From: a virus
Lineage: Duplodnaviria > Caudoviricetes
IMG/VR virus record: IMGVR_UViG_3300025120_000045
Coordinates: 1-62,240 of that record
Reading direction: 5' to 3' (one strand)
DNA length: 62,240 nt
Shown piece after piece: positions 1 to 62,240 of this stretch. How positions within the stretch are numbered: the stretch's first letter is position 1; each line of letters starts with the position of its first letter. The position numbers and the translations under genes were made by a program. The notes beneath the pieces are model-generated. The model saw only the letters and a program-made list of their open reading frames with translations. It had not been told where the DNA came from and made no database searches.

Positions 1-1
1 C

Positions 2-136
2 GCTGTCACATATATGACAGATCATGTTTTAGGTAAGTCAGTTGACGCTAGAATGTCCTCATCCTGGTATGGGGCCAACTCAAGAGTGAAGGATAAAGCA
101 CTCAAGAAGGTCGTTGCATACGCAGATGCAGCCTAA
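2..136 (+). CDS. 3' end of probable DUF932-family protein (truncated by window edge)
   Basis: Frame 2 reads AVTYMTDHVLGKSVDARMSSSWYGANSRVKDKALKKVVAYADAA*, resembling the phage DUF932 C-terminus; a terminator follows. Confidence 0.55.
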   Translation, partial: AVTYMTDHVLGKSVDARMSSSWYGANSRVKDKALKKVVAYADAA

Positions 137-630
137 GGCTTTAATGGGATCCCTTCGGGGATCCTATTTTTCTTACTACAATTTTCAGATAAAGTTAACA
201 GTTGCAAGTTCCAAGGAACATGTAATCCTGTACAAGTCTTTCCATTGATAGGATAGATATGATCTACAGATAAGTTTAATTCTTTAGCTTTCTTATACAA
301 ATTAGATATCTCTTTTTTCATTTCTTTAGTTAACCATTTAGGAGTAGCTTTAGCTAGTGTTGCTCTTCTTAATGCAGTACCAGCTTTATATACTTCTGGT
401 CTTTTTTTATATGATGTAGCATTATATTTTTTTTGATTTCTTTTTCTAAAGTCAATACCACCTTCAGTATGTCTATATCTTTCATTAGACTTTAGATACT
501 CTTTCTTTTTATAATATGGTCTAGTCATCCAACATGGTTTACACATACTTTGATAACCATCTTTTCTTGTTTTATCTTTCCAATAAAAACTAAATTCTTT
601 TTCTTGTTGACATTTTGTACATTTCTTCAT
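133..630 (-). CDS. Free-standing HNH endonuclease with N-terminal Zn-finger
   Basis: N-terminal CxxC...CxxC; C-terminal VDHIYPING..GLHVPWNLQLL...NCSKKN HNH motif. Confidence 0.85.
   Translation of the reverse strand: MKKCTKCQQEKEFSFYWKDKTRKDGYQSMCKPCWMTRPYYKKKEYLKSNERYRHTEGGIDFRKRNQKKYNATSYKKRPEVYKAGTALRRATLAKATPKWLTKEMKKEISNLYKKAKELNLSVDHIYPINGKTCTGLHVPWNLQLLTLSENCSKKNRIPEGIPLKP
146..172 (+). terminator. Intrinsic terminator with UUCG tetraloop
   Basis: GGGATCCC-TTCG-GGGATCCT followed by ATTTTT, just after the stop at 136. Confidence 0.8.
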
Positions 631-670
631 ATAATTATTTATGGTGGAATGCTCTATTTTTGATTAAAAA

Positions 671-678
671 TATAAATA
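671..678 (+). promoter_or_regulatory. T4-type late promoter
   Basis: TATAAATA about 20 nt upstream of ATG 698. Confidence 0.6.
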
Positions 679-697
679 TAATCGAGAGTTAATAACT

Positions 698-907
698 ATG
701 AAAGATGATATAGTAGCATTATTAAAAAAAAGAATAAGAGAATTTAAAAAGAACCATCCTGAACTGTATGAGACTGAGAGCAATGACGGAAATAAAAACG
801 GACATAAAAAAGATACTAGAGAAAGCCGGAGTAGACAAACCTCTGAAGCACTACAAAAGAGACGAGACAATTGGAGATCACAAGTATCCAAAACACAGGA
901 TAAATAG
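698..907 (+). CDS. Hypothetical protein
   Basis: ORF after a late promoter with a GAGAG RBS-like sequence; overlaps 768..1019. Confidence 0.45.
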   Translation: MKDDIVALLKKRIREFKKNHPELYETESNDGNKNGHKKDTRESRSRQTSEALQKRRDNWRSQVSKTQDK

Positions 908-1019
908 TGACTACAAATCTCCTGTAGTAGCATGGTCAAGCACTGTTGTTAAAGAACTTAATAAACAAACAGATAGAATGGAAGACCAGATAACTCTAAA
1001 GGATAAAAACGAAAAATAA
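768..1019 (+). CDS. Hypothetical protein
   Basis: 83-aa ORF with protein-like composition; overlaps the previous ORF in another frame. Confidence 0.45.
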   Translation: MRLRAMTEIKTDIKKILEKAGVDKPLKHYKRDETIGDHKYPKHRINSDYKSPVVAWSSTVVKELNKQTDRMEDQITLKDKNEK

Positions 1020-1188
1020 CATTCTAAAATAAAATATCTATTATTAACGAAATTAATCGATTTCTTAACGAGTTGTTCATCTTGTATTCAGCATTGGTAT
1101 GGTATAGTAACTAAATAAAGATGAGGATCGCGGATCAAACGATCAACCGACTCGTTTTAATGTTAACATTAACTACAAGGAGCATAAA

Positions 1189-1266
1189 ATGGCTTGGCAA
1201 AAACCAACAATTACAGAAATTTCTGTAGGTTTAGAAATTAACTCTTACGCTTGCGCTGAGAAGTAA
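1189..1266 (+). CDS. pqqA: PqqA, pyrroloquinoline quinone precursor peptide (25 aa)
   Basis: Translated by hand: MAWQKPTITEISVGLEINSYACAEK*. It has the N-terminal WxxP and the conserved G-L-E-x-x-x-Y core of PqqA; RBS AAGGAG at 1177-1182. Not in the ORF track. Confidence 0.9.
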   Translation: MAWQKPTITEISVGLEINSYACAEK

Positions 1267-1280
1267 TTTCGTCCACGATT

Positions 1281-1300
1281 AGCCCTCAACCGAGGGCTTT
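1281..1300 (+). terminator. Hairpin / probable terminator after pqqA
   Basis: AGCCCTC-AACC-GAGGGCT followed by TT; the U-tract is short. Confidence 0.6.
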
Positions 1301-1315
1301 ATCATAAATACATGT

Positions 1316-1720
1316 ATGGCATACAGTAAAGAACTTCTTGATCATTACGAGAACCCAAGAAATGTTGGATCCATGGACAAAAAGAACCCAAATGTGGGAA
1401 CTGGTCTAGTTGGTGCACCTGCATGTGGGGATGTAATGAAACTTCAAATAGAAGTTGATCCAGACACCAATGTAATAACAGATGCAAAGTTTAAAACCTT
1501 TGGATGTGGAAGTGCGATTGCAAGCTCTAGTCTCATTACAGAAATGGTCAAAGATAAAAACATTGATGATGCCGCTAAGATTGAAAACACTACAATAGCT
1601 AAGTCCTTAGCATTGCCACCAGTAAAAATACATTGCTCTGTTCTAGCAGAGGATGCTATTAAAGCTGCAGTAGAAGACTACAAAGTAAAATGTGGTTGTA
1701 AATCAACTGTTGCCAAATAG
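1316..1720 (+). CDS. iscU: Fe-S cluster scaffold IscU
   Basis: DHYENPRNVG, GAPACGDVM, FGCGSAIASSS and LPPVKIHC motifs; CATAAATA late-promoter variant at 1303-1310. Confidence 0.97.
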   Translation: MAYSKELLDHYENPRNVGSMDKKNPNVGTGLVGAPACGDVMKLQIEVDPDTNVITDAKFKTFGCGSAIASSSLITEMVKDKNIDDAAKIENTTIAKSLALPPVKIHCSVLAEDAIKAAVEDYKVKCGCKSTVAK

Positions 1721-1738
1721 CTTAATTTCAAGTATAAT
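1710..1738 (+). promoter_or_regulatory. Sigma70-type promoter
   Basis: TTGCCA-N17-TATAAT upstream of 1783. Confidence 0.65.
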
Positions 1739-1782
1739 GAATAATAAATAATATTACGACTTTTTAACAAAAGGAGGAACTT

Positions 1783-2394
1783 ATGAGAATTAAGATACCG
1801 AATTGGTTTTGGGCAATAATACTATCGTATATGGTTTATACATTAGCCTCAATAGTAGATAGAGCACCAGACATAGAAAGAGATAAACCATTATTATTTT
1901 CTGAAATAGATGATGTAAGATCCAATATTAATGTGTTTAAACAAAAACATTTAGTTGATGATGAGAGTTTGACTTGTCTAGCAAAGAATGTATATTTTGA
2001 AGCTAGAAATCAATCCATTGTTTCTCAACTAGCTGTAAGTGAAGTAGTAATGAATAGAGTGCAAGATGAGAACTTTCCAAATACTGTTTGTGGAGTAATC
2101 TATGAAGCTCAACACAGTACATGGTACAAAGAGAAAATGAATAAAGTTGTACCAATAAAAAACAGATGCCAATTTAGTTGGTACTGTGATGGAAAGCCAG
2201 ATGAGATAAATGATCAGATGGCTTGGAAAATTGCAAAAACTGTTGCCCGACAAGTATTAACTGGGTATAATGAGAATCTCACTAATGGAGCTTTATGGTA
2301 TCATGCATACTATGTTAATCCAAAGTGGGCACAAGAAAAAACAAAAACAGTAGAACACGAAGACCATATATTTTATAGAACAACAATATATTAA
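1783..2394 (+). CDS. Cell wall hydrolase, SleB/Hydrolase_2 family, with N-terminal membrane anchor
   Basis: CLAKNVYFEARNQ, VMNRV..FPNTVCGV, CQFSWYCDG, YHAYYVNPKW, HIFY motifs. Confidence 0.9.
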   Translation: MRIKIPNWFWAIILSYMVYTLASIVDRAPDIERDKPLLFSEIDDVRSNINVFKQKHLVDDESLTCLAKNVYFEARNQSIVSQLAVSEVVMNRVQDENFPNTVCGVIYEAQHSTWYKEKMNKVVPIKNRCQFSWYCDGKPDEINDQMAWKIAKTVARQVLTGYNENLTNGALWYHAYYVNPKWAQEKTKTVEHEDHIFYRTTIY

Positions 2395-2405
2395 AAGGAG
2401 ATTAT

Positions 2406-2753
2406 ATGAAAGCCGGTAAGGTGTGGGGCGAAACGAAAGCTCTGCTGCAGAACCCTGTGGTAGAGTTTCACAGAATTGAAGTTGTTAAAGGTGGAGAATG
2501 TAGTACACATAAACATAGTTATAAATGGAATGGATTCTTCATTGAAAAAGGTGAAATGGAAATACAAGTTTTTAAAAATGATTACGACCTAGTGGATAAA
2601 ACAACATTACATAAAGGAGACTTTATGGCTGTTAAACCTGGTGAGTATCATTTGTTTAGAGCAATTACAGATTGTATTGCTTTTGAAATTTATTGGCCTG
2701 AAATGCTATCCGAGGATATACAAAGGAAAAGCGTGGGCAAAGTAAATGATTAA
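2406..2753 (+). CDS. Cupin-domain protein
   Basis: HxH (CSTHKH) and VKPGEYHLF cupin motifs. Confidence 0.75.
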   Translation: MKAGKVWGETKALLQNPVVEFHRIEVVKGGECSTHKHSYKWNGFFIEKGEMEIQVFKNDYDLVDKTTLHKGDFMAVKPGEYHLFRAITDCIAFEIYWPEMLSEDIQRKSVGKVND

Positions 2754-2961
2754 TGTTATGACAACTTCAAAGTTTAGTAAGATAATTACTGAACAAGTTG
2801 AAGAAAAAGAAATTTCCTATATGGATGCCATAATGGATTACTGTTATAAAAATAATATAGAAGTTGAAAGTGCTGCTAAACTAATAAATCAAAAGATAAA
2901 AAAGATTTTAAAAGAAGAAGCAATTAAACTAAATTATATGAAAAATGAAGAACATCTATGA
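2746..2961 (+). CDS. gp33: Late-transcription coactivator gp33
   Basis: YMDAIMDYC..NNIEVE..AKLI...K..L..EA..LN; sits before gp59. Confidence 0.85.
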   Translation: MINVMTTSKFSKIITEQVEEKEISYMDAIMDYCYKNNIEVESAAKLINQKIKKILKEEAIKLNYMKNEEHL

Positions 2962-3553
2962 AGGCTTTGATGCTTATAAAGTTTACTTAGCTGTACGTAA
3001 TCATTTTACTACTACATACGATTACTTTAAGTATAGTGGTAAAGTAAATGTGAAAGAAGAAAGTTTTTTAAAACGTAGAGACAAGTTTTTCTTTAGTAAG
3101 TTAGAGCGTAAGTATAACAAACAACAATTGAGAGATTTATTTGTTAGCAACTTTGCTGATGGAGAAGACTTTTGGATTGGTAATGTGCTGACATTGAAGT
3201 CAGAAAAAGTATATATTGAATGGAAGAAGAGACAAGATAGTTTGTCATATATCTTAGAAAATGATTTTAAATTTTTAAAAGATTATTATGATGAAAGAAA
3301 TATTGACTTTAATAGTTTATTTGTAATGGAAGACGGCCATCCTATACTATTAAAATGTATATTAAGAAATGACATATATGTAGAAACTATGATAATAATA
3401 GATAGAGTTTTGAATTATTCTAGGAAATGGAGTAAGGTTTTAGACGATCCAGTATGGACAGAGTTTAAAAAGAGAATGGATAAGTATAGTCCATTTGTAG
3501 TGTTTAACGATAAAAAAGGAAAAGAAATTTTAAGAAAGGTATTTGTAAAATGA
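2945..3553 (+). CDS. gp59: Helicase loader gp59
   Basis: YKVYLA..NHF...YDYFKY.GKV......F.KRRDKFFF signature. Confidence 0.9.
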   Translation: MKNIYEGFDAYKVYLAVRNHFTTTYDYFKYSGKVNVKEESFLKRRDKFFFSKLERKYNKQQLRDLFVSNFADGEDFWIGNVLTLKSEKVYIEWKKRQDSLSYILENDFKFLKDYYDERNIDFNSLFVMEDGHPILLKCILRNDIYVETMIIIDRVLNYSRKWSKVLDDPVWTEFKKRMDKYSPFVVFNDKKGKEILRKVFVK

Positions 3554-4095
3554 TAAAAAAAGGTAACACAGTTCCCTATACAGCTTTTCATATAAGAGAA
3601 AGAGATGAATCTATTGGAGGAGATAATCCTTATAAGTGGGTAAGAAAAAGTAGTCTTGATATTTTTGAAAAAGGAAAATATATTTTATTTTCACTTCCTG
3701 GTGCTTTCACACCAACGTGTTCAACATATCAACTACCAGATTTTAATAAGTTATATTTGGAGTTTAAAGAGTTTGGAATAGATGAGATTTATTGTATATC
3801 TGTTAATGATTCTTTTGTAATGAATGCTTGGGCAAAGCACCACGACATTGGTAAAGTAAAAGTACTTCCAGATGGTAATGGAGAGTTCACAGATTCAGTT
3901 AACATGATAGTTGAAAAACAAAATCTTGGCTTTGGTAAAAGGTCATGGAGATATGCAGCTATAATAAAAGATGGTACATTTGATGAAGTGTTTGTTGAAC
4001 CTGGTATGGAAGATAATCATGGACAGGATCCATATGAAGTTTCATCACCACAAAATATATTAAAATATTTAAAAGGAGAAAGTTATGAATCTTGA
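3550..4095 (+). CDS. Peroxiredoxin (Prx5/redoxin type)
   Basis: FSLPGAFTPTCS peroxidatic motif, SVND.FVMNAW, LPDGNGEF, RSWRY. Confidence 0.92.
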   Translation: MIKKGNTVPYTAFHIRERDESIGGDNPYKWVRKSSLDIFEKGKYILFSLPGAFTPTCSTYQLPDFNKLYLEFKEFGIDEIYCISVNDSFVMNAWAKHHDIGKVKVLPDGNGEFTDSVNMIVEKQNLGFGKRSWRYAAIIKDGTFDEVFVEPGMEDNHGQDPYEVSSPQNILKYLKGESYES

Positions 4096-4222
4096 GTTAG
4101 AAAAATTTGTTGGAGAGTTACAACAACTCAGAGCAAAAGTTAAAAAACAAAAAAGAGTTATAGATGAATTAAATAATTCTGTCAATGAAGAAAAAAGATT
4201 GTTGACCGAAGATAAAAAATAA
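4085..4222 (+). CDS. Small coiled-coil hypothetical protein (45 aa)
   Basis: MNLELEKFVGELQQLRAKVKKQKRVIDELNNSVNEEKRLLTEDKK*, preceded by an AGGAG RBS. Confidence 0.6.
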   Translation: MNLELEKFVGELQQLRAKVKKQKRVIDELNNSVNEEKRLLTEDKK

Positions 4223-4236
4223 TATATAATAAATAA
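4202..4236 (+). promoter_or_regulatory. Sigma70 promoter plus late-promoter variant upstream of gp32
   Basis: TTGACC-N17-TATAAT (4202-4230) overlapping AATAAATA. Confidence 0.6.
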
Positions 4237-4291
4237 TATTATATTATGATTAAGTGGATAAAACTAATACATTGCAATACAAGGAGATACT

Positions 4292-5188
4292 ATGTCGCAA
4301 TCATTTGCTGAGCTTAAACGCTCTTCACAGTCCAGTCTGGACAAACTACTACAAGAAACAAATAAGTTAACATCTAATAGCGAGAACTCTAATAGGGATG
4401 ATAATCGTTTTTGGAAACCAGAGGTAGATAAAACTGGTAATGGCTATGCTGTTATTAGATTCTTACCTGCTCCTAAAGGAGAGGACATTCCTTGGGTTCG
4501 TATCTTTAACCATGGCTTTCAAGGTCCTGGTGGATGGTATATTGAGAACTCTCTAACTACTATGAATCAAAAAGATCCTGTTTCTGAATATAACTCTATG
4601 TTATGGAACAGAGGAGATGATGCTGGTAAAGATCAAGCTAGAAAGCAAAAGCGTAGATTACTTTATATTAGTAATATCTATGTTGTTAATGATCCAGCTC
4701 ATCCTGAGAATAATGGTCAAGTAAAGTTATTCCGTTATGGTAAAAAAATATTTGATAAACTTAACGAAGCTATGAATCCTCAATTTGAAGATGAGAAACC
4801 TATGAACCCTTTTCACTTTTGGGATGGTGCTAACTTCAAGATGAAAATAAGAAATCTTGAAGGATATAGAAACTATGATAAGAGTGAGTTTGATACTCCT
4901 AAAGCTGTACTTGAAGATGACGATAAGTTAGAACAAGTATGGGCTAGTCAGTATTCATTACAAGAGTTTATTGAGCCAAATAACTTTAAAACTTATGATG
5001 AGTTGAAAGCTAAGTTAGATAAGACTTTGGGATTATCTGGAATGGCTAATACAACTACAGCTGAACAAACTGAGTTGACTACTCCTCCAAAACCTAAGTC
5101 TGTAACTCCAGCACAAGCACCAATGATGCCTGTTCCTGATTCTGATACAGATGAAATGGATATGTTTAAGAAGTTAATCGACGATTAG
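4292..5188 (+). CDS. gp32: Single-stranded DNA-binding protein gp32
   Basis: DNRFWK..DK.GNGYAVIRFLP, HGFQGPGGWYIENS, GANFK.KIR, YDKSEF; acidic tail. Confidence 0.97.
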   Translation: MSQSFAELKRSSQSSLDKLLQETNKLTSNSENSNRDDNRFWKPEVDKTGNGYAVIRFLPAPKGEDIPWVRIFNHGFQGPGGWYIENSLTTMNQKDPVSEYNSMLWNRGDDAGKDQARKQKRRLLYISNIYVVNDPAHPENNGQVKLFRYGKKIFDKLNEAMNPQFEDEKPMNPFHFWDGANFKMKIRNLEGYRNYDKSEFDTPKAVLEDDDKLEQVWASQYSLQEFIEPNNFKTYDELKAKLDKTLGLSGMANTTTAEQTELTTPPKPKSVTPAQAPMMPVPDSDTDEMDMFKKLIDD

Positions 5189-6900
5189 ATATTGGCAGCG
5201 TAGGAAGTGTTTCTTGCTAACGACTCTTCAGAGTTAGATGCAGAATCGCTTCCTCCTCCATAATTGTGAGTGGTGGAATTATTGAAACTTCTATTATCAT
5301 TAGAAGTCTGACTATTATCATTTCCTCCAGAGCTAGAGCCTCCCACGATTATAGGTGGAGGACCTCCTTCTGCTAATGATCCTGTTGGTTGTACTTTCTT
5401 ATCAGCGATAGATTCAATTTTACCTTCTTTCATAGTCATATCAAATGTTCCAGGAGCATTAGGATCCATACCAGCCATTGTTTTAGCAGTATCAATATTA
5501 AATTCGTCTTGACCCCTTTTTCTTGATGTTGTACCTAACACATCATCAGCTAAATCTTGAGAAAAATCTGCAGATTCTTTATCTGCAACAAGGTCTCTTG
5601 CTGATCCAATTTTACTCATAGCAAAAGATTTTTCTTTTTCTGTTAATTTTGTCCCTACAGCTTGTTCATATTCATCTATATTTGTAATTTTTCCTGCTGC
5701 TATTTGTGTTCCAATATCCTTACCAGCAGATTGTTCTTTTAATGCTAAACTCTCCTGTGCTGCTTTACTCATCTTATCTTCGGCAGCAAGTTTTTGTTTT
5801 TCAGCTCTTGATTTTGCTTTTGCAAATTGTGGATCAAAACCTTTCATGCCACCATCTTTCATTAAAACATCTTCTCTAGCTTGAATATTTGCTAATTTTT
5901 TATCAGCATCATCTATATCACTTTGTGCTTCACTTTGAACCTTTTCTCTTTTTTCAATTTCAGTATCACTATCTTTGCCAAATAATTTGTCTGCTAAAAA
6001 ATCACCTCCTGGTATAGCTCGTAAAAAATTCTGTGCAATCTTTTTAATAAATCCAGGAATAGCTTTGAAAAAATCTACTATACCTCCAAATACATTTTCA
6101 ATTAATTCATTGAAACTAAAATCTTTCATAGCTTCTGCTACTTGATCAAAACCCAATTTCTCTGCAACAAACGCTAATATGTTTTTTAAAAAATCTAATG
6201 GCATACCTATCAATCCTCCAAGCACACTACCTATTGCTGTGAGTATTCCATCTATAAAACCTCCATCTTGATAGCCTTTTATAAATCCTTGAACAGCATC
6301 TATAATACCATATACAACAGTAATAGGTATAAATAATTTACCAAGTGCATTACCTATAGGTTTTAAAAAACTAAATAATTTTCCTACCTTTGTAGTAATT
6401 TGTCCCAACCTTGAAATAAATCCAAACACTGGACCACCCTTACCCAGACCAGCCATCAACTTCATTTGTTGAAACTTAGCAGTCAAATTTACAAAACCCA
6501 ATGTAAATATTTTTAAAACAGTACTCAGTCCTTTTATTATACTAGGAAATTTTAAAGTATTAACTACACCTTGGATTTTATCCTTAAACATTACAAGAAC
6601 ACCAGCTAGTAATCCTATACCTGCAATTGCTAAAGGATTGAACCCTGAATCTACTTTCGCTCCTTCTGCATCAACTTCAACTTTTCCTCTAGCTGCTTCA
6701 GTTTCATTCTCAAGTTGAGAATCGATATTTGCTTCCATAGATTTTTGAACAAAATCACTAATATTTTGTACCAATGAAATCAATGGTGTTAATGCTGCAA
6801 TAAAAACATCTTGAAGTGCTTTTATAGAATCAGATTTTAAAGTAAAATCTCCTTCTAAACTTTTTATCGTATCTCCGTTTGATATTGTTGCGGGTAACAT
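5185..6900 (-). CDS. Probable tape-measure / baseplate hub protein (gp29-like)
   Basis: Gly-rich amphipathic and hydrophobic helices; lies downstream of gp26-gp51. Confidence 0.5.
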   Translation of the reverse strand: MLPATISNGDTIKSLEGDFTLKSDSIKALQDVFIAALTPLISLVQNISDFVQKSMEANIDSQLENETEAARGKVEVDAEGAKVDSGFNPLAIAGIGLLAGVLVMFKDKIQGVVNTLKFPSIIKGLSTVLKIFTLGFVNLTAKFQQMKLMAGLGKGGPVFGFISRLGQITTKVGKLFSFLKPIGNALGKLFIPITVVYGIIDAVQGFIKGYQDGGFIDGILTAIGSVLGGLIGMPLDFLKNILAFVAEKLGFDQVAEAMKDFSFNELIENVFGGIVDFFKAIPGFIKKIAQNFLRAIPGGDFLADKLFGKDSDTEIEKREKVQSEAQSDIDDADKKLANIQAREDVLMKDGGMKGFDPQFAKAKSRAEKQKLAAEDKMSKAAQESLALKEQSAGKDIGTQIAAGKITNIDEYEQAVGTKLTEKEKSFAMSKIGSARDLVADKESADFSQDLADDVLGTTSRKRGQDEFNIDTAKTMAGMDPNAPGTFDMTMKEGKIESIADKKVQPTGSLAEGGPPPIIVGGSSSGGNDNSQTSNDNRSFNNSTTHNYGGGSDSASNSEESLARNTSYAANI

Positions 6901-7097
6901 TATCTTGTTTTCCTATTCATTCGTTCGTTTTCTTGTCGTACTCTTTCATTTTCTTTTTCAATCCAGTCCATAAGCATTTGAACATATATGGCTCTTTCAA
7001 AAGGTATCATACTTTCTAACTCATTCAATGAGTATTTATGATGTTGCATCAAGGCAAAGTTTGTCGAATAGTAATTATGCAACGAGTTATGCGACAA
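6900..7097 (-). CDS. gp51: Baseplate hub assembly catalyst (gp51-like)
   Basis: NYY.TNFALMQHHKYSL.ELE.MIPFER.IYV signature. Confidence 0.8.
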   Translation of the reverse strand: MSHNSLHNYYSTNFALMQHHKYSLNELESMIPFERAIYVQMLMDWIEKENERVRQENERMNRKTR

Positions 7098-7099
7098 AC

Positions 7100-7813
7100 T
7101 TATGAAAAAAAATCCATAAGGCCCTTTAGTTGATGTTCAACATCCTTTCCACACTTAGAGCATTTATACTTTACTTCATGTACAATTTTTGGAGAGTTAT
7201 CAAAAAAGTTAACTACTTTTGTAAATTGTTTTTGATCCAATCCCTCTAAAAACTCTGATAATTCGTTTGGAGTAAAATCATTATATACTTGATCTTTATC
7301 GTATACATTTACTATACATTTTTCTAAAATATCAAACATATCTTTCAATGATGGTTGTGCAAAATCTGTTCCAGATGTTTTAATCATATTGAGTGAAGGA
7401 GCCTTCATTGTTATTCCTACATTACCATCTATATCAATAACATTAGAATAATTTTCTGGTTTTGATACAGCTATATCTTCTATGTTAATATCAACATCTG
7501 TTTCACCATTACATTCTGGATCTTGATAATGTTTTAATTTGAGTTCAATTATTTCACCAACACTCTTTGCTCTAAGTTGTAAAAATAACCACTCAACATC
7601 ATACGTTGGTAATTCCATCACTTTTAATGGTGTCAGTACACAAGATTCTAAAATTTTAAAAACTGCATTTTGAATCTCTTGTTGATCTTTACCTTGCTGT
7701 GCCATAAGAAGTATCTTTTCTTCTTTGACTAAAAAAGGTCTAAATGCTATTGTTTGATCAGTTGAAGGAAGTTTTGTATAAAACTCCGGTGTAGTAAGTT
7801 TGGGTAATGCCAT
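7100..7813 (-). CDS. gp26: Baseplate hub subunit gp26
   Basis: MALPKL..P....LPS, RPFLVKEEKILLMA, LRAKSVGE, C-terminal CxxC and GL.DFF. Confidence 0.9.
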   Translation of the reverse strand: MALPKLTTPEFYTKLPSTDQTIAFRPFLVKEEKILLMAQQGKDQQEIQNAVFKILESCVLTPLKVMELPTYDVEWLFLQLRAKSVGEIIELKLKHYQDPECNGETDVDINIEDIAVSKPENYSNVIDIDGNVGITMKAPSLNMIKTSGTDFAQPSLKDMFDILEKCIVNVYDKDQVYNDFTPNELSEFLEGLDQKQFTKVVNFFDNSPKIVHEVKYKCSKCGKDVEHQLKGLMDFFS

Positions 7814-7825
7814 TATATACTCCTA

Positions 7826-8656
7826 TTATGAAAATAATCTTGCTGCTGCAAATGCTGCCCCTGTTAAAAATGCTTGTGTTCTTTGTGATTGACCAGCAAC
7901 TGCACGACCAGCTAGTACTGCAGCTCCTTGAGAAATTCCTGTTGATGTACCAAGATTGACTCTTGATGCAGCACTTGGAACACTAAAGTTAGCTGATGTG
8001 TTTACTATATCAATAAAATATTTATAGTCAAAAACAACATTGAGTTTGACTAATTCGTTGCTTGACCAATCCATTTGAATATCTTGGATAGTTCTTGGAT
8101 ATGCCTCTTGAAGAGTACATGCATATGTATTAATTAATGAACCATCACCTTTACCAACAACATCATAACAAAATATTGTCATTGAACAACTAAAATTCTC
8201 TAAGTAATTTAATTCCTTTACACTATGCTCTTCACTAACATCTCCTTGTGTTCTATGATGACCTATAATTAAATCCTGCCATAATTCAAAAAATATCTTT
8301 TCACTATAATCTGCTGACATTAAAAATGTTGCATCTACTGGTTGGTATACAGCATTAGTTGGATACTCTCTAACTAAACCATAGTTAGCTTCTTTAAAAG
8401 GACTTGATATTATAATTCTTCCAGGAAGAGTAACTCTTTCACATCTTAATGCTAAATGAAAGCCTCCATAATCTTCCCATGTTGGTACTTGACTAGAAAT
8501 ATCTTTTAATCTTTTAAATTGTTTACCTATTTTATTTCTAAGTTTTCCTGTACCTAGTGTATCTCCTGGAGCAGTAAATACAAGCATAAAATGTGACTCT
8601 TTAGCCACACTCTCTTTGTTTATATCGCCTCTATGAAAATCTACTGGATATGCCAT
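7826..8656 (-). CDS. Tail tube initiator (gp54-like, gp19 family)
   Basis: CERVTLPGR, FFELWQD, L.EAYP..I tube-family motifs; synteny. Confidence 0.65.
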   Translation of the reverse strand: MAYPVDFHRGDINKESVAKESHFMLVFTAPGDTLGTGKLRNKIGKQFKRLKDISSQVPTWEDYGGFHLALRCERVTLPGRIIISSPFKEANYGLVREYPTNAVYQPVDATFLMSADYSEKIFFELWQDLIIGHHRTQGDVSEEHSVKELNYLENFSCSMTIFCYDVVGKGDGSLINTYACTLQEAYPRTIQDIQMDWSSNELVKLNVVFDYKYFIDIVNTSANFSVPSAASRVNLGTSTGISQGAAVLAGRAVAGQSQRTQAFLTGAAFAAARLFS

Positions 8657-9276
8657 TATATTATCATCTTTCTGCTCTCTCTATGAACTTTTCCTTTGTT
8701 GGCTTTTTTAAATCTTTCTGTTGGTAAAAATAAAGCAACATCCCAAGCATTAGCATTTATTTTAACAAACCTACCTCTTACACGACTCATTAAATACTTT
8801 TTAATACAAGGTTTAAAAAATCTAAACTTGCTAGCACTATTTAGCATCTTGTAGCTAAGTCTGATACGTGTGTCCTCATCATATTTCTTATCACTTGATA
8901 TAGTATATAAGCTATCCATCAATCTAGCTCTTAATCTTATATCTAAGTAATGTAAGTTAATTCCATAAAAAGCTCCACTTTCTGCTGCCCTACTTCTTGT
9001 GAATGCTTGTTTGAATGGAAAGATAAGAGGAAAGGTATCATAATAAGGCAAGTCATCCTTTGTTTTTGGATCATAAAAAAACTGATACATAAATCCAACT
9101 TGTAATTGTTTTGTCATCTGTGTTTTTGGAGCAGATGTGATTATTTGTCTTGGTTGTACACCTCTTGTTGTTCTAGCTAAATCTCTAAACCAATTCCTAG
9201 CACTTCTTGTCAAGTTTGGAATTTGACCAGATTGAATACCTTTATCAACTAGCTTGTCGTAAATATAAGCGACCAT
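8656..9276 (-). CDS. gp2: DNA end protector gp2
   Basis: YDPKTK..LPYYD.FPL, GINLHYL, PCIKKYL, LPTERF. Confidence 0.92.
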   Translation of the reverse strand: MVAYIYDKLVDKGIQSGQIPNLTRSARNWFRDLARTTRGVQPRQIITSAPKTQMTKQLQVGFMYQFFYDPKTKDDLPYYDTFPLIFPFKQAFTRSRAAESGAFYGINLHYLDIRLRARLMDSLYTISSDKKYDEDTRIRLSYKMLNSASKFRFFKPCIKKYLMSRVRGRFVKINANAWDVALFLPTERFKKANKGKVHRESRKMII

Positions 9277-9711
9277 CTAAATCTTTAATTCTTTTTCTGT
9301 TAATATTACAAATTCCCATTTCCTTGCTGCACAATATTCTCTTGCAGCTTTCCACTTATAAGTATTTATCGCAAATGTCTTAACTTCTGTAAGGTATCGC
9401 CTTGTCTTCTTCTTTTGTATTTTAGGTTCCTGAGTTTGTTTGTAAGGTTTAACTTCAATTACATATACTTGATCTTTTGTATTTTTAATAACAAAGTCAG
9501 GAAAATATCTATGGATCCTACCTGTAATTGGATGTCTATATGGTATAAACCATTCTTCACTTTGCCATTGAACAATGTCTGGTTTATTATCAAAATAAAT
9601 CATACACTGTTTTTCCCAAGAACTTCGATAAATAATGTTAGTAGGATCACCTTTATACTTGTGAGGGTGTTTTGGCTTAAATATACCTTTATAGGCTTTT
9701 GAATAGTCCAT
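9277..9711 (-). CDS. gp4: Head completion nuclease gp4
   Basis: YKG.FKP.HP.KYKGDP..IIYRSSWE, HRYFPDF, IEVKP, N..KW.AA. Confidence 0.95.
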   Translation of the reverse strand: MDYSKAYKGIFKPKHPHKYKGDPTNIIYRSSWEKQCMIYFDNKPDIVQWQSEEWFIPYRHPITGRIHRYFPDFVIKNTKDQVYVIEVKPYKQTQEPKIQKKKTRRYLTEVKTFAINTYKWKAAREYCAARKWEFVILTEKELKI

Positions 9712-9750
9712 ATGGTATTTTATAACAATTAACTAAGAAAGTCAAGCATT

Positions 9751-10776
9751 ATGTCTATAATGAGTGCTAAAGCAAATAGAAATCCAAATGCAGGTCCTGG
9801 AGAACCAGGTGATGACGGTCCTTTAAAATTATTAGATGGACCACTTGGTGCAGGTCAATCATTGCAATATCCAAGGAATATTACAAAAGTAGATCATTAT
9901 ATGGTTTTCTCAGCTTATGAAGAACACGCTTTCCAAGCATCTACAGTTAATAGACAAAATAAAAATAAACTTGGTTCTGTTTATCTTCCAATGCCATCTG
10001 GTTTAACAACAGCGTACGAACAAAGTTATGAAAATTCAGCTATGGGAGCTATAGGGGCTGAGTTAGCAGGAGCAGCATCTAATCAAGGTAGTGCTATAAG
10101 AGAGCAGGCAGCTTCTGGTGATGTATTGGGTGTTGGAAAAAGTTTGTCAAAAATAGGATTTGAAGCTGGAAAAAAATTAGCAAACCCAGCAGCTTTAGGA
10201 AATCTTTTATCAGGTGGAACAGGAGCAGCTTTAGCGGGAGGAGGAGTAGGTGGTCTTGCCAACAAATTTGAAAGAACAAGTGGTGTAGCAGGAGGATTAG
10301 CTGCAGGAGCAGCTGCTGGAGTTCAGCAAGGATTAAAAATTGCTGGGGCAGGAGTTGGAATAACAAGAAATCCTCATATGGCAGTTTTATATACTTCACC
10401 TAACTTTAGACAGTTTGAATTTGGATTTGAATTAAAACCAAAATCATATCACGAAAGTATTGATATTGGAAAAATAATACACTTTTTTAAATACTATAGT
10501 GCACCAGAATATTTAGCTCAAAATCATTTTTTTGATTATCCAAATCAATTCAAAGTATACTTTAAACATCCAGACTTCTTATTTAAAATGGGAGACATGG
10601 TATTAAAAAATGTTGCTATTGATTATCATGGAGAAGGAACACCTTTATATTATGATGCCTCTGCAGCACAAAGTAGTGGAAGAAAATTATTAGCTCCAGC
10701 TTCAGTTAAAATGCAATTAACTTTCCAAGAGATCAAAGTTCTTACTAAAACAGAGATTGAAAAGCAGGGTAGATAA
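9751..10776 (+). CDS. gp48: Baseplate tail-tube cap gp48
   Basis: LQYP, VYLPMP, NPH...LY..P.FR.F.F.F.L.PKS, LTFQE; divergent from gp4. Confidence 0.85.
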   Translation: MSIMSAKANRNPNAGPGEPGDDGPLKLLDGPLGAGQSLQYPRNITKVDHYMVFSAYEEHAFQASTVNRQNKNKLGSVYLPMPSGLTTAYEQSYENSAMGAIGAELAGAASNQGSAIREQAASGDVLGVGKSLSKIGFEAGKKLANPAALGNLLSGGTGAALAGGGVGGLANKFERTSGVAGGLAAGAAAGVQQGLKIAGAGVGITRNPHMAVLYTSPNFRQFEFGFELKPKSYHESIDIGKIIHFFKYYSAPEYLAQNHFFDYPNQFKVYFKHPDFLFKMGDMVLKNVAIDYHGEGTPLYYDASAAQSSGRKLLAPASVKMQLTFQEIKVLTKTEIEKQGR

Positions 10777-11354
10777 TGAGTTTTTATTTTAGACCATTTC
10801 CAAAAGTATCATACGATATTAAAAAAAATAATTTACCAATACTGTTGACTAATATTACAGCAAGGTATAAAATAAGAGATATACTAAAAAGCAGAACATC
10901 AATATATTTTAGTTACACTGTAAAGGATGGAGACAGACCAGATGTTTTAGCATATAAGTATTATGGTGATGAAACTTTAGATTGGTTAATATATTTGGTT
11001 AATGATATTATTGATCCTTACTATGATTGGCCATTAAGTGATGATGCTTTTAACAAATATATGACAACATTATATGGTAGTCCAAATACAGCTAGAGCAA
11101 CTACATATGAATATCGAAAGATATTGAATAGTCAATCCACACTAATAGATGGAACGGTTGTACCAGAAAGATTTGTTGTTGTTGATCAAAATACATATAA
11201 TGGTTTATCTACATCAGACAGAAAAGAAATAGATGCTTATCAATACTATGAAGAGCAAAATGATAAAAAAAGGGACATAAAGATTTTAAGTTCTGATTTT
11301 GTAGGACAAATTAAATCAGAAGTTGAGGTTATCTTTAGTGAAAATTACAACTAA
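10776..11354 (+). CDS. gp53: Baseplate wedge gp53
   Basis: YF..FP...Y, DGDRPD.LA..YYGD..LDWLI...N.I.DPYYDWP. Confidence 0.9.
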   Translation: MSFYFRPFPKVSYDIKKNNLPILLTNITARYKIRDILKSRTSIYFSYTVKDGDRPDVLAYKYYGDETLDWLIYLVNDIIDPYYDWPLSDDAFNKYMTTLYGSPNTARATTYEYRKILNSQSTLIDGTVVPERFVVVDQNTYNGLSTSDRKEIDAYQYYEEQNDKKRDIKILSSDFVGQIKSEVEVIFSENYN

Positions 11355-12973
11355 TGGCAGAAACATCAGAAAACAAGAATGCAAGACCCAATGATATAGC
11401 TGGCTTTTCATGTAGAATAGTTAATTATAAAGGAGAAGCAATAGATATTACAGATCAAGTTGATACATTTAACATATATGAAGATTTAACAAGCCCTGTA
11501 TCTTCTTGTGAATTATTAATAATTGATGCTTTAGGTTTACCAGAACGATTTCCTATAGTAGGTGAAGAGTATGTTGTAATGACTTATAGAACAAGAGGTC
11601 AAAAAAAATTTCAAGATCGTGATGGGGAAAAACATCAAGAAGAATATGATCTTAGAGTTAGATCATTTAGGGTTTATAAACTTAGAAATAAAGTTGAATC
11701 AAAGGAAAGGCAACATAACTATGTTTTAATGTGTGTTGATGATCATTTAATGTTAAATGAAATGACTGATTTAGATGGAAGTTTTGTTGGTCAAAACTGT
11801 ACTTTAGCAGCAAACACTATTTTTCATAACAACTTTATTAAAACAGATGAAGTGTTTAGACCATTTGACAAGTATCCACGTTTATATGGTGTTAACAAAA
11901 ATGATGTCTTAAAATCAGTAAACAATTCATCATACATAGCACCTGGTGTTACACCTTTTGAAGCAATTACATATTTGAGAGAAGAAGCACAACATGAAAA
12001 TAATTTAGATAATAATAGTGATTATGTGTTCTTTCAAACATACTTAGGATTTCATTTGACGACACTTTCAGAATTAAAAAATCAAACACCTCAATTTAAA
12101 TTTATAGTTCAAGATGGAGCAGCTGAAGAGAAAAAACAAGATACTGTACCACGAGAAGAAACAGGTGAAAGAGAGGATCTAAATGATAGAATGACAGTAA
12201 ATAATTTTAGTATTAAAAAAACATTTGACACACTTCACAACCTATCTCTTGGAACATATGGTAATAGAGTAGCAGCCATTGATATATTAACAAAAAAATT
12301 TGATGAGAAAAGTTTTAGCTATAATGAAGACTACAAAAAATTAAAAACTTTAGATGTTGGTAGATTGACAACAGATGATAGTTTATTTAAATTTTCTGGT
12401 TCAACCCACACAAGATATTTACCAACAGAGTTACTATCAACAAACATTAATACAGGAAGTCCTACAGGATTCACACCTACAGAATCAAGCTATGCAACTA
12501 CTCCATATTTTTTTCCAATTGATAAAGAAAATCCTGATGAAAAAAAAGATAAAATTTCAGGAACAATTAGTAACAAAGCTGCTTCAGAAAGATTAGCAAA
12601 AATAATTGCTAATGATCCAAAACTTGCTAATCCAAGAAGAAAACAACACGTATTAAATGAAAGAATATCCTCTAAAGCTCTATTAGATAATATTTTAATT
12701 AATATTACTGTTCCTGGAAACAGTGATGTTAAAGTTGGAGATACTATAAACCTGTATATTCCTCAAACATCAAGTGGCATGGATGAACTGATGTACAATA
12801 TGTTTTTTGGTCAAGTTGATCCAAAGTTTTTAGTGGTTAAGTTGAGACAGTCTTATGAAAACAAAGCACAAGGATACCAAACTGTATTAACTGTTATAAA
12901 AGATAGTTTTAAAGATGAAATAGCAACTACTGTACAAAAAGTTAATGATTCTGAAGGAGTTAGTGATGACTAG
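11354..12973 (+). CDS. Baseplate hub protein (gp27-like)
   Basis: FNIYEDL, PIVGEEY, VPGNS...VGD; position between gp53 and gp5. Confidence 0.65.
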   Translation: MAETSENKNARPNDIAGFSCRIVNYKGEAIDITDQVDTFNIYEDLTSPVSSCELLIIDALGLPERFPIVGEEYVVMTYRTRGQKKFQDRDGEKHQEEYDLRVRSFRVYKLRNKVESKERQHNYVLMCVDDHLMLNEMTDLDGSFVGQNCTLAANTIFHNNFIKTDEVFRPFDKYPRLYGVNKNDVLKSVNNSSYIAPGVTPFEAITYLREEAQHENNLDNNSDYVFFQTYLGFHLTTLSELKNQTPQFKFIVQDGAAEEKKQDTVPREETGEREDLNDRMTVNNFSIKKTFDTLHNLSLGTYGNRVAAIDILTKKFDEKSFSYNEDYKKLKTLDVGRLTTDDSLFKFSGSTHTRYLPTELLSTNINTGSPTGFTPTESSYATTPYFFPIDKENPDEKKDKISGTISNKAASERLAKIIANDPKLANPRRKQHVLNERISSKALLDNILINITVPGNSDVKVGDTINLYIPQTSSGMDELMYNMFFGQVDPKFLVVKLRQSYENKAQGYQTVLTVIKDSFKDEIATTVQKVNDSEGVSDD

Positions 12974-14105
12974 TAAAACATTTGATCAAGAATATTTAGG
13001 ATTAGGTGGCTTTGTTTGGTTCTTTGGAGTTGTAGAAGATGTATTGGATCCATTAAAAACAGGTAGAGTAAAAGTTAGATGCTATGATTGGCACACGTCT
13101 GACAAAGGAAAACTACCTACAAGTCAAATACCTTGGGCACAAGTAATGATGCCTGCAAATAATGCATCTATATCTGGTATTGGTACATCACCAAATGGAT
13201 TGAAACAAGGTAGTTGGGTTATAGGATTTTTCTTAGATGGTGGACAAGCACAAAGACCATTTATAATGGGATCTATACCTGCAATACCAAGTACTTTATC
13301 AAATAAACAATATGGATTTAATGATCCAGAAGAAAAATATCCAACCGTAATACATGAACCAGATTCAAATAGATTAGCAAGAAATGATGCTAATAATGCT
13401 CATAGTGTTATTGAAACTAAAAATCATTTAAAAGCAAATAATATAACTATTGCATTGGGTGGTGGAGAAAAACCTGCTGCCAATAACTGGGGAGAGCCTG
13501 TAAGTGCTTATGGAGCTGTGTATCCTAACAATCATGTATTTGCAACAGAAAGTGGTCATATAAAAGAATATGACGATACACCAAATAACGAAAGGATCCA
13601 TGAGTATCATAAATCAGGAACATTTTATGAAATAGATAAACGAGGAATCAAGACAACAAGAGTAGTTGCAAACAATTATACTATTATAGCTAATAACGAT
13701 CATGTTTATATCAAAGGTGTTTGTAATTTATTTATTGGTGCAAACTGTAACACTTATATTGCTGGTAATTGGAATATAGATGTGGCTGGAAATAAAAATG
13801 AAAGAATAGCTGGTGATTATAAACAAACAGTTTCTGGAACAACCCATCTATCAAGAACAGCATTAAATGAAACATCCACAGCAACAAGTCAAACTTATAC
13901 AGGCAACTATGCTGTACGATATAACTTAACAAGTGAATTTCATCACGAAGGTGATAGAAAAACATTTAGAGGTGCTGATGATTATTTAAGACATGATGAA
14001 GGAGTAGATTTCTCATGTCCAACAGATCCATCAAGAACATCAGATGAAAATTGTGATGATTTAACAGTACCTACAACACCCACGAATGTTGCAAATTCGG
14101 GATAA
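12966..14105 (+). CDS. gp5: Baseplate spike gp5 (OB fold and beta-helix, no lysozyme domain evident)
   Basis: WFFGVVED..DPLK.GRVKVRC, IPWA, WVIGFFLDG, YP.NHV..TESGH..EYDDTP..ERIH.YH. Start placed at ATG 12966 after a GGAG RBS (track start 12945). Confidence 0.9.
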   Translation: MTSKTFDQEYLGLGGFVWFFGVVEDVLDPLKTGRVKVRCYDWHTSDKGKLPTSQIPWAQVMMPANNASISGIGTSPNGLKQGSWVIGFFLDGGQAQRPFIMGSIPAIPSTLSNKQYGFNDPEEKYPTVIHEPDSNRLARNDANNAHSVIETKNHLKANNITIALGGGEKPAANNWGEPVSAYGAVYPNNHVFATESGHIKEYDDTPNNERIHEYHKSGTFYEIDKRGIKTTRVVANNYTIIANNDHVYIKGVCNLFIGANCNTYIAGNWNIDVAGNKNERIAGDYKQTVSGTTHLSRTALNETSTATSQTYTGNYAVRYNLTSEFHHEGDRKTFRGADDYLRHDEGVDFSCPTDPSRTSDENCDDLTVPTTPTNVANSG

Positions 14106-14126
14106 ATAATATAAAAGGAAGAGAAT

Positions 14127-14294
14127 ATGAATACACACGAAACTTTAGTTAGCTTATTTAACACTTATACTAACGAAAATGAAAAAGCTATGACTGGTAA
14201 CAAAAGTGCTGGTACTAGAGCAAGGAAAGCATTGAGTGAAATCTCTAAACTGTGTAAAGATAGGCGCAAAGAGATACAAGAATCTAAGCAATAG
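14127..14294 (+). CDS. Histone H1-like (Hc1-family) small basic protein, 55 aa
   Basis: MNTHETLVSLFNTYTNENEKAMTGNKSAGTRARKALSEISKLCKDRRKEIQESKQ*; GNK(S/A)AGTRARKA motif; AGGA RBS and GATAAATA upstream. Not in the ORF track. Confidence 0.75.
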   Translation: MNTHETLVSLFNTYTNENEKAMTGNKSAGTRARKALSEISKLCKDRRKEIQESKQ

Positions 14295-14318
14295 TAATAA
14301 ATAGGTCAGAGGTTCAAA

Positions 14319-14714
14319 ATGGCAGGAATTAACAACGTTGTTTATAAAGATTTCGATATCTTGTTTGATAGACATCCAGTTACAAGAAAGTTAAACACAT
14401 TAACAAATAATGCTGCAATTGCTCGATCTGTTAAAAATCTTATTTTAACAAATAAAGGTGAAAGACCTTATCAACCATTTATTGGTGGAGATGTAAGATC
14501 AAAACTATTTGAGTTAAATGATGGTACTGTTGAACAAGAAATAAAAGAAGCTATTGAAGATGCTATTAAAGAATATGAACCAAGAGCTGAATTAATTGAT
14601 GTATTTGCAGATCAAAATATAGATGGAAACAGTATCAATGTAACAATAAAATTTAGAGCTGTAAACCAAACAACACCAGTAGAAATACAATTTTTATTAG
14701 AGAGAGTTAGATAA
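14319..14714 (+). CDS. gp25: Baseplate wedge gp25
   Basis: YKD.D..F..HPVT, SVKNLILT..GERP..P..G, YEPR. Confidence 0.93.
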   Translation: MAGINNVVYKDFDILFDRHPVTRKLNTLTNNAAIARSVKNLILTNKGERPYQPFIGGDVRSKLFELNDGTVEQEIKEAIEDAIKEYEPRAELIDVFADQNIDGNSINVTIKFRAVNQTTPVEIQFLLERVR

Positions 14715-16591
14715 TGGCTGCAAATAGTGCTATAAGAGTTACAAATTTAAACTTTAATCAAATAAAGAATAATCTTAAAAGTTTTTTAAGAACAAAGCCA
14801 GATTTCACTGACTATGATTTTGAAGGAAGTGCATTATCTAATTTGGTAGATTTACTTGCATACAACACTTATCAACAATCAATTTATACTAACATGGTTG
14901 GCAATGAAATGTTCCTTGATAGTGCTCAGATAAGAAACAATGTAGTTGCTAGAGCTAAGATGGTTGGATATACTCCAACCTCAGCAAGAGGATCATCAGC
15001 AGTTATCAAAGCTGTAATAACACCTTCAACAAATGTAGCAAGTGTAACTATTGCCTCAAATACATTATTCACATCTACTATTGATGGAATATCTTATAAG
15101 TTTACAACAACAGAGCCCCATGTGTTAACACGAGGAGCTAGTTATACAAGTAATACTATTTCTATTAGTGAAGGTGAACCCTTAACACAAAAATTTACTG
15201 TTAACACTTCTACAGCCCAAAGATATATTCTTGATAATAATAATGTTGATACAACAAGTATTAAAGTTCAAGTTCAAACAAGTGCCGCTAATACATCAAA
15301 GATTACATGGTCACAAGCAAGTAATTTAGTAGATGTTCAAGCCAATAGTGCTGTATACTTTATTCAAGAAAATGAAGATGGAAAATATGAGTTGTTATTT
15401 GGTGATGATGTATTAGGCCAATCTGTAGATAATGGTAATATTGTAATATCAGATTACAGAGTTGTCAACGGTAGTGTTGTAAATGGTGCTAATAATTTTG
15501 TTGCTCCTGGATCACTAGGAGGACAATCTACATTTGCTGTAACAGTTGCAAGCTCAGCTACTGGTGGTGCTAATGCAGAAAGTGTAAATAGTATAAAATT
15601 TAATGCACCAAAAAGTTTCCAAAGACAAAATAGAGCAGTTATAAAAAATGATTATGCAAGAACATTATTAGCCGAAGCACCAGATCTTGCTGGAGCAAGT
15701 GTATGGGGCGGTGAAGATAATAATCCACCAATTTATGGTAAAGTTTATATTTCAGCTAAACCTAGTACAGGTAATATTTTATCTGATCAAAGAAAAGCTG
15801 AATTAATTTCTTTATTATCATCCAAGAATGTTGTAACTATTACACCAGAGTTTGTTGATGCTACATTCTTATACGTTGTTCCATCTGTAACAACAAGATA
15901 TAATAGTGGTGCAACAACGATAAGTGCTGGTCAAATATCTGATAAAATTAGTACAGCAATACTTAACTTTGAGACAAGCCAATTAAGTTTGTTTGATAAG
16001 AAGTTTAGAGAAAGTTCATTCATTGCAGCAATGGTTGCTGCAGATCAAAGTATATTGGGTGCGAATGTGACTTATAGAATGATGAAAAGATTTACTCCAA
16101 ATCAAAACATAACAACATCTTACAGCCTTGCATTTAATAATGGAATATTTAATCCACATGCTGGACACTATGGTGCTGTTAGTTCAACATCATTTACTTA
16201 TGAAGGTCAAACATGCTTCCTTGATGATAATGGAAATGGTATTTTAAGAATTTACTATTTAGATGTTAATAATGCAAAAGTTTATATTAACTCAAGTGCT
16301 GGTATAGTAAACTATAGTTCAGGATTAGTTACAATTAGTAGTGTTATTATAACAAGTTCTTCTACAATAGAAGTGAATTGTAAACCAGCAATTAATGATA
16401 TCTCTCCTACAAGAAATATGATTCTATTAATTTCAAAGGCATCCATTGTTGTTATAAATGATTCAACAGGAATTACAGAATCTAGTGTTTCTAATGTAAC
16501 AACAGCTGGTACAACAGAAACAACAACTAGTGAGACAAGTTCAATTCTATCTACAGGATCCACTGGCGGTGTTACTAATCTGGTGTACTGA
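14714..16591 (+). CDS. gp6: Baseplate wedge gp6
   Basis: FTDYDFEGSALS.L.D.LAYNT, EMFLDSA, FGD.VLG, IKFNAP, QNRAV...DY, WGGEDN.PP.YGKV. Confidence 0.95.
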   Translation: MAANSAIRVTNLNFNQIKNNLKSFLRTKPDFTDYDFEGSALSNLVDLLAYNTYQQSIYTNMVGNEMFLDSAQIRNNVVARAKMVGYTPTSARGSSAVIKAVITPSTNVASVTIASNTLFTSTIDGISYKFTTTEPHVLTRGASYTSNTISISEGEPLTQKFTVNTSTAQRYILDNNNVDTTSIKVQVQTSAANTSKITWSQASNLVDVQANSAVYFIQENEDGKYELLFGDDVLGQSVDNGNIVISDYRVVNGSVVNGANNFVAPGSLGGQSTFAVTVASSATGGANAESVNSIKFNAPKSFQRQNRAVIKNDYARTLLAEAPDLAGASVWGGEDNNPPIYGKVYISAKPSTGNILSDQRKAELISLLSSKNVVTITPEFVDATFLYVVPSVTTRYNSGATTISAGQISDKISTAILNFETSQLSLFDKKFRESSFIAAMVAADQSILGANVTYRMMKRFTPNQNITTSYSLAFNNGIFNPHAGHYGAVSSTSFTYEGQTCFLDDNGNGILRIYYLDVNNAKVYINSSAGIVNYSSGLVTISSVIITSSSTIEVNCKPAINDISPTRNMILLISKASIVVINDSTGITESSVSNVTTAGTTETTTSETSSILSTGSTGGVTNLVY

Positions 16592-18288
16592 TGGCTATTT
16601 CAAAAAAAGTCTCAACACTAATAAACACTCAAGTTCCAGAGTTTATCAGAACAGATGCTCCATTATTTAAATCTTTTGTTGAAGGTTATTACGAATTCTT
16701 AGAACAAGGTAATAATGTTTTAGACGAAAGTAGAAAACTTTTAGCTTATCAAGATGTAGACTCTTCAATAGACAAGTATATCGAGTATCTTAAAAGAGAA
16801 TTAATTCCAGATTTACCACAAACAACAGCTGCTAATACTCACATATTAATGAAGAGAGCTACTGACCTTTATAAGTCAAGAGGTAGTGAGAAAAGTTACA
16901 GATTGTTGTTCAGAGCTTTATATAATGAAGAGGTTGAAATATATGATCCAGGTGCAAGTATACTTAGAGCAAGTGATGGACGATATTCAAAAGAACAAAG
17001 TATAAGAGTTGGCGATCCATCATTAAGTAATACAGAATTATTACTTGGACAAACTATAACAGGATTAGTTAGTAATGCAACAGGTAAAGTAGAAAGATCA
17101 ACACAAACAGTTGAATCTGGATTCTTAGTTAGAGAATTATTTTTATCTAATGTGAGTGGTACTTTTCAAGATTTAGAATTAGTTAGAAATACTGCCAACA
17201 CTGTTAATGCAACAATTTATAATGTTACTGGTGTAATAACAAATGTAAATATTGTTGATAAAGGTGCTGGTCATGTTTTGGGAGATACCTTATCAATATC
17301 ATCTCCAACTTCAGTAAACTCAGCAATAGCAACTATTTCAGATACAGATAACTTTAGTGCTGTTCAATTTACAGTAACAGAAGGTGGTTCTGGATATACA
17401 GTATCAAATAATATAGTTGCTATTACACAAAATCAAGTTGGAGTTGGAGCTTCTTTTTATGTAAATTCAATAAGTAATACAGAAGTGTTGTTATTAGATG
17501 GAGATGATATATCTTCAGTTGCTAATGTACCACTAAACACAACTGGAGGTACAACTAACTCAAATACAAATACAGCTTTTGTAAGATTAGGTGCTAATAG
17601 TAGAGCAGTAAGTGCAAATTTAGCAACAGCCAATGTTAATAGTAAACTTGGAAATGCTTTAGCTTTTACAAATACAACAGTTGGATCTATTAATACTGTT
17701 TATCAAACGTCATATGGATATAATTATACTAATCTTCCTTCAGTATCAGTTAGAAATCCAGCTGTTGCAGAATTGAGAATTCCTGATCCAAATCAACCCA
17801 ATTCATTTAAAGGTAATAATGCTATTATAACTGCATCACATTTAGACGGAGCAGTTAAAGCTATCACAGTGACAGATGGTGGAACCAACTTTAACAAATA
17901 TGATACTTTAACTATTGATAATACTACAAGAACTCCTACTGCAAATGTAACTGGTTTACCATCAATTACTGGTATTAAATCTTATGAAGGAAAGTATACA
18001 GATACAAAAGGCTTTTTATCATGGAATAATAGATTACAAGATAATTATTTTTATCAAGTTTATAGTTATGTAATTAAATCAAATAATGCATTAAACAAAT
18101 ATAAGCAATTTGTAGATGATTTACTACATCCAGCAGGAACAAAAATGTTTGGTGAAGTAAGAACAATAAGTGTTGTATCAACACCAACAATATTAGTTAG
18201 TAATGTGAACTTAACAACTGGTAACACAACATTTGATAGTACAGTTCTTACATTTGATTCAAGTAATACAACATTTGACAAGTTTTAA
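16591..18288 (+). CDS. Baseplate wedge protein (gp7-like)
   Basis: Q.PEFIR, YYEFLE, YKSRGSE.SY.LLFR.LY, LQDNYFYQ.YSYVIKS, HPAGTKMFGE; C-terminal TFD repeats. Confidence 0.8.
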   Translation: MAISKKVSTLINTQVPEFIRTDAPLFKSFVEGYYEFLEQGNNVLDESRKLLAYQDVDSSIDKYIEYLKRELIPDLPQTTAANTHILMKRATDLYKSRGSEKSYRLLFRALYNEEVEIYDPGASILRASDGRYSKEQSIRVGDPSLSNTELLLGQTITGLVSNATGKVERSTQTVESGFLVRELFLSNVSGTFQDLELVRNTANTVNATIYNVTGVITNVNIVDKGAGHVLGDTLSISSPTSVNSAIATISDTDNFSAVQFTVTEGGSGYTVSNNIVAITQNQVGVGASFYVNSISNTEVLLLDGDDISSVANVPLNTTGGTTNSNTNTAFVRLGANSRAVSANLATANVNSKLGNALAFTNTTVGSINTVYQTSYGYNYTNLPSVSVRNPAVAELRIPDPNQPNSFKGNNAIITASHLDGAVKAITVTDGGTNFNKYDTLTIDNTTRTPTANVTGLPSITGIKSYEGKYTDTKGFLSWNNRLQDNYFYQVYSYVIKSNNALNKYKQFVDDLLHPAGTKMFGEVRTISVVSTPTILVSNVNLTTGNTTFDSTVLTFDSSNTTFDKF

Positions 18289-18296
18289 TATAAATA
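18289..18296 (+). promoter_or_regulatory. T4-type late promoter
   Basis: TATAAATA upstream of 18313. Confidence 0.7.
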
Positions 18297-18312
18297 GGAT
18301 TAAGGAAAAAGA

Positions 18313-18522
18313 ATGGATAAATTTATAGCAAATTTAGATAGATTGAGAATATTTCCAAGATTATTCATAAGTGTATATATTTGGATGTTTTATGATGTGG
18401 TGCAATGGTTTATGATGTTAGAAGCACCTACAAATCAACAAGCTGGTTTAGTATCAATTATAGTTGGTGCTGGTGCAGCATGGTTTGGTTTATATGTTAG
18501 AACTTCAGGGAAAGACAAATAA
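18313..18522 (+). CDS. Small two-TM membrane protein (holin-like)
   Basis: 69 aa, two hydrophobic segments, basic C-terminus. Confidence 0.55.
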   Translation: MDKFIANLDRLRIFPRLFISVYIWMFYDVVQWFMMLEAPTNQQAGLVSIIVGAGAAWFGLYVRTSGKDK

Positions 18523-19583
18523 TGGCTAAACAAACAATAGGTATAGGAACAAGTGCTAATGACGGAACTGGTGATAGTGTCAGGGCCGGTGGTGATAAAG
18601 TAAACGATAACTTTACAGAAGTTTATAATGCATTAGGAAATGGAACAACAATTGCTGCAAATACAGGAACATTAGTTTCCAATGCTTATGCAGTCGCAAC
18701 ATATGCTGCAAATACTGCATTAACAGCAAAATTTAATACATTTGCCTTAGTTGCAAATGTTGCTGCATTAGCAGCATTAGCAAATACAAATAGTGCAATT
18801 GCAAAAAGAGCTGAAGTTGCAAACGTAGTAACCCTCGCAGCATTAGCAAATACAAATTTATCTATTGCAACAAAAGCTGCAGTAGCAAACGTAGCTGGTT
18901 TAGCAGCATTAGGAAATACAAATTCAAGAATTACATTATTGAACACAAATCTTACAGGTACAAATACAGCAATAAGAACACTTACACTTGATAGAGCTCA
19001 AGTTGCAAATGTAGCTGGACTTGCTGCATTAGCAAATACAAATTCAGGAGTAGCATTACTTAATACAAATCTAATAGCTACTAACACAGCAATAAGACTA
19101 TTAGTTAGTGATAGATCTCAAGTTGCAAATGTGTTCTCAATATTCAGTAGTGGTAAAAGTTATTCAACAGTACCAAATTATGGTGCAGCAGTAACATATG
19201 ATATATCTGCAAATGGATCTAATGCTTATATTGTTTCTAATATGGGTTTTGGTAAAGGAGGTGCAGCTTTTAATAATCCTGAATTGACTGTAAGAAATGA
19301 AACAACTATTGCATTTGACTTAAATGGTTTAGGTGGAGCTCATCCATTTGCTATAAGAAGTGGTGATTCTGGTTCAAGTGTTTTTTCAAATACGTTGATC
19401 CATGTTGCAACTTCTGGTACAATAACTACAGGAGCAAGTGCTCAAGGAAAAGTAGAAGGAGTTTTATATTGGCAAATACCACACGACATAGTTTCATCTG
19501 GGAGAAATTCATATACATATTATTGTCAAAGTCATGCAGCTATGAAAGGCAACGTTAATATCAAAGATACTGGAGCAATCTAA
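18522..19583 (+). CDS. gp9/gp10-like baseplate fibre with coiled-coil repeats and a C-terminal cupredoxin-like domain
   Basis: MAKQ.I.IG..ANDGTGD..R.GG.K.N.NF.EVY N-terminus; VANV..LAALANTN repeats; HPF...YYCQSHAAM. Confidence 0.75.
   Translation: MAKQTIGIGTSANDGTGDSVRAGGDKVNDNFTEVYNALGNGTTIAANTGTLVSNAYAVATYAANTALTAKFNTFALVANVAALAALANTNSAIAKRAEVANVVTLAALANTNLSIATKAAVANVAGLAALGNTNSRITLLNTNLTGTNTAIRTLTLDRAQVANVAGLAALANTNSGVALLNTNLIATNTAIRLLVSDRSQVANVFSIFSSGKSYSTVPNYGAAVTYDISANGSNAYIVSNMGFGKGGAAFNNPELTVRNETTIAFDLNGLGGAHPFAIRSGDSGSSVFSNTLIHVATSGTITTGASAQGKVEGVLYWQIPHDIVSSGRNSYTYYCQSHAAMKGNVNIKDTGAI
18750..19135 (+). repeat. Coding tandem repeats (two 22-aa units, then two 40-aa units)
   Basis: VANVxxLAALANTN recurs; the 40-aa unit matches the repeats at 48522-48900. 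Confidence 0.8.
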
Positions 19584-21124
19584 TGCCAGCTGTATCAACT
19601 AAGAGGCTGTCATATCATATAGCAGATCAATTTAAAGAATCATTTAGTGAAACTGATCCTTCAAGATTATATGTTTTTGTTGGAAGAAGTAGTCCATATG
19701 CAAATGATTCTTCTGCATCTACACCAACTGACACAGTACAAAAACAAGATTACAATATTTACAAACAAATGCTTGCTGCAAAAAAAGTTCAAGAGACTGA
19801 TGTAACTTATGCAATAAGAAGATACAATTGGGCAAACAATATTGGTTATACAGAGTATACAAATACCAATACTAATTTGTATACTAGTCAATTTTATGTT
19901 TATACTACAGATAATAATGTTTATAAATGCTTGTTTAATAATAAAGGTGCAAACTCAACAGTTATGCCAACAGGAACAAGTACAGGTTTACTACAAACAT
20001 CTGATGGATATCAATGGAAGTATATGTATTCTGTTAGTACAGCTGATATTGGTAAATATGTAACAGCTGACTATCTTCCTGTAAAAGTTGTAACAACAAA
20101 TGATAGTTCAGGACAGTTTACTGTTCAACAAGCTGCTGTTAATGGAGCTATTCAAGTCGTTGATGTAACAGCTGGTGGAGTTGGATATCAAACAACAAAT
20201 GGTGTATTTGGAACAGTTAGTAATTCAACAGTTATGACATTAGCATCAACTGCTAGTGCAAATGATGGTGTTTATATTGGAAGTACTTTATATATTTCAT
20301 CAGGCCTTGGTGCAGGATTAATAAGAGAAGTAACTTCATATACAGGATCATCAAAAAGTGTAACAGTTAACACTGCATTCTCAACATCACCAAATACAAC
20401 TTCTAGGTACATTGTAAGTCCAAAAGTAACTATTGCTGGAGATGGTACAGGAGCAACTGCATTTGCAAATGTTACAGATGGAGCAAGTTCAGTAAATTAT
20501 ATTACAATGATTAGTACAGGATCAAAATATAGTAATGCAACAATAACAATTTCAGCTAACACAACTTATGGTACAGGAGCAACTGCAGTACCATATATTT
20601 CACCAAGAAATGGACATGGATCCAATGCAAGAGAAGAATTAGGTGGAAGTTTTATAATGTTGGCTACAGAATTTAATGGAACAGAATCAAACACTATTTC
20701 AACTACAAATGATATAAGAACATTTGGATTAATTAGAGATCCACTCACATCTACAGGTGCTGTTGCAAATACAGGAAACTTTGATATGACAACAAGATTG
20801 ACATTGAGTGGTGCTACAGGAGACTTTACACAAGATGAATTAATTACAGGTGGTACAAGTGGAGCGACTGGTAATGTGGTTAGTTTTAGTAATACAAATT
20901 CAGCCAATTCAACAGGCACGCTTAGAGTGATAAATATAACGGGAAGGTTTCAGAACAATGAAGTTATTACTGGATCAGCTTCGAGTAAGACTGCAACGGT
21001 ACGACCAGCATCAAATTCGGACTTGAGTTTTTATAAAGGTGATGTATTATATACAGAAAATATATTACCAATTACAAGAGCAACAGATCAAATTGAGAAT
21101 TTTAAGATAATATTTAGTTTTTAG
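19583..21124 (+). CDS. gp8: Baseplate wedge gp8
   Basis: LYVFVGR..P, RRYNW, FYV.T..NVYKCL.NN, DGYQWKYMY, GHGSNA..ELG, I.R..DQ.E..KII..F. Confidence 0.9.
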   Translation: MPAVSTKRLSYHIADQFKESFSETDPSRLYVFVGRSSPYANDSSASTPTDTVQKQDYNIYKQMLAAKKVQETDVTYAIRRYNWANNIGYTEYTNTNTNLYTSQFYVYTTDNNVYKCLFNNKGANSTVMPTGTSTGLLQTSDGYQWKYMYSVSTADIGKYVTADYLPVKVVTTNDSSGQFTVQQAAVNGAIQVVDVTAGGVGYQTTNGVFGTVSNSTVMTLASTASANDGVYIGSTLYISSGLGAGLIREVTSYTGSSKSVTVNTAFSTSPNTTSRYIVSPKVTIAGDGTGATAFANVTDGASSVNYITMISTGSKYSNATITISANTTYGTGATAVPYISPRNGHGSNAREELGGSFIMLATEFNGTESNTISTTNDIRTFGLIRDPLTSTGAVANTGNFDMTTRLTLSGATGDFTQDELITGGTSGATGNVVSFSNTNSANSTGTLRVINITGRFQNNEVITGSASSKTATVRPASNSDLSFYKGDVLYTENILPITRATDQIENFKIIFSF

Positions 21125-21132
21125 GATAAATT

Positions 21133-24100
21133 ATGGCAGATATAAGTAACACAGTTTCGTATTCAACAGATCTAAATGTGGATCCGTATTATGATGATTA
21201 CAATGAAGAAAAGAATTTTCACCAAATACTTTTTAGACCTGGTCTAGCAGTTCAAGCTAGAGAGTTAACTCAACTACAAACAATACTACAAAAACAAACT
21301 TCAAGATTTGGAGCTCATATATTTAAAGAAGGTACTATTGTTTCTGGTGGATCTAAACAACTAAAAATTGGTATTCCTTTTGTAAAAATAACAGATAAAG
21401 ATAATGGTAATAATGCCTTAACTATGACAACATTAGTTGGTAGTACAGTTACCGGTGGTACAACAGGAGTTACAGCAGAAGTTATTGCTACAGTATCAGG
21501 TGTTCAAACTGCAGCTAATACAAACACGTTATATGTAAAGTATACAAATTCAGGTACAAATAAAACAACAAAAACATTTAGTGCTGGTGAAGTATTATCA
21601 TTCGTATATGCTAATACAGGAACAGCTAATGCAACAGTTGCTTCATCTGCAAATACACCAACAGGTAATGGTGTATTCTTCCAATTATCAGATGCTTTAG
21701 TATTTGCTAAAGGTCAATTTATTTTACATTCTAATTCTGGTATAGTAGTAGAAAGATATAATGAAACACCAAGTCAAAGAATTGGTTTCAAAGTAAATGA
21801 AAATATAATAACAAGTAATACAGATACAACATTATTAGATCCTGCTCAAGGTTCATATAACTATACAGCACCAGGTGCTAATAGATTAAAATTATCAACA
21901 GAATTAAATATATTACCATTATCAGTAACTGGTGATGCACCAGCATCTAATGGTTTCTTTGAATTATTAAATTTAGATAATGGATTAAGAGCTGAAGAAG
22001 CTAAACAACCAGATTATGCTGACCTTGGTCAAGAAATGGCAAGAAGAACATTCCAAGAGAGTGGTCATTATACAACAAAAGCATTTAAGTTTAATGTTAG
22101 AGAAAATTTAATTGATGGAACAAACTTAGGTTTAAAAACATCAGCTGCAGGCGGTGATGCTAATACATTATCAGTTGGTATAGAAGGTGGTCATGCTTTT
22201 GTAAAAGGTTTTGAATATGATTATGAGAATATAGATACAATTTATGTTGATGTTGCAAAAGGTACAAATACACAATTATACGAATCAATTTCTACTACAC
22301 CAAACTATGGACAATTTGTTTTAGCTAATGAAGTATCAGGTGTATTGGATCCAACTAATTTACCAGAGGTAAGTTTAAGAAATGCTGCTGCAAAATCACA
22401 CACAAATAAAACATTTGATAATACAGCATCTCCTGGATCTCAAATAGGTACAGCAAGATTAAGAATGATATCACAACATGCTGGTAATACAGATACAGCT
22501 GGTGGTCAATTTAAATTACATCTTGGAGAAATAAAATTAACTTCAGGTCAATTTGCAAATGTTAAATCATTTTATATTGCAAATGCAGTATCAGGAGCAA
22601 GTAAAAACTTCTTAGCTGATGCTGTATTAACAAGTGCTAATTCAACATTCCTTGGTAATGCAACATTAAATGAACCTACCAATGATTCATTGGTTTACAG
22701 TTTACCATTTAAAGGTGTTAAAACTATTAGAGATGATAGTAATAGTGTTGAAACATCATTTCAATTTAAAAAATCATTTGATATTACAATTGCTACAAAT
22801 GGTACAGCATCAATTGCAACAGGAGCATCTGATCATCAATTTACAACTACAGGAACACTAAGTGCTTCACAAAAAGATAGCTTAGTAACATTAGTTGCTA
22901 AAAATCAAGTAACAAGTACTCAATTAGGAACAGTTTTAGCTAATAGTACAACAACAACTGTTACAGGAACAGGAACAAAATTTAATTTATTAAAAGCTGG
23001 TGACAGAGTAAGATTAGGACCATCTAATATATTTACAGTTAATGCTGTAACAAGTAATGTTGCCATGTCTATTACAACAACTCCAACTGCAGCTCAAAAT
23101 GTTGCAAGTGGTAATGCTATATCTAAAGTTATTGAAAGTGGTCAACTAGTTGATTTATCAATGACAGGTACAGGTGGCAATGGAGCTGACAGAACATTTA
23201 CTATTAGTTCAACAACAGCTGCTGCATTAGATATTAAAGAAACTCTTAATACAACTTTAGCTGCAACAGCAATTGTAACTTTAAATAAAGTGAATGCAAG
23301 AGAAGCTGCTAAATCATTATCTGCAAATGTGTTTGTTAGAATTAATCCAAATACACATTTTAATAAAACTGGTAATGGACCATATCCATTAGGAGTAACA
23401 GATGCTGTTAGATTAAGAAAAGTTTATATGTCAACATCTAATGTTGTTGTAGCAAACACATCTGGAACAACAGATATTACATCAAGATACAAATTAGATA
23501 GTGGTATGAAGGCTGGTCGTTATGATATTGCTAGTATCATACTTAAAGCTGGTCAGACAGCTCCAACAGGACAGTTATTAGTTAATTTTGATCATTTCAA
23601 ACACAGTTCTTCATTGGGACAAGGTTATTTTAGTGTTGATAGTTATCCTGTAGATGATACAAAAGGTACAAATTCAATAACATCTATAAAAACATTTGAG
23701 ATTCCAATTTATACAAACCCATCAACTGGTGATGAATATAATTTAAGAAATAGTATTGATATTAGACCTAACAAAGCTAATACAGCTAATCCTACAACAA
23801 CCATTAGTTCGTCTCCAATAAATCCTGCTAACAGTTCTTCGTACACTGTTGCTGGTGATGGTCAGTTTTTACCAATAACTGGTCAGAATATATTGAAAGA
23901 CTTACAAATATATCTTGGTAGAACAGATAAGATTGTTGTTAATGAAGATGGAAGAATAGTAATAAAAACTGGTATATCAAGTGAAGCAAAAATTCCACCT
24001 ACTGTTGGATCAGATGAAATGACTCTTGCTGTATTAGATATTCCACCATATCCTTCAATATCTCCATTTGTTGCTAAAATTAATGAAAGAGAAGATCTTC

Positions 24101-26058
24101 AAGTAACTCTTACTCCAATGGATAATAGAAGATTTACTATGAGAGATATTGGTCAACTTGCTCAAAGAGTAACAAGATTAGAATATTATACTTCTTTATC
24201 AATGTTAGAAAAAGATTCACAATCATTACAAATATTAGATTCTGCTGGATTAGATAGATTTAAAAATGGTATCTTAGTAGATAACTTTACCGGTCATGGT
24301 GTTGGTGAAGTTGTCAATGAAGATTATAAAGCTGCTATTGATCCAGATAAAACAATTTTAAGACCATCTTTTAAAATTAATAATATTGATTATATTGCAA
24401 ATACTTCTGGTACTACAAATGTAATAAGAAGATCAAGAGACGTAATGATGAAAGTGTCAAACAGTCAATTAGCTGATGATATATCAATGTCATTTAATGA
24501 AACAGTAACGGGATCAACAAGTGGATCAACAGGAAGATTAAAATATATTACAGGTGCAAATACAGATATTATATTACTTGAAAATGAAACAGGATCAGGA
24601 TTTACAGCTGGAGAAACTGTAACTGGTTCAACATCTGGATTTACAGCTACGATATCAATTGTTAAGAGACCTAACGAAGGACCTCTTGCAACATTAGATT
24701 ACGATCAAAATGATCTAATAGTACAACCATTCGTATCAACAGAATTTAGAATTTCTAGTGCAGAGTTTAATGATTTTGTAGGTACAATTGAATTAACACC
24801 TGACTTTGATAATTGGGTAGATACAGAAACTAAACCTGATCTAGTAATTAATCACGAAGGTAATTATGATAATTGGCAAACATTAACAGATGCTTGGGGT
24901 ACTCAATGGGGTGATTGGAATACAATCGTAACAGGTAGTGTATCAAAAGATGAATTCTTATTAGAAGATTTAGGAAACTATTCAACTTCTACTCCATTAT
25001 CAGGTGGTAGAACACAAGTTAATACATACGATAATAAAAAGTTATTAGCTTATGAATCAGTAGAACAAAGAATGACAAGGACTGGTATTAAGATTAAAGC
25101 TACTCCTTATATTAACAAAGAATCAATTGGTGATAGAGTTGTTGATGTAAATGTAACACCTTATATTAGATCTAAGAATATTGAATTTACTGCAAGAGGA
25201 TTGAGACCAAGTACAAGAGTTTATGCATTCTTTGATAATGAAGATGTAACAACTTTCATTAAACCTTCTGGTGGAACTTTAGGTGGTAGCTTATTTACAG
25301 ATGCAGCTGGTACTGCAAGTGGTGAATTTAGAATACCAAATACAAGTACTCTTAAATTTAGAATTGGTGCTAAACCATTTGTATTAACAGATAGTAGTAC
25401 AAATTCAACAACAGACTTTACTACAATTGCAAGTGCAACATATCATGCACAAGGGTTGTCAACAATTCAACAAGAAACAATTCTTTCTACTAGAGAACCA
25501 ATCTTTAGTCAAGAAGAATTAACACAATCAAGAACAGAGTTCCAAGATGTTATGAGTTTCAAACATAAAAATGATCTTATTTCTTCTGTTGTTAATAGTC
25601 CTGCTCCTCCATGTCGTAGAGGTTGTAGAAGAGGTTGTTTCTTAGAAGGTACACCTGTAACAATGGAAGATGGTAGTATTAGACATATTCAAGATGTTGA
25701 ACTTGGAGATAGAGTATTAGAAGGTGGTATGGTTTATGCTGTAGCTAAATTCTTAATAAATGATCTTTATGATTATGAAGGTGTATTTGTTGCTGGATCT
25801 CATGCTGTAAAAGAAAACAACAAATGGGTTAGAGTAGAAGATAGTAAAAAAGGAATTAAACTTGACAATGGCGACCAGATAGTGTATACTTTAGGTAATG
25901 AGAATAAGAGAATTATGATAAACAATATTGAGTTTACTGATTACTTTGAAGTCGCAGAACAAGAAGAATTTTTTAATGAAGGTGAAGAGTATTTTGATAC
26001 TTGGACTGATAAAATACCAGCGTTTGAGAAAGAGAAGATAGACACTCTAAACGCTTAG
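21133..26058 (+). CDS. VrlC/DUF4815 large baseplate protein, N-terminal part, fused to a C-terminal Hint domain
   Basis: LNVDPYYDDY, LFRPG.AVQARELTQLQ, APGANRLK, ARRT..ESG.Y, RRFTMRDIG, LEYYTSLS.LE, RFKNG.LVDNF, L.P..D.W.D; ends G|CFLEGTPVTMEDGS (Hint). Confidence 0.9.
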   Translation: MADISNTVSYSTDLNVDPYYDDYNEEKNFHQILFRPGLAVQARELTQLQTILQKQTSRFGAHIFKEGTIVSGGSKQLKIGIPFVKITDKDNGNNALTMTTLVGSTVTGGTTGVTAEVIATVSGVQTAANTNTLYVKYTNSGTNKTTKTFSAGEVLSFVYANTGTANATVASSANTPTGNGVFFQLSDALVFAKGQFILHSNSGIVVERYNETPSQRIGFKVNENIITSNTDTTLLDPAQGSYNYTAPGANRLKLSTELNILPLSVTGDAPASNGFFELLNLDNGLRAEEAKQPDYADLGQEMARRTFQESGHYTTKAFKFNVRENLIDGTNLGLKTSAAGGDANTLSVGIEGGHAFVKGFEYDYENIDTIYVDVAKGTNTQLYESISTTPNYGQFVLANEVSGVLDPTNLPEVSLRNAAAKSHTNKTFDNTASPGSQIGTARLRMISQHAGNTDTAGGQFKLHLGEIKLTSGQFANVKSFYIANAVSGASKNFLADAVLTSANSTFLGNATLNEPTNDSLVYSLPFKGVKTIRDDSNSVETSFQFKKSFDITIATNGTASIATGASDHQFTTTGTLSASQKDSLVTLVAKNQVTSTQLGTVLANSTTTTVTGTGTKFNLLKAGDRVRLGPSNIFTVNAVTSNVAMSITTTPTAAQNVASGNAISKVIESGQLVDLSMTGTGGNGADRTFTISSTTAAALDIKETLNTTLAATAIVTLNKVNAREAAKSLSANVFVRINPNTHFNKTGNGPYPLGVTDAVRLRKVYMSTSNVVVANTSGTTDITSRYKLDSGMKAGRYDIASIILKAGQTAPTGQLLVNFDHFKHSSSLGQGYFSVDSYPVDDTKGTNSITSIKTFEIPIYTNPSTGDEYNLRNSIDIRPNKANTANPTTTISSSPINPANSSSYTVAGDGQFLPITGQNILKDLQIYLGRTDKIVVNEDGRIVIKTGISSEAKIPPTVGSDEMTLAVLDIPPYPSISPFVAKINEREDLQVTLTPMDNRRFTMRDIGQLAQRVTRLEYYTSLSMLEKDSQSLQILDSAGLDRFKNGILVDNFTGHGVGEVVNEDYKAAIDPDKTILRPSFKINNIDYIANTSGTTNVIRRSRDVMMKVSNSQLADDISMSFNETVTGSTSGSTGRLKYITGANTDIILLENETGSGFTAGETVTGSTSGFTATISIVKRPNEGPLATLDYDQNDLIVQPFVSTEFRISSAEFNDFVGTIELTPDFDNWVDTETKPDLVINHEGNYDNWQTLTDAWGTQWGDWNTIVTGSVSKDEFLLEDLGNYSTSTPLSGGRTQVNTYDNKKLLAYESVEQRMTRTGIKIKATPYINKESIGDRVVDVNVTPYIRSKNIEFTARGLRPSTRVYAFFDNEDVTTFIKPSGGTLGGSLFTDAAGTASGEFRIPNTSTLKFRIGAKPFVLTDSSTNSTTDFTTIASATYHAQGLSTIQQETILSTREPIFSQEELTQSRTEFQDVMSFKHKNDLISSVVNSPAPPCRRGCRRGCFLEGTPVTMEDGSIRHIQDVELGDRVLEGGMVYAVAKFLINDLYDYEGVFVAGSHAVKENNKWVRVEDSKKGIKLDNGDQIVYTLGNENKRIMINNIEFTDYFEVAEQEEFFNEGEEYFDTWTDKIPAFEKEKIDTLNA
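25636..25950 (+). other. Hint (Hedgehog/intein-like) autoprocessing domain
   Basis: Block A CFLEGTPVTMEDGS.R.IQDVELGDRV (Cys at residue 1502), block-B-like VAGSH, terminal VYTL....RIMINNIEFTDY without the His-Asn intein end. Confidence 0.8.
25862..25890 (+). promoter_or_regulatory. Sigma70 promoter embedded in the Hint coding sequence
   Basis: TTGACA-N17-TATACT, about 180 nt upstream of 26070. Confidence 0.65.
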
Positions 26059-26069
26059 GAGATTATATA

Positions 26070-26693
26070 ATGAACTATCAAAAAACGTGTTTTGAGATAT
26101 TTAAAACTCATTACAAATCTATAGCTGAAGAATATCAAAATCATAAAAACCCAACTTATTTAGATCAACATGATTTTTCTGATGGTGCCGATACATATGT
26201 TGAAGGTACATGGTATGCAGTGGGTATAAGTTCTGAAGATAGAAAAGTACAGGAAGAAAGTACTTATCCTATTTTATACTCTATATTAGATAAATTTCCA
26301 TACAAAATGAATTGTGCATTTATGGTTGTTAAACCAAATACTACTATTGGTAATCATAAAGATAGAGAAGGTGGTTGGAGATATCAGCTTACTATTGATG
26401 ATGGTGGTGGAGATAATAGTGGAATAAATTATACTTATGTAAATGAAGAAGGATGGCCTCAACAAGAAACTCATATATTTAAAAATGGTAACTCAGTAAT
26501 TATACAACCTGGTAAACAATTACACAACGGATGGAATAAAAATCCAAGAAAAAGAGTAACTTTATTACTTGACTTTTATGATGAAACAGTATACAATAAA
26601 AAAGACTTTATAAAGTATCGCAATAATTATAATGATGCTTTTAATAGTTCAGGGGATTTGTGTGACATATATGAAGGAAGAAAAGTTGGATAA
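26070..26693 (+). CDS. Aspartyl/asparaginyl beta-hydroxylase-like 2OG-Fe(II) oxygenase
   Basis: P.T.IG.HKD (HxD), R.QL, LHNGWN....RVTLLLDF, typical of the Asp_Arg_Hydrox family. Confidence 0.8.
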   Translation: MNYQKTCFEIFKTHYKSIAEEYQNHKNPTYLDQHDFSDGADTYVEGTWYAVGISSEDRKVQEESTYPILYSILDKFPYKMNCAFMVVKPNTTIGNHKDREGGWRYQLTIDDGGGDNSGINYTYVNEEGWPQQETHIFKNGNSVIIQPGKQLHNGWNKNPRKRVTLLLDFYDETVYNKKDFIKYRNNYNDAFNSSGDLCDIYEGRKVG

Positions 26694-27240
26694 GATATTA
26701 GTTATTGGACATACCAAAGGTATTGGTAAAGCTGTATATGATTATTATAATAAAAAAGGTCATACTGTAAAAGGATTAAGTAGATCAAATGGTTTTAATC
26801 TATGTGATCCAAAAAAGTTTTATAGACATATTTTTGCTTATGATTGGATTATATTAAATGCTTTTTATTATGACTCACAATATAAACTTCTTAAACATAT
26901 TGTGGACAAATATGAAAACAAAAAGAAAAAAATTATAGTTATAACAAGTACTTCTGGTACAGATATATGTTTTGATAAAACAATTGAAGCTGATAGTTAT
27001 AAGGAATATAGTAGACATAAAAGAAAACTTATAAAATATATTGAAAAGATTCAACAAAGATTAGTAGATAAACCACTACAAATATTTGATGTTTGTCCGG
27101 ATATTGTTGATACACAAATGAGTAAAGGTCTATGGGTTAATGCTAAAAAATTAAAACCTATAGAAGTTTCAAAGGCAGTACAGTTTTGTTTAGAAAGTAA
27201 ATTTAATGTTAATAGAATAGTAATACAAAAAAAATGCTAG
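26671..27240 (+). CDS. Short-chain dehydrogenase/reductase-like protein
   Basis: ILVIGHTKGIGKA Rossmann motif, ILNA, YSRHK (YxxxK), CPD.VDT. Start is probably 26671 or 26686 (track 26632). Confidence 0.8.
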   Translation: MKEEKLDKILVIGHTKGIGKAVYDYYNKKGHTVKGLSRSNGFNLCDPKKFYRHIFAYDWIILNAFYYDSQYKLLKHIVDKYENKKKKIIVITSTSGTDICFDKTIEADSYKEYSRHKRKLIKYIEKIQQRLVDKPLQIFDVCPDIVDTQMSKGLWVNAKKLKPIEVSKAVQFCLESKFNVNRIVIQKKC

Positions 27241-27701
27241 TCAGTGCTTGGAATTTAGATATAGATTATGACACATTAGTTGATTGGTGGCAGCAACATG
27301 ATTTTGGACAAGTACCAAAAGAATGCTTACCTCCTATTGGTGTTATGGTTACACATAATGATAAACCAATATGTGCTGGAGGCTTATATGTTTGTGATGG
27401 AACGAAGTTTGCTTTTATGGAGTGGATTGTAGCTGATCCAAAAGCTCCTCCTAAGTTAACTCATAAATGTATTAAGTTGTTAATTGATGAATTAATTAGT
27501 AAAGCCAAAGATGGAGGATGTTTACTACTTTATACAGTTACAGAAAATCCAGGATTACATAAAAGGTATGTTAAGTATCATGGATTATCACAAGGTGAGA
27601 AACATGCTAGAACATTTATAAAAGATTTAACAGATGGTAGTTACGGACCATTGTTATGGGCTAAAAGCCAAGAAGTGCTTGACGAAGAACCCAAGAATTA
27701 G
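27234..27701 (+). CDS. GNAT-fold putative acyltransferase
   Basis: DY..L..WW, LP..G, PICAGGLY, MEWIVADP, LI..AK..G..LLYT..N.GL..RY pattern of phage GNAT-like proteins. Confidence 0.6.
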   Translation: MLVSAWNLDIDYDTLVDWWQQHDFGQVPKECLPPIGVMVTHNDKPICAGGLYVCDGTKFAFMEWIVADPKAPPKLTHKCIKLLIDELISKAKDGGCLLLYTVTENPGLHKRYVKYHGLSQGEKHARTFIKDLTDGSYGPLLWAKSQEVLDEEPKN

Positions 27702-27709
27702 TATAAATA
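27702..27709 (+). promoter_or_regulatory. T4-type late promoter for the C-terminal half of VrlC
   Basis: TATAAATA; also TTGACG (27679)-N17-TATAAA. Confidence 0.7.
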
Positions 27710-27730
27710 GATTAGAGAAAAGGTAAAAAC

Positions 27731-29281
27731 ATGGCATTAAAGAATTTAGCTCAGTCTTTCAGAGTTCAAAACAGACCTGGTGGTGTATTTGTAACAAAAG
27801 TAGATTTGTACTTTTCAAAAAAAGATGCATTACTTCCAGTAACAGTTTCAATAAGAGAGATGAAATTAGGTGTACCTACAAAAAGAGTAGTACCATTTTC
27901 ATCAATAACAAAGTTTCCATCAGATACTGCAGCATCAAATGATGATTTTGTAAGAGTACAAACAAGTACAGATGGATCCAAAGCATCTACATTTCATTTT
28001 AAATCACCAGTATATTTAAAGAATGATACTGATTATGCACTAGTAGTAACACCAGGTGGTAATTCAAAAAATTATAGTGTATGGACAGCTAAACTTGGTG
28101 ACTTTGATAAAGGTACAACTAATATTATTAGTGAACAACCATTAGTAGGTACATTATTTTTATCTGCAGATGGAACAACATTTACAGAATCACAAGATAT
28201 AGATTTAAGATTTACAATGTATTGTGCTAACTTTGAATCTACAGGAACATTAGTTCAAGAGAATGAAAAGTTTGATGATCTTACTATAGCACCAATATCA
28301 GGGGGAACATTTAAAACTGGTGAGTTAGTTTTTGGTAATACAACCAGTGGTCATGCTTTTGCTAATACAAAAGGTAGTGGTGTTGTAAAATCTTATGTTG
28401 CAAATACTGTTACAAAGTTAGTATTAGGAAATAGATTAAATTCAGCATATACTGTTGGTATGAAAGTTAATGGTCAAGAATCAAATGCAGTAGGTACAAT
28501 CACAGCTATTAATGATTACTTAGTAGATACTGTTCATTATAACTTTGGTGTTATTAATCTTGGAGATACTGATTTGAGTTCTTCATTAAAAGCAACATCT
28601 AATAATAATGTTCAAGATAGTTCGTTTGGAACAAAGATAGAATTAAACAGAGACATTGATATGATTAATGTTAAAAAAGTTATGAGTTATAGTAATGAGA
28701 TTGCAAACCTTTCTGGTAAAAAATCAAGTCTATTACAAACAACTATGACAACAAGAAATGCAAACATATCTCCAGCAATTGATATTGAGAAATCAACTGC
28801 ATATTTAATTAATAACTTGATCAATAATACTTCAACTAATGAAACAAATGCTAGTGGTGGAGATGCGGAAGCAAGATATATTACAAGAAGAGTTACACTT
28901 GCAGATAATCAAAATGCAGAAGATTTATTAGTTTTTTTGACTGCATATAAACCATCAGAAACAACTATTAATGTTTATTACAAAATATTAAATAGTGCTG
29001 ACTCAGAAGACTTTGATGATAAGAGTTATGTTGAAATGACTCAAGTAACTAACACAGGTACAAATTCCGTAACAAACAATTTAAGTGATTTTATTGAATA
29101 TAAGTATCAAATTCCATCAGCCAATATGACTGGAATTAGTAATGCTGTTGCATATACAAGTGGTCTAGGAGCAACATTTTCTGGATTCAATGTGTTTGCA
29201 ATTAAGATAGTTATGCTTAGTACTACTGATGTTGTAGTACCACAGATAAGAGATCTTAGAGCAATTGCATTGCAAGTATAA
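27731..29281 (+). CDS. VrlC/DUF4815 baseplate protein, C-terminal part
   Basis: Starts LAQSFRV....GVFVTKVDLYF..KD; F.SPVYL, SPAID, A.YITR.V.L, F.IKIVM......P.IRDLRAIAL are motifs normally at the C-terminus of the single VrlC-like protein. Confidence 0.85.
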   Translation: MALKNLAQSFRVQNRPGGVFVTKVDLYFSKKDALLPVTVSIREMKLGVPTKRVVPFSSITKFPSDTAASNDDFVRVQTSTDGSKASTFHFKSPVYLKNDTDYALVVTPGGNSKNYSVWTAKLGDFDKGTTNIISEQPLVGTLFLSADGTTFTESQDIDLRFTMYCANFESTGTLVQENEKFDDLTIAPISGGTFKTGELVFGNTTSGHAFANTKGSGVVKSYVANTVTKLVLGNRLNSAYTVGMKVNGQESNAVGTITAINDYLVDTVHYNFGVINLGDTDLSSSLKATSNNNVQDSSFGTKIELNRDIDMINVKKVMSYSNEIANLSGKKSSLLQTTMTTRNANISPAIDIEKSTAYLINNLINNTSTNETNASGGDAEARYITRRVTLADNQNAEDLLVFLTAYKPSETTINVYYKILNSADSEDFDDKSYVEMTQVTNTGTNSVTNNLSDFIEYKYQIPSANMTGISNAVAYTSGLGATFSGFNVFAIKIVMLSTTDVVVPQIRDLRAIALQV

Positions 29282-29499
29282 TGGCTGATAAAGTACAAGT
29301 AAAAGATCATAGAGATTTAGTAAGAGATTCAGGTAGCAAAGCTATTTTGAATACTAATATTGAAGCTCTACAAGCCTACAAAAAAAAGAAAGCAACATTT
29401 AAAAAAATAGAGAAGATTGATACATTGGAAGATAAGATACATTCAATTGAAAAGAAAATTGACTATGTCTTAGAAGCAATGAATAAGTTAGTTAAGTAA
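29281..29499 (+). CDS. Conserved small T4-like protein following VrlC
   Basis: V.DH.DLVRD..S.AILN.N motif and coiled-coil tail. Confidence 0.7.
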   Translation: MADKVQVKDHRDLVRDSGSKAILNTNIEALQAYKKKKATFKKIEKIDTLEDKIHSIEKKIDYVLEAMNKLVK

Positions 29500-29502
29500 A
29501 TT

Positions 29503-30111
29503 ATGTCGTTTAAAAATTTGTTTAGTGTTCCCATCTTTCATGGGAAAGTTGATAATTATAAAAAATATAATAGGGATCTTCTTCCCGCTTGTCAAGAAAT
29601 TCGAAAAGAAACAGAAGATATGACTGACCTGCCATGGAATTGTAATGTGTGGTCAACATATGCTTATGATGCTCAAGTATTTAAAAGACCTCAATTCCAT
29701 GAGATAGCAAAAGTTATTGGAATGTATGTTAGAGAGTATATTGATAAAAGAAAATGGAAACATGAGTCAAAAATATTAATGACAGAGATGTGGGTCAATT
29801 ATCAAGACAAGTATCAGTATCAAGAGTATCACGATCATAGGGAGAGAATAGTGTCAGGAATCTATTATATCGACGTACCTGAGGGTACCCCAGGAATAAT
29901 GATGCAGACTCCCCTAAAAGCTAATTTTGATGATTTAATGTTTGATGAAGAGTCTTGTCAAGAAGTTAATCATCTTGATATACAGACAGGAGATATTTTA
30001 TTATTTCCAAGTTGGTTAAATCATGGAGTAAAAGCTAACTTAACAGATAAACCAAGAATCAATGTAGCGTTTAATTTTGGATCACCGGAGTGGGTAAATG
30101 TCTTTGGTTGA
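29503..30111 (+). CDS. 2OG-Fe(II) oxygenase (TIGR02466-like)
   Basis: LFSVPI, MWVN, QEYHDH, SGIYY, LLFPSWL.HGV, RINVAFN. Confidence 0.88.
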   Translation: MSFKNLFSVPIFHGKVDNYKKYNRDLLPACQEIRKETEDMTDLPWNCNVWSTYAYDAQVFKRPQFHEIAKVIGMYVREYIDKRKWKHESKILMTEMWVNYQDKYQYQEYHDHRERIVSGIYYIDVPEGTPGIMMQTPLKANFDDLMFDEESCQEVNHLDIQTGDILLFPSWLNHGVKANLTDKPRINVAFNFGSPEWVNVFG

Positions 30112-30616
30112 TGTTTATGATGACTTAATCACAAAAGATTTATTATTAGAATTAGAACAATATGTGTCAGGTTTTACTTATTCAAGATTTGAAACAGATA
30201 ATGAAGAATATGACTTTAAAACTAACACACATGACTTTGATCATAAAGACCCATTATTAATAAAATGTCAACAATTATTTTGGAATAAACTTAAAAATAA
30301 TGTTGACATTATCTTAACAAGGTTGTATTGTAATAAAATATTAGCTGGAGATAGTCCCACATCTCATTATGATGGAAAATATGATGTTGACACAACTGTT
30401 CTTGTATATGTCAATAGTGAATGGGATCATAATGAAGGTGGTGAAACTTTATTCTATAATAAGGATAAAGAAGTTGTGCAAGCGGTAGTTCCAAAACCAG
30501 GAAGAGTTGCAATATTTCCAGCTAATATACTACATAGTGCAAGACCACCATTGCCATATGTTACTAAACCAAGATATACGGTGGCTTATAAGTATGAATA
30601 TGGACTTCTTGTATAA
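30098..30616 (+). CDS. 2OG-Fe(II) oxygenase (prolyl-hydroxylase-like)
   Basis: HYD, T.LVYVN.EW...GGET.F, PKPGR..IF...ILH.A, RYT.AYK. Confidence 0.88.
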   Translation: MSLVDVYDDLITKDLLLELEQYVSGFTYSRFETDNEEYDFKTNTHDFDHKDPLLIKCQQLFWNKLKNNVDIILTRLYCNKILAGDSPTSHYDGKYDVDTTVLVYVNSEWDHNEGGETLFYNKDKEVVQAVVPKPGRVAIFPANILHSARPPLPYVTKPRYTVAYKYEYGLLV

Positions 30617-30619
30617 ATA
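30612..30619 (+). promoter_or_regulatory. T4-type late promoter
   Basis: TATAAATA upstream of 30650. Confidence 0.7.
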
Positions 30620-30649
30620 TAAGATAAATAATAATAAAGAAGGACTAAT

Positions 30650-31126
30650 ATGACAGCAATAGCAAATGTAGCTCTAAGTGATACATTCAATACTCAAAGA
30701 GTAAAATTGAATAGAGCAGTAGTTAGATTAAACAACTTCGCTCAAAACGAAAGTCAGATAGCTGCAAATACTTTATTTGCAAATGTTGCATTTACTGGTC
30801 CTAGTATTTCAAGCACAGTTAACCTAAATACTATCAGTGGAAGAACTTCAACAGTAAGTGCAAATCTTAATGTTGGTGGTTCGTTCAGTAATATAACTTG
30901 TGCTAATACAAACATTAAGGGTAAAATACTTTTAGTAACTAGCAATAGTAATATAACTTGTGCTAATACAAACATTAAGGGTAAATCACTTTTAGTAACT
31001 AGCAATAGTTATTTTACTGGAACATTAGAAATAAATGGTTTAACAGCTACTACATCAAATACTGTAGCAGGTGCAATAACTGAAGTAAGCGATAACACAA
31101 TAGCATTTTCAATAGCATTAGGATAG
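30650..31126 (+). CDS. Fibre-associated structural protein
   Basis: N-terminal V..SDTF...R.K.N; C-terminal AFSIALG, shared with the 47037 protein. Confidence 0.65.
   Translation: MTAIANVALSDTFNTQRVKLNRAVVRLNNFAQNESQIAANTLFANVAFTGPSISSTVNLNTISGRTSTVSANLNVGGSFSNITCANTNIKGKILLVTSNSNITCANTNIKGKSLLVTSNSYFTGTLEINGLTATTSNTVAGAITEVSDNTIAFSIALG
30887..31009 (+). repeat. 60-bp in-frame tandem duplication
   Basis: Two copies encoding SNITCANTNIKGK(I/S)LLVTSN that differ at 2 nt. Confidence 0.9.
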
Positions 31127-31130
31127 GAGC

Positions 31131-31472
31131 ATGGCAAGTAATTTCGACGTAAAAACATCAAGAGCTGTAGGTACAACAGCTGCCAGAATTGGTAGTTATA
31201 CAGTAGCCTCAGGAACAAAAACAACAGTGATAGGATTAACATTAGCTAATGTAACTAATACTGCAATCACAGCAACCGCTTTCCATAGTAGTCATACGAA
31301 TAATGGATCGAACACACATTTAATTAAAGCCGCACCAATTCCAGCTGGCTCATCATTAGTTGTAGTTGGTGGTGATCAGAAAGTAGTTTTGGCAAATGTA
31401 CATGGTATCTTTGTTCAAGCTAATACAGCAAGTTCACTTGATGCGGTTATGTCAATTCTCGAGGTAACGTAG
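31131..31472 (+). CDS. Small beta-rich structural protein
   Basis: YTV.SG..T.VIGL.LAN, IP.GSSL.V.GG..KVVL, D...SILE.T; typical partner of AFxIALG proteins. Confidence 0.65.
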   Translation: MASNFDVKTSRAVGTTAARIGSYTVASGTKTTVIGLTLANVTNTAITATAFHSSHTNNGSNTHLIKAAPIPAGSSLVVVGGDQKVVLANVHGIFVQANTASSLDAVMSILEVT

Positions 31473-31473
31473 A

Positions 31474-32304
31474 ATGACATATATCGGTAGTCCCCAAGGT
31501 ACTGGTTTTAGTACCATACGTTCTCAACAATTTACTGGTAATGGTAGTTTGACTGCCTTTACTATGAGGAACAGTGTGAGTAGACCAGAACATATAGAAG
31601 TCTTTGTAAACAATGTAAGGCAGGATCCACATTCTGCTTATACTGTATCTGGAACAACTTTAACATTTACAGAAGCACCAGGTAATGCAACAAATAACAT
31701 TTATGTTGTATATCTTGGAGGCAATGTCAATACAACAGAGATTCCACCAGATGCAACAATAGCTTTGAGAGATGGTTTAAAAACAGCTCCATCATTGTTT
31801 AGAAATCTTGAAATCGCAACAGGTATGTATTTTCCAAAAGCAAATACAGTTGCTTTTGCTCAAGGTGGTAAAGATATACTCACAGGAAACAATTCAATAG
31901 TAACTATAGGTATTAATGGTACTACTGTAGCAACTTTTAATAGTACTGGGATAGATATAACTGGATCCGTTTCTGCTGACAATTACTTAACTACTGTTAA
32001 CTCAGTCACTGTTGGTGCTGCAAACGTAACATTAAATTTTAGCAATACAAATGTATTTGATTTATCATTGACCACTTCAACGCATCTAAACAGACCTAGC
32101 AATATTGTAGCTGGTCAAAAAGGAACAATATTTGTGACACAAGACGGAACTGGATCTAGAACATTAAGTTATTCAAGTGTATTTGACTTTGCTGGAGGTT
32201 CAGCTCCAACATTGACAACTGCTGGGTCTGCTGTTGATAGAATTGATTATGTGGTCAAATCAACATCTAGCATACATGCGGTAGCGACTCTAGCATTAGC
32301 ATAA
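31474..32304 (+). CDS. Tail fibre protein with C-terminal adaptor domain
   Basis: M.YIG..P, F.G.GS..FT, V.VNNVRQ.P..AY; C-terminal GQ.G.IFV.QDGTGSRTL...FAGG.APTLTT...VDRIDY. Confidence 0.75.
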   Translation: MTYIGSPQGTGFSTIRSQQFTGNGSLTAFTMRNSVSRPEHIEVFVNNVRQDPHSAYTVSGTTLTFTEAPGNATNNIYVVYLGGNVNTTEIPPDATIALRDGLKTAPSLFRNLEIATGMYFPKANTVAFAQGGKDILTGNNSIVTIGINGTTVATFNSTGIDITGSVSADNYLTTVNSVTVGAANVTLNFSNTNVFDLSLTTSTHLNRPSNIVAGQKGTIFVTQDGTGSRTLSYSSVFDFAGGSAPTLTTAGSAVDRIDYVVKSTSSIHAVATLALA

Positions 32305-32332
32305 AGGGCATAAATAAAGGTAAGGAAAAAAT

Positions 32333-33535
32333 ATGGCTTATATAGGAAGAGAACCTAAGGCAGGTAGATTTGCTAAATTAGATGACATCAAAGCAGGTTT
32401 TAATGGAAGTCTCAAGACTTTCAATTTAACTGTTGGTGGAGATGCACCTGATATTATTACATCAACACAAGTAATTATAAGTGTCAACAATGTTGTGTTA
32501 GAACCTGAAAAAGGTTATGCCATTAGAAACAATCAAATAATTTTTAACACAGCTCCAACAGGAGGCCATGCGTTTTTTGGTGTCTTGCTTGGAGAAACCT
32601 TCAATGCAATACGAACAACCTCAACAAATAGTATTGGTAGTACTGAATTAAAAGCTGGTGCTATTAATGCTAATACATTCTTTGCCAATGGAGTAATCAC
32701 AAGACATGCTTTAGCAAATGGAGCAATAAGTGCTAATACATTAATCTCAACTGGATCCATTACAGCAGATCTAATTGCAACAGGTGCAGTGGGACCAACT
32801 GAGTTAGCTACAGGAGCTGTTTCTGCTAATACAAAAATGGGCACAGGAGTTATAACTGCTATAAACTTGGCTAATGATTCAGTTGGTCCACAACATTTAC
32901 AAGCAGGTGCTGTAAATGCAAATACAGTTTTAGCAACTGGTGCTATAACGGCTGACTTGATTGCAACAGGTGCAGTAGGTCCAACCGAGTTAGCTGCAGG
33001 TGCAGTAAGTGCGAATACTAAAATTGGTGCAAACATAATTACAGCTAGTAATATAAAAGCTGGTGCTGTTGGAGCATCTGAATTAGCTACAGGAGCTGTA
33101 TCAGCAAATACAAAAATGGCAGCTGATGTAGTAGGAGCAAGAGAATTAAGGATAGGTAATGTAGCTGCAGCAAATGGTGTGTTTACACATAATGCTCATA
33201 CATTTGTTAAGGCACAAAGAGGAACAATACATGCTGTAGCAGTTGGTGCTGCAAACGTAACAATAGATTTAGGAAATACAAATCACTTTGCATTAACATT
33301 GGGTGCTACAACACACTTAAATAGACCAGGTAATATTACAGCTGGTCAATCAGGATCCATCTTTGTAATTCAAGATGGTACCGGATCCAGAACATTGAGT
33401 TATTCTTCTGTATGGGATTTTGCTGGAGGAACAGCTCCAACATTAACAACAACAGCTTCTGCAGTAGATAGAATTGATTATGTCGTAAGGTCATCTTCAA
33501 GTATTCATGCAGTCGCTACACTAGCATTAAGTTAG
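32333..33535 (+). CDS. Tail fibre protein with GAV/ANT repeats and C-terminal adaptor domain
   Basis: Repeated (A/T)GAV..(T/S)ELA.GAVSANTK units; same C-terminal domain as 31474 and 49311. Confidence 0.75.
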   Translation: MAYIGREPKAGRFAKLDDIKAGFNGSLKTFNLTVGGDAPDIITSTQVIISVNNVVLEPEKGYAIRNNQIIFNTAPTGGHAFFGVLLGETFNAIRTTSTNSIGSTELKAGAINANTFFANGVITRHALANGAISANTLISTGSITADLIATGAVGPTELATGAVSANTKMGTGVITAINLANDSVGPQHLQAGAVNANTVLATGAITADLIATGAVGPTELAAGAVSANTKIGANIITASNIKAGAVGASELATGAVSANTKMAADVVGARELRIGNVAAANGVFTHNAHTFVKAQRGTIHAVAVGAANVTIDLGNTNHFALTLGATTHLNRPGNITAGQSGSIFVIQDGTGSRTLSYSSVWDFAGGTAPTLTTTASAVDRIDYVVRSSSSIHAVATLALS

Positions 33536-33542
33536 AGGTAAT

Positions 33543-35000
33543 ATGACAAGTCTGTCAGAAACAAGTATGTTAGCAGGTGCTGCTGGTCAAAGCACTGGAT
33601 TCACAATAGGTCAATCAATTCGATTCAATAAAGCTGATAGTGCTTATATAAGCAGAACAGTATCAAGTGCTGGCAATCAAAGAACATTTACTATAAGTTG
33701 GTGGTGGAAATTTGGATTACTTGGAAGTCTAAGTGGTGCTGCACATCAACTTTGGAACAGTTATGCAGACAACAATAATCGTTTTTCTATAATGATTGAT
33801 AATGATGTAGGAAGTGGTGCTGCTGGAGATAAGTTATGTATTTTTAATAATGCTAGTGGTACAACACAAGAGATATTAGAAACAAATAGATTATTCAGAG
33901 ATCCTAGCGCATGGTATCATTTTGTTGTTACAGTTGATACGACTCAAGCAACTAAATTTGAACGAGTTAGATTATATGTCAACGGAGAAAGAGAATCAAA
34001 TTATGCTGAAAGTTCAATGCCTGCACAAAACTATCAAATGAATTGGAATGCAGCAAATCTTCATTTATTTGGTAAGTATGGAGGTGGTACAAGTAATAAT
34101 GCTGATGGTTATATGGCAGAGTGTAATCATATTGATGGAACAGCTTTAGGTCCAGAAAATTTTGGAGAGTTTAAAGAAGATACCAATATTTGGATCCCTA
34201 AAAAATATACTGGATCATATGGAACAAATGGATTTAGAATAACAGGAGAAACAAACAACGATTTAGGTAAAAATGTAGCATCAGGAAATACGTTTGCTAC
34301 TTATGCTTCTACTAATCTTGCAACTAATGACCAAAGAGCAGATACTCCTACAAATAATCAAATAACATTTAATCCATTAAACAATCAACAAAGTGGTGGT
34401 ACACTAACTAATGGTAATTTAGAGTATACAGGACCTAGTACAAGAACAAATATTAGTTTAACAGCTAATATACCTGCAACAGGTAAATGGGCTGTTGCAT
34501 TTAAGGCAACTGATAATAGTAATGATGAGTGGAATATGGGAATAACAAAAGCTACAAATACTAACTTTGGAGATGCAGCTGGATCCAATGAAGCAATTGG
34601 TGGCCAAGATAATGATGGTATACAATTTTTACCTAGTAGTAATGATGCATCACTTTATAATTACATAGGCAGTGCTGCTATAGATCCAAGTTTACCTATT
34701 ACCACTAGTGATGAATTTTGGATGGCGGTTGATATGGGTACAGGAAAATGTTTTTTAGGAATTTATGATGCAAGTGCAACAGCAATGAAATTTGTTGCAG
34801 CTGATGCTGGTATTGATGGTAACCCAGCAACAGGTGACAACCCTACTATTACTATCTCAGATATGATTGGATCACTTGATTATGCATTTGCTGTAAATAG
34901 TAAAAGTACTAATGTTTGGACTTTATTAAGATCAACAGAAGTTAGTGGTACTACACCAACAGGATATACATACTTTGAAAACGTAAAGGATTTACTATAA
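33543..35000 (+). CDS. LamG/ConA-like plus SPRY putative receptor-binding protein
   Basis: SIRFN..DS.Y..RT, FRDPSAWYH.V..VDTT, YMAE..HIDG.AL, YGTNGF, DTPTNN, TGKW. Confidence 0.75.
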   Translation: MTSLSETSMLAGAAGQSTGFTIGQSIRFNKADSAYISRTVSSAGNQRTFTISWWWKFGLLGSLSGAAHQLWNSYADNNNRFSIMIDNDVGSGAAGDKLCIFNNASGTTQEILETNRLFRDPSAWYHFVVTVDTTQATKFERVRLYVNGERESNYAESSMPAQNYQMNWNAANLHLFGKYGGGTSNNADGYMAECNHIDGTALGPENFGEFKEDTNIWIPKKYTGSYGTNGFRITGETNNDLGKNVASGNTFATYASTNLATNDQRADTPTNNQITFNPLNNQQSGGTLTNGNLEYTGPSTRTNISLTANIPATGKWAVAFKATDNSNDEWNMGITKATNTNFGDAAGSNEAIGGQDNDGIQFLPSSNDASLYNYIGSAAIDPSLPITTSDEFWMAVDMGTGKCFLGIYDASATAMKFVAADAGIDGNPATGDNPTITISDMIGSLDYAFAVNSKSTNVWTLLRSTEVSGTTPTGYTYFENVKDLL

Positions 35001-37480
35001 TGGCTGGAACAATAATAATTGGCAAACAACATATGAGCTCGTTCACATACGAGGGTAACGGTGGTGGTCAACGTGTAGGTAACTTTGTTCCATTCACCAA
35101 TGATGGTACTATAGCAAAAAGTGTTATGGTAGATTATAGCAGTAGTAGTTATTTACAAAGAACTCAAGATACAGTTGCTGGTGATGATAATAAAAGAAAA
35201 GCTACTTTTTCGTTTTGGTTTAAACCATCAGGAGCAAGGCTTGGTAATGAAACATGTTTATTTGGTGCAGCTCCTAGTGGAAGATTGTTTGCTAGATTTG
35301 ATACTTCAGATAGACTTATGCTTCGTTTAACAAACGGTACAACAGAATATCAAAAAGTTACAAACAGAACTTTTCAAACTACAGATAAGTTTTATCATTT
35401 TCTTTGGCAAGTAGATGCAAGTCAAAGTACTGCTACAGATAGATCACAACTTTATATAGATGGAGATAGAATAACAAGTTGGAATTCAGATAATAACCCA
35501 GCTCAAAATACAGATATTGTTGGATTAGCTGACGGTACAGTTATGAGAATATCATCTCTTTCACATTCTGCAGCTCAATTCTTTGATGGCTATATAGCTG
35601 AATTTAATTGTGTTTCTGGTTCTGTAGTTGCTCCTTCTGTATTTGGAGTAACTGATACTTCAACAGGTAGATGGGTCCCAAAAGCATTAACAGGTATAAC
35701 ATATGGTACCAATGGTTTCAGATGTACGTTTGCTAATACAGCTGGTCTTACTATAGGAGATGATACAAGTGGTAATGGAAATGATTTTGACACACTTAAT
35801 GGTATAGGAACCGATCATATAAGAACAGATAGCCCTACACAAAATTTTATAACTGCTGATCCTTTTACAGCTATTGGTACTGCTCCAACTCTTAAAGAAG
35901 GAGGTTTGCAATTAGTTTATGCTTCTGGATCAGGATATCCTAAAATTGGTTTTAATAAAACAATTCCTCAATCAGGTAAATGGTATTGGGAAGTCAAAGC
36001 AACAGCTGTAGGTGGATATCAAGGTATAGCTAATCCAGATTGTGGTTTAGCAGATCTTAATTTAATTCAAGTTCAAGCAATACCTACAAATGCTAATATG
36101 GCAGGATCTGCTGGTGTCTTGGCATGTAGAATGGAAAGTGGTTTTAAATTTACTGATGTAAGATCAACTTCACAATCTTTGTCTACTATTGGATCTACTA
36201 ACATGGCTGACGGAGATTATTGGTTATGGGCCCTTGATATGGATAATGGTAAATTATTTATAGGTCACTATGATGCATCAGGAACATCTACAACATATTT
36301 TGCTGCTGATGGTGGAACAGATGGTAACCCTGCTAATGGAACTAATCCAACATTTGAATTTGATCCAAAAGATCATAGATTTGTTCCTGTTCAAGAGGTT
36401 TTTGCACCAGGCAGTTATGCTTCTACTTGGGATTATAATTTTGGATCTAAAGCATATGATTTTACAGCACCATCAGGATATGGTAAATTAAGTCAAGAAA
36501 ACTTTCCTGAATCTGATGAAGGTATAGGTGGAATGGTTTGGGTTAAAAATAGAGATACAACTGATTACCATACAATTTATGATAGTAGCAGAGGAATTAG
36601 TAAAGAAATTTATCCTAACGATACATCTGCTGAAGCAAGTGCAGTTGCAGATGGATTAAAGAAATTTCTTAAAGGTGGATTTGCAACAGAGGATGCTGTC
36701 AACTTAAATGAAGCAGGTGAAAGTTTTGTTGCATGGAACTGGGTTGCTAATGGTGGAACTACTGCTGCTAATACAGATGGTTCAGGAGCTAGTATAGCAT
36801 CAACTACTCAAGCAAATCAAACTGCTGGGTTTAGTATTGTTCAATATACAGGAACAGGTAGTGCAGGAACTGTAGCACATGGATTAAGTGCTGCACCAAC
36901 TATGATTGCAGTAAAAAATTTAGGTGACTCGGCATCATGGTATGTTTATATGAATGTGACACGAGCTGCTAGTCCCAATACTTATTATATGAGATTTGAT
37001 AGTGATGATTCACAATCTCAAACAGGTGCAGTATGGAATGATACCACTCCTACTTCAAGTGTGTTCACGGTAGGTGGGGAAGATACGTCTAATAAAAATA
37101 CTAAAAATTATGTAGCATATTGTTGGACAGATATACCAGGATATTCAAGAGTTGGAACCTTCAACGGAAATGCAAATGCGGATGGTTCATTTGTTTATAC
37201 CGGGTTCAGACCTCAATGGTTGATGATTAAAGGATTAGATGTTGGTAATGGGTGGACAGTTTGGGATTCTGCACGAAGTGTTAGAAATCCATTAGATACA
37301 GCATTATTTTGGAATACAACTGGTGCTGATGATACTGGCAATACTATAGATTTTTTATCTAATGGTTTTAAACCAAGAAGTACTAATGCAGATTTTAATG
37401 GTAGTAACATATATGGATACTTAGCTTTTGCTGAACATCCATTTAATGGTGATGGTACTAACCCATGCACAGCAAGATAG
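35000..37480 (+). CDS. LamG/SPRY multi-domain putative receptor-binding protein
   Basis: LamG (FSFWFK, YIAEFN), SPRY (SGKWYWEV, ALDMDNGK) and C-terminal VWVKNRD / GFSIVQYTG / GFRP / IDFLSNGFK domain. Confidence 0.75.
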   Translation: MAGTIIIGKQHMSSFTYEGNGGGQRVGNFVPFTNDGTIAKSVMVDYSSSSYLQRTQDTVAGDDNKRKATFSFWFKPSGARLGNETCLFGAAPSGRLFARFDTSDRLMLRLTNGTTEYQKVTNRTFQTTDKFYHFLWQVDASQSTATDRSQLYIDGDRITSWNSDNNPAQNTDIVGLADGTVMRISSLSHSAAQFFDGYIAEFNCVSGSVVAPSVFGVTDTSTGRWVPKALTGITYGTNGFRCTFANTAGLTIGDDTSGNGNDFDTLNGIGTDHIRTDSPTQNFITADPFTAIGTAPTLKEGGLQLVYASGSGYPKIGFNKTIPQSGKWYWEVKATAVGGYQGIANPDCGLADLNLIQVQAIPTNANMAGSAGVLACRMESGFKFTDVRSTSQSLSTIGSTNMADGDYWLWALDMDNGKLFIGHYDASGTSTTYFAADGGTDGNPANGTNPTFEFDPKDHRFVPVQEVFAPGSYASTWDYNFGSKAYDFTAPSGYGKLSQENFPESDEGIGGMVWVKNRDTTDYHTIYDSSRGISKEIYPNDTSAEASAVADGLKKFLKGGFATEDAVNLNEAGESFVAWNWVANGGTTAANTDGSGASIASTTQANQTAGFSIVQYTGTGSAGTVAHGLSAAPTMIAVKNLGDSASWYVYMNVTRAASPNTYYMRFDSDDSQSQTGAVWNDTTPTSSVFTVGGEDTSNKNTKNYVAYCWTDIPGYSRVGTFNGNANADGSFVYTGFRPQWLMIKGLDVGNGWTVWDSARSVRNPLDTALFWNTTGADDTGNTIDFLSNGFKPRSTNADFNGSNIYGYLAFAEHPFNGDGTNPCTAR

Positions 37481-37549
37481 TCATAAATAAGAACGAGTAA
37501 CCAAAAATAGTAACATTTTATCATAAATAAAACATAAGGAGATTTTTAA

Positions 37550-38173
37550 ATGTGGGCAAGAGTAAAAGCAAGTCAAGTTGTTGAGATTATACCGGGTAGA
37601 AAGGCTATTACTATAGATGGTACTCAATATCCTTCAACAATATTTTCAATATGGTCAGCTGCTGATCTAAAAGCAATAGGAATTTATTCTTATACTGAAG
37701 CAGGTCTGAAAGATACTACATACTATACTCAAGGTAGTATATCATACACTGTTGATGATGATGCTGGAACTGTTGTAGGTGGATATGCATATACTGCAAA
37801 AGGTATGGATGATGTAAAGTGGACGCAATCAGAAATTGATGCAGGATCAGCTCCAACAGGTGCAGATACAAATACTGTTAAGACTGAAGGTCTCAAGACT
37901 ATGTGGATCAAAAAAATTAAAACCATAGCTTCAGGTCTTATAACTCCTTATGACTGGTACACATTAAGATTAGCTCAATCAGGTACCGCAATTCCATTAG
38001 CTGTTAATACATATATTAATGCTGTGAGAACAGCAACAATTGCTAATGAGGCCAATGTAGCAAGTACTGCAAATGTTACTCAAATGATCACAAGATCTGA
38101 ACAAACTGTAGATGGTGATGGTAAATTCAGTGCTAATTCTGTTTATGGAGAATGGCCAGATTCAATAGAGTAA
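37550..38173 (+). CDS. Tail fibre assembly/chaperone-like protein
   Basis: YP..IF..WS..L.AIGIY and L...DWY..R....IP....Y..AVR motifs; follows the fibre genes. Confidence 0.6.
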   Translation: MWARVKASQVVEIIPGRKAITIDGTQYPSTIFSIWSAADLKAIGIYSYTEAGLKDTTYYTQGSISYTVDDDAGTVVGGYAYTAKGMDDVKWTQSEIDAGSAPTGADTNTVKTEGLKTMWIKKIKTIASGLITPYDWYTLRLAQSGTAIPLAVNTYINAVRTATIANEANVASTANVTQMITRSEQTVDGDGKFSANSVYGEWPDSIE

Positions 38174-38183
38174 GCTAAATCCT

Positions 38184-38191
38184 TATAAATA
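38184..38191 (+). promoter_or_regulatory. T4-type late promoter
   Basis: TATAAATA upstream of gp13. Confidence 0.75.
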
Positions 38192-38207
38192 GTATCAAGG
38201 AGATACT

Positions 38208-38957
38208 ATGGCTACACCAATTTCAAGAGATACATTTAAAGAATATTGTCTTCGTTCATTAGGCAAGCCTGTTGTTGACATTAATGTTGATGACGCTCAG
38301 ATTGAAGACAGAATAGATGATGCACTTCAATATTACAGAGATTATCATTTTGATGGTACAGAAAGAATTATCAAAAAGGTTGAAGTAACCCAAGCAATAA
38401 AAGATAGTAAATCAATAGACTTTAGTAACGAGTCTCCAGAAATTATTGGAGTAACAAAATTATTAAATATTGGAGATAGTACTAATAGTAGCAATCTTTT
38501 TAATATAAGATATCAAATTCATTTAAATGATTTATTTGATTTTACTTCAACAACTTATCTTCCATATGTTACTGCAATGAGGCATGTGGAATCTTTAGAA
38601 GAAATATTTGTTGGAAGTCAACCAATAAGATTCAATAGACATACCAATGTTGTTAACATAGACATAGCATCAGAAGATTTGATTGTAGGTTCATTTGTTA
38701 TAGTAGATGGCTATGCTGTTATCAATCCTGATACTTATACAGATATGTGGAGTGATTGGTGGTTGAGAAGATATGGTACTTGTTTAATAAAAAAACAATG
38801 GGGTGAAAACCTTAAGAAATTTGAAGGTATGCAAATGCCTGGAGGACTAACTTTTAACGGTCAGAAGATCTGGGAAGAAGCAACTGAAGAACAAAGAAGT
38901 TTAGAGCAAGAAGTTATCAACAGTTATTCATTGCCAGTGATGGATATGGAGGGCTAA
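38208..38957 (+). CDS. gp13: Neck protein gp13
   Basis: YCLR.LGKPV..INVDD.Q..DRIDDALQY...YHFDG, K.QWG.NL.KF.G.Q.PGG. Confidence 0.95.
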   Translation: MATPISRDTFKEYCLRSLGKPVVDINVDDAQIEDRIDDALQYYRDYHFDGTERIIKKVEVTQAIKDSKSIDFSNESPEIIGVTKLLNIGDSTNSSNLFNIRYQIHLNDLFDFTSTTYLPYVTAMRHVESLEEIFVGSQPIRFNRHTNVVNIDIASEDLIVGSFVIVDGYAVINPDTYTDMWSDWWLRRYGTCLIKKQWGENLKKFEGMQMPGGLTFNGQKIWEEATEEQRSLEQEVINSYSLPVMDMEG

Positions 38958-38958
38958 T

Positions 38959-39819
38959 ATGGCCACCAATAAATACTTCAATAATTTTGCTTATGCAAGA
39001 GAGCAAGATTTAGTAGAAGACCTTACAATAGAATCAATTAAAATTTATGGACACAATGTAAAGTATTTGCCAAAAACAATTGCTGGCATTGATCATTTAT
39101 TTGGTGAAGATAAAAACATTAGTTATAGTACAGCTGCAGATGTAGAAATGTATATAAAAAATGTTGAAGGATTTGAAGGTGAAGGTGACTTTATGAGTAA
39201 GTTTGGTGTTCAAATAAATGACCAACTTACATTAACAGTTGCAAGAAAAAGATACGATCAAATAAGAACAGAGAAGTTATCAACAGAAGTTGGATATAAC
39301 TATGTTCAAGAATCAGCAAACACAGATAGTCCATCAAGACAATTCCTTACCGGTAATAGTCATACAGAAAGTATAGTTTTAGAAACAGGAACTACAGGTG
39401 TAAATAATTATACAATTACAACCGAAAGACCAATGGAAGGTGATTTAATATTTTTTCCTTTGGTTAATAAAATGTTTGAAATAAAGTTTGTAGAACATGA
39501 ACAGATCTTTTATCAAACAGGAAGATTACAAACTTTTGATCTTAGATGTGAGTTATTCAAATACAGTAGTGAAACAATTAACACTGGTAATACTCAAATT
39601 GATACAATTGAGACTTCACAGACTCTTGATACATTATTATATCAAATGTTACTTGAAGATGGAGAAAACTTACTTGAAGAAGAAGGTAATTCAATTATAC
39701 AAGAGTATCAATTATTTACTCAAGATGCTGGTGCTAATAATTCATTCTTTGAATCTGAAGGAGAAAGTATTATTGACTTTAGTGAAAGAAACCCATTTAG
39801 TGAGGTAGATAGGTACTAA
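38959..39819 (+). CDS. gp14: Neck protein gp14
   Basis: EQ.LVEDL..ESIKIYG, GFEG.GD..SKFG, RP.EGDLI.FP, FYQ.G, DFSE.NPF. Confidence 0.95.
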   Translation: MATNKYFNNFAYAREQDLVEDLTIESIKIYGHNVKYLPKTIAGIDHLFGEDKNISYSTAADVEMYIKNVEGFEGEGDFMSKFGVQINDQLTLTVARKRYDQIRTEKLSTEVGYNYVQESANTDSPSRQFLTGNSHTESIVLETGTTGVNNYTITTERPMEGDLIFFPLVNKMFEIKFVEHEQIFYQTGRLQTFDLRCELFKYSSETINTGNTQIDTIETSQTLDTLLYQMLLEDGENLLEEEGNSIIQEYQLFTQDAGANNSFFESEGESIIDFSERNPFSEVDRY

Positions 39820-40643
39820 TGTTTGGACATCAATACTATAATCAAGTTATAAGAAGATATGTTGTATTATTTGGTACATTGTTTAATGACATTGTAGTTC
39901 AGAGATTCAATACAAGTGGTGTAAGATTAAAATCTTTAGCTGTTCCTATTGCTTATGGACCTAAAGAAAAGTTTTTAGCAAGAGTGGAACAAGATCCAAC
40001 TTTAACTAAACAATCAAGTGTTAGTTTACCAAGAATGGGTTTTGAAATGACTGGAATGCAATATGCACCTGAAAGAAAATTATCAACAACACAAAGAAGA
40101 GTAAATGTACAAGGAACAGCTGGATCAAACAATACAATAAAAACAGTTTTTAGTCCAGTACCATATGACTTTAATTTTAATTTAAGTATATTTGTAAAGA
40201 ATGCAGATGATGGAGTTCAAATATTAGAACAAATACTACCTTTCTTTACTCCTGATTGGACATCAACAATAAACATAATACCAGAAATGAATATCAAACA
40301 TGATGTTCCAACAGTACTTCAAAGTGTAACAACAGAAGATAGTTATGATGGAGACTTTGAAACAAGAAGAAGTTTAATTTATAATTTAGACTTTTTAGTA
40401 AAAGGATACATCTATGGTCCTGTTAAAAAGAGTGGAATTATTAAAAGAACAAATATTGATTTTATTAATGGTACAGGTGCCGGTGGTGTTAAATTAGAAA
40501 CTCTCAAAGTTACACCAGCATTACTTGCAAATGGATCCCCAACAAGTAATAGTGCTGCTAGTATAAGTATAGATAATATTAGTGCTAATGATACATTTGG
40601 ATTTGCAATAGATTATGATATAAACCTTAGTGGAGAACAGTAA
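39819..40643 (+). CDS. gp15: Tail sheath stabilizer gp15
   Basis: FGTLFN, VPIAYGPK.KFL, LPRMGFE, PVPY, QILEQILPFF.P. Confidence 0.95.
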   Translation: MFGHQYYNQVIRRYVVLFGTLFNDIVVQRFNTSGVRLKSLAVPIAYGPKEKFLARVEQDPTLTKQSSVSLPRMGFEMTGMQYAPERKLSTTQRRVNVQGTAGSNNTIKTVFSPVPYDFNFNLSIFVKNADDGVQILEQILPFFTPDWTSTINIIPEMNIKHDVPTVLQSVTTEDSYDGDFETRRSLIYNLDFLVKGYIYGPVKKSGIIKRTNIDFINGTGAGGVKLETLKVTPALLANGSPTSNSAASISIDNISANDTFGFAIDYDINLSGEQ

Positions 40644-41041
40644 TGACAGCATTTGATAAGAGCATGGAAGGTATATTTGATTTACCAGAAAAGGTCAACG
40701 AGAAGAAAGAATTAAAAACTGTTGACAATTCAGAAGAAACAGTGGATAATGATTTTAAGTATGCAAGAGAAAACCTCTACAATATTATTGAAAAAGGATC
40801 TGATGCATTAAATACTTTAGTTGATGTTGCTCAGCAATCTCAACATCCTAGAGCATTTGAAGTTGTAAGTCAACTAGTAAAAACTCTAAGTGATACAAAT
40901 AAAGATCTACTAGAAATACAAAAGAAAGTTAAAGTATTAAAGAAAGATTCTCCTGATGCACCACAAAATGTTACTAATGCATTATTTGTTGGTAATACAA
41001 GTGAACTACAAAAATTAATCAATAAAAGAAATAATGAATGA
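40643..41041 (+). CDS. gp16: Terminase small subunit gp16
   Basis: D..YAR.NLY..IEKG, HPRA.EV, NALFVG.T.ELQK. Confidence 0.93.
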   Translation: MTAFDKSMEGIFDLPEKVNEKKELKTVDNSEETVDNDFKYARENLYNIIEKGSDALNTLVDVAQQSQHPRAFEVVSQLVKTLSDTNKDLLEIQKKVKVLKKDSPDAPQNVTNALFVGNTSELQKLINKRNNE

Positions 41042-42668
41042 TAATTACCTTGGAAATCCAAATCTAAAAAAATCCAATGTAAATGTTGAATATACCAAAG
41101 AGGAAGTAGAAGAATTTATAAAGTGTGCAAAAGATGCTGAGTACTTTATAGAAACATATATTCAAATTGTTAATGTTGATAAAGGCTTAATTCCATTTAA
41201 GCTATATGATTTTCAAAGAACAATGGTTAACAAATTTGTTAGCGAAAGATTTGTAATTAACAAGCTCCCAAGACAATCTGGTAAAAGTACAACTGTAACA
41301 GCTTATATGTTATGGTTAATATTATTTCACGATCAACAAAGTATTGCTATTCTAGCAAACAAAGGATCTTTAGCAAGAGACTTATTAGGTAAGATTCAAC
41401 TTGCATACGAACATCTACCAAAGTGGTTACAACAAGGAGTTGTTGTATGGAATAAAGGTAATATAGAATTAGAGAATGGATCCAAAATTATATCTAGTGC
41501 AACAAGTGGTAGTGCTATTAGGGGTGGATCTTATAATTTAATATTCTTAGATGAGTTTGCATTTGTAAGTAATAACCTTGCAGAAAGTTTTTTTGCTTCT
41601 GTTTATCCTACAATATCTTCTGGTGAAACAACAAAAGTAATAATTGTAAGTACTCCAAATGGATTAAATCATTTCTATAAATTATGGAGTGATAGTGTTG
41701 ATGAAAAGAATGCATATAAACCAATAGAAGTTACATGGGATCAAATACCAGGTAGAGATGAAAAATGGAAGAAAGAAACTATAAGCAATACTAGCGAAGA
41801 ACAATTTAGACAAGAGTTTGAGTGTGAATTTGTTGGAAGTATGAATACCCTGATTAGTTCAACTAAACTTAGAAATATGCCATTTGAGTATCCAATTAAA
41901 AAATATGGTAACTTTGTTCAGTTTGAAGAGCCTCAAAAAGATCATGTTTATATGATGACAGTTGATACAGCAAGAGGAGTTGGATTAGATTATAGTGCTT
42001 TTGTCTTATTTGATGTAACAGAGATGCCATTTAAAATAGTTGGTAGTTTTAGAGATAAACACGTTTCACCATTATTATATCCAACAACATTGCATAATAT
42101 AGGTAAGAATTATAATGATGCTTATATGTTAATTGAAACTAATGATATTGGTCAACAAGTTGTTGATATTATGCATAATGATCTTAATTATGAAAACTTA
42201 ATGACTACTACACACAAAGGTAGGGCTGGTCAAGTTATTAGTAGTGGTTTTGGAGCTGGATCAACAACTATTGGTGTTAAGACAACAAAGCAAGTAAAAA
42301 GAATTGGTTGTAGTAATTTAAAAGATTTAATTGAGAATGATAAGTTAATTATAAAAGATTTTGATATCATTGCAGAGTTATCTTCTTTTGTTGGTAGAGG
42401 AAGTAGCTATGAAGCTGAAGAAGGAACCAATGATGATTTAGTTATGTGTACAGTGTTATTTGCTTGGATGGTTAGACAAGATTACTTTAAGGAAATAACT
42501 GATACAGACATTAGAGAAAGACTATATAATGAGCGAATGAAACAGTTTGATGAACAGATGCTACCATTGGGATTTCAAGAAGATGGAATTCAAGATAATG
42601 AGCAAGTAGATAACTTTAATAATGACCATGATAGATGGATTATACAAAAAGATCGTGACTTTTCATAA
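41034..42668 (+). CDS. gp17: Terminase large subunit gp17
   Basis: YLGNPNLK, PRQSGKST, FLDEFAFV, STPNG.NHFY, QEFECEF, DDLVM. Confidence 0.98.
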   Translation: MNDNYLGNPNLKKSNVNVEYTKEEVEEFIKCAKDAEYFIETYIQIVNVDKGLIPFKLYDFQRTMVNKFVSERFVINKLPRQSGKSTTVTAYMLWLILFHDQQSIAILANKGSLARDLLGKIQLAYEHLPKWLQQGVVVWNKGNIELENGSKIISSATSGSAIRGGSYNLIFLDEFAFVSNNLAESFFASVYPTISSGETTKVIIVSTPNGLNHFYKLWSDSVDEKNAYKPIEVTWDQIPGRDEKWKKETISNTSEEQFRQEFECEFVGSMNTLISSTKLRNMPFEYPIKKYGNFVQFEEPQKDHVYMMTVDTARGVGLDYSAFVLFDVTEMPFKIVGSFRDKHVSPLLYPTTLHNIGKNYNDAYMLIETNDIGQQVVDIMHNDLNYENLMTTTHKGRAGQVISSGFGAGSTTIGVKTTKQVKRIGCSNLKDLIENDKLIIKDFDIIAELSSFVGRGSSYEAEEGTNDDLVMCTVLFAWMVRQDYFKEITDTDIRERLYNERMKQFDEQMLPLGFQEDGIQDNEQVDNFNNDHDRWIIQKDRDFS

Positions 42669-42679
42669 AACTAAAAAAT

Positions 42680-42687
42680 TATAAATA
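42680..42687 (+). promoter_or_regulatory. T4-type late promoter
   Basis: TATAAATA upstream of gp18. Confidence 0.75.
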
Positions 42688-42741
42688 ATTGCAAGAATCA
42701 AATTAAACAATTATAATTGTTACAAAGTAGGAGAGATAAAA

Positions 42742-44742
42742 ATGCCATTCCAAGTTTCACCAGGTGTAAATGTATCAGAGATAGATCTTACAACCGTAAT
42801 CCCTGCCGTTTCCACGACAGAAGGTGGCATAGCTGCCCACCTAAGATGGGGACCAGCATGTCAAAGAGTTTTAACGACATCAGAAGATGATCTAGTATCA
42901 AACTTTCAAAAACCATTAACAGCAAATACTGCTACAGACTTTTTTGTAGCAAGTAACTTTCTTGCTTATGGTAACGCATTATATGTTGTAAGAGTAGTAA
43001 ACGAATCTACTGCTGATGCTACATCTAAAGCAACAAATGCAACTGCTGCTAATACATCTGCTGCATTCTTATTATTAAAGAATGAAAAAGATTATGATGA
43101 GCAATATAGCACAGGTATATCTGGATTTGGAGCATGGGCTGCAAGATATCCTGGAGCATTAGGAAACAGTTTAAAAGTTTCAGTATGTCCAAGTTCGAAC
43201 GCATACGAATCAACAATTACAGGTAACATAGCTGTTACAAATAGTTCAAAAACAGTTAATGGTGTTCCAACAACAGGATCAGGAGCCAATGGAGGTGGTA
43301 CTGCTGCAACTGCATTTTCTAGTGAGTTAAAGGTTGGAGACACATTACTATTAGGTCCTGATAAATTTCCAGGTAAAGTTGCATCTATTTCAAACAATAG
43401 TGTATTAACATTATCCACAAAATATTTAGGAAACACAGTTTCACAATATGGTACTGCTGCTACACACAGTGCTTCTGCTTCTGGAGCAACTAGAAGATGG
43501 GAGTTCTTTAGTAACTTTGATAAAGCACCATCAACAACTGCATATGCAAATACAGTTGGAGGTACTGGTGATGAACTTCACGTAGTTGTTGCTGATGAAG
43601 ATGGCGAGTGGTCTGGTGTTAAAGACACTGTACTAGAATCATTTGGTAACTTGAGTTTTGCATCTGATGCTAAGAATGAAGATGGATCAGTCAATTTCTA
43701 TAAAGAAGTTATTAATCAACAATCAAAATATTTATTCTGGGCTGCACATGACGGTTCAACAAATGCAGGTTCGGCTGCTGCTGGTACAACATTCAGTGGT
43801 GATCCATTACCTGATACTAAAAGTTTAAGTAGAGGTAGAGATGGATCTGCTCCAAGAAATGCAGATTACATTGAAGGATACAACTACTTTAAAAGTGCTG
43901 AAGATGTAGATGTATCTATAATAATAAATTCAGCTCGAAATCAAGTAGTAACAGAACATAATATAAGCAACATTGCTGAGTCAAGAAAAGATTGTGTAGT
44001 TGTTCTATCACCTGAAAGGGCTGATGTTGTAAACAACAATACATATTCAGGCAAAGAAGCTGAAGATGTTGTTGCATTTAGAGATAGCTTACCATCAACT
44101 TCATACGCTGTTATGGATAGTGGATGGAAGTATCAATACGATAAATTTAATGATCTTCAAAGATATATTCCAGCAAATGGAGATACAGCTGGTCTAATGG
44201 TTAGAACAGATACTACTAGAGATCCTTGGTATTCACCAGCTGGATTCAATAGAGGTATTATGAAGAACGTAACTAGATTAGCATTCAATCCAAATAAAGC
44301 AGAAAGAGATCTACTTTATAAAAATGGTGTTAACCCAGTCACTTCTTTCCCAGGGTCTGGAACAATATTATTTGGAGACAAAACATTATTAGAAAAGCCA
44401 AGTGCATTCGATAGAATTAATGTAAGAAGATTATTCATAGTTCTTGAGAAAGCAATTTCAACTGCTGCTAAATTTACTCTCTTTGAGTTCAATGATGCAT
44501 TTACTAGATCACAGTTTGTTCAACTAGTCGAGCCATTCTTGAGAGATGTACAAAGTAGAAGAGGTATTCAAGACTTCAGAGTAGTTTGTGATGAAACAAA
44601 CAATACTCCACAAGTAATTGATACTAATAGATTTGTTGGTGATATATTCATTAAACCAAGTAGATCTATAAACTTCATTCAACTTAACTTTGTAGCTGTA
44701 AGAACTGGTGTTGAATTTTCTGAAGTAGTTGGTCAATTTTAA
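42742..44742 (+). CDS. gp18: Tail sheath gp18
   Basis: SPGV...EIDLT, PW.SPAG.NRG, AFDRINVRRLF, KP.RSINFI.LNF. Confidence 0.98.
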   Translation: MPFQVSPGVNVSEIDLTTVIPAVSTTEGGIAAHLRWGPACQRVLTTSEDDLVSNFQKPLTANTATDFFVASNFLAYGNALYVVRVVNESTADATSKATNATAANTSAAFLLLKNEKDYDEQYSTGISGFGAWAARYPGALGNSLKVSVCPSSNAYESTITGNIAVTNSSKTVNGVPTTGSGANGGGTAATAFSSELKVGDTLLLGPDKFPGKVASISNNSVLTLSTKYLGNTVSQYGTAATHSASASGATRRWEFFSNFDKAPSTTAYANTVGGTGDELHVVVADEDGEWSGVKDTVLESFGNLSFASDAKNEDGSVNFYKEVINQQSKYLFWAAHDGSTNAGSAAAGTTFSGDPLPDTKSLSRGRDGSAPRNADYIEGYNYFKSAEDVDVSIIINSARNQVVTEHNISNIAESRKDCVVVLSPERADVVNNNTYSGKEAEDVVAFRDSLPSTSYAVMDSGWKYQYDKFNDLQRYIPANGDTAGLMVRTDTTRDPWYSPAGFNRGIMKNVTRLAFNPNKAERDLLYKNGVNPVTSFPGSGTILFGDKTLLEKPSAFDRINVRRLFIVLEKAISTAAKFTLFEFNDAFTRSQFVQLVEPFLRDVQSRRGIQDFRVVCDETNNTPQVIDTNRFVGDIFIKPSRSINFIQLNFVAVRTGVEFSEVVGQF

Positions 44743-44767
44743 CATAAATATTAGTAGGAGAAAATAG

Positions 44768-45316
44768 ATGGCATTCAATATTAACTTATTTGCAGGAGCA
44801 CTAAAATTAGGAGGAGCAAGAACCTCCTTATTCCAAGTGAACATATCAAATCCAGCTAACGCTGTTGCTGATATTCAAGTCCCATTTTTAGCAAGAGCTG
44901 CACAAATTCCAGCTGCTACAATTGCACCCTTAGATGTTCCATATTTTGGCAGACAATTAAGACTTGCTGGAAATAGAACATTTGCTGATTGGAACGTAAC
45001 TATATTAAATGATGAAGATATGTCTATTAGAAACTCTATGGAAGAGTGGTCTAATAACATTAACGGTTTTCAAACAAACCTAAGAAAGTTTGGAGCTTCT
45101 TCACCAGCTTTATATAAGTCTACTGCACAAGTAACGCAATTTAGTAAAACTGGAGTTCCACTCAGAGTATATAACTTCGTTGGTATATTCCCAACTGAAA
45201 TATCTACTATAGAAATGGATTGGGGTACAGACGCGGTAAGTGAGTTTACTGTTAGTTTCACATACGATTATTGGGAAGTTTCTGGTGGTATCACTGGCAA
45301 TGCTGGTGGTATTTAA
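44768..45316 (+). CDS. gp19: Tail tube gp19
   Basis: GGAR..LF.V, V.YFGR....AG.RTF..W..TI.NDED, F.V.F.YDYW; CATAAATA at 44743. Confidence 0.95.
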   Translation: MAFNINLFAGALKLGGARTSLFQVNISNPANAVADIQVPFLARAAQIPAATIAPLDVPYFGRQLRLAGNRTFADWNVTILNDEDMSIRNSMEEWSNNINGFQTNLRKFGASSPALYKSTAQVTQFSKTGVPLRVYNFVGIFPTEISTIEMDWGTDAVSEFTVSFTYDYWEVSGGITGNAGGI

Positions 45317-45385
45317 AGCAATTTAATTGAAAAAGTATTGGACTAATAAATAGATTTGTAGTACAATACTCTTAAAGGAATAGTT

Positions 45386-47047
45386 ATGGCAATAGAATTG
45401 TTTGGCTTTCGCATTGGTCGAAAGGAAGATGAACAGAAATTAAAAGACGATAATCTTAAATCGTTTGTTCCACCAACTACGGATGATGGAGCAATTGAAA
45501 TTGCAGCGGGCGGTGCTTACGGTACATATGTAGACCTTGAGGGTTCAGCAAAATCAGAAGCAGAATTAGTTACAAGATATAGAGAAATGTCACTCCAACC
45601 GGAATGTGATTCTGCTATTGATGATATTGTAAACGAAGCTATAGTATACAACGAAAAGGAACCAGCGGTTTCAATTGTATTAGATGATCTCAAAGTAAGT
45701 AATTCAATAAAAAATAAAATTAGAGAAGAGTATAACAAAATACTTATGATGTTAAACTTTACTACTAATGCTTACGATCTATTCAGAAAATGGTATATTG
45801 ATGGTAGATTATATTATCATTTAGTTATTGATGAAAGTAATCCAAGATTAGGTATTCAAGAATTAAGATATATTGATCCAAGAAAAATTAGAAAGATAAA
45901 GCAAGCTATCAAAAGAAAAGATGATCAGATGGATGCTATTGTTACTAAAGGATATAATGAGTATTACATATATCACCCAAGAGGAATCAATAGAGCAAAC
46001 CAAGGATTAAAAATATCCAAAGATAGTATTTCATATACACATAGTGGTTTATTAGATCAAAGAATGTTATTAGTTCTTGGTCATCTACACAAAGCAATTA
46101 AGCCATTAAATCAATTAAGAATGTTAGAAGATGCTACTGTAATTTACAGATTAGCAAGAGCACCTGAAAGAAGAATCTTTTATATAGATGTTGGTAATTT
46201 ACCTAAAGTAAAAGCTGAACAGTATCTAAGAGATATGATGGTTAAGCATAAGAATAAATTAGTATATGATGCATCTACAGGTGAAGTCAGAGACGATAGA
46301 AAGTTTATGACTATGTTAGAAGATTTTTGGTTACCAAGAAGAGAAGGTGGTAAAGGTACAGAGATTACAACATTGCCTGGAGGACAAAATCTAGGTGAAA
46401 TGGATGATGTAGATTACTTTAAGAAAAAACTATACAAAGCACTTAATGTTCCTATAACAAGAATGGAATCTGAAACTAATTTTAATCTTGGTAGAGCATC
46501 TGAAATTACTAGAGATGAATTAAAGTTTACAAAGTTTGTACAAAGACTAAGAAATAAATTTACTACTCTATTTGATAATATTCTTGAAATACAATTAGTA
46601 TTAACAGGAGTTACTACCAGAGCTGAGTTCAAAGAAATGAAAGAGCATATACATTATGACTTCTTAGAAGATAATCATTTCACTGAATTAAAGTATGGTG
46701 AAATTATGGGTGATAGATTAAGATTACTTGGTGAAGTTGATGCATTTGTTGGTAAGTATTTTAGTAAAGAATATGTTCGTAAATCAGTGTTGAGAATGAA
46801 TGAAGATGAGATAGAAAAAGAAGAGGACAGGATGAAGACAGAACTTCAAGACGAGCCAGAAGAAGATGGTGAAGATCAACAACAAGATCAACAGCCAGAG
46901 CCAGAACCAGAACCAGAGCCTGAGCAACCTCAAGAAAGTTTTCAAGCTGCCAATACAATATCTGAAGAAGAGAAATCATTAGTAAATAGTATGACTAAGA
47001 TTATTGAAGAAACTTTAGATGATAAGGCAGAAGAAGATGGAAAATGA
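45386..47047 (+). CDS. gp20: Portal protein gp20
   Basis: ELFGF, WYIDGR, RAPERRIFYIDVGNLP, MLEDFWLPRREGG.GTEI.TLPGG, EITRDELKF. Confidence 0.98.
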   Translation: MAIELFGFRIGRKEDEQKLKDDNLKSFVPPTTDDGAIEIAAGGAYGTYVDLEGSAKSEAELVTRYREMSLQPECDSAIDDIVNEAIVYNEKEPAVSIVLDDLKVSNSIKNKIREEYNKILMMLNFTTNAYDLFRKWYIDGRLYYHLVIDESNPRLGIQELRYIDPRKIRKIKQAIKRKDDQMDAIVTKGYNEYYIYHPRGINRANQGLKISKDSISYTHSGLLDQRMLLVLGHLHKAIKPLNQLRMLEDATVIYRLARAPERRIFYIDVGNLPKVKAEQYLRDMMVKHKNKLVYDASTGEVRDDRKFMTMLEDFWLPRREGGKGTEITTLPGGQNLGEMDDVDYFKKKLYKALNVPITRMESETNFNLGRASEITRDELKFTKFVQRLRNKFTTLFDNILEIQLVLTGVTTRAEFKEMKEHIHYDFLEDNHFTELKYGEIMGDRLRLLGEVDAFVGKYFSKEYVRKSVLRMNEDEIEKEEDRMKTELQDEPEEDGEDQQQDQQPEPEPEPEPEQPQESFQAANTISEEEKSLVNSMTKIIEETLDDKAEEDGK

Positions 47048-49283
47048 CATCAAAAATGCTAAGGTCCTTGCTACATCACTAGCATTTACTAAACAAGAAA
47101 TTAAAAAACTTAGAGCTGATTTTAGTAACTACAAACTAAATGAAGATAAATTACCTCGTGGTCCAAAAGGAGATATTGGACCTCAAGGACCTAAAGGCGA
47201 ATCTGGTCCAGATAGAAAAATCATAATAGAAGCAAAAGGTCCTGTTGGACCAAAAGGAGATAAAGGTGAAGCTGGTAGAGCTATCAATGCAGCTTTTATT
47301 GAAGAAGGTAAATTACACTTAAATTACACAGATGGAGAAACAGCTGATATTGGATCTATTGTAGGTCCAAGAGGTGGTCAAGGTATACCAGGACAAAAAG
47401 GTGAAAGAGGATTAATTGGTGAAGAAGGAAAACAAGGATCTAAAGGTGAAGTAGGACCACGTGGTACTATTGGACCAAGAGGATTACTTGGTGAACAAGG
47501 ACCAATTGGACCAATAGGACCAATTGGATTACAAGGCGATAAAGGAGAAAAAGGTGATAAAGGTGAACAGGGTGAACCCGGTATACAGGGCATACAAGGA
47601 CTACAAGGACTTATCGGACCGAGAGGCGAGACGGGCGAGCGAGGTACAATTGGGCCACAAGGATTACAAGGACCTAGTGGAAAAGATGGTACGTCGGTAG
47701 ATCTTAAACCTCTTAAAGACGAATTAACAGTTGATCTACAATCTTTTAAAAATAATATAAGTGCAAGTATAACTAGAAGAAACTTAGCAAGTAGTGGTGC
47801 TGGTGGTGGTATAGGACCAAGACCTAAAACAACATTACATGTTAGAGATATACTTCCAGAGTCAAATGTAACATTTAATTTAGGATCCGAAGAAAAAAGA
47901 TTTAAAGATTTATTCTTATCTGGTAATACATTATCTCTTGGAGCAACAGAAATAAAAGCATCTGCAGATGGTGGTATTGAACTACCTGCAGTTGAAGCTA
48001 ATACAATGTTGGTGATGAACCCAGCTAGTTATCAACTTTTTACAACTAAAGTAATTACTAAAACATCTGCTCATCCATATACTGGTCAAGGTTCAAGTTT
48101 AGCTTATTCAATAAACGGTAAAGAGTCACCTTCATTAATTCTTGTACCAAATATGACTTACAGGTTTGATCAATCTGATAGTTCAAATGGAAGTCATCCA
48201 CTAAGATTTTACAAAGATGCAGCTAAAAGTACATCTCATACTACAGGTGTAACAACAAATGGAACACCTGGATCAGCAGGCGCTTATACACAAATAGTTA
48301 TAACAGAAACTACACCAACAGTATTCTATCAATGTTCTTCTCATGCACATATGGGAAGTGTTGCGACTACAACAGTAGGTACAATACAACAACAAGATAT
48401 AACAAACGCTGTTAATGATTTAATAGATGCAGCTCCATCACAACTTAATACGTTAAATGAGTTAGCTGCTGCATTAGGAGATGATGCTAATTTTGCTACC
48501 GCAATTACCTTATTAATTAATGACAGAGCACAGGTTGCAAATGTTGCTTCATTAGCTGCATTAGCAAATACAAATTCAGGAATAGCATTACTTAATACAA
48601 ACTTAGTTGGATCCAACACAGCACTTAGAACATTAATTAGTGATAGAGCTCAAGTTGCTAATGTTGCAAGTTTAGCTGCACTTGCTAATACTAATCTAGC
48701 TATTGGTAATCTAAACACTAACTTAACTGGAAGTAATACTGCATTAAGATTATTAATAAACGATAGAGCACAAATTGCGAATGTTGCTTCTTTGGCTGCT
48801 TTAGCGAATACAAATGCAGCAATAGGAAATTTAAATACAAATCTTGGAGGTACTAATACAGCTATAAGAACTTTAGTTAGTGATAGATTACAAGTTGCAA
48901 ATGCTTCAGCTACTTTTACTACAAAAGCATATGCAGCTGCTAACTCATATGTTAATTCTACATTTGTTAAACCAGATGCAACAAATATAAGTTTTTCTGG
49001 ACAATCAGTAACAATCACTGGTAACTTAATAGTGCAAGGTACAACCACACAAACAACAACTTCAAGTTCAAATGTTGAGAGTGCATTTATGATACTTAAT
49101 GCTGGTTTAGATGGAACACCAAGTAATGATGCTGGTATAAAAGTAAATAGAGGAAATCAAGCAAATGTTGAAATAAGATTTAACGAAACAGGAAATAAAT
49201 TTGAATTTACTAACGACGGTACAACATTTAATGAGCTAGGATCTGTTAGTGATTCGTTAGCTTTTGCTATAGCTTTGGGATAA
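47037..49283 (+). CDS. Collagen-like fibre with cupredoxin-like domain and 40-aa coiled-coil repeats
   Basis: Long G-X-Y runs, LGSEEKRFKDLFLSG, HPLRF...YQCSSHAHMG, TLNELAAALGDDANF, C-terminal AFAIALG. Start is probably 47037 (track 47019). Confidence 0.8.
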   Translation: MENDIKNAKVLATSLAFTKQEIKKLRADFSNYKLNEDKLPRGPKGDIGPQGPKGESGPDRKIIIEAKGPVGPKGDKGEAGRAINAAFIEEGKLHLNYTDGETADIGSIVGPRGGQGIPGQKGERGLIGEEGKQGSKGEVGPRGTIGPRGLLGEQGPIGPIGPIGLQGDKGEKGDKGEQGEPGIQGIQGLQGLIGPRGETGERGTIGPQGLQGPSGKDGTSVDLKPLKDELTVDLQSFKNNISASITRRNLASSGAGGGIGPRPKTTLHVRDILPESNVTFNLGSEEKRFKDLFLSGNTLSLGATEIKASADGGIELPAVEANTMLVMNPASYQLFTTKVITKTSAHPYTGQGSSLAYSINGKESPSLILVPNMTYRFDQSDSSNGSHPLRFYKDAAKSTSHTTGVTTNGTPGSAGAYTQIVITETTPTVFYQCSSHAHMGSVATTTVGTIQQQDITNAVNDLIDAAPSQLNTLNELAAALGDDANFATAITLLINDRAQVANVASLAALANTNSGIALLNTNLVGSNTALRTLISDRAQVANVASLAALANTNLAIGNLNTNLTGSNTALRLLINDRAQIANVASLAALANTNAAIGNLNTNLGGTNTAIRTLVSDRLQVANASATFTTKAYAAANSYVNSTFVKPDATNISFSGQSVTITGNLIVQGTTTQTTTSSSNVESAFMILNAGLDGTPSNDAGIKVNRGNQANVEIRFNETGNKFEFTNDGTTFNELGSVSDSLAFAIALG
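47155..47690 (+). repeat. Collagen (Gly-X-Y) coding repeats
   Basis: GPKGDIGPQGPKGE...GEQGPIGPIGPIGLQGDKGEKGDKGEQGEPGIQG. Confidence 0.9.
48522..48900 (+). repeat. 120-bp (40-aa) tandem repeat, about 3 copies
   Basis: DR(A/L)Q(V/I)AN units start at 48522, 48642, 48762 and 48882. Confidence 0.85.
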
Positions 49284-49310
49284 ATAGATAAATAAAAGTA
49301 AAGGACAATT

Positions 49311-50168
49311 ATGGGCGGTTTATCAAGAATTAGATTAGATGGTATTGCAAACAATGCTGTCGCAAATACCAATATAGTAGATGGTGCTGTAGGCGCTGCC
49401 GAAATAGCAACAGGTGCTGTAAAAGCAACTGAAGTTGCTGCAGGTGGTATTGCAGCTAATACAGCTTTTGGTTCAGGAGTAATAACAGCACATGCTATTG
49501 CAACTGGTAATGTTGGAAAAACAGAATTAAGATCAAGTGATCTTTTAACAGCTAATACACAATTCAATGCAGGTATTATTACAGCACATGCTATTGCAAC
49601 AGGCGCAGTAGGACCAACCGAGTTAGCAACAGGTGCAGTAAGTGCAAATACTAAAATAGCTGCAAATATAATAGATGCAAGTAATATAAAAGCTGGTGCT
49701 GTTGGAGCATCAGAATTAGCAACAGGTGCAGTAAGTGCAAATACTAAAATGGGTGCTGATGTAGTTGGTGCCAGAGAACTTAGAATAGGTAATGTAGCTG
49801 CAGCAAATGGAGTTTTTACTCATAACAGTGCAACATATGCTAAAGCTCAATTAGGTAGAGTTGAGAGTGTAACTGTTGGTGGTGCAAACGTGACTATAGA
49901 TTTTGCAAATGCAAACATATTTAATTTGACACTTGGTGCAAGTACAAGATTAGGAAGACCAGCCAACGTTGCAGTTGGTCAAGCAGGAACAATATTTGTG
50001 ACGCAGGACGGAACTGGATCCAGAACATTGAGTTATTCAACAGTGTGGGATTTTATTGGAGGTACAGCTCCAACATTAACAACAACTGCAGCTGGTGTTG
50101 ATAGAATTGATTATGTAGTATATTCAACAGCAAGAATCCAAGCAGTCGCCTCACTAGCTTATAGTTAG
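49311..50168 (+). CDS. Fibre protein paralogous to 32333..33535
   Basis: Shares long near-identical segments (GAVGPTELA...ELRIGNVAAANGVFTHN) and the C-terminal adaptor domain. Confidence 0.8.
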   Translation: MGGLSRIRLDGIANNAVANTNIVDGAVGAAEIATGAVKATEVAAGGIAANTAFGSGVITAHAIATGNVGKTELRSSDLLTANTQFNAGIITAHAIATGAVGPTELATGAVSANTKIAANIIDASNIKAGAVGASELATGAVSANTKMGADVVGARELRIGNVAAANGVFTHNSATYAKAQLGRVESVTVGGANVTIDFANANIFNLTLGASTRLGRPANVAVGQAGTIFVTQDGTGSRTLSYSTVWDFIGGTAPTLTTTAAGVDRIDYVVYSTARIQAVASLAYS

Positions 50169-50176
50169 GAGCTCAT

Positions 50177-50956
50177 ATGAGTATTTACAGAAATCATTTA
50201 CCACTTATGGGTGCATCAACTGGTGGAGACTATGAGATTGGATTCTCTGGTCAATGGCAACGTTCTCAAGCAGATCACATGAAAAGATCATTTGGCTCTG
50301 GTGGTAATAGGAAAAAATATACATTGTCTGTATGGCTTAAATTGGGAGCTATGGACGGAGCTTCAGGGCAGCAGATTTTTACACAAAGAGGTTCCTATAC
50401 TAATCCAAATAACCAATTAGATAACTTTCAAATTGGTGAAGATAACGCAATGGCTTGTCAAAAAACTAATGGAGCTGGATCAAATGTAATGTCCGCAAAT
50501 TTTGCAGCATTTGTTCATGGAACTGCATGGATACATCACTTACTTGCAATTGATTCAACACAAAGTAATATTGCAAATGCAATCAAATACTATAGAGATG
50601 GTGTACAAATAACTAGTACAACCTATACTAATTATAATGGTGGTACTAATTATGAAGGACTTCACAATTCAGCTGGAGAACATAGAATAGGTATGTATTA
50701 TACAAATTATCATTATAATGGTTATATGGCTGATTATTATTTTATTGATGATCAAGCATTAACTCCATCAGATTTTACAGATGGAACTGGAGACGATATC
50801 TTACCAATAGAATATTCAGGCGCTTATGGAGAAACGAGCTTTTTTCTAAATTTTTCTAATGGTAGTGATTTAGGTGAGGATTTTAGTGGTGAGGATAATG
50901 ATTTTACTAATGTTGGGGTTTCTCAATCAACAGATACGCCATCTAATCCAGCTTAA
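50177..50956 (+). CDS. Single LamG/ConA-like domain protein
   Basis: T.SVW.K, AW.H..LAIDSTQ, GYMA..YFID.QAL.P..F, YG...F.L.F, D.P; paralogous to the N-terminus of 33543. Confidence 0.7.
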   Translation: MSIYRNHLPLMGASTGGDYEIGFSGQWQRSQADHMKRSFGSGGNRKKYTLSVWLKLGAMDGASGQQIFTQRGSYTNPNNQLDNFQIGEDNAMACQKTNGAGSNVMSANFAAFVHGTAWIHHLLAIDSTQSNIANAIKYYRDGVQITSTTYTNYNGGTNYEGLHNSAGEHRIGMYYTNYHYNGYMADYYFIDDQALTPSDFTDGTGDDILPIEYSGAYGETSFFLNFSNGSDLGEDFSGEDNDFTNVGVSQSTDTPSNPA

Positions 50957-50997
50957 ATATGACAGTAAAAGGAAATATAACTAAAACTCAAAAATAT

Positions 50998-51005
50998 TAT
51001 AAATA
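50998..51005 (+). promoter_or_regulatory. T4-type late promoter
   Basis: TATAAATA upstream of 51027. Confidence 0.75.
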
Positions 51006-51026
51006 GATTAAACAAGGAGATAAATT

Positions 51027-51296
51027 ATGGTACAACCAGTCGAAGTAAAAAATCCAGAAGTAATGCAAATGAAACACGACTCAGCAAAAGATGCTGTTAA
51101 TGCATTGAGCACTGGAGACACATCTGCATTTAAATCTGCAGTTAATGATATGCTGATGAATAAAGTTGCTGATTACCTTGATGTTAAAAAATTAGATGTT
51201 GCTCAGAATTTTTTGAAACCTAAAGTGGAAGATGACCAAGAAACTGAAGCTAGCGTCGAAGTACAAGACAAGGAGAAAAAGGATGCTGAAGTTTAA
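51027..51296 (+). CDS. Small prohead-core-like protein (gp67-like position)
   Basis: F...ND.L..KV...LD.KK..VA..F pattern; head-cluster synteny. Confidence 0.5.
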   Translation: MVQPVEVKNPEVMQMKHDSAKDAVNALSTGDTSAFKSAVNDMLMNKVADYLDVKKLDVAQNFLKPKVEDDQETEASVEVQDKEKKDAEV

Positions 51297-51915
51297 ACAA
51301 ATTATAGAAAAAGCTAAAGTAAACGTCGGTGGTCCTTCTGCTGATTATGCTATAGCCAACTATCAAGATGATGATGATGAGGCAAAAGATATTAAGCCAA
51401 GAAGTCAAGGAGAAGTTGACTTTAGAGATAAACATACAATTACAACAACAAAACATCCTGTAGCTGAGCCTGGACAATCAGGACCTGCTACAACAAAGCA
51501 TGCTGGTGATCATAAAGGTCACGATGGTGAGCCAGGAGAAAGAGAAGTTGTTAAGTCTAAAGGTAAAACATTCAAAGAGTTAAGAGCAACAAAGAAAGCT
51601 ATTGCAACAGCCAAAGCAAACAAATCTGCTGGTGAAATGCAAATGAAAAAAATTAAGGAAGAAGTTGAAGAAGTTGAAGATCTTGATGAGAATGTAATGG
51701 TAAGGATAAAGATGAAGAATATTGCTAAAAGCAAAACACCAGTTAGTTATAAATTTAAAAATGGTAAATCAATGACAGTTGATCCAGACCAAGCAAAAAT
51801 GATTCATAAAGCATTACAAGGTGTTAAAGGTCCAAGTTTAAAAGCAATGTCAAATGACATAATGTCTAGCCCAGCTGGCTTTATGAAGGCACTTGCATTT
51901 GCGGAGAGAAAATAA
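51283..51915 (+). CDS. Putative prohead core protein (gp68-like position)
   Basis: K/E-rich with KEE/LDE cleavage-like sites. Start is probably 51283 (track 51232). Confidence 0.5.
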   Translation: MLKFKQIIEKAKVNVGGPSADYAIANYQDDDDEAKDIKPRSQGEVDFRDKHTITTTKHPVAEPGQSGPATTKHAGDHKGHDGEPGEREVVKSKGKTFKELRATKKAIATAKANKSAGEMQMKKIKEEVEEVEDLDENVMVRIKMKNIAKSKTPVSYKFKNGKSMTVDPDQAKMIHKALQGVKGPSLKAMSNDIMSSPAGFMKALAFAERK

Positions 51916-52283
51916 TGGCTACAAAAATAACAGTAAATCAAAATAATGGAACATTGGTACTGCAAGCAAATACAGCTGGTTTTGTAAATTTAGGTACTGG
52001 TGTGGCAGGAACGTCAAAAGCAAACAATGCTGGAGAAACAGTTACAGGAATGACTATTAGAGAAGTATTCTGGACACAAAAAGATGGAAATGTTTCTGCT
52101 AATACTTGGTTGATCAAAAGAGGTGCTAATACAGTATTAGTATGTCCTGGCAATTCAGGTCATTTCAAGTTTGACGGAATGCAAATAGAGAATTCATTTG
52201 AAAAAGCATCTAATGTAAATTTTGTAACTACCGGACTTGGTACGTTAATACTTAAACTAAAGAAAACATCTGGAGAGGTATAA
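51915..52283 (+). CDS. Hypothetical head-associated protein
   Basis: Beta-rich 122-aa ORF coupled to gp21; rich in ANT motifs. Confidence 0.55.
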   Translation: MATKITVNQNNGTLVLQANTAGFVNLGTGVAGTSKANNAGETVTGMTIREVFWTQKDGNVSANTWLIKRGANTVLVCPGNSGHFKFDGMQIENSFEKASNVNFVTTGLGTLILKLKKTSGEV

Positions 52284-52936
52284 TGAAACTAATATCAGAA
52301 ATAGTTGATCATAAGTTAGAATACATTACAGAAGCAAATGAGAATGGTAAAAAAGCCTATAAGATTAAAGGTGTCTTCATGCAAGGAGAGATCAAGAATC
52401 GTAATGGCAGAGTTTACCCAATGGGTATTTTAAAAGAAAACGTTGAAAAGTATAACAAAGATTATATACAAAAGAATAGAGCTTATGGTGAGTTGGGTCA
52501 TCCTAGTGGACCAACAATAAATCTTGAAAGAGTTAGTCACATGATTACTGATCTTTATCAGGATGGTAATAATTATATGGGTGAAGCTAAAATTATGGAT
52601 ACTCCATACGGTAAGATAGTAAAGAATTTAATGGATGAAGGAGCAACATTGGGTGTTAGCTCAAGAGGAATGGGTTCACTGAAACAAAACGGTAGTGGAA
52701 CTCAGGTTGTACAAAAAGATTATCATTTAGCCACAGCTGCTGACATTGTAGCTGATCCTTCGGCTCCTGATGCTTTCGTAGAAGGTATCATGGAAGGTAA
52801 GGAATGGGTATGGGATAATGGGGTTCTCAGAGAAGCGCAAATGGCTGAGTATAAAGATGAGATTGAAAAATACTCTAAAAAGAACCTTGAAGAAGCAAAA
52901 TTGAGAGTATTTTCTAATTTTATTTCAAAACTATAA
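52283..52936 (+). CDS. gp21: Prohead protease gp21
   Basis: I.GVFMQ...NRNGRVYP, GELGHP, GVSSRGMGSL, DIVADPSAPDAFV.GIME. Confidence 0.98.
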   Translation: MKLISEIVDHKLEYITEANENGKKAYKIKGVFMQGEIKNRNGRVYPMGILKENVEKYNKDYIQKNRAYGELGHPSGPTINLERVSHMITDLYQDGNNYMGEAKIMDTPYGKIVKNLMDEGATLGVSSRGMGSLKQNGSGTQVVQKDYHLATAADIVADPSAPDAFVEGIMEGKEWVWDNGVLREAQMAEYKDEIEKYSKKNLEEAKLRVFSNFISKL

Positions 52937-52939
52937 ACT

Positions 52940-52947
52940 TATAAATA
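52940..52947 (+). promoter_or_regulatory. T4-type late promoter
   Basis: TATAAATA upstream of gp22. Confidence 0.75.
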
Positions 52948-52982
52948 ATATAAAACAGATAACCTAACAAGGAGAAATAATC

Positions 52983-54113
52983 ATGTCTGAACAAGATCTT
53001 AAAACAGAAGATCAGGAAGTTGTTGAAGAAAGTCAAGTGGAGCTTGATGAATTCAAGGCATCTATGGGTGACCCTTCAGAAGTTCCTGAGCCAACATCAA
53101 CGAAAGCAGCAGCGCCTGGTCCAAGTAAAGATCAAGGTGAAAAATCAACTCCAATGCAAGGCTCTTCCGAGAAGCCTAAAAAGCCTATTATGGCTGGCAC
53201 TAAAATGGGAATGATTAATGCTATGGTTAAAAAAATGTCTCGTATGTCAAAGAATGACATTCAAAGCACATATGGAAATATGATGTCTGGTATGAAACCA
53301 AAAATGGCTGAAGAAGCAGAAGCTGATGGCGAATCTATTTCTGAAACTTCATACAAGGTAACACCAGAAGATATTGACATTAAAGCTGATGTAAAAGCAT
53401 TATTCGGTAATGAAGAATTATCAGAAGAGTTCAAAGAAAAAGCAATAACAGTTTTTGAATCTGCTGTTGTTTCAAAAATTAACGAACACATTGAAACTTA
53501 CAACGTAACTGTAGAAGAGTCTTTCAAAGAAGATGCTGAAGGTATCAAGACAGAATTATCTGAGAAATTAGATAGTTATCTTGACTATGTTGTAGAGCAA
53601 TGGTCTGAAGAAAACAAAGTTGCTATTGAGCAAGGATTAAAATCTGAGCTAGTAGAAGATTTCATGGGTGGTCTGAAGAATTTATTCGAAGATCATTATA
53701 TTGATGTTCCAGACAGTAAAGTAGATGTAGTTGAAGAATTAGCTGCTAAGAATGAAGAGCTAGAAGCACAACTCAATGCTGAGCTGACTAAAAACGTTGA
53801 AGCTAAAAAAGCTATTGACGAGAGCACTCAACAAAAAATGATTGACACTGTAACTGAAAGTTTAGCAGAAACTCAAAAAGAGAAGTTTCAAACTTTAGCT
53901 GAAGGTGTACAATTTACTGATCAAGATTCGTTTCAAAAGAAACTATCAATAATTAAAGAAAGCTATTTCGCTACAGACACAGTAACTGAAACAGCTAATT
54001 TAGTAGGTGAAACTGATGAGCCTCTTGATGAAGAGGAACAACCGAGTGGATCTAAAGTTGATCCAGCAATGGCAGGATATATGAATGCTATTACAAGGTC
54101 AATTAAAAAGTAG
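52983..54113 (+). CDS. gp22: Prohead scaffolding protein gp22
   Basis: LSEEFK.KA..VFE.AV, D.YLDYVVE.W..EN..AIE.G, F..GLK.LF..HYIDVP, IKESYF. Confidence 0.95.
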   Translation: MSEQDLKTEDQEVVEESQVELDEFKASMGDPSEVPEPTSTKAAAPGPSKDQGEKSTPMQGSSEKPKKPIMAGTKMGMINAMVKKMSRMSKNDIQSTYGNMMSGMKPKMAEEAEADGESISETSYKVTPEDIDIKADVKALFGNEELSEEFKEKAITVFESAVVSKINEHIETYNVTVEESFKEDAEGIKTELSEKLDSYLDYVVEQWSEENKVAIEQGLKSELVEDFMGGLKNLFEDHYIDVPDSKVDVVEELAAKNEELEAQLNAELTKNVEAKKAIDESTQQKMIDTVTESLAETQKEKFQTLAEGVQFTDQDSFQKKLSIIKESYFATDTVTETANLVGETDEPLDEEEQPSGSKVDPAMAGYMNAITRSIKK

Positions 54114-54126
54114 ATTAACAGTATAT

Positions 54127-54134
54127 TATAAATA
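54127..54134 (+). promoter_or_regulatory. T4-type late promoter
   Basis: TATAAATA upstream of gp23. Confidence 0.8.
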
Positions 54135-54192
54135 ATATTAATTAAATGAAAAGGCTGACTTTTCTAAACTTTAACAATAAAAGGAATAAAAA

Positions 54193-55575
54193 ATGTCTTA
54201 TTTAACAGAAGAGCTAGTGAAAAAATGGCAGCCAGTTCTTGAACATGGGGACCTAGATCCAATCAAAGATCCTCACAAGCGTCAGGTTGTTGCCACTTTA
54301 CTAGAAAACCAAGAAAATGCAGCTAGAGAACAAGCTGCTCAATCAGGAGGAATGAACCCTAGTTTATTAGGGGAAGCGGCTCCTGCTAACGCAATGGGTG
54401 CATCAAGCTCAACTGCCAGTGATGGTTCAGTTGATATATTTGACCCAGTACTTATTTCACTTGTAAGAAGAAGTATGCCAAACCTTATTGCATATGATAT
54501 CTGTGGTGTCCAGCCAATGACTGGTCCAACAGGTCTTATCTTTGCTTTAAGAAGTAGACTTCAAGATCAAACAGGTTCTGAAGCATTATTCAACGAAGCT
54601 AATACTTCTCATTCAGCTATCGGTTCACAAGCTGCAAATACATCTAACTTCGGTGGTGTACTTGACGGTGCTGTAGGTACTGACCAAGCTGGATCAGATC
54701 CAACTTCAAGAGCTTCTGGTTCTGGTTACACACTTCACCAAGGTATGTCAACGGCAACAGGTGAAGCATTAGGTGATGCTGCTGCTAACTCATTTGCTGA
54801 GATGGCTTTCTCTGTAGAGAAGGTTTCAGTAACTGCTGTTACTAGAGCGTTAAAGGCTGAATACACTATGGAACTTGCTCAAGACTTAAAGGCAGTTCAT
54901 GGTTTAGATGCTGAGACAGAACTTTCAAACATCCTATCTGCTGAGATCTTAGCTGAGATCAACAGAGAAGTTGTAAGAACAATTAACTATACAGCTACTG
55001 CTGGTGCTCAAACAAACACATCTGCTGCTGGAACATTTGACTTAGATGTTGACAGTAATGGTAGATGGTCTGTTGAGAGATTTAAAGGTATGATCTTTCA
55101 AATTGAAAGAGAAGCTAACCAGATCGCTAAAGCTACAAGACGTGGTAAAGGTAACGTAATGATCTGTGGATCAGATGTTGCTTCTGCAATGCAAATGGCT
55201 GGCGTTCTTGATTATGCTCCTGCATTATCTGCTAATTTGAATGTTGATGATACTGGTAATACATTTGCTGGTGTACTTAACGGAAGAATTAAGGTATATG
55301 TAGATCCATACTTCTCAAGCGCAGCTGGTTTACAGTATGCTACAATTGGATATAAAGGATCTTCTGCATTTGATGCTGGATTATTCTACTGTCCATATGT
55401 ACCGCTACAAATGGTAAGAGCAGTTGGTGAGAACACATTCCAACCTAAGATCGGTTTTAAGACTAGGTACGGAATTGTTGCTAACCCATTCGGTACTTCA
55501 AGTGCTGATGGTGCAATTGCATTCGGAAAACCAAACTTATATTACAGATTTGTAAAAATAAGTAACTTAATGTAA
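54193..55575 (+). CDS. gp23: Major capsid protein gp23
   Basis: KW.PVL, LLENQE, DPVLISLVRRSMPNLIAYDICGVQPM, ELAQDLKAVHG, FYCPYVPL, FQPKIGFKTRYG. Confidence 0.99.
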   Translation: MSYLTEELVKKWQPVLEHGDLDPIKDPHKRQVVATLLENQENAAREQAAQSGGMNPSLLGEAAPANAMGASSSTASDGSVDIFDPVLISLVRRSMPNLIAYDICGVQPMTGPTGLIFALRSRLQDQTGSEALFNEANTSHSAIGSQAANTSNFGGVLDGAVGTDQAGSDPTSRASGSGYTLHQGMSTATGEALGDAAANSFAEMAFSVEKVSVTAVTRALKAEYTMELAQDLKAVHGLDAETELSNILSAEILAEINREVVRTINYTATAGAQTNTSAAGTFDLDVDSNGRWSVERFKGMIFQIEREANQIAKATRRGKGNVMICGSDVASAMQMAGVLDYAPALSANLNVDDTGNTFAGVLNGRIKVYVDPYFSSAAGLQYATIGYKGSSAFDAGLFYCPYVPLQMVRAVGENTFQPKIGFKTRYGIVANPFGTSSADGAIAFGKPNLYYRFVKISNLM

Positions 55576-55603
55576 TCTTAGGATTACACCGCACCTTAAA
55601 ATT

Positions 55604-55629
55604 AAAGGTCCTTCGGGACCTTTTTTTTT
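55604..55629 (+). terminator. Intrinsic terminator after gp23
   Basis: AAAGGTCC-TTCG-GGACC followed by T9; a second hairpin TGTAATC-TTAG-GATTACA at 55571-55588 precedes it. Confidence 0.92.
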
Positions 55630-55654
55630 GTCTAAAAAATAGATAAATAGTAAC

Positions 55655-56212
55655 ATGAGTTCATTAGACAAACAACCAACCAATGCAAACTTTCTTTCTC
55701 CTTTAGGTTTTAGATTTATAGTAGACAAATTACCTAACGTGAATTTCTTTTGTCAAAGTGCATCTTTACCATCCGTATCCCTTGCAGAGACAGAAATACC
55801 AAACCCATTAGTTAGATTGCCATACGCTGGTACAAAGTTAACTTATGCACCTTTAGATATAAGATTTAGAGTTGATGAGGATATGAAAAACTATCTTGAG
55901 GTATATGATTGGATGAAAGGTTTAGGTACACCTGAAAGTACTGATCAATATAAAGCATTAAATGCAGCTGCTGGATCTGCTAGACCAACTGCTGGTTTTA
56001 GTCCAGCTGGTAATATAATGCAAGGTGCTTTTAGTGATGGATCCGTTGTAGTTATGACTAGTGCACAGAATCCAAATATTAGAATTGGATTTGTAGATAT
56101 ATTTCCAACAAACTTATCTCCACTGCAGTTTGATGTTACACAACAAGATGTAGCATACCTTGAGGCAGATGCAACTTTCACATATAGAAACTTTACTGTT
56201 GTCCAGATTTGA
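55655..56212 (+). CDS. gp3: Tail completion / sheath stabilizer gp3
   Basis: NFLSP.GF.F...KLP.V.FFCQ.A.LP, F.VDEDM.NY.E..DW, FP..LS. Confidence 0.9.
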   Translation: MSSLDKQPTNANFLSPLGFRFIVDKLPNVNFFCQSASLPSVSLAETEIPNPLVRLPYAGTKLTYAPLDIRFRVDEDMKNYLEVYDWMKGLGTPESTDQYKALNAAAGSARPTAGFSPAGNIMQGAFSDGSVVVMTSAQNPNIRIGFVDIFPTNLSPLQFDVTQQDVAYLEADATFTYRNFTVVQI

Positions 56213-56233
56213 TAATGTAGTATAATAGTCTTT

Positions 56234-56677
56234 ATGAGACTAGAAGAAATATTAGATTTATGGACCCAGGATAGTCAAATAGACGATACTGATTTAGATG
56301 CAGAAAGTTTAAAAATACCTGTATTACATGGTAAATACTTAAAGTATCTATATAATGAAAGGTTGAAACTTAGATCATTAAAGATTAAATATAAATCTTT
56401 AAGTCGTAAGTTAGGTGAATATTACAGGGGTGAATTGAATAACCCAGAAGATCTTACAGAATTGAATCGTGAACCCTGGCCGAAAGTTACTCTAAAGCAA
56501 GATATACCAAGTTATATTGATGCTGATAAAGACATGGTTACTTTGCAAACAAAGTTAGCATATCAAGAGGAACTTGTCGGTTGTTGTGAAGATATATTAA
56601 AAAGTATAAACAACAGAGGGTTTCAGATTCGTGCAGCAATTGATTGGCGTAGACTTACACAATTTGGTGGAGGGTGA
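56234..56677 (+). CDS. uvsY: Recombination mediator UvsY
   Basis: W..DS.ID...LD.ESLKIP.LH.KY, YY.G, I.NRGFQI..AI.W. Confidence 0.93.
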   Translation: MRLEEILDLWTQDSQIDDTDLDAESLKIPVLHGKYLKYLYNERLKLRSLKIKYKSLSRKLGEYYRGELNNPEDLTELNREPWPKVTLKQDIPSYIDADKDMVTLQTKLAYQEELVGCCEDILKSINNRGFQIRAAIDWRRLTQFGGG

Positions 56678-58100
56678 TACTTTGATAATTGAACAAGTTA
56701 ATGAAGTACACAGTAAAGTTATTGCAGAAAATTCAATTAAACAAGAGTTAGTAGAGTTCTTTACATTTGAAGTTCCAGGTGCTAAATTTATGCCTGCTTA
56801 TAGAAGTAGATATTGGGATGGTAAAGTAAGGTTATATAATAGTCAAACAAAATTAATTTATAAAGGATTGGTTGAATATTGTATTAAGTTTGCTGAAGAA
56901 AGAGGATATAAAGTAAAGAAAAAATATAAAGAATCTAAAGTAGATATCCCTTCAGATGAACCAGATTATAATTTACCTATAAAACCAAGACCATATCAAA
57001 TAAGCACCTTTAAACAGTGTATAACGACCCATAGACAACTTGTTCTGTCTCCTACAGCTAGTGGTAAGAGTTTAGTAATTTATATGTTGACTCAGCATTA
57101 TAAACAGTCTAAAGTATTAGTTGTAGTACCAACAACAAGTTTAGTATATCAAATGAAAAGTGATTTTGAAAGTTATAACTGTAAGGAAAACATTCATGTA
57201 ATAATGAGTGGTCAAGAAAAACATACAGAAGATAGAATTGTAATAAGTACATGGCAATCAATATATAATATGCCGAACAAATACTTTGATCAGTTTGATG
57301 TTATTATTGGTGATGAAGCTCATTTATATAAAGCAAAAAGTTTAACCAAGATAATGGAAAAGTTGAAAGATACAAAATATAGATTTGGTTTTACTGGAAC
57401 CTTAGATGGATCCCAAACACATAAGTTAGTATTGGAAGGATTATTTGGTCCTGTCTATCAACCTGTAACAACTAAAAAATTAATTGATGATAAGTACTTG
57501 GCTGACTTTGCAATTAAATGTATCACATTACAATATGAAGAAGCTATTTGTAAAATGGTTAAAGATATGAAGTATCAAGATGAGATGGATTTTATACTTA
57601 ATTATGAACCAAGAAATAAATTTATTAGTAAACTATGTAGTGCCCAAGAAGGTAATACATTATTGCTCTTCAATATAATTAATCATGGTAAAATATTACA
57701 TGATATGATTCAACAACAAATTAACACTAACCGCAAAATATTTTTTGTATATGGAGGAACTGATGCCGAAACTAGAGAACAAATTAGAGCAATCGCAGAG
57801 ACTGAAGATAATTCAATTATTGTTGCAAGTTTTGGGACTTTTAGCACAGGTATTAACATCCGTAATCTCCACAATATCATCTTTGCTTCGCCATCTAAGT
57901 CAAAAATTAGGAATCTCCAAAGTATCGGAAGAGGGCTCCGCAAAGGAGACAAAAAAGAAAAAGCAAGATTAATAGATATATCAGATGACTTGAGATACAA
58001 GAGTCATGTAAACTATACTTTAAAACATTTTTCTGAAAGAATAAAGATCTACAATTCAGAGAAGTTTGATTATAAACTTTACAAGATGGGGATCAAATGA
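56631..58100 (+). CDS. uvsW: DNA helicase UvsW
   Basis: PR.YQ, SPTASGKS, TWQS, DEAH, G.TGTL, FSTGINI, LQSIGRGLR. The true start may be GTG 56667. Confidence 0.96.
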   Translation: MQQLIGVDLHNLVEGDTLIIEQVNEVHSKVIAENSIKQELVEFFTFEVPGAKFMPAYRSRYWDGKVRLYNSQTKLIYKGLVEYCIKFAEERGYKVKKKYKESKVDIPSDEPDYNLPIKPRPYQISTFKQCITTHRQLVLSPTASGKSLVIYMLTQHYKQSKVLVVVPTTSLVYQMKSDFESYNCKENIHVIMSGQEKHTEDRIVISTWQSIYNMPNKYFDQFDVIIGDEAHLYKAKSLTKIMEKLKDTKYRFGFTGTLDGSQTHKLVLEGLFGPVYQPVTTKKLIDDKYLADFAIKCITLQYEEAICKMVKDMKYQDEMDFILNYEPRNKFISKLCSAQEGNTLLLFNIINHGKILHDMIQQQINTNRKIFFVYGGTDAETREQIRAIAETEDNSIIVASFGTFSTGINIRNLHNIIFASPSKSKIRNLQSIGRGLRKGDKKEKARLIDISDDLRYKSHVNYTLKHFSERIKIYNSEKFDYKLYKMGIK

Positions 58101-58600
58101 ACAAAATAATGTTAAAAAAATATCAAGTTAAATTACTCAAGCTATCAACAGCAGAAGATATTATAGCTGAAGTTGATATGCAAAGTTTAAAGACATCTGA
58201 AGTTAGAATTAAGAACCCACAAAAAATTGTTATGGTTAATAACATGACACATATGGGTATGAGTTTAGTTAAATGGTTACCATGGAACTTTGGAGAAGTT
58301 ATTCCAATCAATAAAAAACATATTGTTGCTGTTACTAATACTGCACAAATACTAATTGACTACTTCAATAAACAAAATGCGCGCATAAAAGATTATAAGG
58401 GAGGAAAGTATCCTGAAGAAGATGCATCACAAGCTATGACTGGTGAAGTACTAACTGACAAGATACATGACCAAGAGACTGAGGAACGAATAGAGAAGAC
58501 CTTTAAAGAAATTGAAGAAGATGAACAACAAAGATCAAAACTGGATGAAATTATGGATGAAGTAGGAGTAGACCCTGATGATAAGAAAACTATTCATTAG
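58097..58600 (+). CDS. Conserved hypothetical protein between uvsW and gp55
   Basis: LKL.T.EDIIA...W.P pattern, acidic tail ending TIH. Confidence 0.6.
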   Translation: MNKIMLKKYQVKLLKLSTAEDIIAEVDMQSLKTSEVRIKNPQKIVMVNNMTHMGMSLVKWLPWNFGEVIPINKKHIVAVTNTAQILIDYFNKQNARIKDYKGGKYPEEDASQAMTGEVLTDKIHDQETEERIEKTFKEIEEDEQQRSKLDEIMDEVGVDPDDKKTIH

Positions 58601-58637
58601 TCTATGTTCTACCCTCTTTCCGGCGGCTACATCAGCC

Positions 58638-58665
58638 AGTATACATTCGATTTCAATAAAGTCAA
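58638..58665 (-). promoter_or_regulatory. Antisense sigma70-like promoter upstream of gp55
   Basis: Minus strand TTGACT-N16-TATACT pointing into a GC-rich segment (58611-58637). Confidence 0.55.
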
Positions 58666-58688
58666 CAGTTAATTAAAAAAGGATTATT

Positions 58689-59228
58689 ATGGGCCGAAGA
58701 GCTAAACAACAATATGTAAATAACAAAGACTTTCTAGCCGCAATGGTACAATACAGAATAAATGTAGCTGAAGCAAAGGATAAAGAAAACGAAAGACCAA
58801 TAGTACCTACTTATGTTGGAGAATGTATAATGAAGATTGCAACTCATTTGGCAAGAAAACCAAATTTTGTGAATTATACATTTAAAGAAGAAATGATAAG
58901 TGATGGTATTGAAAACTGTCTTCAGTATATTGATAACTTTAATCCAGAGAAAAGTAAGAACCCATTTGCATATTTTACACAAATAATATATTATGCATTT
59001 CTTAGAAGAATCCAAAAAGAAAAGAAACATTTGTTTGTTAAATTTAAGATGACAGAGCAAACAAATTTATTTGGAACGACAGCTGATACTCAAGCTGGAG
59101 ATACTACCTCAAAAGGTAATTACAAAGATGAAATTAAAGTTAGTGAATGGACACAAGAGTATATGGGAACATTTATTGAAGACTTTGAAAAAAACAAACG
59201 AAGAAAAATAAAGAAAAGGAAGGTATAA
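58689..59228 (+). CDS. gp55: Late sigma factor gp55
   Basis: YVNNK.F, Y.GEC..KIA.HL...PNF.NY....EMISDGIENC, NPFAYFTQI...AFLRRI.KEK. Confidence 0.97.
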   Translation: MGRRAKQQYVNNKDFLAAMVQYRINVAEAKDKENERPIVPTYVGECIMKIATHLARKPNFVNYTFKEEMISDGIENCLQYIDNFNPEKSKNPFAYFTQIIYYAFLRRIQKEKKHLFVKFKMTEQTNLFGTTADTQAGDTTSKGNYKDEIKVSEWTQEYMGTFIEDFEKNKRRKIKKRKV

Positions 59229-59338
59229 TGGTAGATAAAGAAGGATACACTCAAAGACAATGGGACAGAGTTGTAGGTTATGGTAAGGTTCCAAAAGAAT
59301 ATGCATTACGCTCAAAGAAAGAAAAGAAAGATGTATAA
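59228..59338 (+). CDS. Small hypothetical protein (36 aa)
   Basis: MVDKEGYTQRQWDRVVGYGKVPKEYALRSKKEKKDV*; coupled to gp55 by TAATG and overlapping the glutaredoxin start. Confidence 0.55.
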   Translation: MVDKEGYTQRQWDRVVGYGKVPKEYALRSKKEKKDV

Positions 59339-59552
59339 ATTATATACAACTCCATCATGTGGATTTTGTATTATGGCTAAACAATTATTAGCTAATAATA
59401 ATCTTGAGTATGAAGAAGTATGCATACAGACAGACGAACAAGAAAAACAAAAAATTAAAGATATGGGCTTTTCAACTGTACCACAAATATGGAAAGATGG
59501 AGACCATGTTGGTGGTTATTATGAACTAAAGGAGAGTTTCAATGAGAGTTAA
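59331..59552 (+). CDS. Glutaredoxin
   Basis: CGFC active site, TVPQI, HVGGY..L; start ATG 59331 (track 59280). Confidence 0.92.
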   Translation: MYKLYTTPSCGFCIMAKQLLANNNLEYEEVCIQTDEQEKQKIKDMGFSTVPQIWKDGDHVGGYYELKESFNES

Positions 59553-59591
59553 TTTTGAACGAGGAATAGTAATTAAAACAAAGGAAGAAAT

Positions 59592-60035
59592 ATGTACGAA
59601 TATGAATGCACAATCGTCAAGGTTGTGGACGGCGATACTGTTGATGTCAACATTAACTTGGGTTTCAATACTTGGATTAATAATGAGCGTGTAAGACTAT
59701 ATGGCATTGATACACCAGAATCAAGAACAAGAGATTTAGAAGAAAAGAAATTTGGACTATATGCTAAGTCAGTAGTTGAAAAATATATACCGGTTGGATC
59801 CAAACAAGTACTTGTAACTCATTTAGATAAAGTTGGTAAGTTTGGTAGAATACTTGGAGAGTTTAAAATATATGATGGTGAAGAAGATAGACAAACAACT
59901 ATTAATGAATACATGATTAGAAAAAATATTGGAGTAGAATATAAGGGTCAATCAAAAGACGATATAGAGGATGAACATTTAAAAAATAGAGAGGTACTAT
60001 ATGAACAAGGAACATTGGAAAAAACCAAAGACTAA
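59592..60035 (+). CDS. Thermonuclease (SNase-like)
   Basis: VVDGDTVD, RLYGIDTPE, GKFGRILG. Confidence 0.88.
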   Translation: MYEYECTIVKVVDGDTVDVNINLGFNTWINNERVRLYGIDTPESRTRDLEEKKFGLYAKSVVEKYIPVGSKQVLVTHLDKVGKFGRILGEFKIYDGEEDRQTTINEYMIRKNIGVEYKGQSKDDIEDEHLKNREVLYEQGTLEKTKD

Positions 60036-60159
60036 AGAACAGACATTAGGTCAGTTTTCAGATAAACCTAAAACACCAAAAGAGATAGGTGGTCCTAAAG
60101 GACTAGAACCAACACGATATGGTGATTGGGAAAGAAAAGGAATCTGTTACGATTTCTAA
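60001..60159 (+). CDS. DUF1674 / SDHAF4 (Sdh8)-family succinate dehydrogenase assembly factor, 52 aa
   Basis: Ends KEIGGPKGLEPTRYGDWERKGICYDF*, the family signature; GAGGT RBS. Not in the ORF track. Confidence 0.88.
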   Translation: MNKEHWKKPKTKEQTLGQFSDKPKTPKEIGGPKGLEPTRYGDWERKGICYDF

Positions 60160-60200
60160 TAAATAAAACAAATTTTATATGAAAGTGATACAATCGAATA

Positions 60201-61742
60201 ATGCATATTATATTTCCTAAACTAGAAAAATATCAAAGATTAATATTAAAGAAGATGGATCGTAAAAACGAATACCATCTTCATGGTTATGCTTGGTTTA
60301 AAACATATGTAGAGTCAATTAAACAATTGGTCTTTTGGCATAATGAATTAGAATCGCCCAGTGAATTAGATACATTAATATATGAGGTAGGAATAAATGA
60401 ATATGTCTCTGATTTAAGAGATGGTATATCAATGAGTCAAACAGAAAAATTTAGATTAGATGATATAGGTTTTCAAAAGTTTGATCTAATAAGAGACTTT
60501 AAGGTTTATGATTACAATGATAAAAAAAGAAAGATAGCAAAACTTTTATCACAAGGACAAAAAGCAAGTTTTGGATATAAAGATGAATCTCTAAAGATAA
60601 TTCAAGAACAGTTTCAAAAGTTTACAGAAGAAGAAATTAAACCACAAGCTCACGAATGGCATTTAAAGAATGATCTAATTCCAGATGAAGTGTTAGATAA
60701 AATGAATGATATGGGTGTTAGTGCTATTGGTATACCAGAAAAGTATGATGGTCTGGCAATGTCAAAAGAAGCTATGTGCATTATAACAGAAGAACTATCA
60801 AGAGGATTATTAACAGCTGGTTCTATTGGAACAAGAGCTGAGATATGTGGTGAGTTAATTAATTTAGGTGGTACTGAACAACAAAAAGAAAAGTACTTAT
60901 CCAAGATAGCAAAAGGTGATTGTTTAACAGCAGCGGTATTTACTGAACCAAATACAGGAAGTGATTTAGCAAATTTAAATACAAGAGCTATCAAAGATGG
61001 TGACGATTATATTATTACAGGAAACAAAACTTGGACTACTCATGGTGTAAGAAGTGATATGTTTACAGTACTAGCAAGAACTGGTGAGCCAGGGTATAAA
61101 GGTTTAAGTATGTTCTTAGTTGATAAACCAAGAGGAACAGATCAAGACCCATTTCCTCATCCTAACATGCAAGGTAGTGAAATAGAAGTTCTTGGATATA
61201 GAGGTATGAAAGAATATGAAATAAGTTTAGATGAAGTTAGAGTTAGTAAAGATCAACTTCTTGGTGGTGTAGAAGGACAAGGTTTTAAACAATTAATGGA
61301 AACATTTGAAGGTGCAAGAATCCAAACAGCAGCAAGAGCTGTTGGTGTAGCTCAGAGTGCTTTAGATGAAGCCTTACAATATGCAATAGATAGAACGCAG
61401 TTTGATAAAAAAATTATAGAGTTTGATCGTATAGCATTCAAGATAGCTATGATGGCTGTACATATAGTTGTATCAAGAGCAATTACAATGTATAGTGCTG
61501 AAAAGAAAGACCAAGGAGTTAGATGTGATATTGAAGCAGGTATGGCAAAACTATTAGCTGCAAGAAATGCCTGGATGATATCTGATGATAGTTTACAAGT
61601 ACATGGTGGTAATGGATATGCATTAGAATATCCAATATCAAGAATCCTTTGTGATGCAAGAATTTTAAATATATTTGAAGGTGCAGCAGAAATACAAAGT
61701 CTGATAGTTGCAAAGAATATATTAAAAAATGAAGACAAGTAG
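60201..61742 (+). CDS. Acyl-CoA dehydrogenase, (2S)-methylsuccinyl-CoA dehydrogenase-like
   Basis: TAAVFTEPNTGSDL, GNKTW.TH, EIEVLGYRGMKEYE, RIQTAARAVGVA, HGGNGYALEY, IFEGAAEIQ, plus an Mcd-type N-extension HGYAW..TYVES..QL. Confidence 0.85.
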   Translation: MHIIFPKLEKYQRLILKKMDRKNEYHLHGYAWFKTYVESIKQLVFWHNELESPSELDTLIYEVGINEYVSDLRDGISMSQTEKFRLDDIGFQKFDLIRDFKVYDYNDKKRKIAKLLSQGQKASFGYKDESLKIIQEQFQKFTEEEIKPQAHEWHLKNDLIPDEVLDKMNDMGVSAIGIPEKYDGLAMSKEAMCIITEELSRGLLTAGSIGTRAEICGELINLGGTEQQKEKYLSKIAKGDCLTAAVFTEPNTGSDLANLNTRAIKDGDDYIITGNKTWTTHGVRSDMFTVLARTGEPGYKGLSMFLVDKPRGTDQDPFPHPNMQGSEIEVLGYRGMKEYEISLDEVRVSKDQLLGGVEGQGFKQLMETFEGARIQTAARAVGVAQSALDEALQYAIDRTQFDKKIIEFDRIAFKIAMMAVHIVVSRAITMYSAEKKDQGVRCDIEAGMAKLLAARNAWMISDDSLQVHGGNGYALEYPISRILCDARILNIFEGAAEIQSLIVAKNILKNEDK

Positions 61743-62037
61743 AGGAGCTAGATATGACGCTTACCATAATGGTGAAATACATTATAATGGCAAGCCTTGT
61801 AAGAATTGTGGTAACACATTAAAGTTTACATCAAACTATAGTTGTGTATTATGTGAATCAAAAAGAAAGAAAAAACTAGAATCTAAAGTATATAAATCTT
61901 GGATTAATTCTGAAAGAGGTAGAATGAATTTAGCTACATTTAAAAAAACAAATCATAAATTAATTAAAAAGTTAAACAGATTATCTGACGATCAGTTAGT
62001 ACAATTAGAAGAATATTTAGATAACTTGTTGACATAA
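61729..62037 (+). CDS. Hypothetical Zn-ribbon protein
   Basis: GKPCKNCG...SCVLC; resembles the DNA-binding modules of phage HNH proteins but has no catalytic motif. Confidence 0.55.
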   Translation: MKTSRGARYDAYHNGEIHYNGKPCKNCGNTLKFTSNYSCVLCESKRKKKLESKVYKSWINSERGRMNLATFKKTNHKLIKKLNRLSDDQLVQLEEYLDNLLT

Positions 62038-62057
62038 TTTATAAAGTATTATAGAAT
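62029..62057 (+). promoter_or_regulatory. Sigma70 promoter upstream of gp47
   Basis: TTGACA-N17-TAGAAT. Confidence 0.7.
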
Positions 62058-62080
62058 AAGAAAAACAATGGAGGAGAACT

Positions 62081-62240
62081 TTGTCAAAAATAGTTTTAAT
62101 AACAGACACACACTTTGGTTGCAGAAATGATTCTATTGCTTTTCTTGAGTATCAGTTTAAGTTTTATGATAATATTTTCTTTCCCTATCTTGAAAAGAAC
62201 AATATCAAAACGGTCATCCATCTTGGAGATATCACTGATA
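62081..62240 (+). CDS. gp47: Recombination nuclease gp47 (Mre11/SbcD-like), 5' part
   Basis: TTG start after GGAGGAG; KIVLITDTHFGCRNDS...FFPYL...IKTVIHLGD. Confidence 0.9.
   Translation, partial: MSKIVLITDTHFGCRNDSIAFLEYQFKFYDNIFFPYLEKNNIKTVIHLGDITD

Follow-up and report, generated by a model that had tools for sequence, protein, structure and literature searches.

A 25-codon gene encoding PqqA, the precursor peptide of PQQ, was found in a fragment of a T4-like marine myovirus. Judged from sequence comparisons, we regard it with a probability of roughly 0.6 as a functional, host-captured pqqA that is carried as a stand-alone auxiliary gene and would feed precursor to the PQQ enzymes of the host. 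The window, by which we mean the whole stretch of DNA analyzed herein, corresponds to a virus record of IMG/VR with 62,240 bases, which is about 33% complete and has a G+C content of about 32%. The gene and the features surrounding it are as follows.

1100..1108, plus strand: candidate -10 promoter element of the extended type (TGgTATAGT), lying about 80 nt upstream of the ATG, read from the sequence
1122..1154, plus strand: conserved structured 5' leader hairpin (..GAGGAUCGCGGAUC..GAUCAACCGACUC..) with two internal loops
1177..1182, plus strand: Shine-Dalgarno sequence AAGGAG, 6 nt before the ATG
1189..1266, plus strand: pqqA, an ATG ORF for the 25-aa PQQ precursor peptide, with the cross-link residues Glu16 and Tyr20
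1281..1298, plus strand: G+C-rich hairpin of 7 bp after pqqA, AGCCCTC-AACC-GAGGGCT followed by TTTATCAT
1316..1720, plus strand: iscU, for an Fe-S cluster scaffold, directly downstream of pqqA (TIGR01999, 212.5 bits; cut-off 192.4)

In PQQ biosynthesis, PqqA supplies the Glu and Tyr residues that are cross-linked by PqqE with the aid of the chaperone PqqD, and PqqB and PqqC finish the cofactor; one PqqA peptide is consumed per PQQ, whereas PqqB, PqqC, PqqD, and PqqE are reusable. The translation of the ORF, MAWQKPTITEISVGLEINSYACAEK, scored 31.1 bits with the Pfam PqqA model PF08042 (cut-off 21.1) and 38.7 bits with the NCBIfam PqqA model TIGR02107 (cut-off 20), the latter being an equivalog model. 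The family search proposed along with the original prediction was thus run and passed by both curated models, and the assignment of this 25-aa ORF to PqqA stands. A six-frame PqqA scan of the whole window hit a single place, the pqqA ORF, at 29.1 bits and above the cut-off, while none of the 14 control genomes gave a match. The peptide contains the Glu-x3-Tyr cross-link motif as E-I-N-S-Y (Glu16 and Tyr20), and the leader-peptide motif W-x-x-P ... E is likewise present within the 25 codons. In its length class and in the motif W-x-x-P ... E ... G-x-E-x3-Y it agrees with bacterial PqqA (TIGR02107/PF08042), the product of the first gene of pqqABCDE, and the copies from low-GC marine Alphaproteobacteria share 23 of the 25 residues with it. 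In the host pqqA copies, too, the ribosome-binding site is strong and the gene is followed by a hairpin. The window copy differs from them in being virus-encoded, in having no adjoining pqqB-E, and in its upstream region, where a phage-specific structured leader is located. Adjacency to pqqB-E, a usual feature of PqqA that was not found here, is not obligatory, as orphan copies exist in bacteria. The ORF at 1189-1266 is a real gene for a bona fide PqqA and no chance ORF.

The T4-like genes in the window comprise those for gp59 and gp32, for the tail sheath, tail fibres, and baseplate, and for the portal, scaffold, and major capsid proteins. The major capsid protein shares 60-64% identity with its counterparts in Pelagibacter phage Mosig, Methylophilales phage Melnitz, a Stenotrophomonas phage, and cyanomyoviruses. 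By these genes and this capsid similarity the window is a fragment of a T4-like marine myovirus, and the phage setting claimed originally is upheld on both counts. Upstream of pqqA lie an HNH-like ORF and unidentified ORFs, and downstream follow iscU and the genes for a cell-wall hydrolase, a cupin, gp59, a Redoxin/AhpC-family protein, and gp32, and then the T4-like structural genes; virus genes flank pqqA on both sides, as is asked of an auxiliary metabolic gene. Related phages retain the order pqqA-iscU-hydrolase-cupin-gp59-redoxin-gp32, with protein identities of 54-86%. Among the matches listed, iscU directly follows pqqA in six further viral loci (L337, L010, L271, L318, L321, and L310), all of which except L310 run on into the cupin gene and gp59, and the protein identity to the window across the syntenic loci ranges from 100% (L337) down to 54-55% (the hydrolase). 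L337 belongs to a second record, which is 99.8% identical to the window over 689-5187 and has different flanks. In L329, pqqA and iscU are neighbors but convergent. A functional link between iscU and pqqA, suggested by synteny within one phage clade only, is possible, and it is attractive because PqqE is described as holding several Fe-S clusters (PMC5715301).

The gene is not peculiar to this clade. A scan of IMG/VR with a degenerate DNA pattern for W-x-K-P..E..G-x-E..Y retrieved at least 120 viral loci; among the matches listed, all 120 were short ORFs in which the Trp is preceded by a Met within four codons and followed by a stop after 22-23 codons, comprising 100 of type A (WTKPAATEMRFGFEVTMYVMNK and variants) and 20 of type B (..EISVGLEINSYACAEK or ..EVAVGLEINCYACAEI), the type to which the window peptide belongs. 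Only E, G, E, and Y of the core were fixed by this pattern, and the remaining core still matched. A second scan with the type-B core alone yielded at least 120 loci, of which 20 were shared with the first scan and 100 were new; among the matches listed, these contained 78 distinct peptides, and all loci had a G+C content of 29-40%. The two scans thus gave a total of at least 220 viral pqqA loci. The viral pqqA sits in many unrelated neighborhoods, where genes for a YqaJ exonuclease, a Sak annealing protein, a DnaB-like helicase, cell-wall hydrolases/endolysins, an M15 peptidase, Cpn10, and a holin recur, as do those for capsid, large terminase, RegA, Hsp20, and ribonucleotide reductase. At least one phage-gene cluster was detected in 83 of the 120 first-scan loci listed and a strict phage hallmark in 65, the other 55 showing no strict hallmark within the examined stretch. 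Some of the IMG/VR pqqA records may be host fragments, and none of them carries pqqB among the matches listed.

The pattern of substitution was that of a coding sequence. In the alignment of related phages, changes fall mostly on third codon positions within the ORF, while the flanks diverge. For the 11 leader codons, which lie outside the search pattern, pS and pN over 100 distinct type-B viral sequences were 0.546 and 0.259, giving a pN/pS of 0.47 in frame as compared with 0.91 and 1.57 in the other frames (one of the 121 copies, whose locus is cut, was omitted). Among the matches listed, the Trp and Pro were kept in 100/100 and the leader Glu in 95/100 distinct type-B viral sequences, the pattern having been free of the leader, and the core G, Glu, and Tyr were invariant in 100/100, although Glu and Tyr were fixed by the search pattern. 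None of the 121 type-B copies listed was frameshifted or lacked a start, apart from one cut by the locus end. These substitution patterns demonstrate purifying selection on phage pqqA.

The signals around the gene were inspected in the same loci. At the alignment column of the candidate -10 element, related phage loci carry TATAGT, TATAAT, TATACT, TATGTT, or TATCTT; the consensus promoter scan did not list 1100..1108, and we infer that this stretch may serve as a promoter element. The promoter call TTAACA-16-TAAAAT at 1163-1190 was rejected as an AT-rich chance match that overlaps the ribosome-binding site and the ATG. An SD-like motif was located 4-16 nt before the ATG in 118/120 type-B and 100/100 type-A viral copies among the matches listed. 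For the hairpin at 1281-1298, a folding energy of -14.5 kcal/mol was calculated (z = -3.85), which 0 of 200 shuffled sequences reached. It was not called by the terminator scan because its T run is weak, and it is a candidate terminator, attenuator, or mRNA stabilizer. In L010, L271, L318, L321, and L329, the corresponding position holds a hairpin of another sequence, and post-stop hairpins with z < -2 were present in 67/120 type-B and 59/99 type-A viral copies among the matches listed, as compared with 15/119 control windows taken 300 nt further on. The strong ribosome-binding site and the gene's own downstream hairpin that had been claimed at the outset were therefore both recovered, the former as AAGGAG at 1177-1182 and the latter by its z value.

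The conserved leader before the phage pqqA is a new side observation. It sits at 1122-1154, downstream of the candidate -10 element (1100-1108) and upstream of the ribosome-binding site, and its single-sequence fold gave -14.9 kcal/mol (z = -2.0). In the consensus fold of 12 sequences, 8 of 12 pairs keep their pairing despite two-sided changes, and in that of 6 sequences, 6 of 10 pairs are compensatory. The motif occurs once in the window, with zero copies expected by chance. It was found in 15 of 121 type-B loci, namely in the syntenic phages and in another phage group whose PqqA is of a different subtype, and its distance to the ATG is 28-44 nt throughout. When viral contigs were scanned with the leader motif only, at least 120 matches were obtained, 99 in loci of at least 42% G+C and 21 in low-GC loci. 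Among the matches listed, 20 of the 21 low-GC ones have pqqA at most 200 nt downstream, the remaining locus ending 60 nt after the motif, and the 99 in G+C-rich loci have no pqqA nearby; given the G+C-rich pattern, we took the latter to be chance matches. The motif was not found in low-GC bacterial pqqA loci, and an Rfam search at E ≤ 1 gave nothing for the leader. A weak, sub-threshold Rfam match to Bacilli-1 over 1156-1215 (18.7 versus 55.6 bits) was treated as chance, and the sole minus-strand terminator-like call, at 1144-1126, is the leader hairpin read backwards. The leader resembles a cis element that is peculiar to phages and linked to pqqA.

The remaining genes of the pathway were sought in the window and beyond. 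In the 62,240 nt of the window, corresponding to about 33% of the phage genome, pqqE, pqqD, and pqqB were not found. Neither was pqqC found in the window, the same pqqC search being also without a match in any control genome, and a PQQ alcohol dehydrogenase was likewise not found there. The PqqB, PqqC, PqqD, and PqqE of a bacterial operon (L151) were then used as tblastn queries against at least 220 viral loci (1.77 Mb), each spanning at most about 15 kb of partly covered contigs, together with the window. PqqB, PqqC, and PqqD matched 0/220 of the viral loci listed and nothing in the window. PqqE gave one weak viral match, in L313 (22% identity over 119 residues, E = 6e-4), which resembles a generic radical-SAM protein and was not accepted as pqqE. 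With these queries, PqqB was recovered in 54, PqqC in 53, PqqD in 46, and PqqE in 44 of 120 bacterial loci among the matches listed. A host-type PQQ alcohol dehydrogenase had no match in the 220 viral loci listed. As far as can be tested with a window of about one third of the phage genome, pqqA stands alone without pqqB-E.

A cultured phage provided a complete genome for comparison. Melnitz-3 (MZ577098.1, complete, 141 kb), a phage of Methylophilales/OM43 in the Kyanoviridae, is a T4-like marine myovirus like that of the window, with a major capsid protein 62% identical to the window's. It carries the type-A ORF MKWTKPVAQEMRFGFEVTMYIMTR at approximately 76134-76208, which scored 31.6 bits with TIGR02107. 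As in the window, the short pqqA ORF is unaccompanied, no PqqB-E and no PQQ dehydrogenase being detected in the whole genome at E ≤ 0.01. Melnitz-3 differs from the window in its peptide type (MKWTKPVAQEMRFGFEVTMYIMTR) and in the location of the gene, which lies between hypothetical genes and a tRNA-Leu gene. The absence of pqqB-E in the original prediction therefore holds in the window, for PqqB/C/D in the 220 viral loci listed, and in this complete genome. The GenBank record annotates an opposite-strand hypothetical ORF over the Melnitz-3 pqqA, so that the accompanying claim that standard gene callers would miss such a gene is borne out in one case. In the main text of the Melnitz paper, PQQ is named only as a medium supplement (PMC9004378). 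A PqqA HMM search of Pelagibacter phages Mosig and HTVC008M and of Phage C48C1 gave 0/3 matches, and tblastn of the window peptide against GenBank phages gave nothing at E ≤ 1, the query being too short for the database size.

With respect to the host, the type-B core pattern retrieved at least 120 bacterial loci, nearly all labelled Alphaproteobacteria. Among the matches listed, bacterial loci of 26-36% G+C carry MAWTKP[MT]ISEISVGLEINSYACAEK, which is identical to the window peptide at 22-23 of 25 residues; these low-GC loci include uncultured Alphaproteobacteria single-cell genomes, Pelagibacteraceae TMED13, and Rickettsiales MED657. In L151, pqqA is followed by PqqB (387 bits), PqqC (340), PqqD (68), and PqqE (574), all over their cut-offs, and upstream of this operon lie genes for an ABC transporter and beta-propeller proteins of a PQQ-dependent alcohol dehydrogenase system. 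All five candidate host genomes (1.3-1.4 Mb each) possess pqqE, four over the cut-off and the fifth partial (model positions 186-357), and in all five a PQQ alcohol dehydrogenase, again over the cut-off in four, lies within a few kb of pqqE. Among relatives of the candidate hosts, 13 of 21 have pqqA in 1-5 copies each, and at least one extra host copy is located among the housekeeping genes for Mfd, PpiC, and endonuclease III. For 105 of 119 phage peptides listed, the nearest bacterial copy came from a locus below 40% G+C, against a baseline of 58 of 118 bacterial loci; nine phage copies listed agree with a bacterial copy at every residue from the Trp onward, and the median identity of the phage copies is 0.91. 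By this comparison, the phage peptides are shown to track host types. The phage IscU is 75-85% identical to the IscU of the small-genome group and 69-75% identical to that of more distant relatives, a similarity that is consistent with this host group but weakly discriminating. On peptide similarity, IscU similarity, and G+C content only, the host is probably a low-GC marine alphaproteobacterium. The xoxF5 genes of the alphaproteobacterial 'Clade X', formerly placed under Rickettsiales, have been reported as the most highly expressed ones in the ocean (PMC11996626).

The window stretch is present in the marine metagenomes of 14 studies, and there are DNA runs that contain 96-98% of the words sampled from it. 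A metatranscriptome contig of 151 nt covers 1173-1323, i.e., the whole ORF, the hairpin, and the iscU start, at about 95% identity, with 8 differences, those within the coding sequence affecting the variable codons 4 and 7. A further contig of the same metatranscriptome covers 1389-1539, and a contig from a second RNA library covers 1024-1173 with one difference. These assembled contigs convey neither level nor strand and are open to DNA carry-over, and a lack of RNA-run cover over other parts of the window is no sign of silence. They provide a weak hint of phage pqqA expression. High-depth RNA contigs over 1213-1268 (run X20) run into host-type flanks and were set aside as host or other pqqA copies.

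Phage-encoded PqqA as a kind is already in print. It was reported in 2020 for viruses of Lake Baikal whose predicted hosts are methylotrophs, along with a viral methanol dehydrogenase (10.1101/2020.04.02.019802 = PMC7678222), and the PQQ precursor peptide of Baikal VP_266 was likewise proposed as auxiliary, boosting PQQ-dependent methanol oxidation (Coutinho et al., 2020). The Baikal phages are freshwater ones with a viral methanol dehydrogenase, whereas the phage studied here is a T4-like myovirus from the sea whose peptide is of the alphaproteobacterial type, and no dehydrogenase was found in the window. In addition, pqqA, pqqE, and pqqD are listed among viral genes of reservoir sediments (PMC13188868), and a RiPP-mining paper mentions the PqqA family with regard to phage defence (PMC11118758). 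The novelty of a phage PqqA that had been implied at first consequently falls to the reports on Baikal Methylophilaceae phages (10.1101/2020.04.02.019802) and reservoir sediments (PMC13188868). A literature search of partial coverage, supplements aside, found no paper on pqqA in marine T4-like phages, and within the same partial coverage nothing was found on stand-alone pqqA across many phages, on the Melnitz copy, or on the leader. What is added here is a distribution broader than that reported and the conserved leader.

Stand-alone copies are also familiar from bacteria. A methylotroph with five pqqA copies, three of them orphan, has been described, in which pqqA expression tracks PQQ synthesis (PMC9851590), and overexpression of pqqAB was reported to raise PQQ by 29% (PMC7936290). 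Like the phage copy, the bacterial orphan pqqA genes stand alone with their own expression signals and add to the precursor pool (PMC9851590); they are chromosomal and host-regulated, whereas the phage copy is under putative phage signals.

In the mechanism that we favor, pqqA would have been captured from a low-GC marine alphaproteobacterial host by a T4-like phage, which carries it along with expression signals of its own, namely a putative promoter, a structured leader, a strong ribosome-binding site, and a hairpin downstream. The phage gene would be translated in the infected cell, where host pqqA mRNA and peptide presumably run out soon after infection while PqqB-E persist. If recognized by host PqqD/E, the phage peptide would keep the precursor pool filled for PqqD, PqqE, PqqB, and PqqC during infection, so that PQQ would continue to be made and the periplasmic oxidation of alcohol or methanol would go on yielding energy, to the presumable benefit of phage fitness. 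The supply role offered in the original prediction is compatible with the data. The psbA of cyanophages, a virus-carried, fast-turnover component of the host energy system, follows the same logic, in which the virus carries only the component that is rapidly turned over or consumed and the rest comes from the host; pathway and protein are unrelated to PqqA, and the likeness is an analogy only. A need for new PQQ within one infection cycle, in which no new dehydrogenase is made, is not evident, because PQQ is a stable, tightly bound cofactor.

The PQQ that host enzymes make from the phage PqqA might instead benefit the phage through redox or oxidative-stress protection, pqqA forming a module with iscU and the peroxiredoxin gene. 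PQQ acts as an antioxidant in some bacteria, iscU, the cupin gene, and the gene for the Redoxin/AhpC-family protein all lie within 3 kb of pqqA, and their order from pqqA to gp32 is conserved in related phages. We nevertheless consider such a role unlikely, as most viral pqqA copies sit in different neighborhoods without iscU, cupin, or redoxin genes, and the position of pqqA-E beside a PQQ alcohol dehydrogenase system in the candidate hosts argues for the classical role as a cofactor. It is less likely again that pqqA is not alone at all, the other two thirds of the phage genome carrying pqqB-E or a radical-SAM maturase that uses the peptide. The record is only about 33% complete, viral pqqE and pqqD have been listed beside pqqA (PMC13188868), and radical-SAM proteins are reported for a second Baikal viral population (10.1101/2020.04.02.019802). 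Against this, PqqB/C/D were near none of the 220 viral pqqA listed, whereas bacterial copies often have them nearby, and the complete genome of the cultured Melnitz-3 has pqqA without pqqB-E.

As pqqA is tiny and cheap to carry, occurs in many different genomic places, and could be picked up repeatedly from scattered host orphan copies, it might be a neutral promoter-gene-terminator cassette acquired from hosts and not yet lost, of no benefit to the phage. This is improbable in view of the retention of the same place across phages whose neighboring hydrolase is only 54-55% identical, of the synonymous-biased change with invariant key residues, and of a phage-specific conserved leader with compensatory changes that has evolved before pqqA. 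Least probable of all is a decoy, as the original prediction had offered as its alternative, by which the phage peptide would occupy host PqqD/PqqE, yield no PQQ, and shut the pathway down. Competition for PqqD by a short peptide with a leader is conceivable in principle, but loss of the reactive residues would be expected of a decoy. The cross-link Glu and Tyr and all family invariants are instead kept in every distinct phage copy among the matches listed, and nine copies listed match a bacterial one exactly from Trp to end, and the median identity of the phage copies is 0.91. The decoy is disfavored because of this retention of all invariants and the near-identity to host copies.

Returning to a functional pqqA that supplies precursor to the host, we tentatively extend this reading to a self-contained cassette of promoter, phage-specific RNA leader, gene, and hairpin that would travel among aquatic phages, with a peptide matched to the PqqD/E of each host and a leader that tunes output. 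If this were true, a RiPP-type precursor would rank among the more widespread auxiliary genes in phages of streamlined marine and freshwater alcohol- or methanol-oxidizing bacteria, missed so far because gene callers skip short genes, and the leader would be a new cis-regulatory RNA, perhaps sensing a pathway metabolite or a phage protein. Genes of 24-26 codons are skipped or mis-called in phage annotation, as illustrated by the opposite-strand ORF called in Melnitz-3. Melnitz and the OM43 strain H5P1 constitute a cultured pair for testing the precursor-supply idea. PQQ-dependent, often lanthanide-dependent, alcohol and methanol dehydrogenases are highly expressed in the surface ocean. If phages of bacteria with such enzymes routinely carry the precursor, infection would bear directly on marine C1 and alcohol oxidation, and PQQ synthesis in those cells would be limited by precursor supply and not by enzyme level.

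Upstream of the phage pqqA gene, sequence comparison across loci revealed a conserved leader structure displaying compensatory base changes, and a further conserved element was found between the hairpin that follows pqqA and the start of iscU.
Window 1122-1154, + strand: G+C-rich leader hairpin with two internal loops, conserved with compensatory base changes
Window 1303-1311, + strand: T4 late promoter-like motif CATAAATAC

The leader hairpin, which lies 28-44 nt upstream of the pqqA ATG in phages, was also present in the viral loci L010, L092, L248, L262, L271, L279, L289, L302, L305, L310, L318, L321, L340, L410, L414, L418, L419, L431, L440, L442, and L452. When the leader motif alone was used as the query, 20 of the 21 low-GC viral matches among those listed stood 5' of pqqA, the remaining one lying where the end of the locus cuts off the downstream sequence, and no match was obtained in the low-GC bacterial loci searched. 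Rfam contained no corresponding family.

The motif preceding iscU was retained in L010, L271, L318, and L321, with AATAAATAC as the variant in relatives, and both forms may correspond to the T4 late promoter consensus. Since this motif is conserved and no Shine-Dalgarno sequence was evident for iscU, pqqA and iscU may constitute separate transcription units.

Comparison with a second IMG/VR record (L337) revealed 99.8% identity to window 689-5187 across 4,499 bases including pqqA, while the two diverged on both flanks of this stretch, where the region 3' of gp32 and the following ORF were replaced in L337.
Window 133-630, - strand: HNH-like ORF
Such flank replacement around an almost identical core indicated that these near-identical phages are separated by mosaic exchange.

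With respect to the candidate hosts, the streamlined low-GC alphaproteobacterial genomes related to the L138-bearing genome (G001-G015) carry up to five pqqA copies each, which is many relative to their sizes of about 1.1-2.0 Mb. The bacterial loci for multi-copy pqqA were L138, L156, L165, L201, and L247, and some alphaproteobacterial copies are orphans amid housekeeping genes, where every such copy has its own strong terminator hairpin. In the marine metatranscriptome run X20, several contigs over window 1213-1268, with depths ranging from 58 to 104, contained the conserved core of pqqA, and their flanks agreed with host-type sequence 3' of pqqA, as in L177. These depths and flanks suggest a strong representation of host pqqA within this RNA library.

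Copies of pqqA were also found in other phages, including the cultured Methylophilales phage Melnitz-3, and a variant ORF occurred in one viral locus.
L126 1495-1569 (MZ577098.1, about 76134-76208), + strand of L126: unannotated 24-codon Melnitz-3 pqqA, TIGR02107 31.6 bits
L315 3356-3571, + strand: 71-aa ORF with a PqqA-like N-terminus (MEEWNTPEVTEEAVGLEINSYACA..) and a 45-residue Asp-, Ser-, and Gly-rich tail

The Melnitz-3 gene is immediately followed by a tRNA-Leu gene, and the record has an opposite-strand hypothetical ORF (locus tag _152) annotated at the site instead. The L315 ORF is either a read-through variant or the motif put to a different use. Among the first 120 viral loci listed (of at least 120), pqqA adjoins a YqaJ exonuclease gene in 26 and a Sak single-strand annealing protein gene in 20. 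Type-A phages with these neighbors (e.g., L002, L006, L009, L012, L016, L027, and L104) have no kinship to T4, and thus pqqA has been acquired by several phage lineages.

What the first reader, a model, noticed from the sequence alone, without database searches (positions are those of the whole stretch)
14714..55575. Pervasive [AS]-N-[TSV] motif across unrelated virion proteins: possible modification sequon
Seen by eye, not counted: ANT/SNT/ANS/ANV recur densely in gp6, gp7, gp8 (FSNTNSANST, SANTT, VANTG), VrlC (AANTNT, YANTGTANAT, VVANTS), the fibres, the 31131 and 51915 proteins (QANTA, SANTW, GANTV), gp18 and gp23 (EANTS, AANTS). They are scarce in gp32, gp17, UvsW and the acyl-CoA dehydrogenase. 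These proteins have different folds, so a fold-specific repeat does not explain it. An Asp/Asn beta-hydroxylase-like enzyme and two more 2OG oxygenases lie within this cluster. Inference: a virion-wide Asn-centred sequon for hydroxylation and/or glycosylation, forming a surface coat.
Basis: partly seen in the sequence, partly recalled or inferred. Interest (0 to 1): 0.72.

Follow-up and report, generated by a model that had tools for sequence, protein, structure and literature searches.

The report
Virion-wide Asn tripeptide motif, clade-specific
The particle proteins of this marine T4-like phage and its relatives, some of them cultured, carry far too many copies of the short motif Ala/Ser-Asn-Thr/Ser/Val with an almost unchanging Asn, which looks like an attachment site for a still unknown protein modification and can be tested by mass spectrometry.

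Summary
In ORFs of 14714-55575, [AS]N[TSV] occurs 125 times against 44-49 in composition-preserving and local shuffles. A-N-T is the most over-represented of all tripeptides: 52 vs 10.1, and 37 vs 8.6 after masking fibre repeats. The signal is protein-level, not DNA-level.

It is confined to virion proteins and to one clade of T4-like phages: the window's relatives, four further IMG/VR genomes, and cultured phages DLP6, Cr30 and phiM7. It is absent from HTVC008M, three cyanophages, T6, G002 and G003.

The motif Asn is kept in 318 of 322 site-by-relative cells, against 74% for other Asn. Yet the sites lie in variable segments, and 245 of 293 site columns are private to one genome. This is sequon-like behaviour.

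The proposed link to the adjacent Asp/Asn hydroxylase and 2OG oxygenases is not supported. A clade-specific GT-A glycosyltransferase, encoded just beyond the window's right end in a close relative, is a better but phylogenetically confounded candidate. No modification has been shown.

The parts
14714..16591 (+). gp6 baseplate wedge; 7 [AS]N[TSV] (3.8 expected)
   Evidence: PHROG 219, E 6e-158; counts
16591..18288 (+). gp7-like baseplate wedge protein; 12 motifs (2.6 expected), 5 AN[TV]
   Evidence: PHROG 17744
18522..19583 (+). Baseplate-fibre connector-like protein; 11 motifs, mostly inside a tandem repeat 'VANVxxLAALANTN'
   Evidence: PHROG 677; repeat family of 14 members shared with the 47019 protein
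19583..21124 (+). gp8 baseplate wedge; 9 motifs (2.7 expected)
   Evidence: PHROG 438
21133..26058 (+). VrlC-like large virion protein; 20 motifs (5.1 expected). Of 11 aligned AN[TV] sites (10 of them in the window's own copy), 7 are identical in all 11 aligned relatives
   Evidence: PHROG 358. AF2 model of residues 1-520 places all 9 motif Asn outside beta-strands
26070..26693 (+). Asp/Asn beta-hydroxylase family enzyme; carries no motif itself and does not co-vary with the motif
   Evidence: PF05118, E 1.7e-9, above cut-off
29503..30616 (+). Two 2OG-Fe(II) oxygenases (29503-30111 Oxy_5; 30098-30616 Oxy_3, the prolyl-hydroxylase-like family)
   Evidence: distribution in other genomes
30650..31472 (+). 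Two small motif-rich proteins of unknown family (30650-31126: 8 motifs; 31131-31472: 4 motifs)
   Evidence: the 31131 protein has a 52% identical relative in G001
31474..33535 (+). Two tail-fibre proteins; the 32333 protein has a 31-residue repeat 'ELATGAVSANTKMG..VITA'
   Evidence: PHROG 18673; repeat family
42742..44742 (+). gp18 tail sheath; ANT at residues 61, 103 and 269. Sites 103 and 269 lie in the middle part that does not align to solved sheath proteins
   Evidence: PHROG 23
47019..50168 (+). Collagen-like fibre (47019-49283, 13 motifs, 40-residue repeats) and a second fibre (49311-50168, 7 motifs)
51915..52283 (+). 122-residue protein just upstream of the gp21 protease gene; 4 motifs (0.5 expected)
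   Evidence: homologues at the same place in G005 and DLP6
54193..55575 (+). gp23 major capsid protein; ANT at residues 136 and 148
   Evidence: PHROG 138

Best explanation
[AS]-N-[TSV] (core A-N-T / A-N-V) is a short linear motif that selection keeps at high density on the particle proteins of one clade of T4-like phages. I read it as an acceptor site for a post-translational modification of the Asn side chain.

I think cytoplasmic N-glycosylation by a phage-encoded enzyme is the likeliest chemistry. The leading candidate is the clade-specific GT-A glycosyltransferase (PHROG 1574), encoded about 12 kb beyond the window's right end in a close relative. On this reading the adjacent Asp/Asn hydroxylase is not the responsible enzyme.

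Shown: the enrichment; its restriction to virion proteins and to one clade; the near-invariance of the Asn among close relatives; and the turnover of positions among distant ones.

Inferred: that the Asn is modified, what the modification is, and which enzyme makes it. Confidence 0.4 applies to 'a modification sequon of some kind'; glycosylation specifically is about 0.25.
For: 1. Order-specific enrichment that survives local shuffles and repeat masking.

2. Protein-level signal. GCNAAYACN occurs 52 of 53 times in frame 0 within the region, with 4 hits on the other strand. Codon usage in the motif resembles the background. The enrichment is seen at genome G+C of 33 to 56%.

3. Restricted to virion genes in long or complete genomes.
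- G001: structural 110 vs 43.4, rest 46 vs 36.8.
- G005: 66 vs 37.1, rest 32 vs 33.6.
- DLP6: 87 vs 39.1, rest 44 vs 39.5. Cr30: 99 vs 45.9, rest 32 vs 33.0.

4. Same seven orthologous proteins compared across 13 genomes. ANT observed/expected is 2.6-6.1 in the eight motif-positive genomes and 0.5-2.0 in the five others.

5. Motif Asn is kept in 318 of 322 cells against 74.2% for other Asn, 87% for Gly and 92.5% for Trp.

6. Sites lie in poorly conserved segments. Local identity to motif-negative outgroups is 0.174, against 0.288 for other Asn (Mann-Whitney p 9e-7), with more gaps. Only 9% of outgroup residues at those columns are Asn, and 245 of 293 site columns are private to one genome.

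7. All 9 motif Asn in the AF2 model of VrlC 1-520 fall outside beta-strands, which cover about 36% of the model (my count; site positions read).

8. Candidate enzyme.
- Among genes present in at least 3 motif-positive genomes and in none of HTVC008M, G003 and part of G002, the only non-structural one is a roughly 270-300-residue protein.
- It is also in G006, G008, G009 and in G010, a contig 90% identical to the window in the 60201 gene.
- It has an invariant D-S-D and a GT-A fold. Best Foldseek matches are the STIV A197 glycosyltransferase, collagen galactosyltransferase, Mnn9 and ppGalNAc-T2.
- Prediction made before the test: cultured phages carrying it should show the motif. This held in 3 of 3, weakly in phiM7.

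9. Precedent. Chlorovirus capsid proteins carry N-glycans at NTGT, NTET, NTAT, NVAT and NIPG, and how those glycans are attached is still an open question (passages of PMC9614988; PMC7318305).
Against: - No modification is shown by any computation here.
- The motif-positive genomes form one clade in a FastTree of gp17+gp18+gp20+gp23 (support 0.93 for seven of them, 0.67 with G001 included). Motif and glycosyltransferase therefore share a single origin, and their co-occurrence counts as about one event.
- Two other genes of unknown function show the same clade pattern.
- The glycosyltransferase sits in replication or nucleotide-metabolism modules. G001 and G005 also carry a TET-associated DNA glycosyltransferase, so DNA could be its substrate.
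- Cyanophage ACG-2014f has a 28% identical homologue and no enrichment.
- The signal is weak in phiM7 (z 3.4-3.6). For the broad motif it is only 1.30-fold in G007.
- Several virion proteins of the window are not enriched.
- The motif-rich 51915 protein sits where T4 has prohead-core genes (gene order recalled, not tested), which does not fit a purely external coat.
- Five of the nine modelled sites lie in tight turns or directly before a strand, which also fits a structural capping role.
- There is no extended consensus. The +3 Thr/Gly of the chlorovirus sites is not enriched.
Confidence: 0.4

Rival explanations
1. Unmodified structural micro-motif. A small residue, an Asn that caps or turns the chain, and a beta-branched residue that starts a strand. 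It arose in an ancestor of this clade, spread through fibre repeats and loop remodelling, and is kept because each Asn stabilises its local turn.
For: About a third of the instances come from fibre repeats. HTVC008M has a fibre repeat with ANV. In the VrlC model, Asn 129 and 344 directly precede strands and Asn 161, 174 and 201 lie in short inter-strand turns. Some shared sites have Asp, Ser or Thr in outgroups, as Asx/ST turns would: gp23 site 136 has ADS and ADT, and gp6 site 192 has SNT, SDT and QST.
Against: A general structural preference should appear in all T4-like phages, but ANT is at expectation in HTVC008M, S-RIM32, P-TIM68, T6 and ACG-2014f. Outgroups have Asn at only 9% of the site columns. 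It does not explain why the density is held while positions turn over, with 245 of 293 columns private.
Confidence: 0.33
2. One reading: Asn beta-hydroxylation (with or without later glycosylation) by the Asp/Asn hydroxylase-like enzyme at 26070-26693 and the two 2OG oxygenases at 29503-30616.
For: The enzymes lie inside the structural module. The cluster is kept in those close relatives whose contigs reach it: 6 loci have the 26070 homologue and 4 have the two oxygenases. G007, which has the ANT excess, has a PF05118 gene.
Against: PF05118 is absent from complete motif-positive G001, and also from G005 and G008, which are about 70% complete. It is present in motif-negative G002 and is described as core to all pelagimyophages (PMC7029224 passages). 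No cluster enzyme has a BLASTP relative in G001 or G005. Oxygenase number is highest in motif-negative HTVC008M. Cupin_8 (FIH-like) is absent from all five genomes searched. The Oxy_3 enzyme has a more obvious possible substrate in the collagen-like fibre.
Confidence: 0.07
3. A recognition motif without covalent change, for example docking sites for a decoration protein, a chaperone or an environmental ligand.
For: It fits the virion restriction, the loop location and the Asn constraint.
Against: A bare tripeptide with no extended consensus is a poor binding determinant. No candidate partner emerged: the two other clade-specific genes have no known function.
Confidence: 0.1
4. Artefact of A/N/T-rich composition, of repeats, or of a DNA-level motif.
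For: The enriched proteins are rich in A, N, S and T. Repeats inflate the raw count.
Against: Local shuffles in blocks of 8 residues still give only 49 against 125. Masking repeats leaves z 9.8. Permuted orders are not enriched. The DNA motif is frame-restricted. The signal is seen at 33-56% G+C.
Confidence: 0.03

Closest known systems
Atypical N-glycosylation sites of chlorovirus major capsid proteins (PBCV-1 Vp54 and relatives)
   Same: Asn is followed directly by Thr, Val or Ile (NTGT, NTET, NTAT, NVAT, NIPG). The proteins are virus particle proteins. The glycosylation is virus-encoded rather than host ER-based, and how the glycans are attached is an open question. My recollection that the residue before Asn is Ala or Gly comes from no call. 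A PBCV-1 protein of unknown function (Q98454) is among the structural neighbours of the candidate glycosyltransferase (E 7e-9, TM 0.55/0.66).
   Different: Here no glycan is shown. The +3 Thr/Gly is not enriched. The host is a bacterium. The motif is spread over many particle proteins, not only the capsid.
Canonical N-X-S/T sequon (oligosaccharyltransferases; cytoplasmic HMW1C-type N-glycosyltransferases)
   Same: An Asn-centred acceptor in loops. HMW1C-type enzymes act in the cytoplasm (recalled).
   Different: N-x-[ST] is not enriched in the window (210 vs 218.7). Here the hydroxyl or beta-branched residue is at +1, not +2.
Mycobacteriophage virion O-glycosylation (recalled; no paper on it was read here)
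   Same: Phage-encoded glycosyltransferases decorating capsid and tail proteins.
   Different: That system is O-linked on Ser/Thr-rich tails. Here Asn is the invariant residue and Val is accepted at +1, so Thr is not the target.
Asp/Asn beta-hydroxylation by AspH in EGF domains, or by FIH in ankyrin repeats
   Same: An Asn-directed 2OG oxygenase family member (PF05118) lies in the cluster.
   Different: The Cys-flanked EGF consensus (recalled) is not seen in the site contexts. No Cupin_8 gene is present. The enzyme does not co-vary with the motif.
Asn layers of trimeric coiled coils and Asn ladders of beta-helices in fibres (recalled)
   Same: The fibre repeats place AN[TV]/NT at regular spacing.
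   Different: The spacing is 9 residues, not 7. This can only account for the repeat-derived third of the sites, not for gp6, gp8, VrlC, gp18 or gp23.

Membership tests
Canonical N-glycosylation sequon N-X-S/T | Excess of Asn-x-Ser/Thr (x not Pro) in the target proteins | tested here: not met
   210 observed vs 218.7 expected in the window's ORFs
Chlorovirus-type atypical N-glycan site | Asn followed directly by Thr, Val or Ile | tested here: met
   ANT 37 vs 8.6 and ANV 19 vs 6.0 after repeat masking; ANI 4 vs 4.8 is not enriched. Site list from PMC9614988
Chlorovirus-type atypical N-glycan site | Thr or Gly at +3 (NTxT, NIPG) | tested here: not met
   No residue is enriched at +3 (p<0.01 threshold) among 56 AN[TV] or 99 [AS]N[TSV] sites
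Chlorovirus-type atypical N-glycan site | Beta-glucose linked to the Asn side chain | not testable with these tools
   Needs mass spectrometry or NMR of virion proteins
AspH-type Asp/Asn beta-hydroxylation | PF05118 catalytic domain present | tested here: met
   ORF 26070-26693, E 1.7e-9, 38.2 bits, cut-off 22.6
AspH-type Asp/Asn beta-hydroxylation | Enzyme and substrate motif occur together across genomes | tested here: not met
   Absent from motif-positive G001 (complete), G005 and G008; present in motif-negative G002. Described as core to all pelagimyophages
FIH-type Asn hydroxylation | JmjC/Cupin_8 hydroxylase present | tested here: not met
   PF13621: 0 of 5 genomes, the window included
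GT-A glycosyltransferases (candidate enzyme, PHROG 1574; lies outside the window) | Rossmann-like GT-A fold with a DxD metal/nucleotide-sugar motif | tested here: met
   Invariant D87-S88-D89 in 6 homologues. AF2 mean pLDDT 70.7. Foldseek hits to GT-A enzymes from E 1.8e-7. Pfam Anp1 only below cut-off
GT-A glycosyltransferases (candidate enzyme) | Acceptor is protein Asn rather than DNA, lipid or sugar | not testable with these tools
   Its genomic context is replication or nucleotide metabolism, so a DNA substrate remains possible
Fibre repeat or fold-specific motif | All instances derive from repeated homologous segments | tested here: not met
   51 of 80 AN[TV] instances are singletons by flank identity. 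Enrichment persists after masking

The most novel reading that the evidence does not exclude
A whole clade of T4-like phages, marine uncultured lineages plus cultured phages of Caulobacter, Sinorhizobium, Ochrobactrum and Stenotrophomonas, N-glycosylates its capsid, sheath, baseplate and fibre proteins in the host cytoplasm. The acceptor would be a non-canonical A/S-N-T/S/V sequon resembling the unexplained chlorovirus sites, and the enzyme a phage-encoded GT-A. The glycan coat would be maintained by selection while individual sites turn over.
Probability: 0.25. Interest if true: 0.9.

Novelty: new variant of a known kind. Interest (0 to 1): 0.72.

Why it matters
If the Asn is modified, this would be a virion-wide, sequon-directed protein modification in tailed phages of Gram-negative bacteria. 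It would use a sequon unlike N-X-S/T. It could also point to the kind of enzyme behind the still unexplained chlorovirus Asn-glucose linkage.

It would affect how particle stability, adsorption, grazing or immune recognition of these phages is understood. It would also give cytoplasmic glyco-engineering a new acceptor site.

Because the same signal is present in cultured phages (Cr30, phiM7, DLP6), the question can be tested directly with existing material. If the Asn is unmodified, the finding is still an unusual case of a clade-specific, selectively maintained tripeptide in many unrelated folds.

Tried and rejected
- DNA-level motif: rejected by frame restriction and background-like codon usage.
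- Composition or repeat artefact: rejected.
- D-for-N analogue in other phages (ADT, SDT and similar): not enriched.
- Extended consensus around the tripeptide: none found.
- Avoidance of the motif in non-virion proteins: not seen (G001 rest 46 vs 36.8).
- Co-occurrence with PF05118, 2OG-FeII_Oxy_3, 2OG-FeII_Oxy_5 and Cupin_8: none.
- gp23-centred loci from IMG/VR: 80 loci held too few motif-bearing genes to classify most genomes.
- ACG-2014f as an independent contrast for the glycosyltransferase: it has only a 28% identical homologue and no enrichment, so the result is uninformative or negative.
- Ochrobactrum phage vB_OspM_OC: classified in the same family, with the gene beside the sliding clamp, so it is not an independent test. 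Not pursued.
- PDB sequence search with the glycosyltransferase: no match.
- The second clade-specific gene (PHROG 11903): no family, and it looks basic and helical in alignment. Not folded.
- Literature searches for phage virion N-glycosylation or this motif: the listings showed nothing relevant. Only listings were seen, apart from passages of PMC7029224. Supplements were not available.


Full report
**What the window is.**
It is a 62-kb fragment of a T4-like marine myovirus with 32% G+C. CheckV estimates it at 33% complete. PHROG and Pfam scans give this order:
- gp25, gp6, a gp7-like protein, a fibre-connector-like protein, gp8, and a 1641-residue VrlC-like protein;
- a small enzyme cluster: PF05118 Asp/Asn hydroxylase family, a short-chain-dehydrogenase-like ORF, an unknown ORF, a VrlC C-terminal-like protein, and two 2OG-Fe(II) oxygenases;
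- several fibre genes, then gp13-gp20;
- two more fibres, one of them collagen-like;
- three small ORFs, then gp21, gp22, gp23, gp3, UvsY and UvsW.

The nearest cultured phage by gp6 is Pelagibacter phage HTVC008M, at 43.5% identity.

- [AS]N[TSV] occurs 125 times in the ORFs of 14714-55575. Shuffles that keep each protein's composition, or the composition of blocks of 30, 15 or 8 residues, give 44-49. The maximum of 500 shuffles was 81. Outside the region the count is 6 against about 8.
- In a scan of all tripeptides, ANT is first (52 vs 10.1, z 14) and ANV follows (26 vs 6.7). The other five orders of A, N and T occur 7-18 times.
- 29 of the 80 AN[TV] instances belong to four families of repeated sequence, mainly tandem repeats in four fibre-like proteins. 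The raw count therefore overstates the effect.
- After masking those repeats ANT is still the top tripeptide (37 vs 8.6, z 9.8). ANV is 19 vs 6.0, SNT 15 vs 8.4 and ANS 11 vs 6.9.
- No further position shows a strong preference.
- The canonical N-x-S/T pattern is not enriched (210 vs 218.7).

**It is a protein-level signal.**
The DNA word GCNAAYACN occurs 52 of 53 times in the reading frame, with only 4 hits on the opposite strand within the region. Codon choice inside the motif is close to that of the same genes elsewhere. The same enrichment appears in relatives with 36-56% G+C.

**It is specific to virion proteins and to one clade.**
- Structural modules of HTVC008M, cyanophages S-RIM32 and P-TIM68, and coliphage T6 have ANT at expectation: 8/8.5, 9/7.0, 8/7.4 and 4/4.3. 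HTVC008M's ANV excess comes mostly from repeated fibre segments.
- The IMG/VR relatives with 70-78% identical VrlC show roughly 3- to 6-fold ANT excess. The exception is one 1.3-kb fragment with a single ANT.
- So do more distant genomes. In G001 (complete, 163,885 bp) structural genes give 110 vs 43.4 and the rest 46 vs 36.8. In G005 the figures are 66 vs 37.1 and 32 vs 33.6.
- G007 shows ANT 24 vs 6.7 and G008 shows 170 vs 94.4 for the broad motif. G002 is not enriched, at 24 vs 29.6.
- Seven orthologous proteins (gp6, gp7, gp8, VrlC, gp18, gp20, gp23) were compared in 13 genomes. ANT observed/expected is 2.6-6.1 in eight genomes and 0.5-2.0 in five.
- In a FastTree of gp17+gp18+gp20+gp23 the eight enriched genomes form one group. 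Local support is 0.93 for seven of them and 0.67 once G001 is included. The group is sister to HTVC008M plus the cyanophages.
- An IQ-TREE run on fewer taxa left G001 unresolved.

**The Asn is constrained, but the positions are not old.**
- The relatives are 70-76% identical to the window in VrlC and 83-98% identical to each other. Across them the motif Asn is unchanged in 318 of 322 site-by-relative cells.
- For comparison, other Asn are kept at 74.2%, Gly at 87% and Trp at 92.5%. The flanking residues are also above average.
- The cells are not independent, because the relatives form essentially one sister group.
- Against motif-negative outgroups the sites lie in the least conserved parts of the proteins. 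Local identity is 0.174, against 0.288 for other Asn and 0.293 overall. Local gap fraction is 0.236 against 0.15.
- At the site columns the outgroups have Asn in 9% of cases.
- Among the eight enriched genomes, 245 of 293 site columns are private to one genome, 37 are shared by two, 10 by three and 1 by four. Misalignment in variable regions inflates this figure somewhat.
- Alignments show gains at different places in the window and in G001 within gp18, gp8 and gp6.
- High density, short-term constancy and long-term turnover are what one expects of a sequon kept by selection on the number of sites. They are not expected of a residue dictated by the fold.

**Structural context.**
- An AF2 model of VrlC residues 1-520 was built from 19 sequences (mean pLDDT 68.8). 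It places all nine motif Asn outside beta-strands.
- The nine Asn are residues 6, 129, 161, 174, 201, 229, 344, 476 and 503, read. Eight are in coil and one in a short helical turn.
- About 36% of the model is strand (my count from the element list).
- Two sites directly precede a strand and three sit in short inter-strand turns. Two sites (6 and 503) lie in segments with pLDDT below 50.
- In gp18, sites 103 and 269 lie in the middle region that does not align to solved sheath proteins. Site 61 lies in the conserved N-terminal part.
- Solvent exposure itself could not be computed with these tools.

**The hydroxylase idea.**
The cluster is kept in those close relatives whose contigs reach it.
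- Across genomes the link fails. PF05118 is absent from complete, motif-positive G001 and from G005 and G008. It is present in motif-negative G002 and in G007.
- None of the five cluster enzymes has a BLASTP relative in G001 or G005.
- HTVC008M has 13 and 18 matches to the two oxygenase families and no ANT excess. G001 has a single match, far from its structural genes.
- Passages of PMC7029224 describe the aspartyl/asparaginyl beta-hydroxylase as core to all pelagimyophages.
- The Oxy_3 (prolyl-hydroxylase-like) enzyme has an obvious alternative substrate in the collagen-like fibre at 47019-49283.

**A better candidate enzyme.**
- I searched for genes found in at least three enriched genomes and in none of HTVC008M, G003 and the fetched part of G002. 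This returned structural proteins and one non-structural protein of about 270-300 residues.
- That protein is also in G006, G008 and G009, and not in G002 or G004.
- It lies in contig G010, which is 90% identical to the window in the 60201-61742 gene. There it sits about 12.4 kb downstream of that gene, beyond the window's end.
- It has an invariant D-S-D and a weak Pfam Anp1 match. Its language-model neighbours are named 'Anp1 family' and 'nucleotide-diphospho-sugar transferase'.
- Its AF2 model (pLDDT 70.7) has as best PDB neighbours the STIV A197 glycosyltransferase, collagen hydroxylysine galactosyltransferase, Mnn9 and polypeptide GalNAc-transferases. TM-scores are 0.4-0.6, which amounts to generic GT-A similarity.
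- In the viral structure library a PBCV-1 protein of unknown function is among the nearest named hits.
- tblastn found the gene in cultured phages DLP6 (56%), Cr30 (51%), vB_OspM_OC (49%) and phiM7, phiM12 and phiN3 (45%).
- I then predicted that these phages would show the motif. They do:

| Phage | ANT, virion genes | [AS]N[TSV], virion genes | [AS]N[TSV], rest of genome |
|---|---|---|---|
| DLP6 | 29 vs 8.5 | 87 vs 39.1 | 44 vs 39.5 |
| Cr30 | 21 vs 6.5 (SNT 33 vs 8.8) | 99 vs 45.9 | 32 vs 33.0 |
| phiM7 | 16 vs 7.0 | 54 vs 34.5 | 37 vs 40.4 |

  The [AS]N[TSV] motif is not enriched in the rest of any of these genomes.

**Limits of that candidate.**
- All carriers belong to the one enriched clade, so this is one evolutionary event.
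- With four complete enriched genomes against HTVC008M, G003, ACG-2014f and the fetched part of G002, two more genes of unknown function share the pattern.
- The glycosyltransferase itself passes that filter only if a 28% identical homologue in ACG-2014f is set aside. ACG-2014f shows no enrichment.
- The gene lies beside nrdAB or beside the clamp and recombination genes. G001 and G005 also carry a TET-associated glycosyltransferase. A role in DNA modification is therefore a live alternative.
- G001 additionally has fucosyltransferase, GDP-mannose dehydratase, sugar aminotransferase, acetyltransferase and radical-SAM genes. None of these is shared with the window's 62 kb.

**Comparison with what is known.**
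- The nearest precedent is the chlorovirus capsid protein. Its N-glycans sit on Asn in NTGT, NTET, NTAT, NVAT and NIPG, not N-X-S/T, and how they are attached is still an open question (passages of PMC9614988; PMC5408694; PMC7318305).
- The +1 Thr/Val matches. The +3 Thr/Gly does not. The Ala/Gly at -1 is my recollection only.
- Searches of the paper library for phage virion N-glycosylation or for this motif returned nothing relevant in their listings. Supplements were not available.

**Verdict.**
It is a clade-wide, virion-restricted, selectively maintained Asn tripeptide.

| Reading | Confidence |
|---|---|
| Modification sequon (glycosylation about 0.25 of this) | about 0.4 |
| Unmodified structural turn motif | about 0.33 |
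| Recognition motif without covalent change | about 0.1 |
| Hydroxylation by the adjacent enzymes | about 0.07 |
| Artefact | about 0.03 |

Mass spectrometry on virions of Cr30, phiM12/phiM7 or DLP6 would decide between these.

Noticed in passing
window 47019-49283 and 30098-30616: The 754-residue fibre has long collagen-like G-x-y runs with Pro mostly after Gly. A prolyl-4-hydroxylase-like 2OG-FeII_Oxy_3 gene lies 16 kb upstream. Hydroxyproline in the fibre is a simpler role for that oxygenase than Asn hydroxylation.
   Followed up: no
window 30650-31126 and 47019-49283 (C-termini): Two otherwise different proteins end in nearly the same heptapeptide, AFSIALG and AFAIALG. It may be a shared attachment or assembly tag.
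   Followed up: no
window 18522-19583 and 47019-49283: The shared repeat 'RAQVANVASLAALANTNxxIxxLNTN' places Asn every 9 residues, not every 7 or 11 as in ordinary coiled coils.
   Followed up: no
window 51027-52283: Three small ORFs sit between the fibres and the gp21 protease gene, where T4 has prohead-core genes (recalled). Two are highly charged. The third (51915-52283) is beta-rich with 4 motifs in 122 residues and has homologues at the same place in G005 and DLP6.
   Followed up: partly
G001 (L032:10864-19851; L030:4-2773): The complete relative G001 has an enzyme island between gp13 and its fibres: three radical-SAM proteins (one with a SPASM domain), a GNAT acetyltransferase, a DegT sugar aminotransferase and an ATP-grasp-like protein. 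It also has a GT10 fucosyltransferase and GDP-mannose dehydratase/epimerase matches on two proteins; the fucosyltransferase lies at the genome start, the other two were not placed.
   Followed up: partly
G005 (L123:18102-19502) and G001 19787-20779: A TET-associated glycosyltransferase (PF20691, E 2.4e-39) is shared by two enriched genomes, together with ThyX and a dCMP-deaminase-like gene. This suggests glycosylated hypermodified DNA in this clade.
   Followed up: no
L001 (HTVC008M) 18145-28905: Four large hypothetical proteins of HTVC008M share a repeated segment 'TTAxTFSGANVTIAGNLTV', which explains most of that phage's ANV excess.
   Followed up: yes
window 1316-4095: Auxiliary genes beside the replication genes: a NifU-like Fe-S scaffold (E 1e-52), a cell-wall hydrolase and a redoxin/AhpC-like protein.
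   Followed up: no
window 26070-27240: The PF05118 ORF and the next ORF (short-chain-dehydrogenase/FabG-like, weak) overlap by 62 bases in different frames. Start-site choice for the second ORF is uncertain.
   Followed up: no

What the first reader, a model, noticed from the sequence alone, without database searches (positions are those of the whole stretch)
21133..29281. Split VrlC/DUF4815 baseplate gene: Hint-terminated N-half, three-enzyme insert, separately promoted C-half
Seen: the 1641-aa protein stops where the LAQSF motif would be expected and runs instead into PAPPCRRGCRRG|CF-Hint. Hydroxylase, SDR and GNAT-like genes follow, then a TATAAATA promoter and an ORF starting MALKNLAQSF that carries the remaining VrlC motifs. 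Established: T4-like VrlC homologues usually carry both parts in one polypeptide. Hedgehog-type Hint domains cleave at G|C through a thioester and transfer the N-fragment to a nucleophile. This Hint lacks the His-Asn intein end and has a ~36-aa acidic/aromatic tail where Hedgehog has its sterol-recognition region. Inference: an autoprocessing system that attaches a small molecule, lipid or partner protein to a virion protein, with the inserted enzymes making or tailoring the adduct.
Basis: partly seen in the sequence, partly recalled or inferred. Interest (0 to 1): 0.85.

Follow-up and report, generated by a model that had tools for sequence, protein, structure and literature searches.

The report
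Split baseplate gene with Hint–GNAT cassette
A phage baseplate gene is cut in two by a conserved cassette: a self-cleaving Hint domain fused to the first half plus a dedicated GNAT-fold partner gene, a pairing found in hundreds of uncultured marine-type phages and apparently undescribed.

Summary
VrlC/DUF4815 is split a few residues before the conserved (D)PLAQSF motif. The N-half (1501 aa) runs in frame into a 140-aa Hint domain starting Cys1502-Phe. Three enzyme genes follow, then a TATAAATA motif and the 516-aa C-half.

The Hint fold is confirmed (AF2 pLDDT 94; Z 12.3 to Tetrahymena BIL2). Thr-Asp sits where inteins have His-Asn, and a 38-aa helix follows.

The new result is the linkage. 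This Hint subtype is the last domain of many unrelated phage proteins, and a 155-aa GNAT-fold gene follows it wherever downstream DNA exists (75 of 80 Hint-seeded loci, the other 5 truncated; 79 of 80 GNAT-seeded loci). The hydroxylase subtype was found only inside this cassette (46 of 46 loci), but many cassettes lack hydroxylase and SDR, including two distant split-VrlC lineages.

Best reading: a two-component Hint–GNAT module for C-terminal processing. A thioester at Gly1501|Cys1502 releases the VrlC N-part, and the GNAT-fold protein is the dedicated co-factor. Neither cleavage nor an adduct is shown. I found no published description. It is a new variant of a known kind and could be a new conjugation system.

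The parts
21133..25635 (+). VrlC/DUF4815 baseplate protein, N-part (aa 1-1501). It ends in the linker ...SPAPPCRRGCRRG.
   Evidence: Pfam PF16075 at 143 bits. PHROG 358 profile positions 4-1241. BLASTP to the unsplit HTVC008M and Melnitz VrlC. Follows a gp8-like wedge gene, as in those phages.
25636..25941 (+). Hint (Hedgehog/intein) core, aa 1502-1603. Cys1502-Phe is at its start, His1557 is the conserved His, and Thr1602-Asp1603 sit where inteins have His-Asn.
   Evidence: AF2 pLDDT 93.9. Foldseek top hits are all Hint domains. VIA Z 12.3, rmsd 1.9 over 107 residues to BIL2 6y75; model residues 1-102 span whole inteins. Conserved columns in A1. 129 of 130 distinct domains start Cys-Phe.
25942..26058 (+). 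38-aa acidic and aromatic C-terminal helix of the Hint ORF (aa 1604-1641, ending ...IDTLNA), plus the stop codon.
   Evidence: Predicted helix at domain residues 106-139, pLDDT 86-90. Conserved across the family. [LIVMF]-Asn lies near the C-end in 120 of 130 domains, against a shuffled mean of 68 and maximum of 80.
26070..26693 (+). Asp/Asn beta-hydroxylase-family 2OG oxygenase. Accessory gene of the cassette.
   Evidence: Pfam PF05118 at 38.2 bits against a cut-off of 22.6. 45 of 46 hydroxylase-seeded loci have the Hint upstream; the 46th has only 169 nt upstream.
26632..27240 (+). Short SDR-like oxidoreductase. The likely start is Met14, at nt 26671. Accessory gene of the cassette.
   Evidence: adh_short at 25.5 bits against a cut-off of 26.6. 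NCBIfam SDR models to E 9e-9. Lies between hydroxylase and GNAT in 33 of the 80 Hint-seeded loci.
27234..27701 (+). 155-aa GNAT-fold protein (PHROG 17252), the constant partner gene of this Hint subtype.
   Evidence: AF2 pLDDT 92.9 with GNAT topology. 295 PDB matches at E<=1e-3, the listed ones nearly all GNAT-family acyltransferases. Present in 75 of 80 Hint-seeded loci. 79 of 80 GNAT-seeded loci carry the Hint upstream.
27702..27709 (+). TATAAATA, a T4-type late-promoter-like motif 21 nt upstream of the C-half start codon.
   Evidence: Conserved in L046/L086, L085 and L087. 8 of the 10 + strand copies in the window lie wholly in non-coding DNA.
27731..29281 (+). VrlC/DUF4815 C-part (516 aa), starting MALKN-LAQSF.
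   Evidence: PHROG 358 from profile position 1424. BLASTP residues 6-516 match HTVC008M 1479-2001. tblastn finds VrlC genes in 1016 phage records.

Best explanation
The VrlC baseplate gene is interrupted at a flexible linker just before its (D)PLAQSF motif by a conserved, phage-borne cassette.

The first element of the cassette is fused in frame to the N-half. It is a Hint domain that can only work on its N-terminal junction: it has Cys1 and a conserved His, Thr-Asp in place of His-Asn, and no C-extein nucleophile. A 38-aa helix follows it. The last element is a small GNAT-fold protein that accompanies this Hint subtype whatever cargo protein carries it. A 2OG hydroxylase and a short SDR are optional inserts between the two.

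Most likely mechanism:
1. Cys1502 attacks the Gly1501 carbonyl (N-S acyl shift).
2. The resulting thioester is resolved so that the 1501-aa VrlC N-part leaves the Hint.
3. The GNAT-fold protein is the dedicated co-factor of that step. It either docks on the Hint or its helix and steers the acyl group to an acceptor, or it triggers or times the cleavage.
4. The C-part is made separately from its own late promoter, and the two parts assemble in the baseplate.

Shown: the split, the Hint fold, the conserved residues, the GNAT fold and the gene linkage. Inferred: cleavage itself, any role of the GNAT-fold protein in it, and the fate of the acyl group.
For: - The split maps to the same point in unsplit homologues.
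- Hint fold: AF2 pLDDT 93.9. Best structural matches are BIL2, inteins, C. thermocellum BIL, Vint and Hedgehog.
- Model residues 1-102 cover entire inteins, so Asp at domain position 102 occupies the terminal-Asn position.
- 129 of 130 distinct complete domains start Cys-Phe. His56 is invariant in 27 sequences.
- The family is large: 1736 representative clusters at E<=1e-3 and 401 confirmed viral contigs.
- The domain is the last one in 32 of 32 fetched proteins, whose cargos are unrelated. Examples are tail lysozyme plus LysM, glycine-rich proteins and VrlC.
- Linkage: the GNAT-fold gene lies downstream in 75 of 80 Hint-seeded loci. The 5 without it have at most 698 nt of DNA after the Hint ORF.
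- The Hint lies upstream in 79 of 80 GNAT-seeded loci. The exception has only 168 nt upstream.
- In many loci the Hint stop and the GNAT start overlap or lie within about 15 nt.
- A distant short-tail Hint subfamily still has a GNAT-like gene downstream in 62 of 70 loci.
- Pairwise Hint and GNAT identities correlate, r = 0.72. Relatedness of the loci inflates this value.
- Split VrlC carrying Hint plus GNAT occurs in two lineages whose VrlC is only 26-31% identical to the window's.
- Precedent for a Hint thioester being passed to an amine: BIL2 of the Tetrahymena BUBL locus, the top structural hit (PMC8616854, section 2.4, passages read).
Against: - No experiment or read data bear on cleavage.
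- Distant GNAT-fold partners do not keep Cys47 or Tyr112 of the close subfamily, and no Q/RxxGxG/A acetyl-CoA loop is visible. The partner may therefore not be an enzyme.
- GNAT-family relatives in cultured Cellulophaga and Flavobacterium phages (31-36% identity) exist. In the one I checked (phi13:2) it follows a structural gene that has no Hint. The fold family is thus not tied to Hint everywhere.
- Five distant Hint loci with at least 2.7 kb of downstream DNA lack a detectable GNAT.
- L120 splits VrlC at the same site with another Hint type (TNHPF...AVHNQ) and no partner gene. A partner is therefore not needed for a Hint-terminated VrlC half as such.
Confidence: 0.55

Rival explanations
1. 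Hedgehog-like adduct. The Hint thioester is attacked by a small molecule or lipid that the hydroxylase and SDR make or tailor. The GNAT-fold protein catalyses the attachment to the C-terminal Gly of the virion protein.
For: - The helix sits where Hedgehog has its sterol-recognition region.
- The G|CF junction resembles that of Hedgehog (the Hedgehog motif is recalled, not from a call).
- This hydroxylase subtype was found only inside the cassette, in 46 of 46 loci within the limits of contig ends.
- The accessory set varies between cassettes, as tailoring enzymes do: Hyd+SDR, Hyd+SDR+Hyd2 and Hyd+Hyd2.
- GNAT-like enzymes that take acyl groups from protein-tethered thioesters exist, for example LuxI-type and N-acyl-amino-acid synthases (recalled, not from a call).
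Against: - 42 of the 80 Hint-seeded loci and the split-VrlC loci L089 and L090 have no hydroxylase or SDR. These enzymes cannot make an essential adduct.
- No catalytic residue is conserved across all GNAT-fold partners.
- No acceptor is identified.
Confidence: 0.15
2. Protein-protein conjugation (BUBL-like). The thioester is passed to a lysine or the N-terminal amine of another virion protein. The acceptor could be the VrlC C-half or a receptor-binding protein encoded downstream. This would re-join or cross-link parts made from separate genes.
For: - The top structural match, BIL2, does exactly this without ATP (PMC8616854, section 2.4, passages read).
- Three different Hint arrangements end the VrlC N-half at the same linker. 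This suggests Hint chemistry is wanted there, rather than a plain stop codon.
- The cargo C-termini are flexible Gly- or Arg-rich tails.
- VrlC sits next to the hypervariable host-recognition cluster (PMC7029224, passages read).
Against: - The C-half has no C-intein and no N-terminal Cys. It starts M-A-L-K.
- Most cargos are not obviously halves of split genes.
- No conserved acceptor motif was seen at the start of the downstream genes, beyond the common 'MA'.
Confidence: 0.12
3. Self-removing assembly cap. The Hint plus its helix acts as a temporary C-terminal oligomerisation or solubility module, like the self-cleaving C-terminal chaperone domains of tailspikes. It is cut off by hydrolysis after assembly. 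The GNAT-fold protein is a non-catalytic release factor, as PanZ/PanM is for PanD self-cleavage.
For: - Hydrophobic and aromatic residues in the tail are spaced 3-4 residues apart, as in coiled coils (read directly from the sequence; not scored by a program).
- Some cargos end in hydrophobic glycine-zipper-like stretches directly before the Hint.
- No universal catalytic residue and no acetyl-CoA loop are found in the partner.
- A PanZ-PanD complex (4crz) appears among the GNAT fold matches.
- The PanM precedent: only the abstract of PMC3398536 was seen, in a search listing.
Against: - It does not explain the cassette-specific hydroxylase and SDR.
- The cargos are very diverse and not all fibrous.
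Confidence: 0.2
4. Decayed intein or selfish remnant. The Hint is a dead leftover of an intein or mobile insertion that happened to split VrlC. The three enzyme genes are unrelated auxiliary genes parked in the gap.
For: - Inteins and free-standing endonuclease genes do fracture phage genes (recalled, not from a call).
- 2OG oxygenases are common in this window. Two more lie at 29503-30616.
- The closely related unsplit locus L105 has only a poly-Gly linker at the site, while L094 has a Hint there.
Against: - The catalytic Cys-Phe is kept in 129 of 130 domains, and the His and Asp are conserved.
- The domain is fused to many unrelated cargos and is always the last domain.
- Linkage to the GNAT-fold gene is strict in both directions.
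- None of the inserted genes looks like a homing endonuclease.
- No Rfam family, and hence no intron, and no flanking repeats.
- The break is not at a C/S/T +1 site: LAQSF stays with the C-half.
Confidence: 0.05

Closest known systems
Bacterial intein-like (BIL) domains, especially B-type, and BIL2 of the Tetrahymena BUBL locus
   Same: Hint fold, with BIL2 as the best structural match (Z 12.3) and C. thermocellum BIL at Z 11.5. N-terminal Cys. Sits in variable, non-conserved proteins rather than in conserved enzyme motifs. No canonical splicing. B-type BILs lack the C-terminal intein motif and cleave their N-terminal junction (PMC7765530, passages read).
   Different: Only block A is similar in sequence. 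This domain is always the last in the protein and carries a conserved helical tail. It is phage-restricted as far as I searched: one genome-contig scan found none. It has an obligate GNAT-fold neighbour, which was not mentioned in the BIL passages I read (PMC7765530, PMC8616854).
Hedgehog C-terminal autoprocessing (Hog) domain
   Same: A C-terminal Hint that releases the N-terminal cargo through a thioester at G|CF. An extra C-terminal segment follows the Hint core, the sterol-recognition region in Hedgehog and the helix here. Model residues 1-104 align with Hedgehog 258-402 (Z 10.7-10.9).
   Different: No sequence similarity to the sterol-recognition region was tested or seen. The candidate nucleophile-handling part here is a separate protein. 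The system is in phages, not eukaryotes.
Split inteins and 'fractured genes'
   Same: A gene broken in two, with a Hint-type domain at the end of the first half and other genes in between.
   Different: No C-intein on the second half, which starts with its own Met 5 aa before LAQSF. No terminal Asn or +1 nucleophile. The intervening genes are enzymes, not a homing endonuclease.
PanZ/PanM-PanD
   Same: A small GNAT-fold protein as partner of a protein that cleaves itself through an N-to-O/S acyl shift (abstract of PMC3398536 seen in the listing; 4crz among the fold hits).
   Different: PanD is not a Hint domain. PanZ binds acetyl-CoA, whereas no acetyl-CoA loop motif is visible here.
Self-cleaving C-terminal intramolecular chaperone domains of phage tailspikes and fibres (peptidase S74; recalled)
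   Same: A C-terminal domain of a virion protein that is expected to remove itself.
   Different: A different fold and chemistry: a Ser-Lys dyad there, a Hint thioester here. No partner gene.

Membership tests
Hint (Hedgehog/intein) superfamily | Hint beta-fold | tested here: met
   AF2 pLDDT 93.9. Foldseek top hits are all Hint domains. In VIA, 69 of 1000 chains reach Z>=8 and the 50 rows shown are all Hint-type; the best is Z 12.3, rmsd 1.9 over 107 aligned residues.
Hint (Hedgehog/intein) superfamily | Nucleophilic Cys/Ser as the first residue | tested here: met
   Cys1502. 129 of 130 distinct complete domains start Cys-Phe.
Hint (Hedgehog/intein) superfamily | Block B Thr-x-x-His | tested here: inconclusive
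   His56 of the domain (His1557) is invariant in A1, within V-(S/A)-G-(S/T)-H. I could not obtain a residue-level superposition to show that it is the block B His.
Intein (protein splicing) | C-terminal (His-)Asn followed by a Cys/Ser/Thr on a C-extein | tested here: not met
   Thr-Asp sits at the structural position of the intein end. A 38-aa tail and a stop codon follow. The conserved near-terminal Asn is followed mostly by Ala.
Split intein | C-intein piece at the start of the second half | tested here: not met
   The C-half starts MALKN-LAQSF. Only 29 nt (27702-27730) separate the GNAT stop from its ATG, and the two ORFs are in different frames.
Hedgehog Hog domain | Sterol-recognition region and cholesterol-activating Asp | not testable with these tools
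   A helix occupies the same topological place. No residue-level mapping or ligand test was possible.
BIL domains (A/B types) | Type-specific sequence motifs | not testable with these tools
   No BIL profile is in the libraries I could search. Only fold similarity is available.
GNAT superfamily (the 155-aa protein) | GNAT fold | tested here: met
   AF2 pLDDT 92.9 with b1-a1-b2-b3-b4-a3-b5-a4-b6 topology. 295 PDB matches at E<=1e-3.
GNAT superfamily (the 155-aa protein) | Pfam model above threshold and the acetyl-CoA loop Q/RxxGxG/A | tested here: not met
   Acetyltransf_1 scores 13.9 bits against a cut-off of 20.7, and 4 of 26 members match at E<=1. No such loop motif is seen in the alignment (read by eye; the motif itself is recalled).
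VrlC / DUF4815 | Pfam PF16075 above threshold, and both parts map to one family profile | tested here: met
   143.2 bits against a cut-off of 30. PHROG 358: the N-half maps to positions 4-1241 and the C-half from position 1424.
Asp/Asn beta-hydroxylase family | Pfam PF05118 above threshold | tested here: met
   38.2 bits against a cut-off of 22.6, covering profile positions 2-155 of 157. Iron ligands were not checked.
Short-chain dehydrogenase/reductase | Pfam adh_short above threshold; glycine-rich NAD(P) motif and YxxxK | tested here: inconclusive
   25.5 bits against a cut-off of 26.6. NCBIfam SDR models reach E 9e-9 but lie far below their cut-offs. GHTKGIG and YSRHK are visible in the sequence.
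T4-type late promoter | TATAAATA upstream of a late gene | tested here: met
   Motif at 27702. Positional enrichment and conservation in relatives. Function is not testable here.

The most novel reading that the evidence does not exclude
Phages carry an ATP-independent system for conjugating a protein by its C-terminus. The terminal Hint domain acts as a built-in thioester carrier for whatever virion protein precedes it. A dedicated GNAT-fold protein acts as the transferase, passing the protein's C-terminal carboxyl to an amine. The acceptor could be a lysine or N-terminus of another virion protein, a lipid or a cell-wall amine. Hydroxylase and SDR act as optional tailoring enzymes. In split VrlC this would covalently couple a conserved baseplate anchor to separately encoded, exchangeable parts.
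Probability: 0.25. Interest if true: 0.95.

Novelty: new variant of a known kind. Interest (0 to 1): 0.8.

Why it matters
Hint domains are the chemistry behind inteins and Hedgehog lipidation. A large, phage-wide family is described here: 1736 representative clusters and at least 401 viral contigs. In it a terminal Hint is genetically locked to a GNAT-fold partner. That makes it a ready-made two-component system that can be tested in E. coli with two plasmids.

If the partner only triggers cleavage, this is a new way of timing virion protein maturation. If it transfers the thioester, it would be a new kind of protein ligase or lipidation system, of interest for protein engineering as an alternative to intein or sortase ligation.

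The system also bears on how marine T4-like phages build and diversify their two-layer baseplates. It shows that a core baseplate gene can be carried as two separately expressed halves.

Tried and rejected
- Hint in cultured phages: tblastn of the Hint against 50,697 GenBank phage records found no match. blastn of the region found none either.
- Single-protein scan of viral contigs: nothing found. An alignment was needed.
- Cellular genomes: one scan of 185,579 species genomes with two Hint patterns found no relative.
- Sequence search of PDB: only block A matches PI-SceI or BIL2.
- Complex prediction of Hint plus the GNAT-fold protein gave no verdict.
- Longer proteins fused to the GNAT-fold protein: none scored (weak evidence). 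The protein atlas gave only viral 'hypothetical protein' clusters.
- Independent insertion of the cassette into VrlC in the two split lineages: suggested by the Hint tree. The AU test on the GNAT tree did not reject a single origin (p = 0.10), so I make no claim.
- The 107-aa ORF after the Hint in L245-type loci as a mini-GNAT: hhalign E 0.12, not significant.
- In-frame intein in a full-length VrlC: none among the 22 proteins returned. L094 may be one, but its contig ends.
- Intron or mobile-element signatures: no Rfam family in the window and no meaningful flanking repeats.
- Hydroxylase and SDR against PDB sequences: nothing useful.
- Literature: six searches found no paper that links a Hint domain with a GNAT gene in phages. 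Supplementary files were not consulted.

Full report
**What is in the window**

The window is a 62-kb fragment of an uncultured virus record, estimated 33% complete. Its GC content is about 32% and its structural genes are T4-like.
- a gp8-like wedge gene (19583-21124; Pfam Phage-Gp8, PHROG 438);
- a 1641-aa ORF (21133-26058);
- three short ORFs (26070-26693, 26632-27240, 27234-27701);
- a 516-aa ORF (27731-29281) starting MALKNLAQSF.

**The split is real and clean**

The 1641-aa protein scores 143 bits on Pfam DUF4815. It matches positions 4-1241 of PHROG 358, a profile 2056 positions long. The 516-aa protein matches the same profile from position 1424 onwards.

In Pelagibacter phage HTVC008M and Methylophilales phage Melnitz the homologue is one gene, of 2001 and 2127 aa. 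It lies directly after the gp8-like wedge gene. BLASTP aligns N-half residues 1183-1469 with HTVC008M 1181-1457, and C-half residues 6-516 with HTVC008M 1479-2001. The break therefore falls in the short variable linker just before the conserved DPLAQ(S/T)F motif.

I examined VrlC loci from viral contigs. By my script 51 were unsplit and 7 split, the 7 coming from 6 distinct contigs. Five of the 8 undetermined loci also read straight through the motif. This sample was partly chosen with a Hint pattern, so split forms are over-represented.

The literature places VrlC in the baseplate. The Listeria phage A511 homologue was immunolocalised there. In pelagimyophages and cyanomyophages VrlC appears to substitute for T4 gp7, and it borders the hypervariable host-recognition cluster (PMC4621102 and PMC7029224, passages read).

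**The C-terminal domain of the N-half is a Hint domain**

Pfam sees only the first 28 residues (Hom_end_hint, below threshold). PDB sequence searches likewise see only block A.

I built an alignment of 27 family members and modelled the domain with AlphaFold2, which gave pLDDT 93.9. The model has a beta core at residues 1-101 and one long helix at 106-139. Foldseek's best hits are all Hint domains: BIL2 of the Tetrahymena BUBL1 locus, a class 3 split intein, Vint, Hedgehog, the gp41-1 intein and the C. thermocellum BIL.

The second-look aligner gives Z 12.3 to BIL2 (rmsd 1.9 over 107 residues). It gives Z 9-12 to dozens of inteins and to Hedgehog. In these alignments model residues 1-102 span the inteins from their first to their last residue. 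So Thr1602-Asp1603 sit where inteins have His-Asn, and the 38-aa tail sits where a C-extein, or Hedgehog's sterol-recognition region, would be.

The tail is 38 aa rather than about 36. One further feature needs adding: a hydrophobic residue followed by Asn is conserved close to the C-terminus. It occurs in 120 of 130 distinct domains, against a mean of 68 and a maximum of 80 in shuffled tails. It is followed mostly by Ala. I cannot explain this feature.

**The family is large, and the domain is always terminal**

A full HMMER scan of 1.84 billion representative proteins found 1736 clusters at E<=1e-3 and 102 at E<=1e-30. In all 32 proteins I fetched from the top of that list the domain is the last one. 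It ends 0-25 residues before the C-terminus, behind cargos of 60 to 1670 residues that are unrelated to each other.

The cargos include four more VrlC N-halves (P0079, P0097, P0106, P0108). Others are a tail lysozyme with LysM, glycine-rich proteins and low-complexity proteins. Some carry a second Hint of a different type in tandem just upstream.

In 130 distinct complete domains from viral contigs, 129 begin Cys-Phe. The residue before the Cys is usually Gly but varies.

I found no member in 50,697 cultured-phage records. One pattern scan of 185,579 prokaryotic species genomes also found none.

**The main new result: linkage to a GNAT-fold gene**

I seeded a viral-contig scan with the Hint alignment. 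It confirmed 401 contigs, of which the best 80 were kept. A homologue of the window's 155-aa protein lies downstream in 75 of these 80. The other five have only 60-698 nt of DNA after the Hint ORF.

In 42 of the 80 loci the gene follows the Hint ORF directly, with overlapping or nearly abutting stop and start codons. In the others the order is always Hint, hydroxylase, SDR, GNAT. Hydroxylase is present in 36 loci and SDR in 33.

Only 2 of the 80 loci are VrlC loci, so the pairing does not depend on the cargo.

Seeding with the 155-aa protein instead gave the Hint upstream in 79 of 80 loci. The exception has only 168 nt upstream.

Seeding with a distant Hint subfamily that has a short tail still gave a GNAT-like gene (22-31% identity) directly downstream in most new loci. 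The count is 62 of 70 loci. Three of the others are truncated, and five have at least 2.7 kb downstream and no detectable GNAT.

Seeding with the hydroxylase gave 46 loci, all inside this cassette. The Hint is upstream in 45, and the 46th has only 169 nt upstream. All four genes are present in 42.

That criterion is not met. However, the dependence runs one way. Hydroxylase and SDR need the Hint-GNAT pair, while the pair often occurs without them.

**What the 155-aa protein is**

It has no Pfam hit above threshold (Acetyltransf_1, 13.9 bits). It belongs to PHROG 17252, of unknown function.

Its AlphaFold2 model (pLDDT 92.9) has the GNAT topology. It matches 295 PDB chains at E<=1e-3, and the listed matches are nearly all GNAT-family acyltransferases.

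Within the close subfamily several residues are invariant: Cys47, Tyr112, Lys114 and Glu122. The distant Hint-linked members keep neither Cys47 nor Tyr112. I also see no Q/RxxGxG/A acetyl-CoA loop (alignment read by eye).

Relatives at 31-36% identity occur in cultured Cellulophaga and Flavobacterium phages. In the one I checked, Cellulophaga phage phi13:2, the gene directly follows a structural gene that has no Hint.

The fold is therefore certain. Enzymatic activity is not.

**Variation among split VrlC loci**

- Close relatives of the window (VrlC 71-74% identical) carry one of three arrangements between the halves: Hint|Hyd|SDR|GNAT, the same with a second hydroxylase paralogue, or Hyd plus the paralogue without SDR.
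- Two distant loci, L089 and L090 (VrlC 26-31% identical), carry Hint|GNAT only. Their C-half starts 3 nt after the GNAT stop.
- L120 splits VrlC at the same linker with a different Hint type (TNHPF...AVHNQ plus a short acidic tail). It has no gene at all in the 79-nt gap.
- L094 has that second Hint type at the same linker, but its contig ends there. Its close relative L105 has a poly-Gly linker at the site instead.
- L145 and L146 have an unsplit VrlC and carry the Hint-GNAT pair on another protein about 5 kb downstream.

On the Hint tree the two split-VrlC groups are separate. The distant one is sister to L145/L146. On the GNAT tree the AU test does not reject a single VrlC clade (p = 0.10). 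I therefore do not claim independent insertions.

**Expression signals**

TATAAATA is no more frequent in the window than chance (12 copies against 12.6 expected). However, 8 of the 10 + strand copies lie wholly in the 6% of the window that is non-coding. The copy 21 nt before the C-half ATG is conserved in the close relatives, and it is absent where the C-half abuts the GNAT gene. 'Separately promoted' is therefore plausible for this clade.

**Mechanism**

What follows is inference from established Hint chemistry. Cys1502 should form a thioester with Gly1501. With Thr-Asp at the C-terminal position, no +1 nucleophile and no C-intein on the C-half, splicing is excluded. The thioester must then be resolved by water, a thiol or another nucleophile, releasing a 1501-aa VrlC N-part.

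The strict two-way linkage and the tight gene coupling argue that the GNAT-fold protein takes part in that step. Two kinds of precedent exist.
- BIL2 hands its N-extein to a lysine without ATP (PMC8616854, section 2.4, passages read). Hedgehog hands its N-extein to cholesterol.
- PanZ/PanM is a GNAT-fold protein that merely triggers the self-cleavage of PanD (abstract of PMC3398536, seen in a search listing; 4crz is among the fold hits).

The lack of a universally conserved catalytic residue leans towards a binding or trigger role. The cassette-specific hydroxylase and SDR lean towards chemistry on a product. I cannot decide between these with the tools at hand. A complex prediction gave no verdict.

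**Novelty**

My searches found reviews of BIL domains, the BUBL work and Hint domains in polymorphic toxins. They found nothing on a terminal phage Hint family linked to a GNAT-fold gene, and nothing on a Hint-split VrlC. Those searches cover open-access papers and bioRxiv only, and I did not see supplements.

I rate this a new variant of a known kind, namely Hint autoprocessing domains of BIL or Hog style. There is a realistic chance that it is a new conjugation system.

Noticed in passing
L120:1721-8578: A third way of splitting VrlC at the same linker. The N-half (1684 aa) ends in a different Hint type (CFAGNT...TNHPF...AVHNQ plus a short acidic tail). A 79-nt gap follows, with no inserted gene, and the C-half starts MSNEPLAQSF.
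   Followed up: partly
P0002-P0009, P0110, P0131; L077, L078, L083: Many cargo proteins carry two or three Hint domains in tandem. An upstream type ending ...VVHNKG is followed directly by the Cys-Phe of the terminal type. P0110 has three in a row.
   Followed up: no
P0112, P0117, P0122, P0128, P0136, P0137: Very Asn/Ile/Lys-rich proteins, most with predicted N-terminal membrane segments, carry two tandem copies of a related Hint core. Their source organisms are unknown and they look unlike the phage cargos.
   Followed up: no
window 25636-26055 versus L085, L087: The window's Hint is only 51% identical to the Hints of its closest relatives, although the neighbouring GNAT (71-72%) and VrlC (73-74%) are much closer. 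Its tail looks like the podovirus-type tails. This suggests domain replacement by recombination.
   Followed up: partly
window 25591-25635 and relatives: The linker before the Hint carries a conserved PPxCRRG motif, duplicated as CRRGCRRG in the window. It puts extra cysteines 4 and 8 residues before the scissile bond. It is also present in P0079 and P0097.
   Followed up: no
L046:9795-10529, L087: Some close relatives carry a second, 32-33% identical hydroxylase paralogue between SDR and GNAT. One relative has it in place of the SDR.
   Followed up: partly
window 29503-30616: Two further 2OG-Fe(II) oxygenase genes lie directly after the small 72-aa gene that follows the VrlC C-half (Pfam 2OG-FeII_Oxy_5 and 2OG-FeII_Oxy_3).
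   Followed up: no
window 18522-19583 and 30650-31126: Structural-region proteins with internal tandem repeats: (V)ANVAGLAALANTNS-type repeats in the 353-aa protein, and NITCANTNIKGKxLLVTSNS repeated in the 158-aa protein.
   Followed up: no
L019, L036, L041 and similar loci: In one podovirus-like group the Hint-bearing protein lies directly after the portal gene and ends in a hydrophobic glycine-zipper-like stretch (GVIGGVIGGVVG|CF). The GNAT gene and a conserved 180-aa gene starting MAID... follow, with overlapping stop and start codons.
   Followed up: partly
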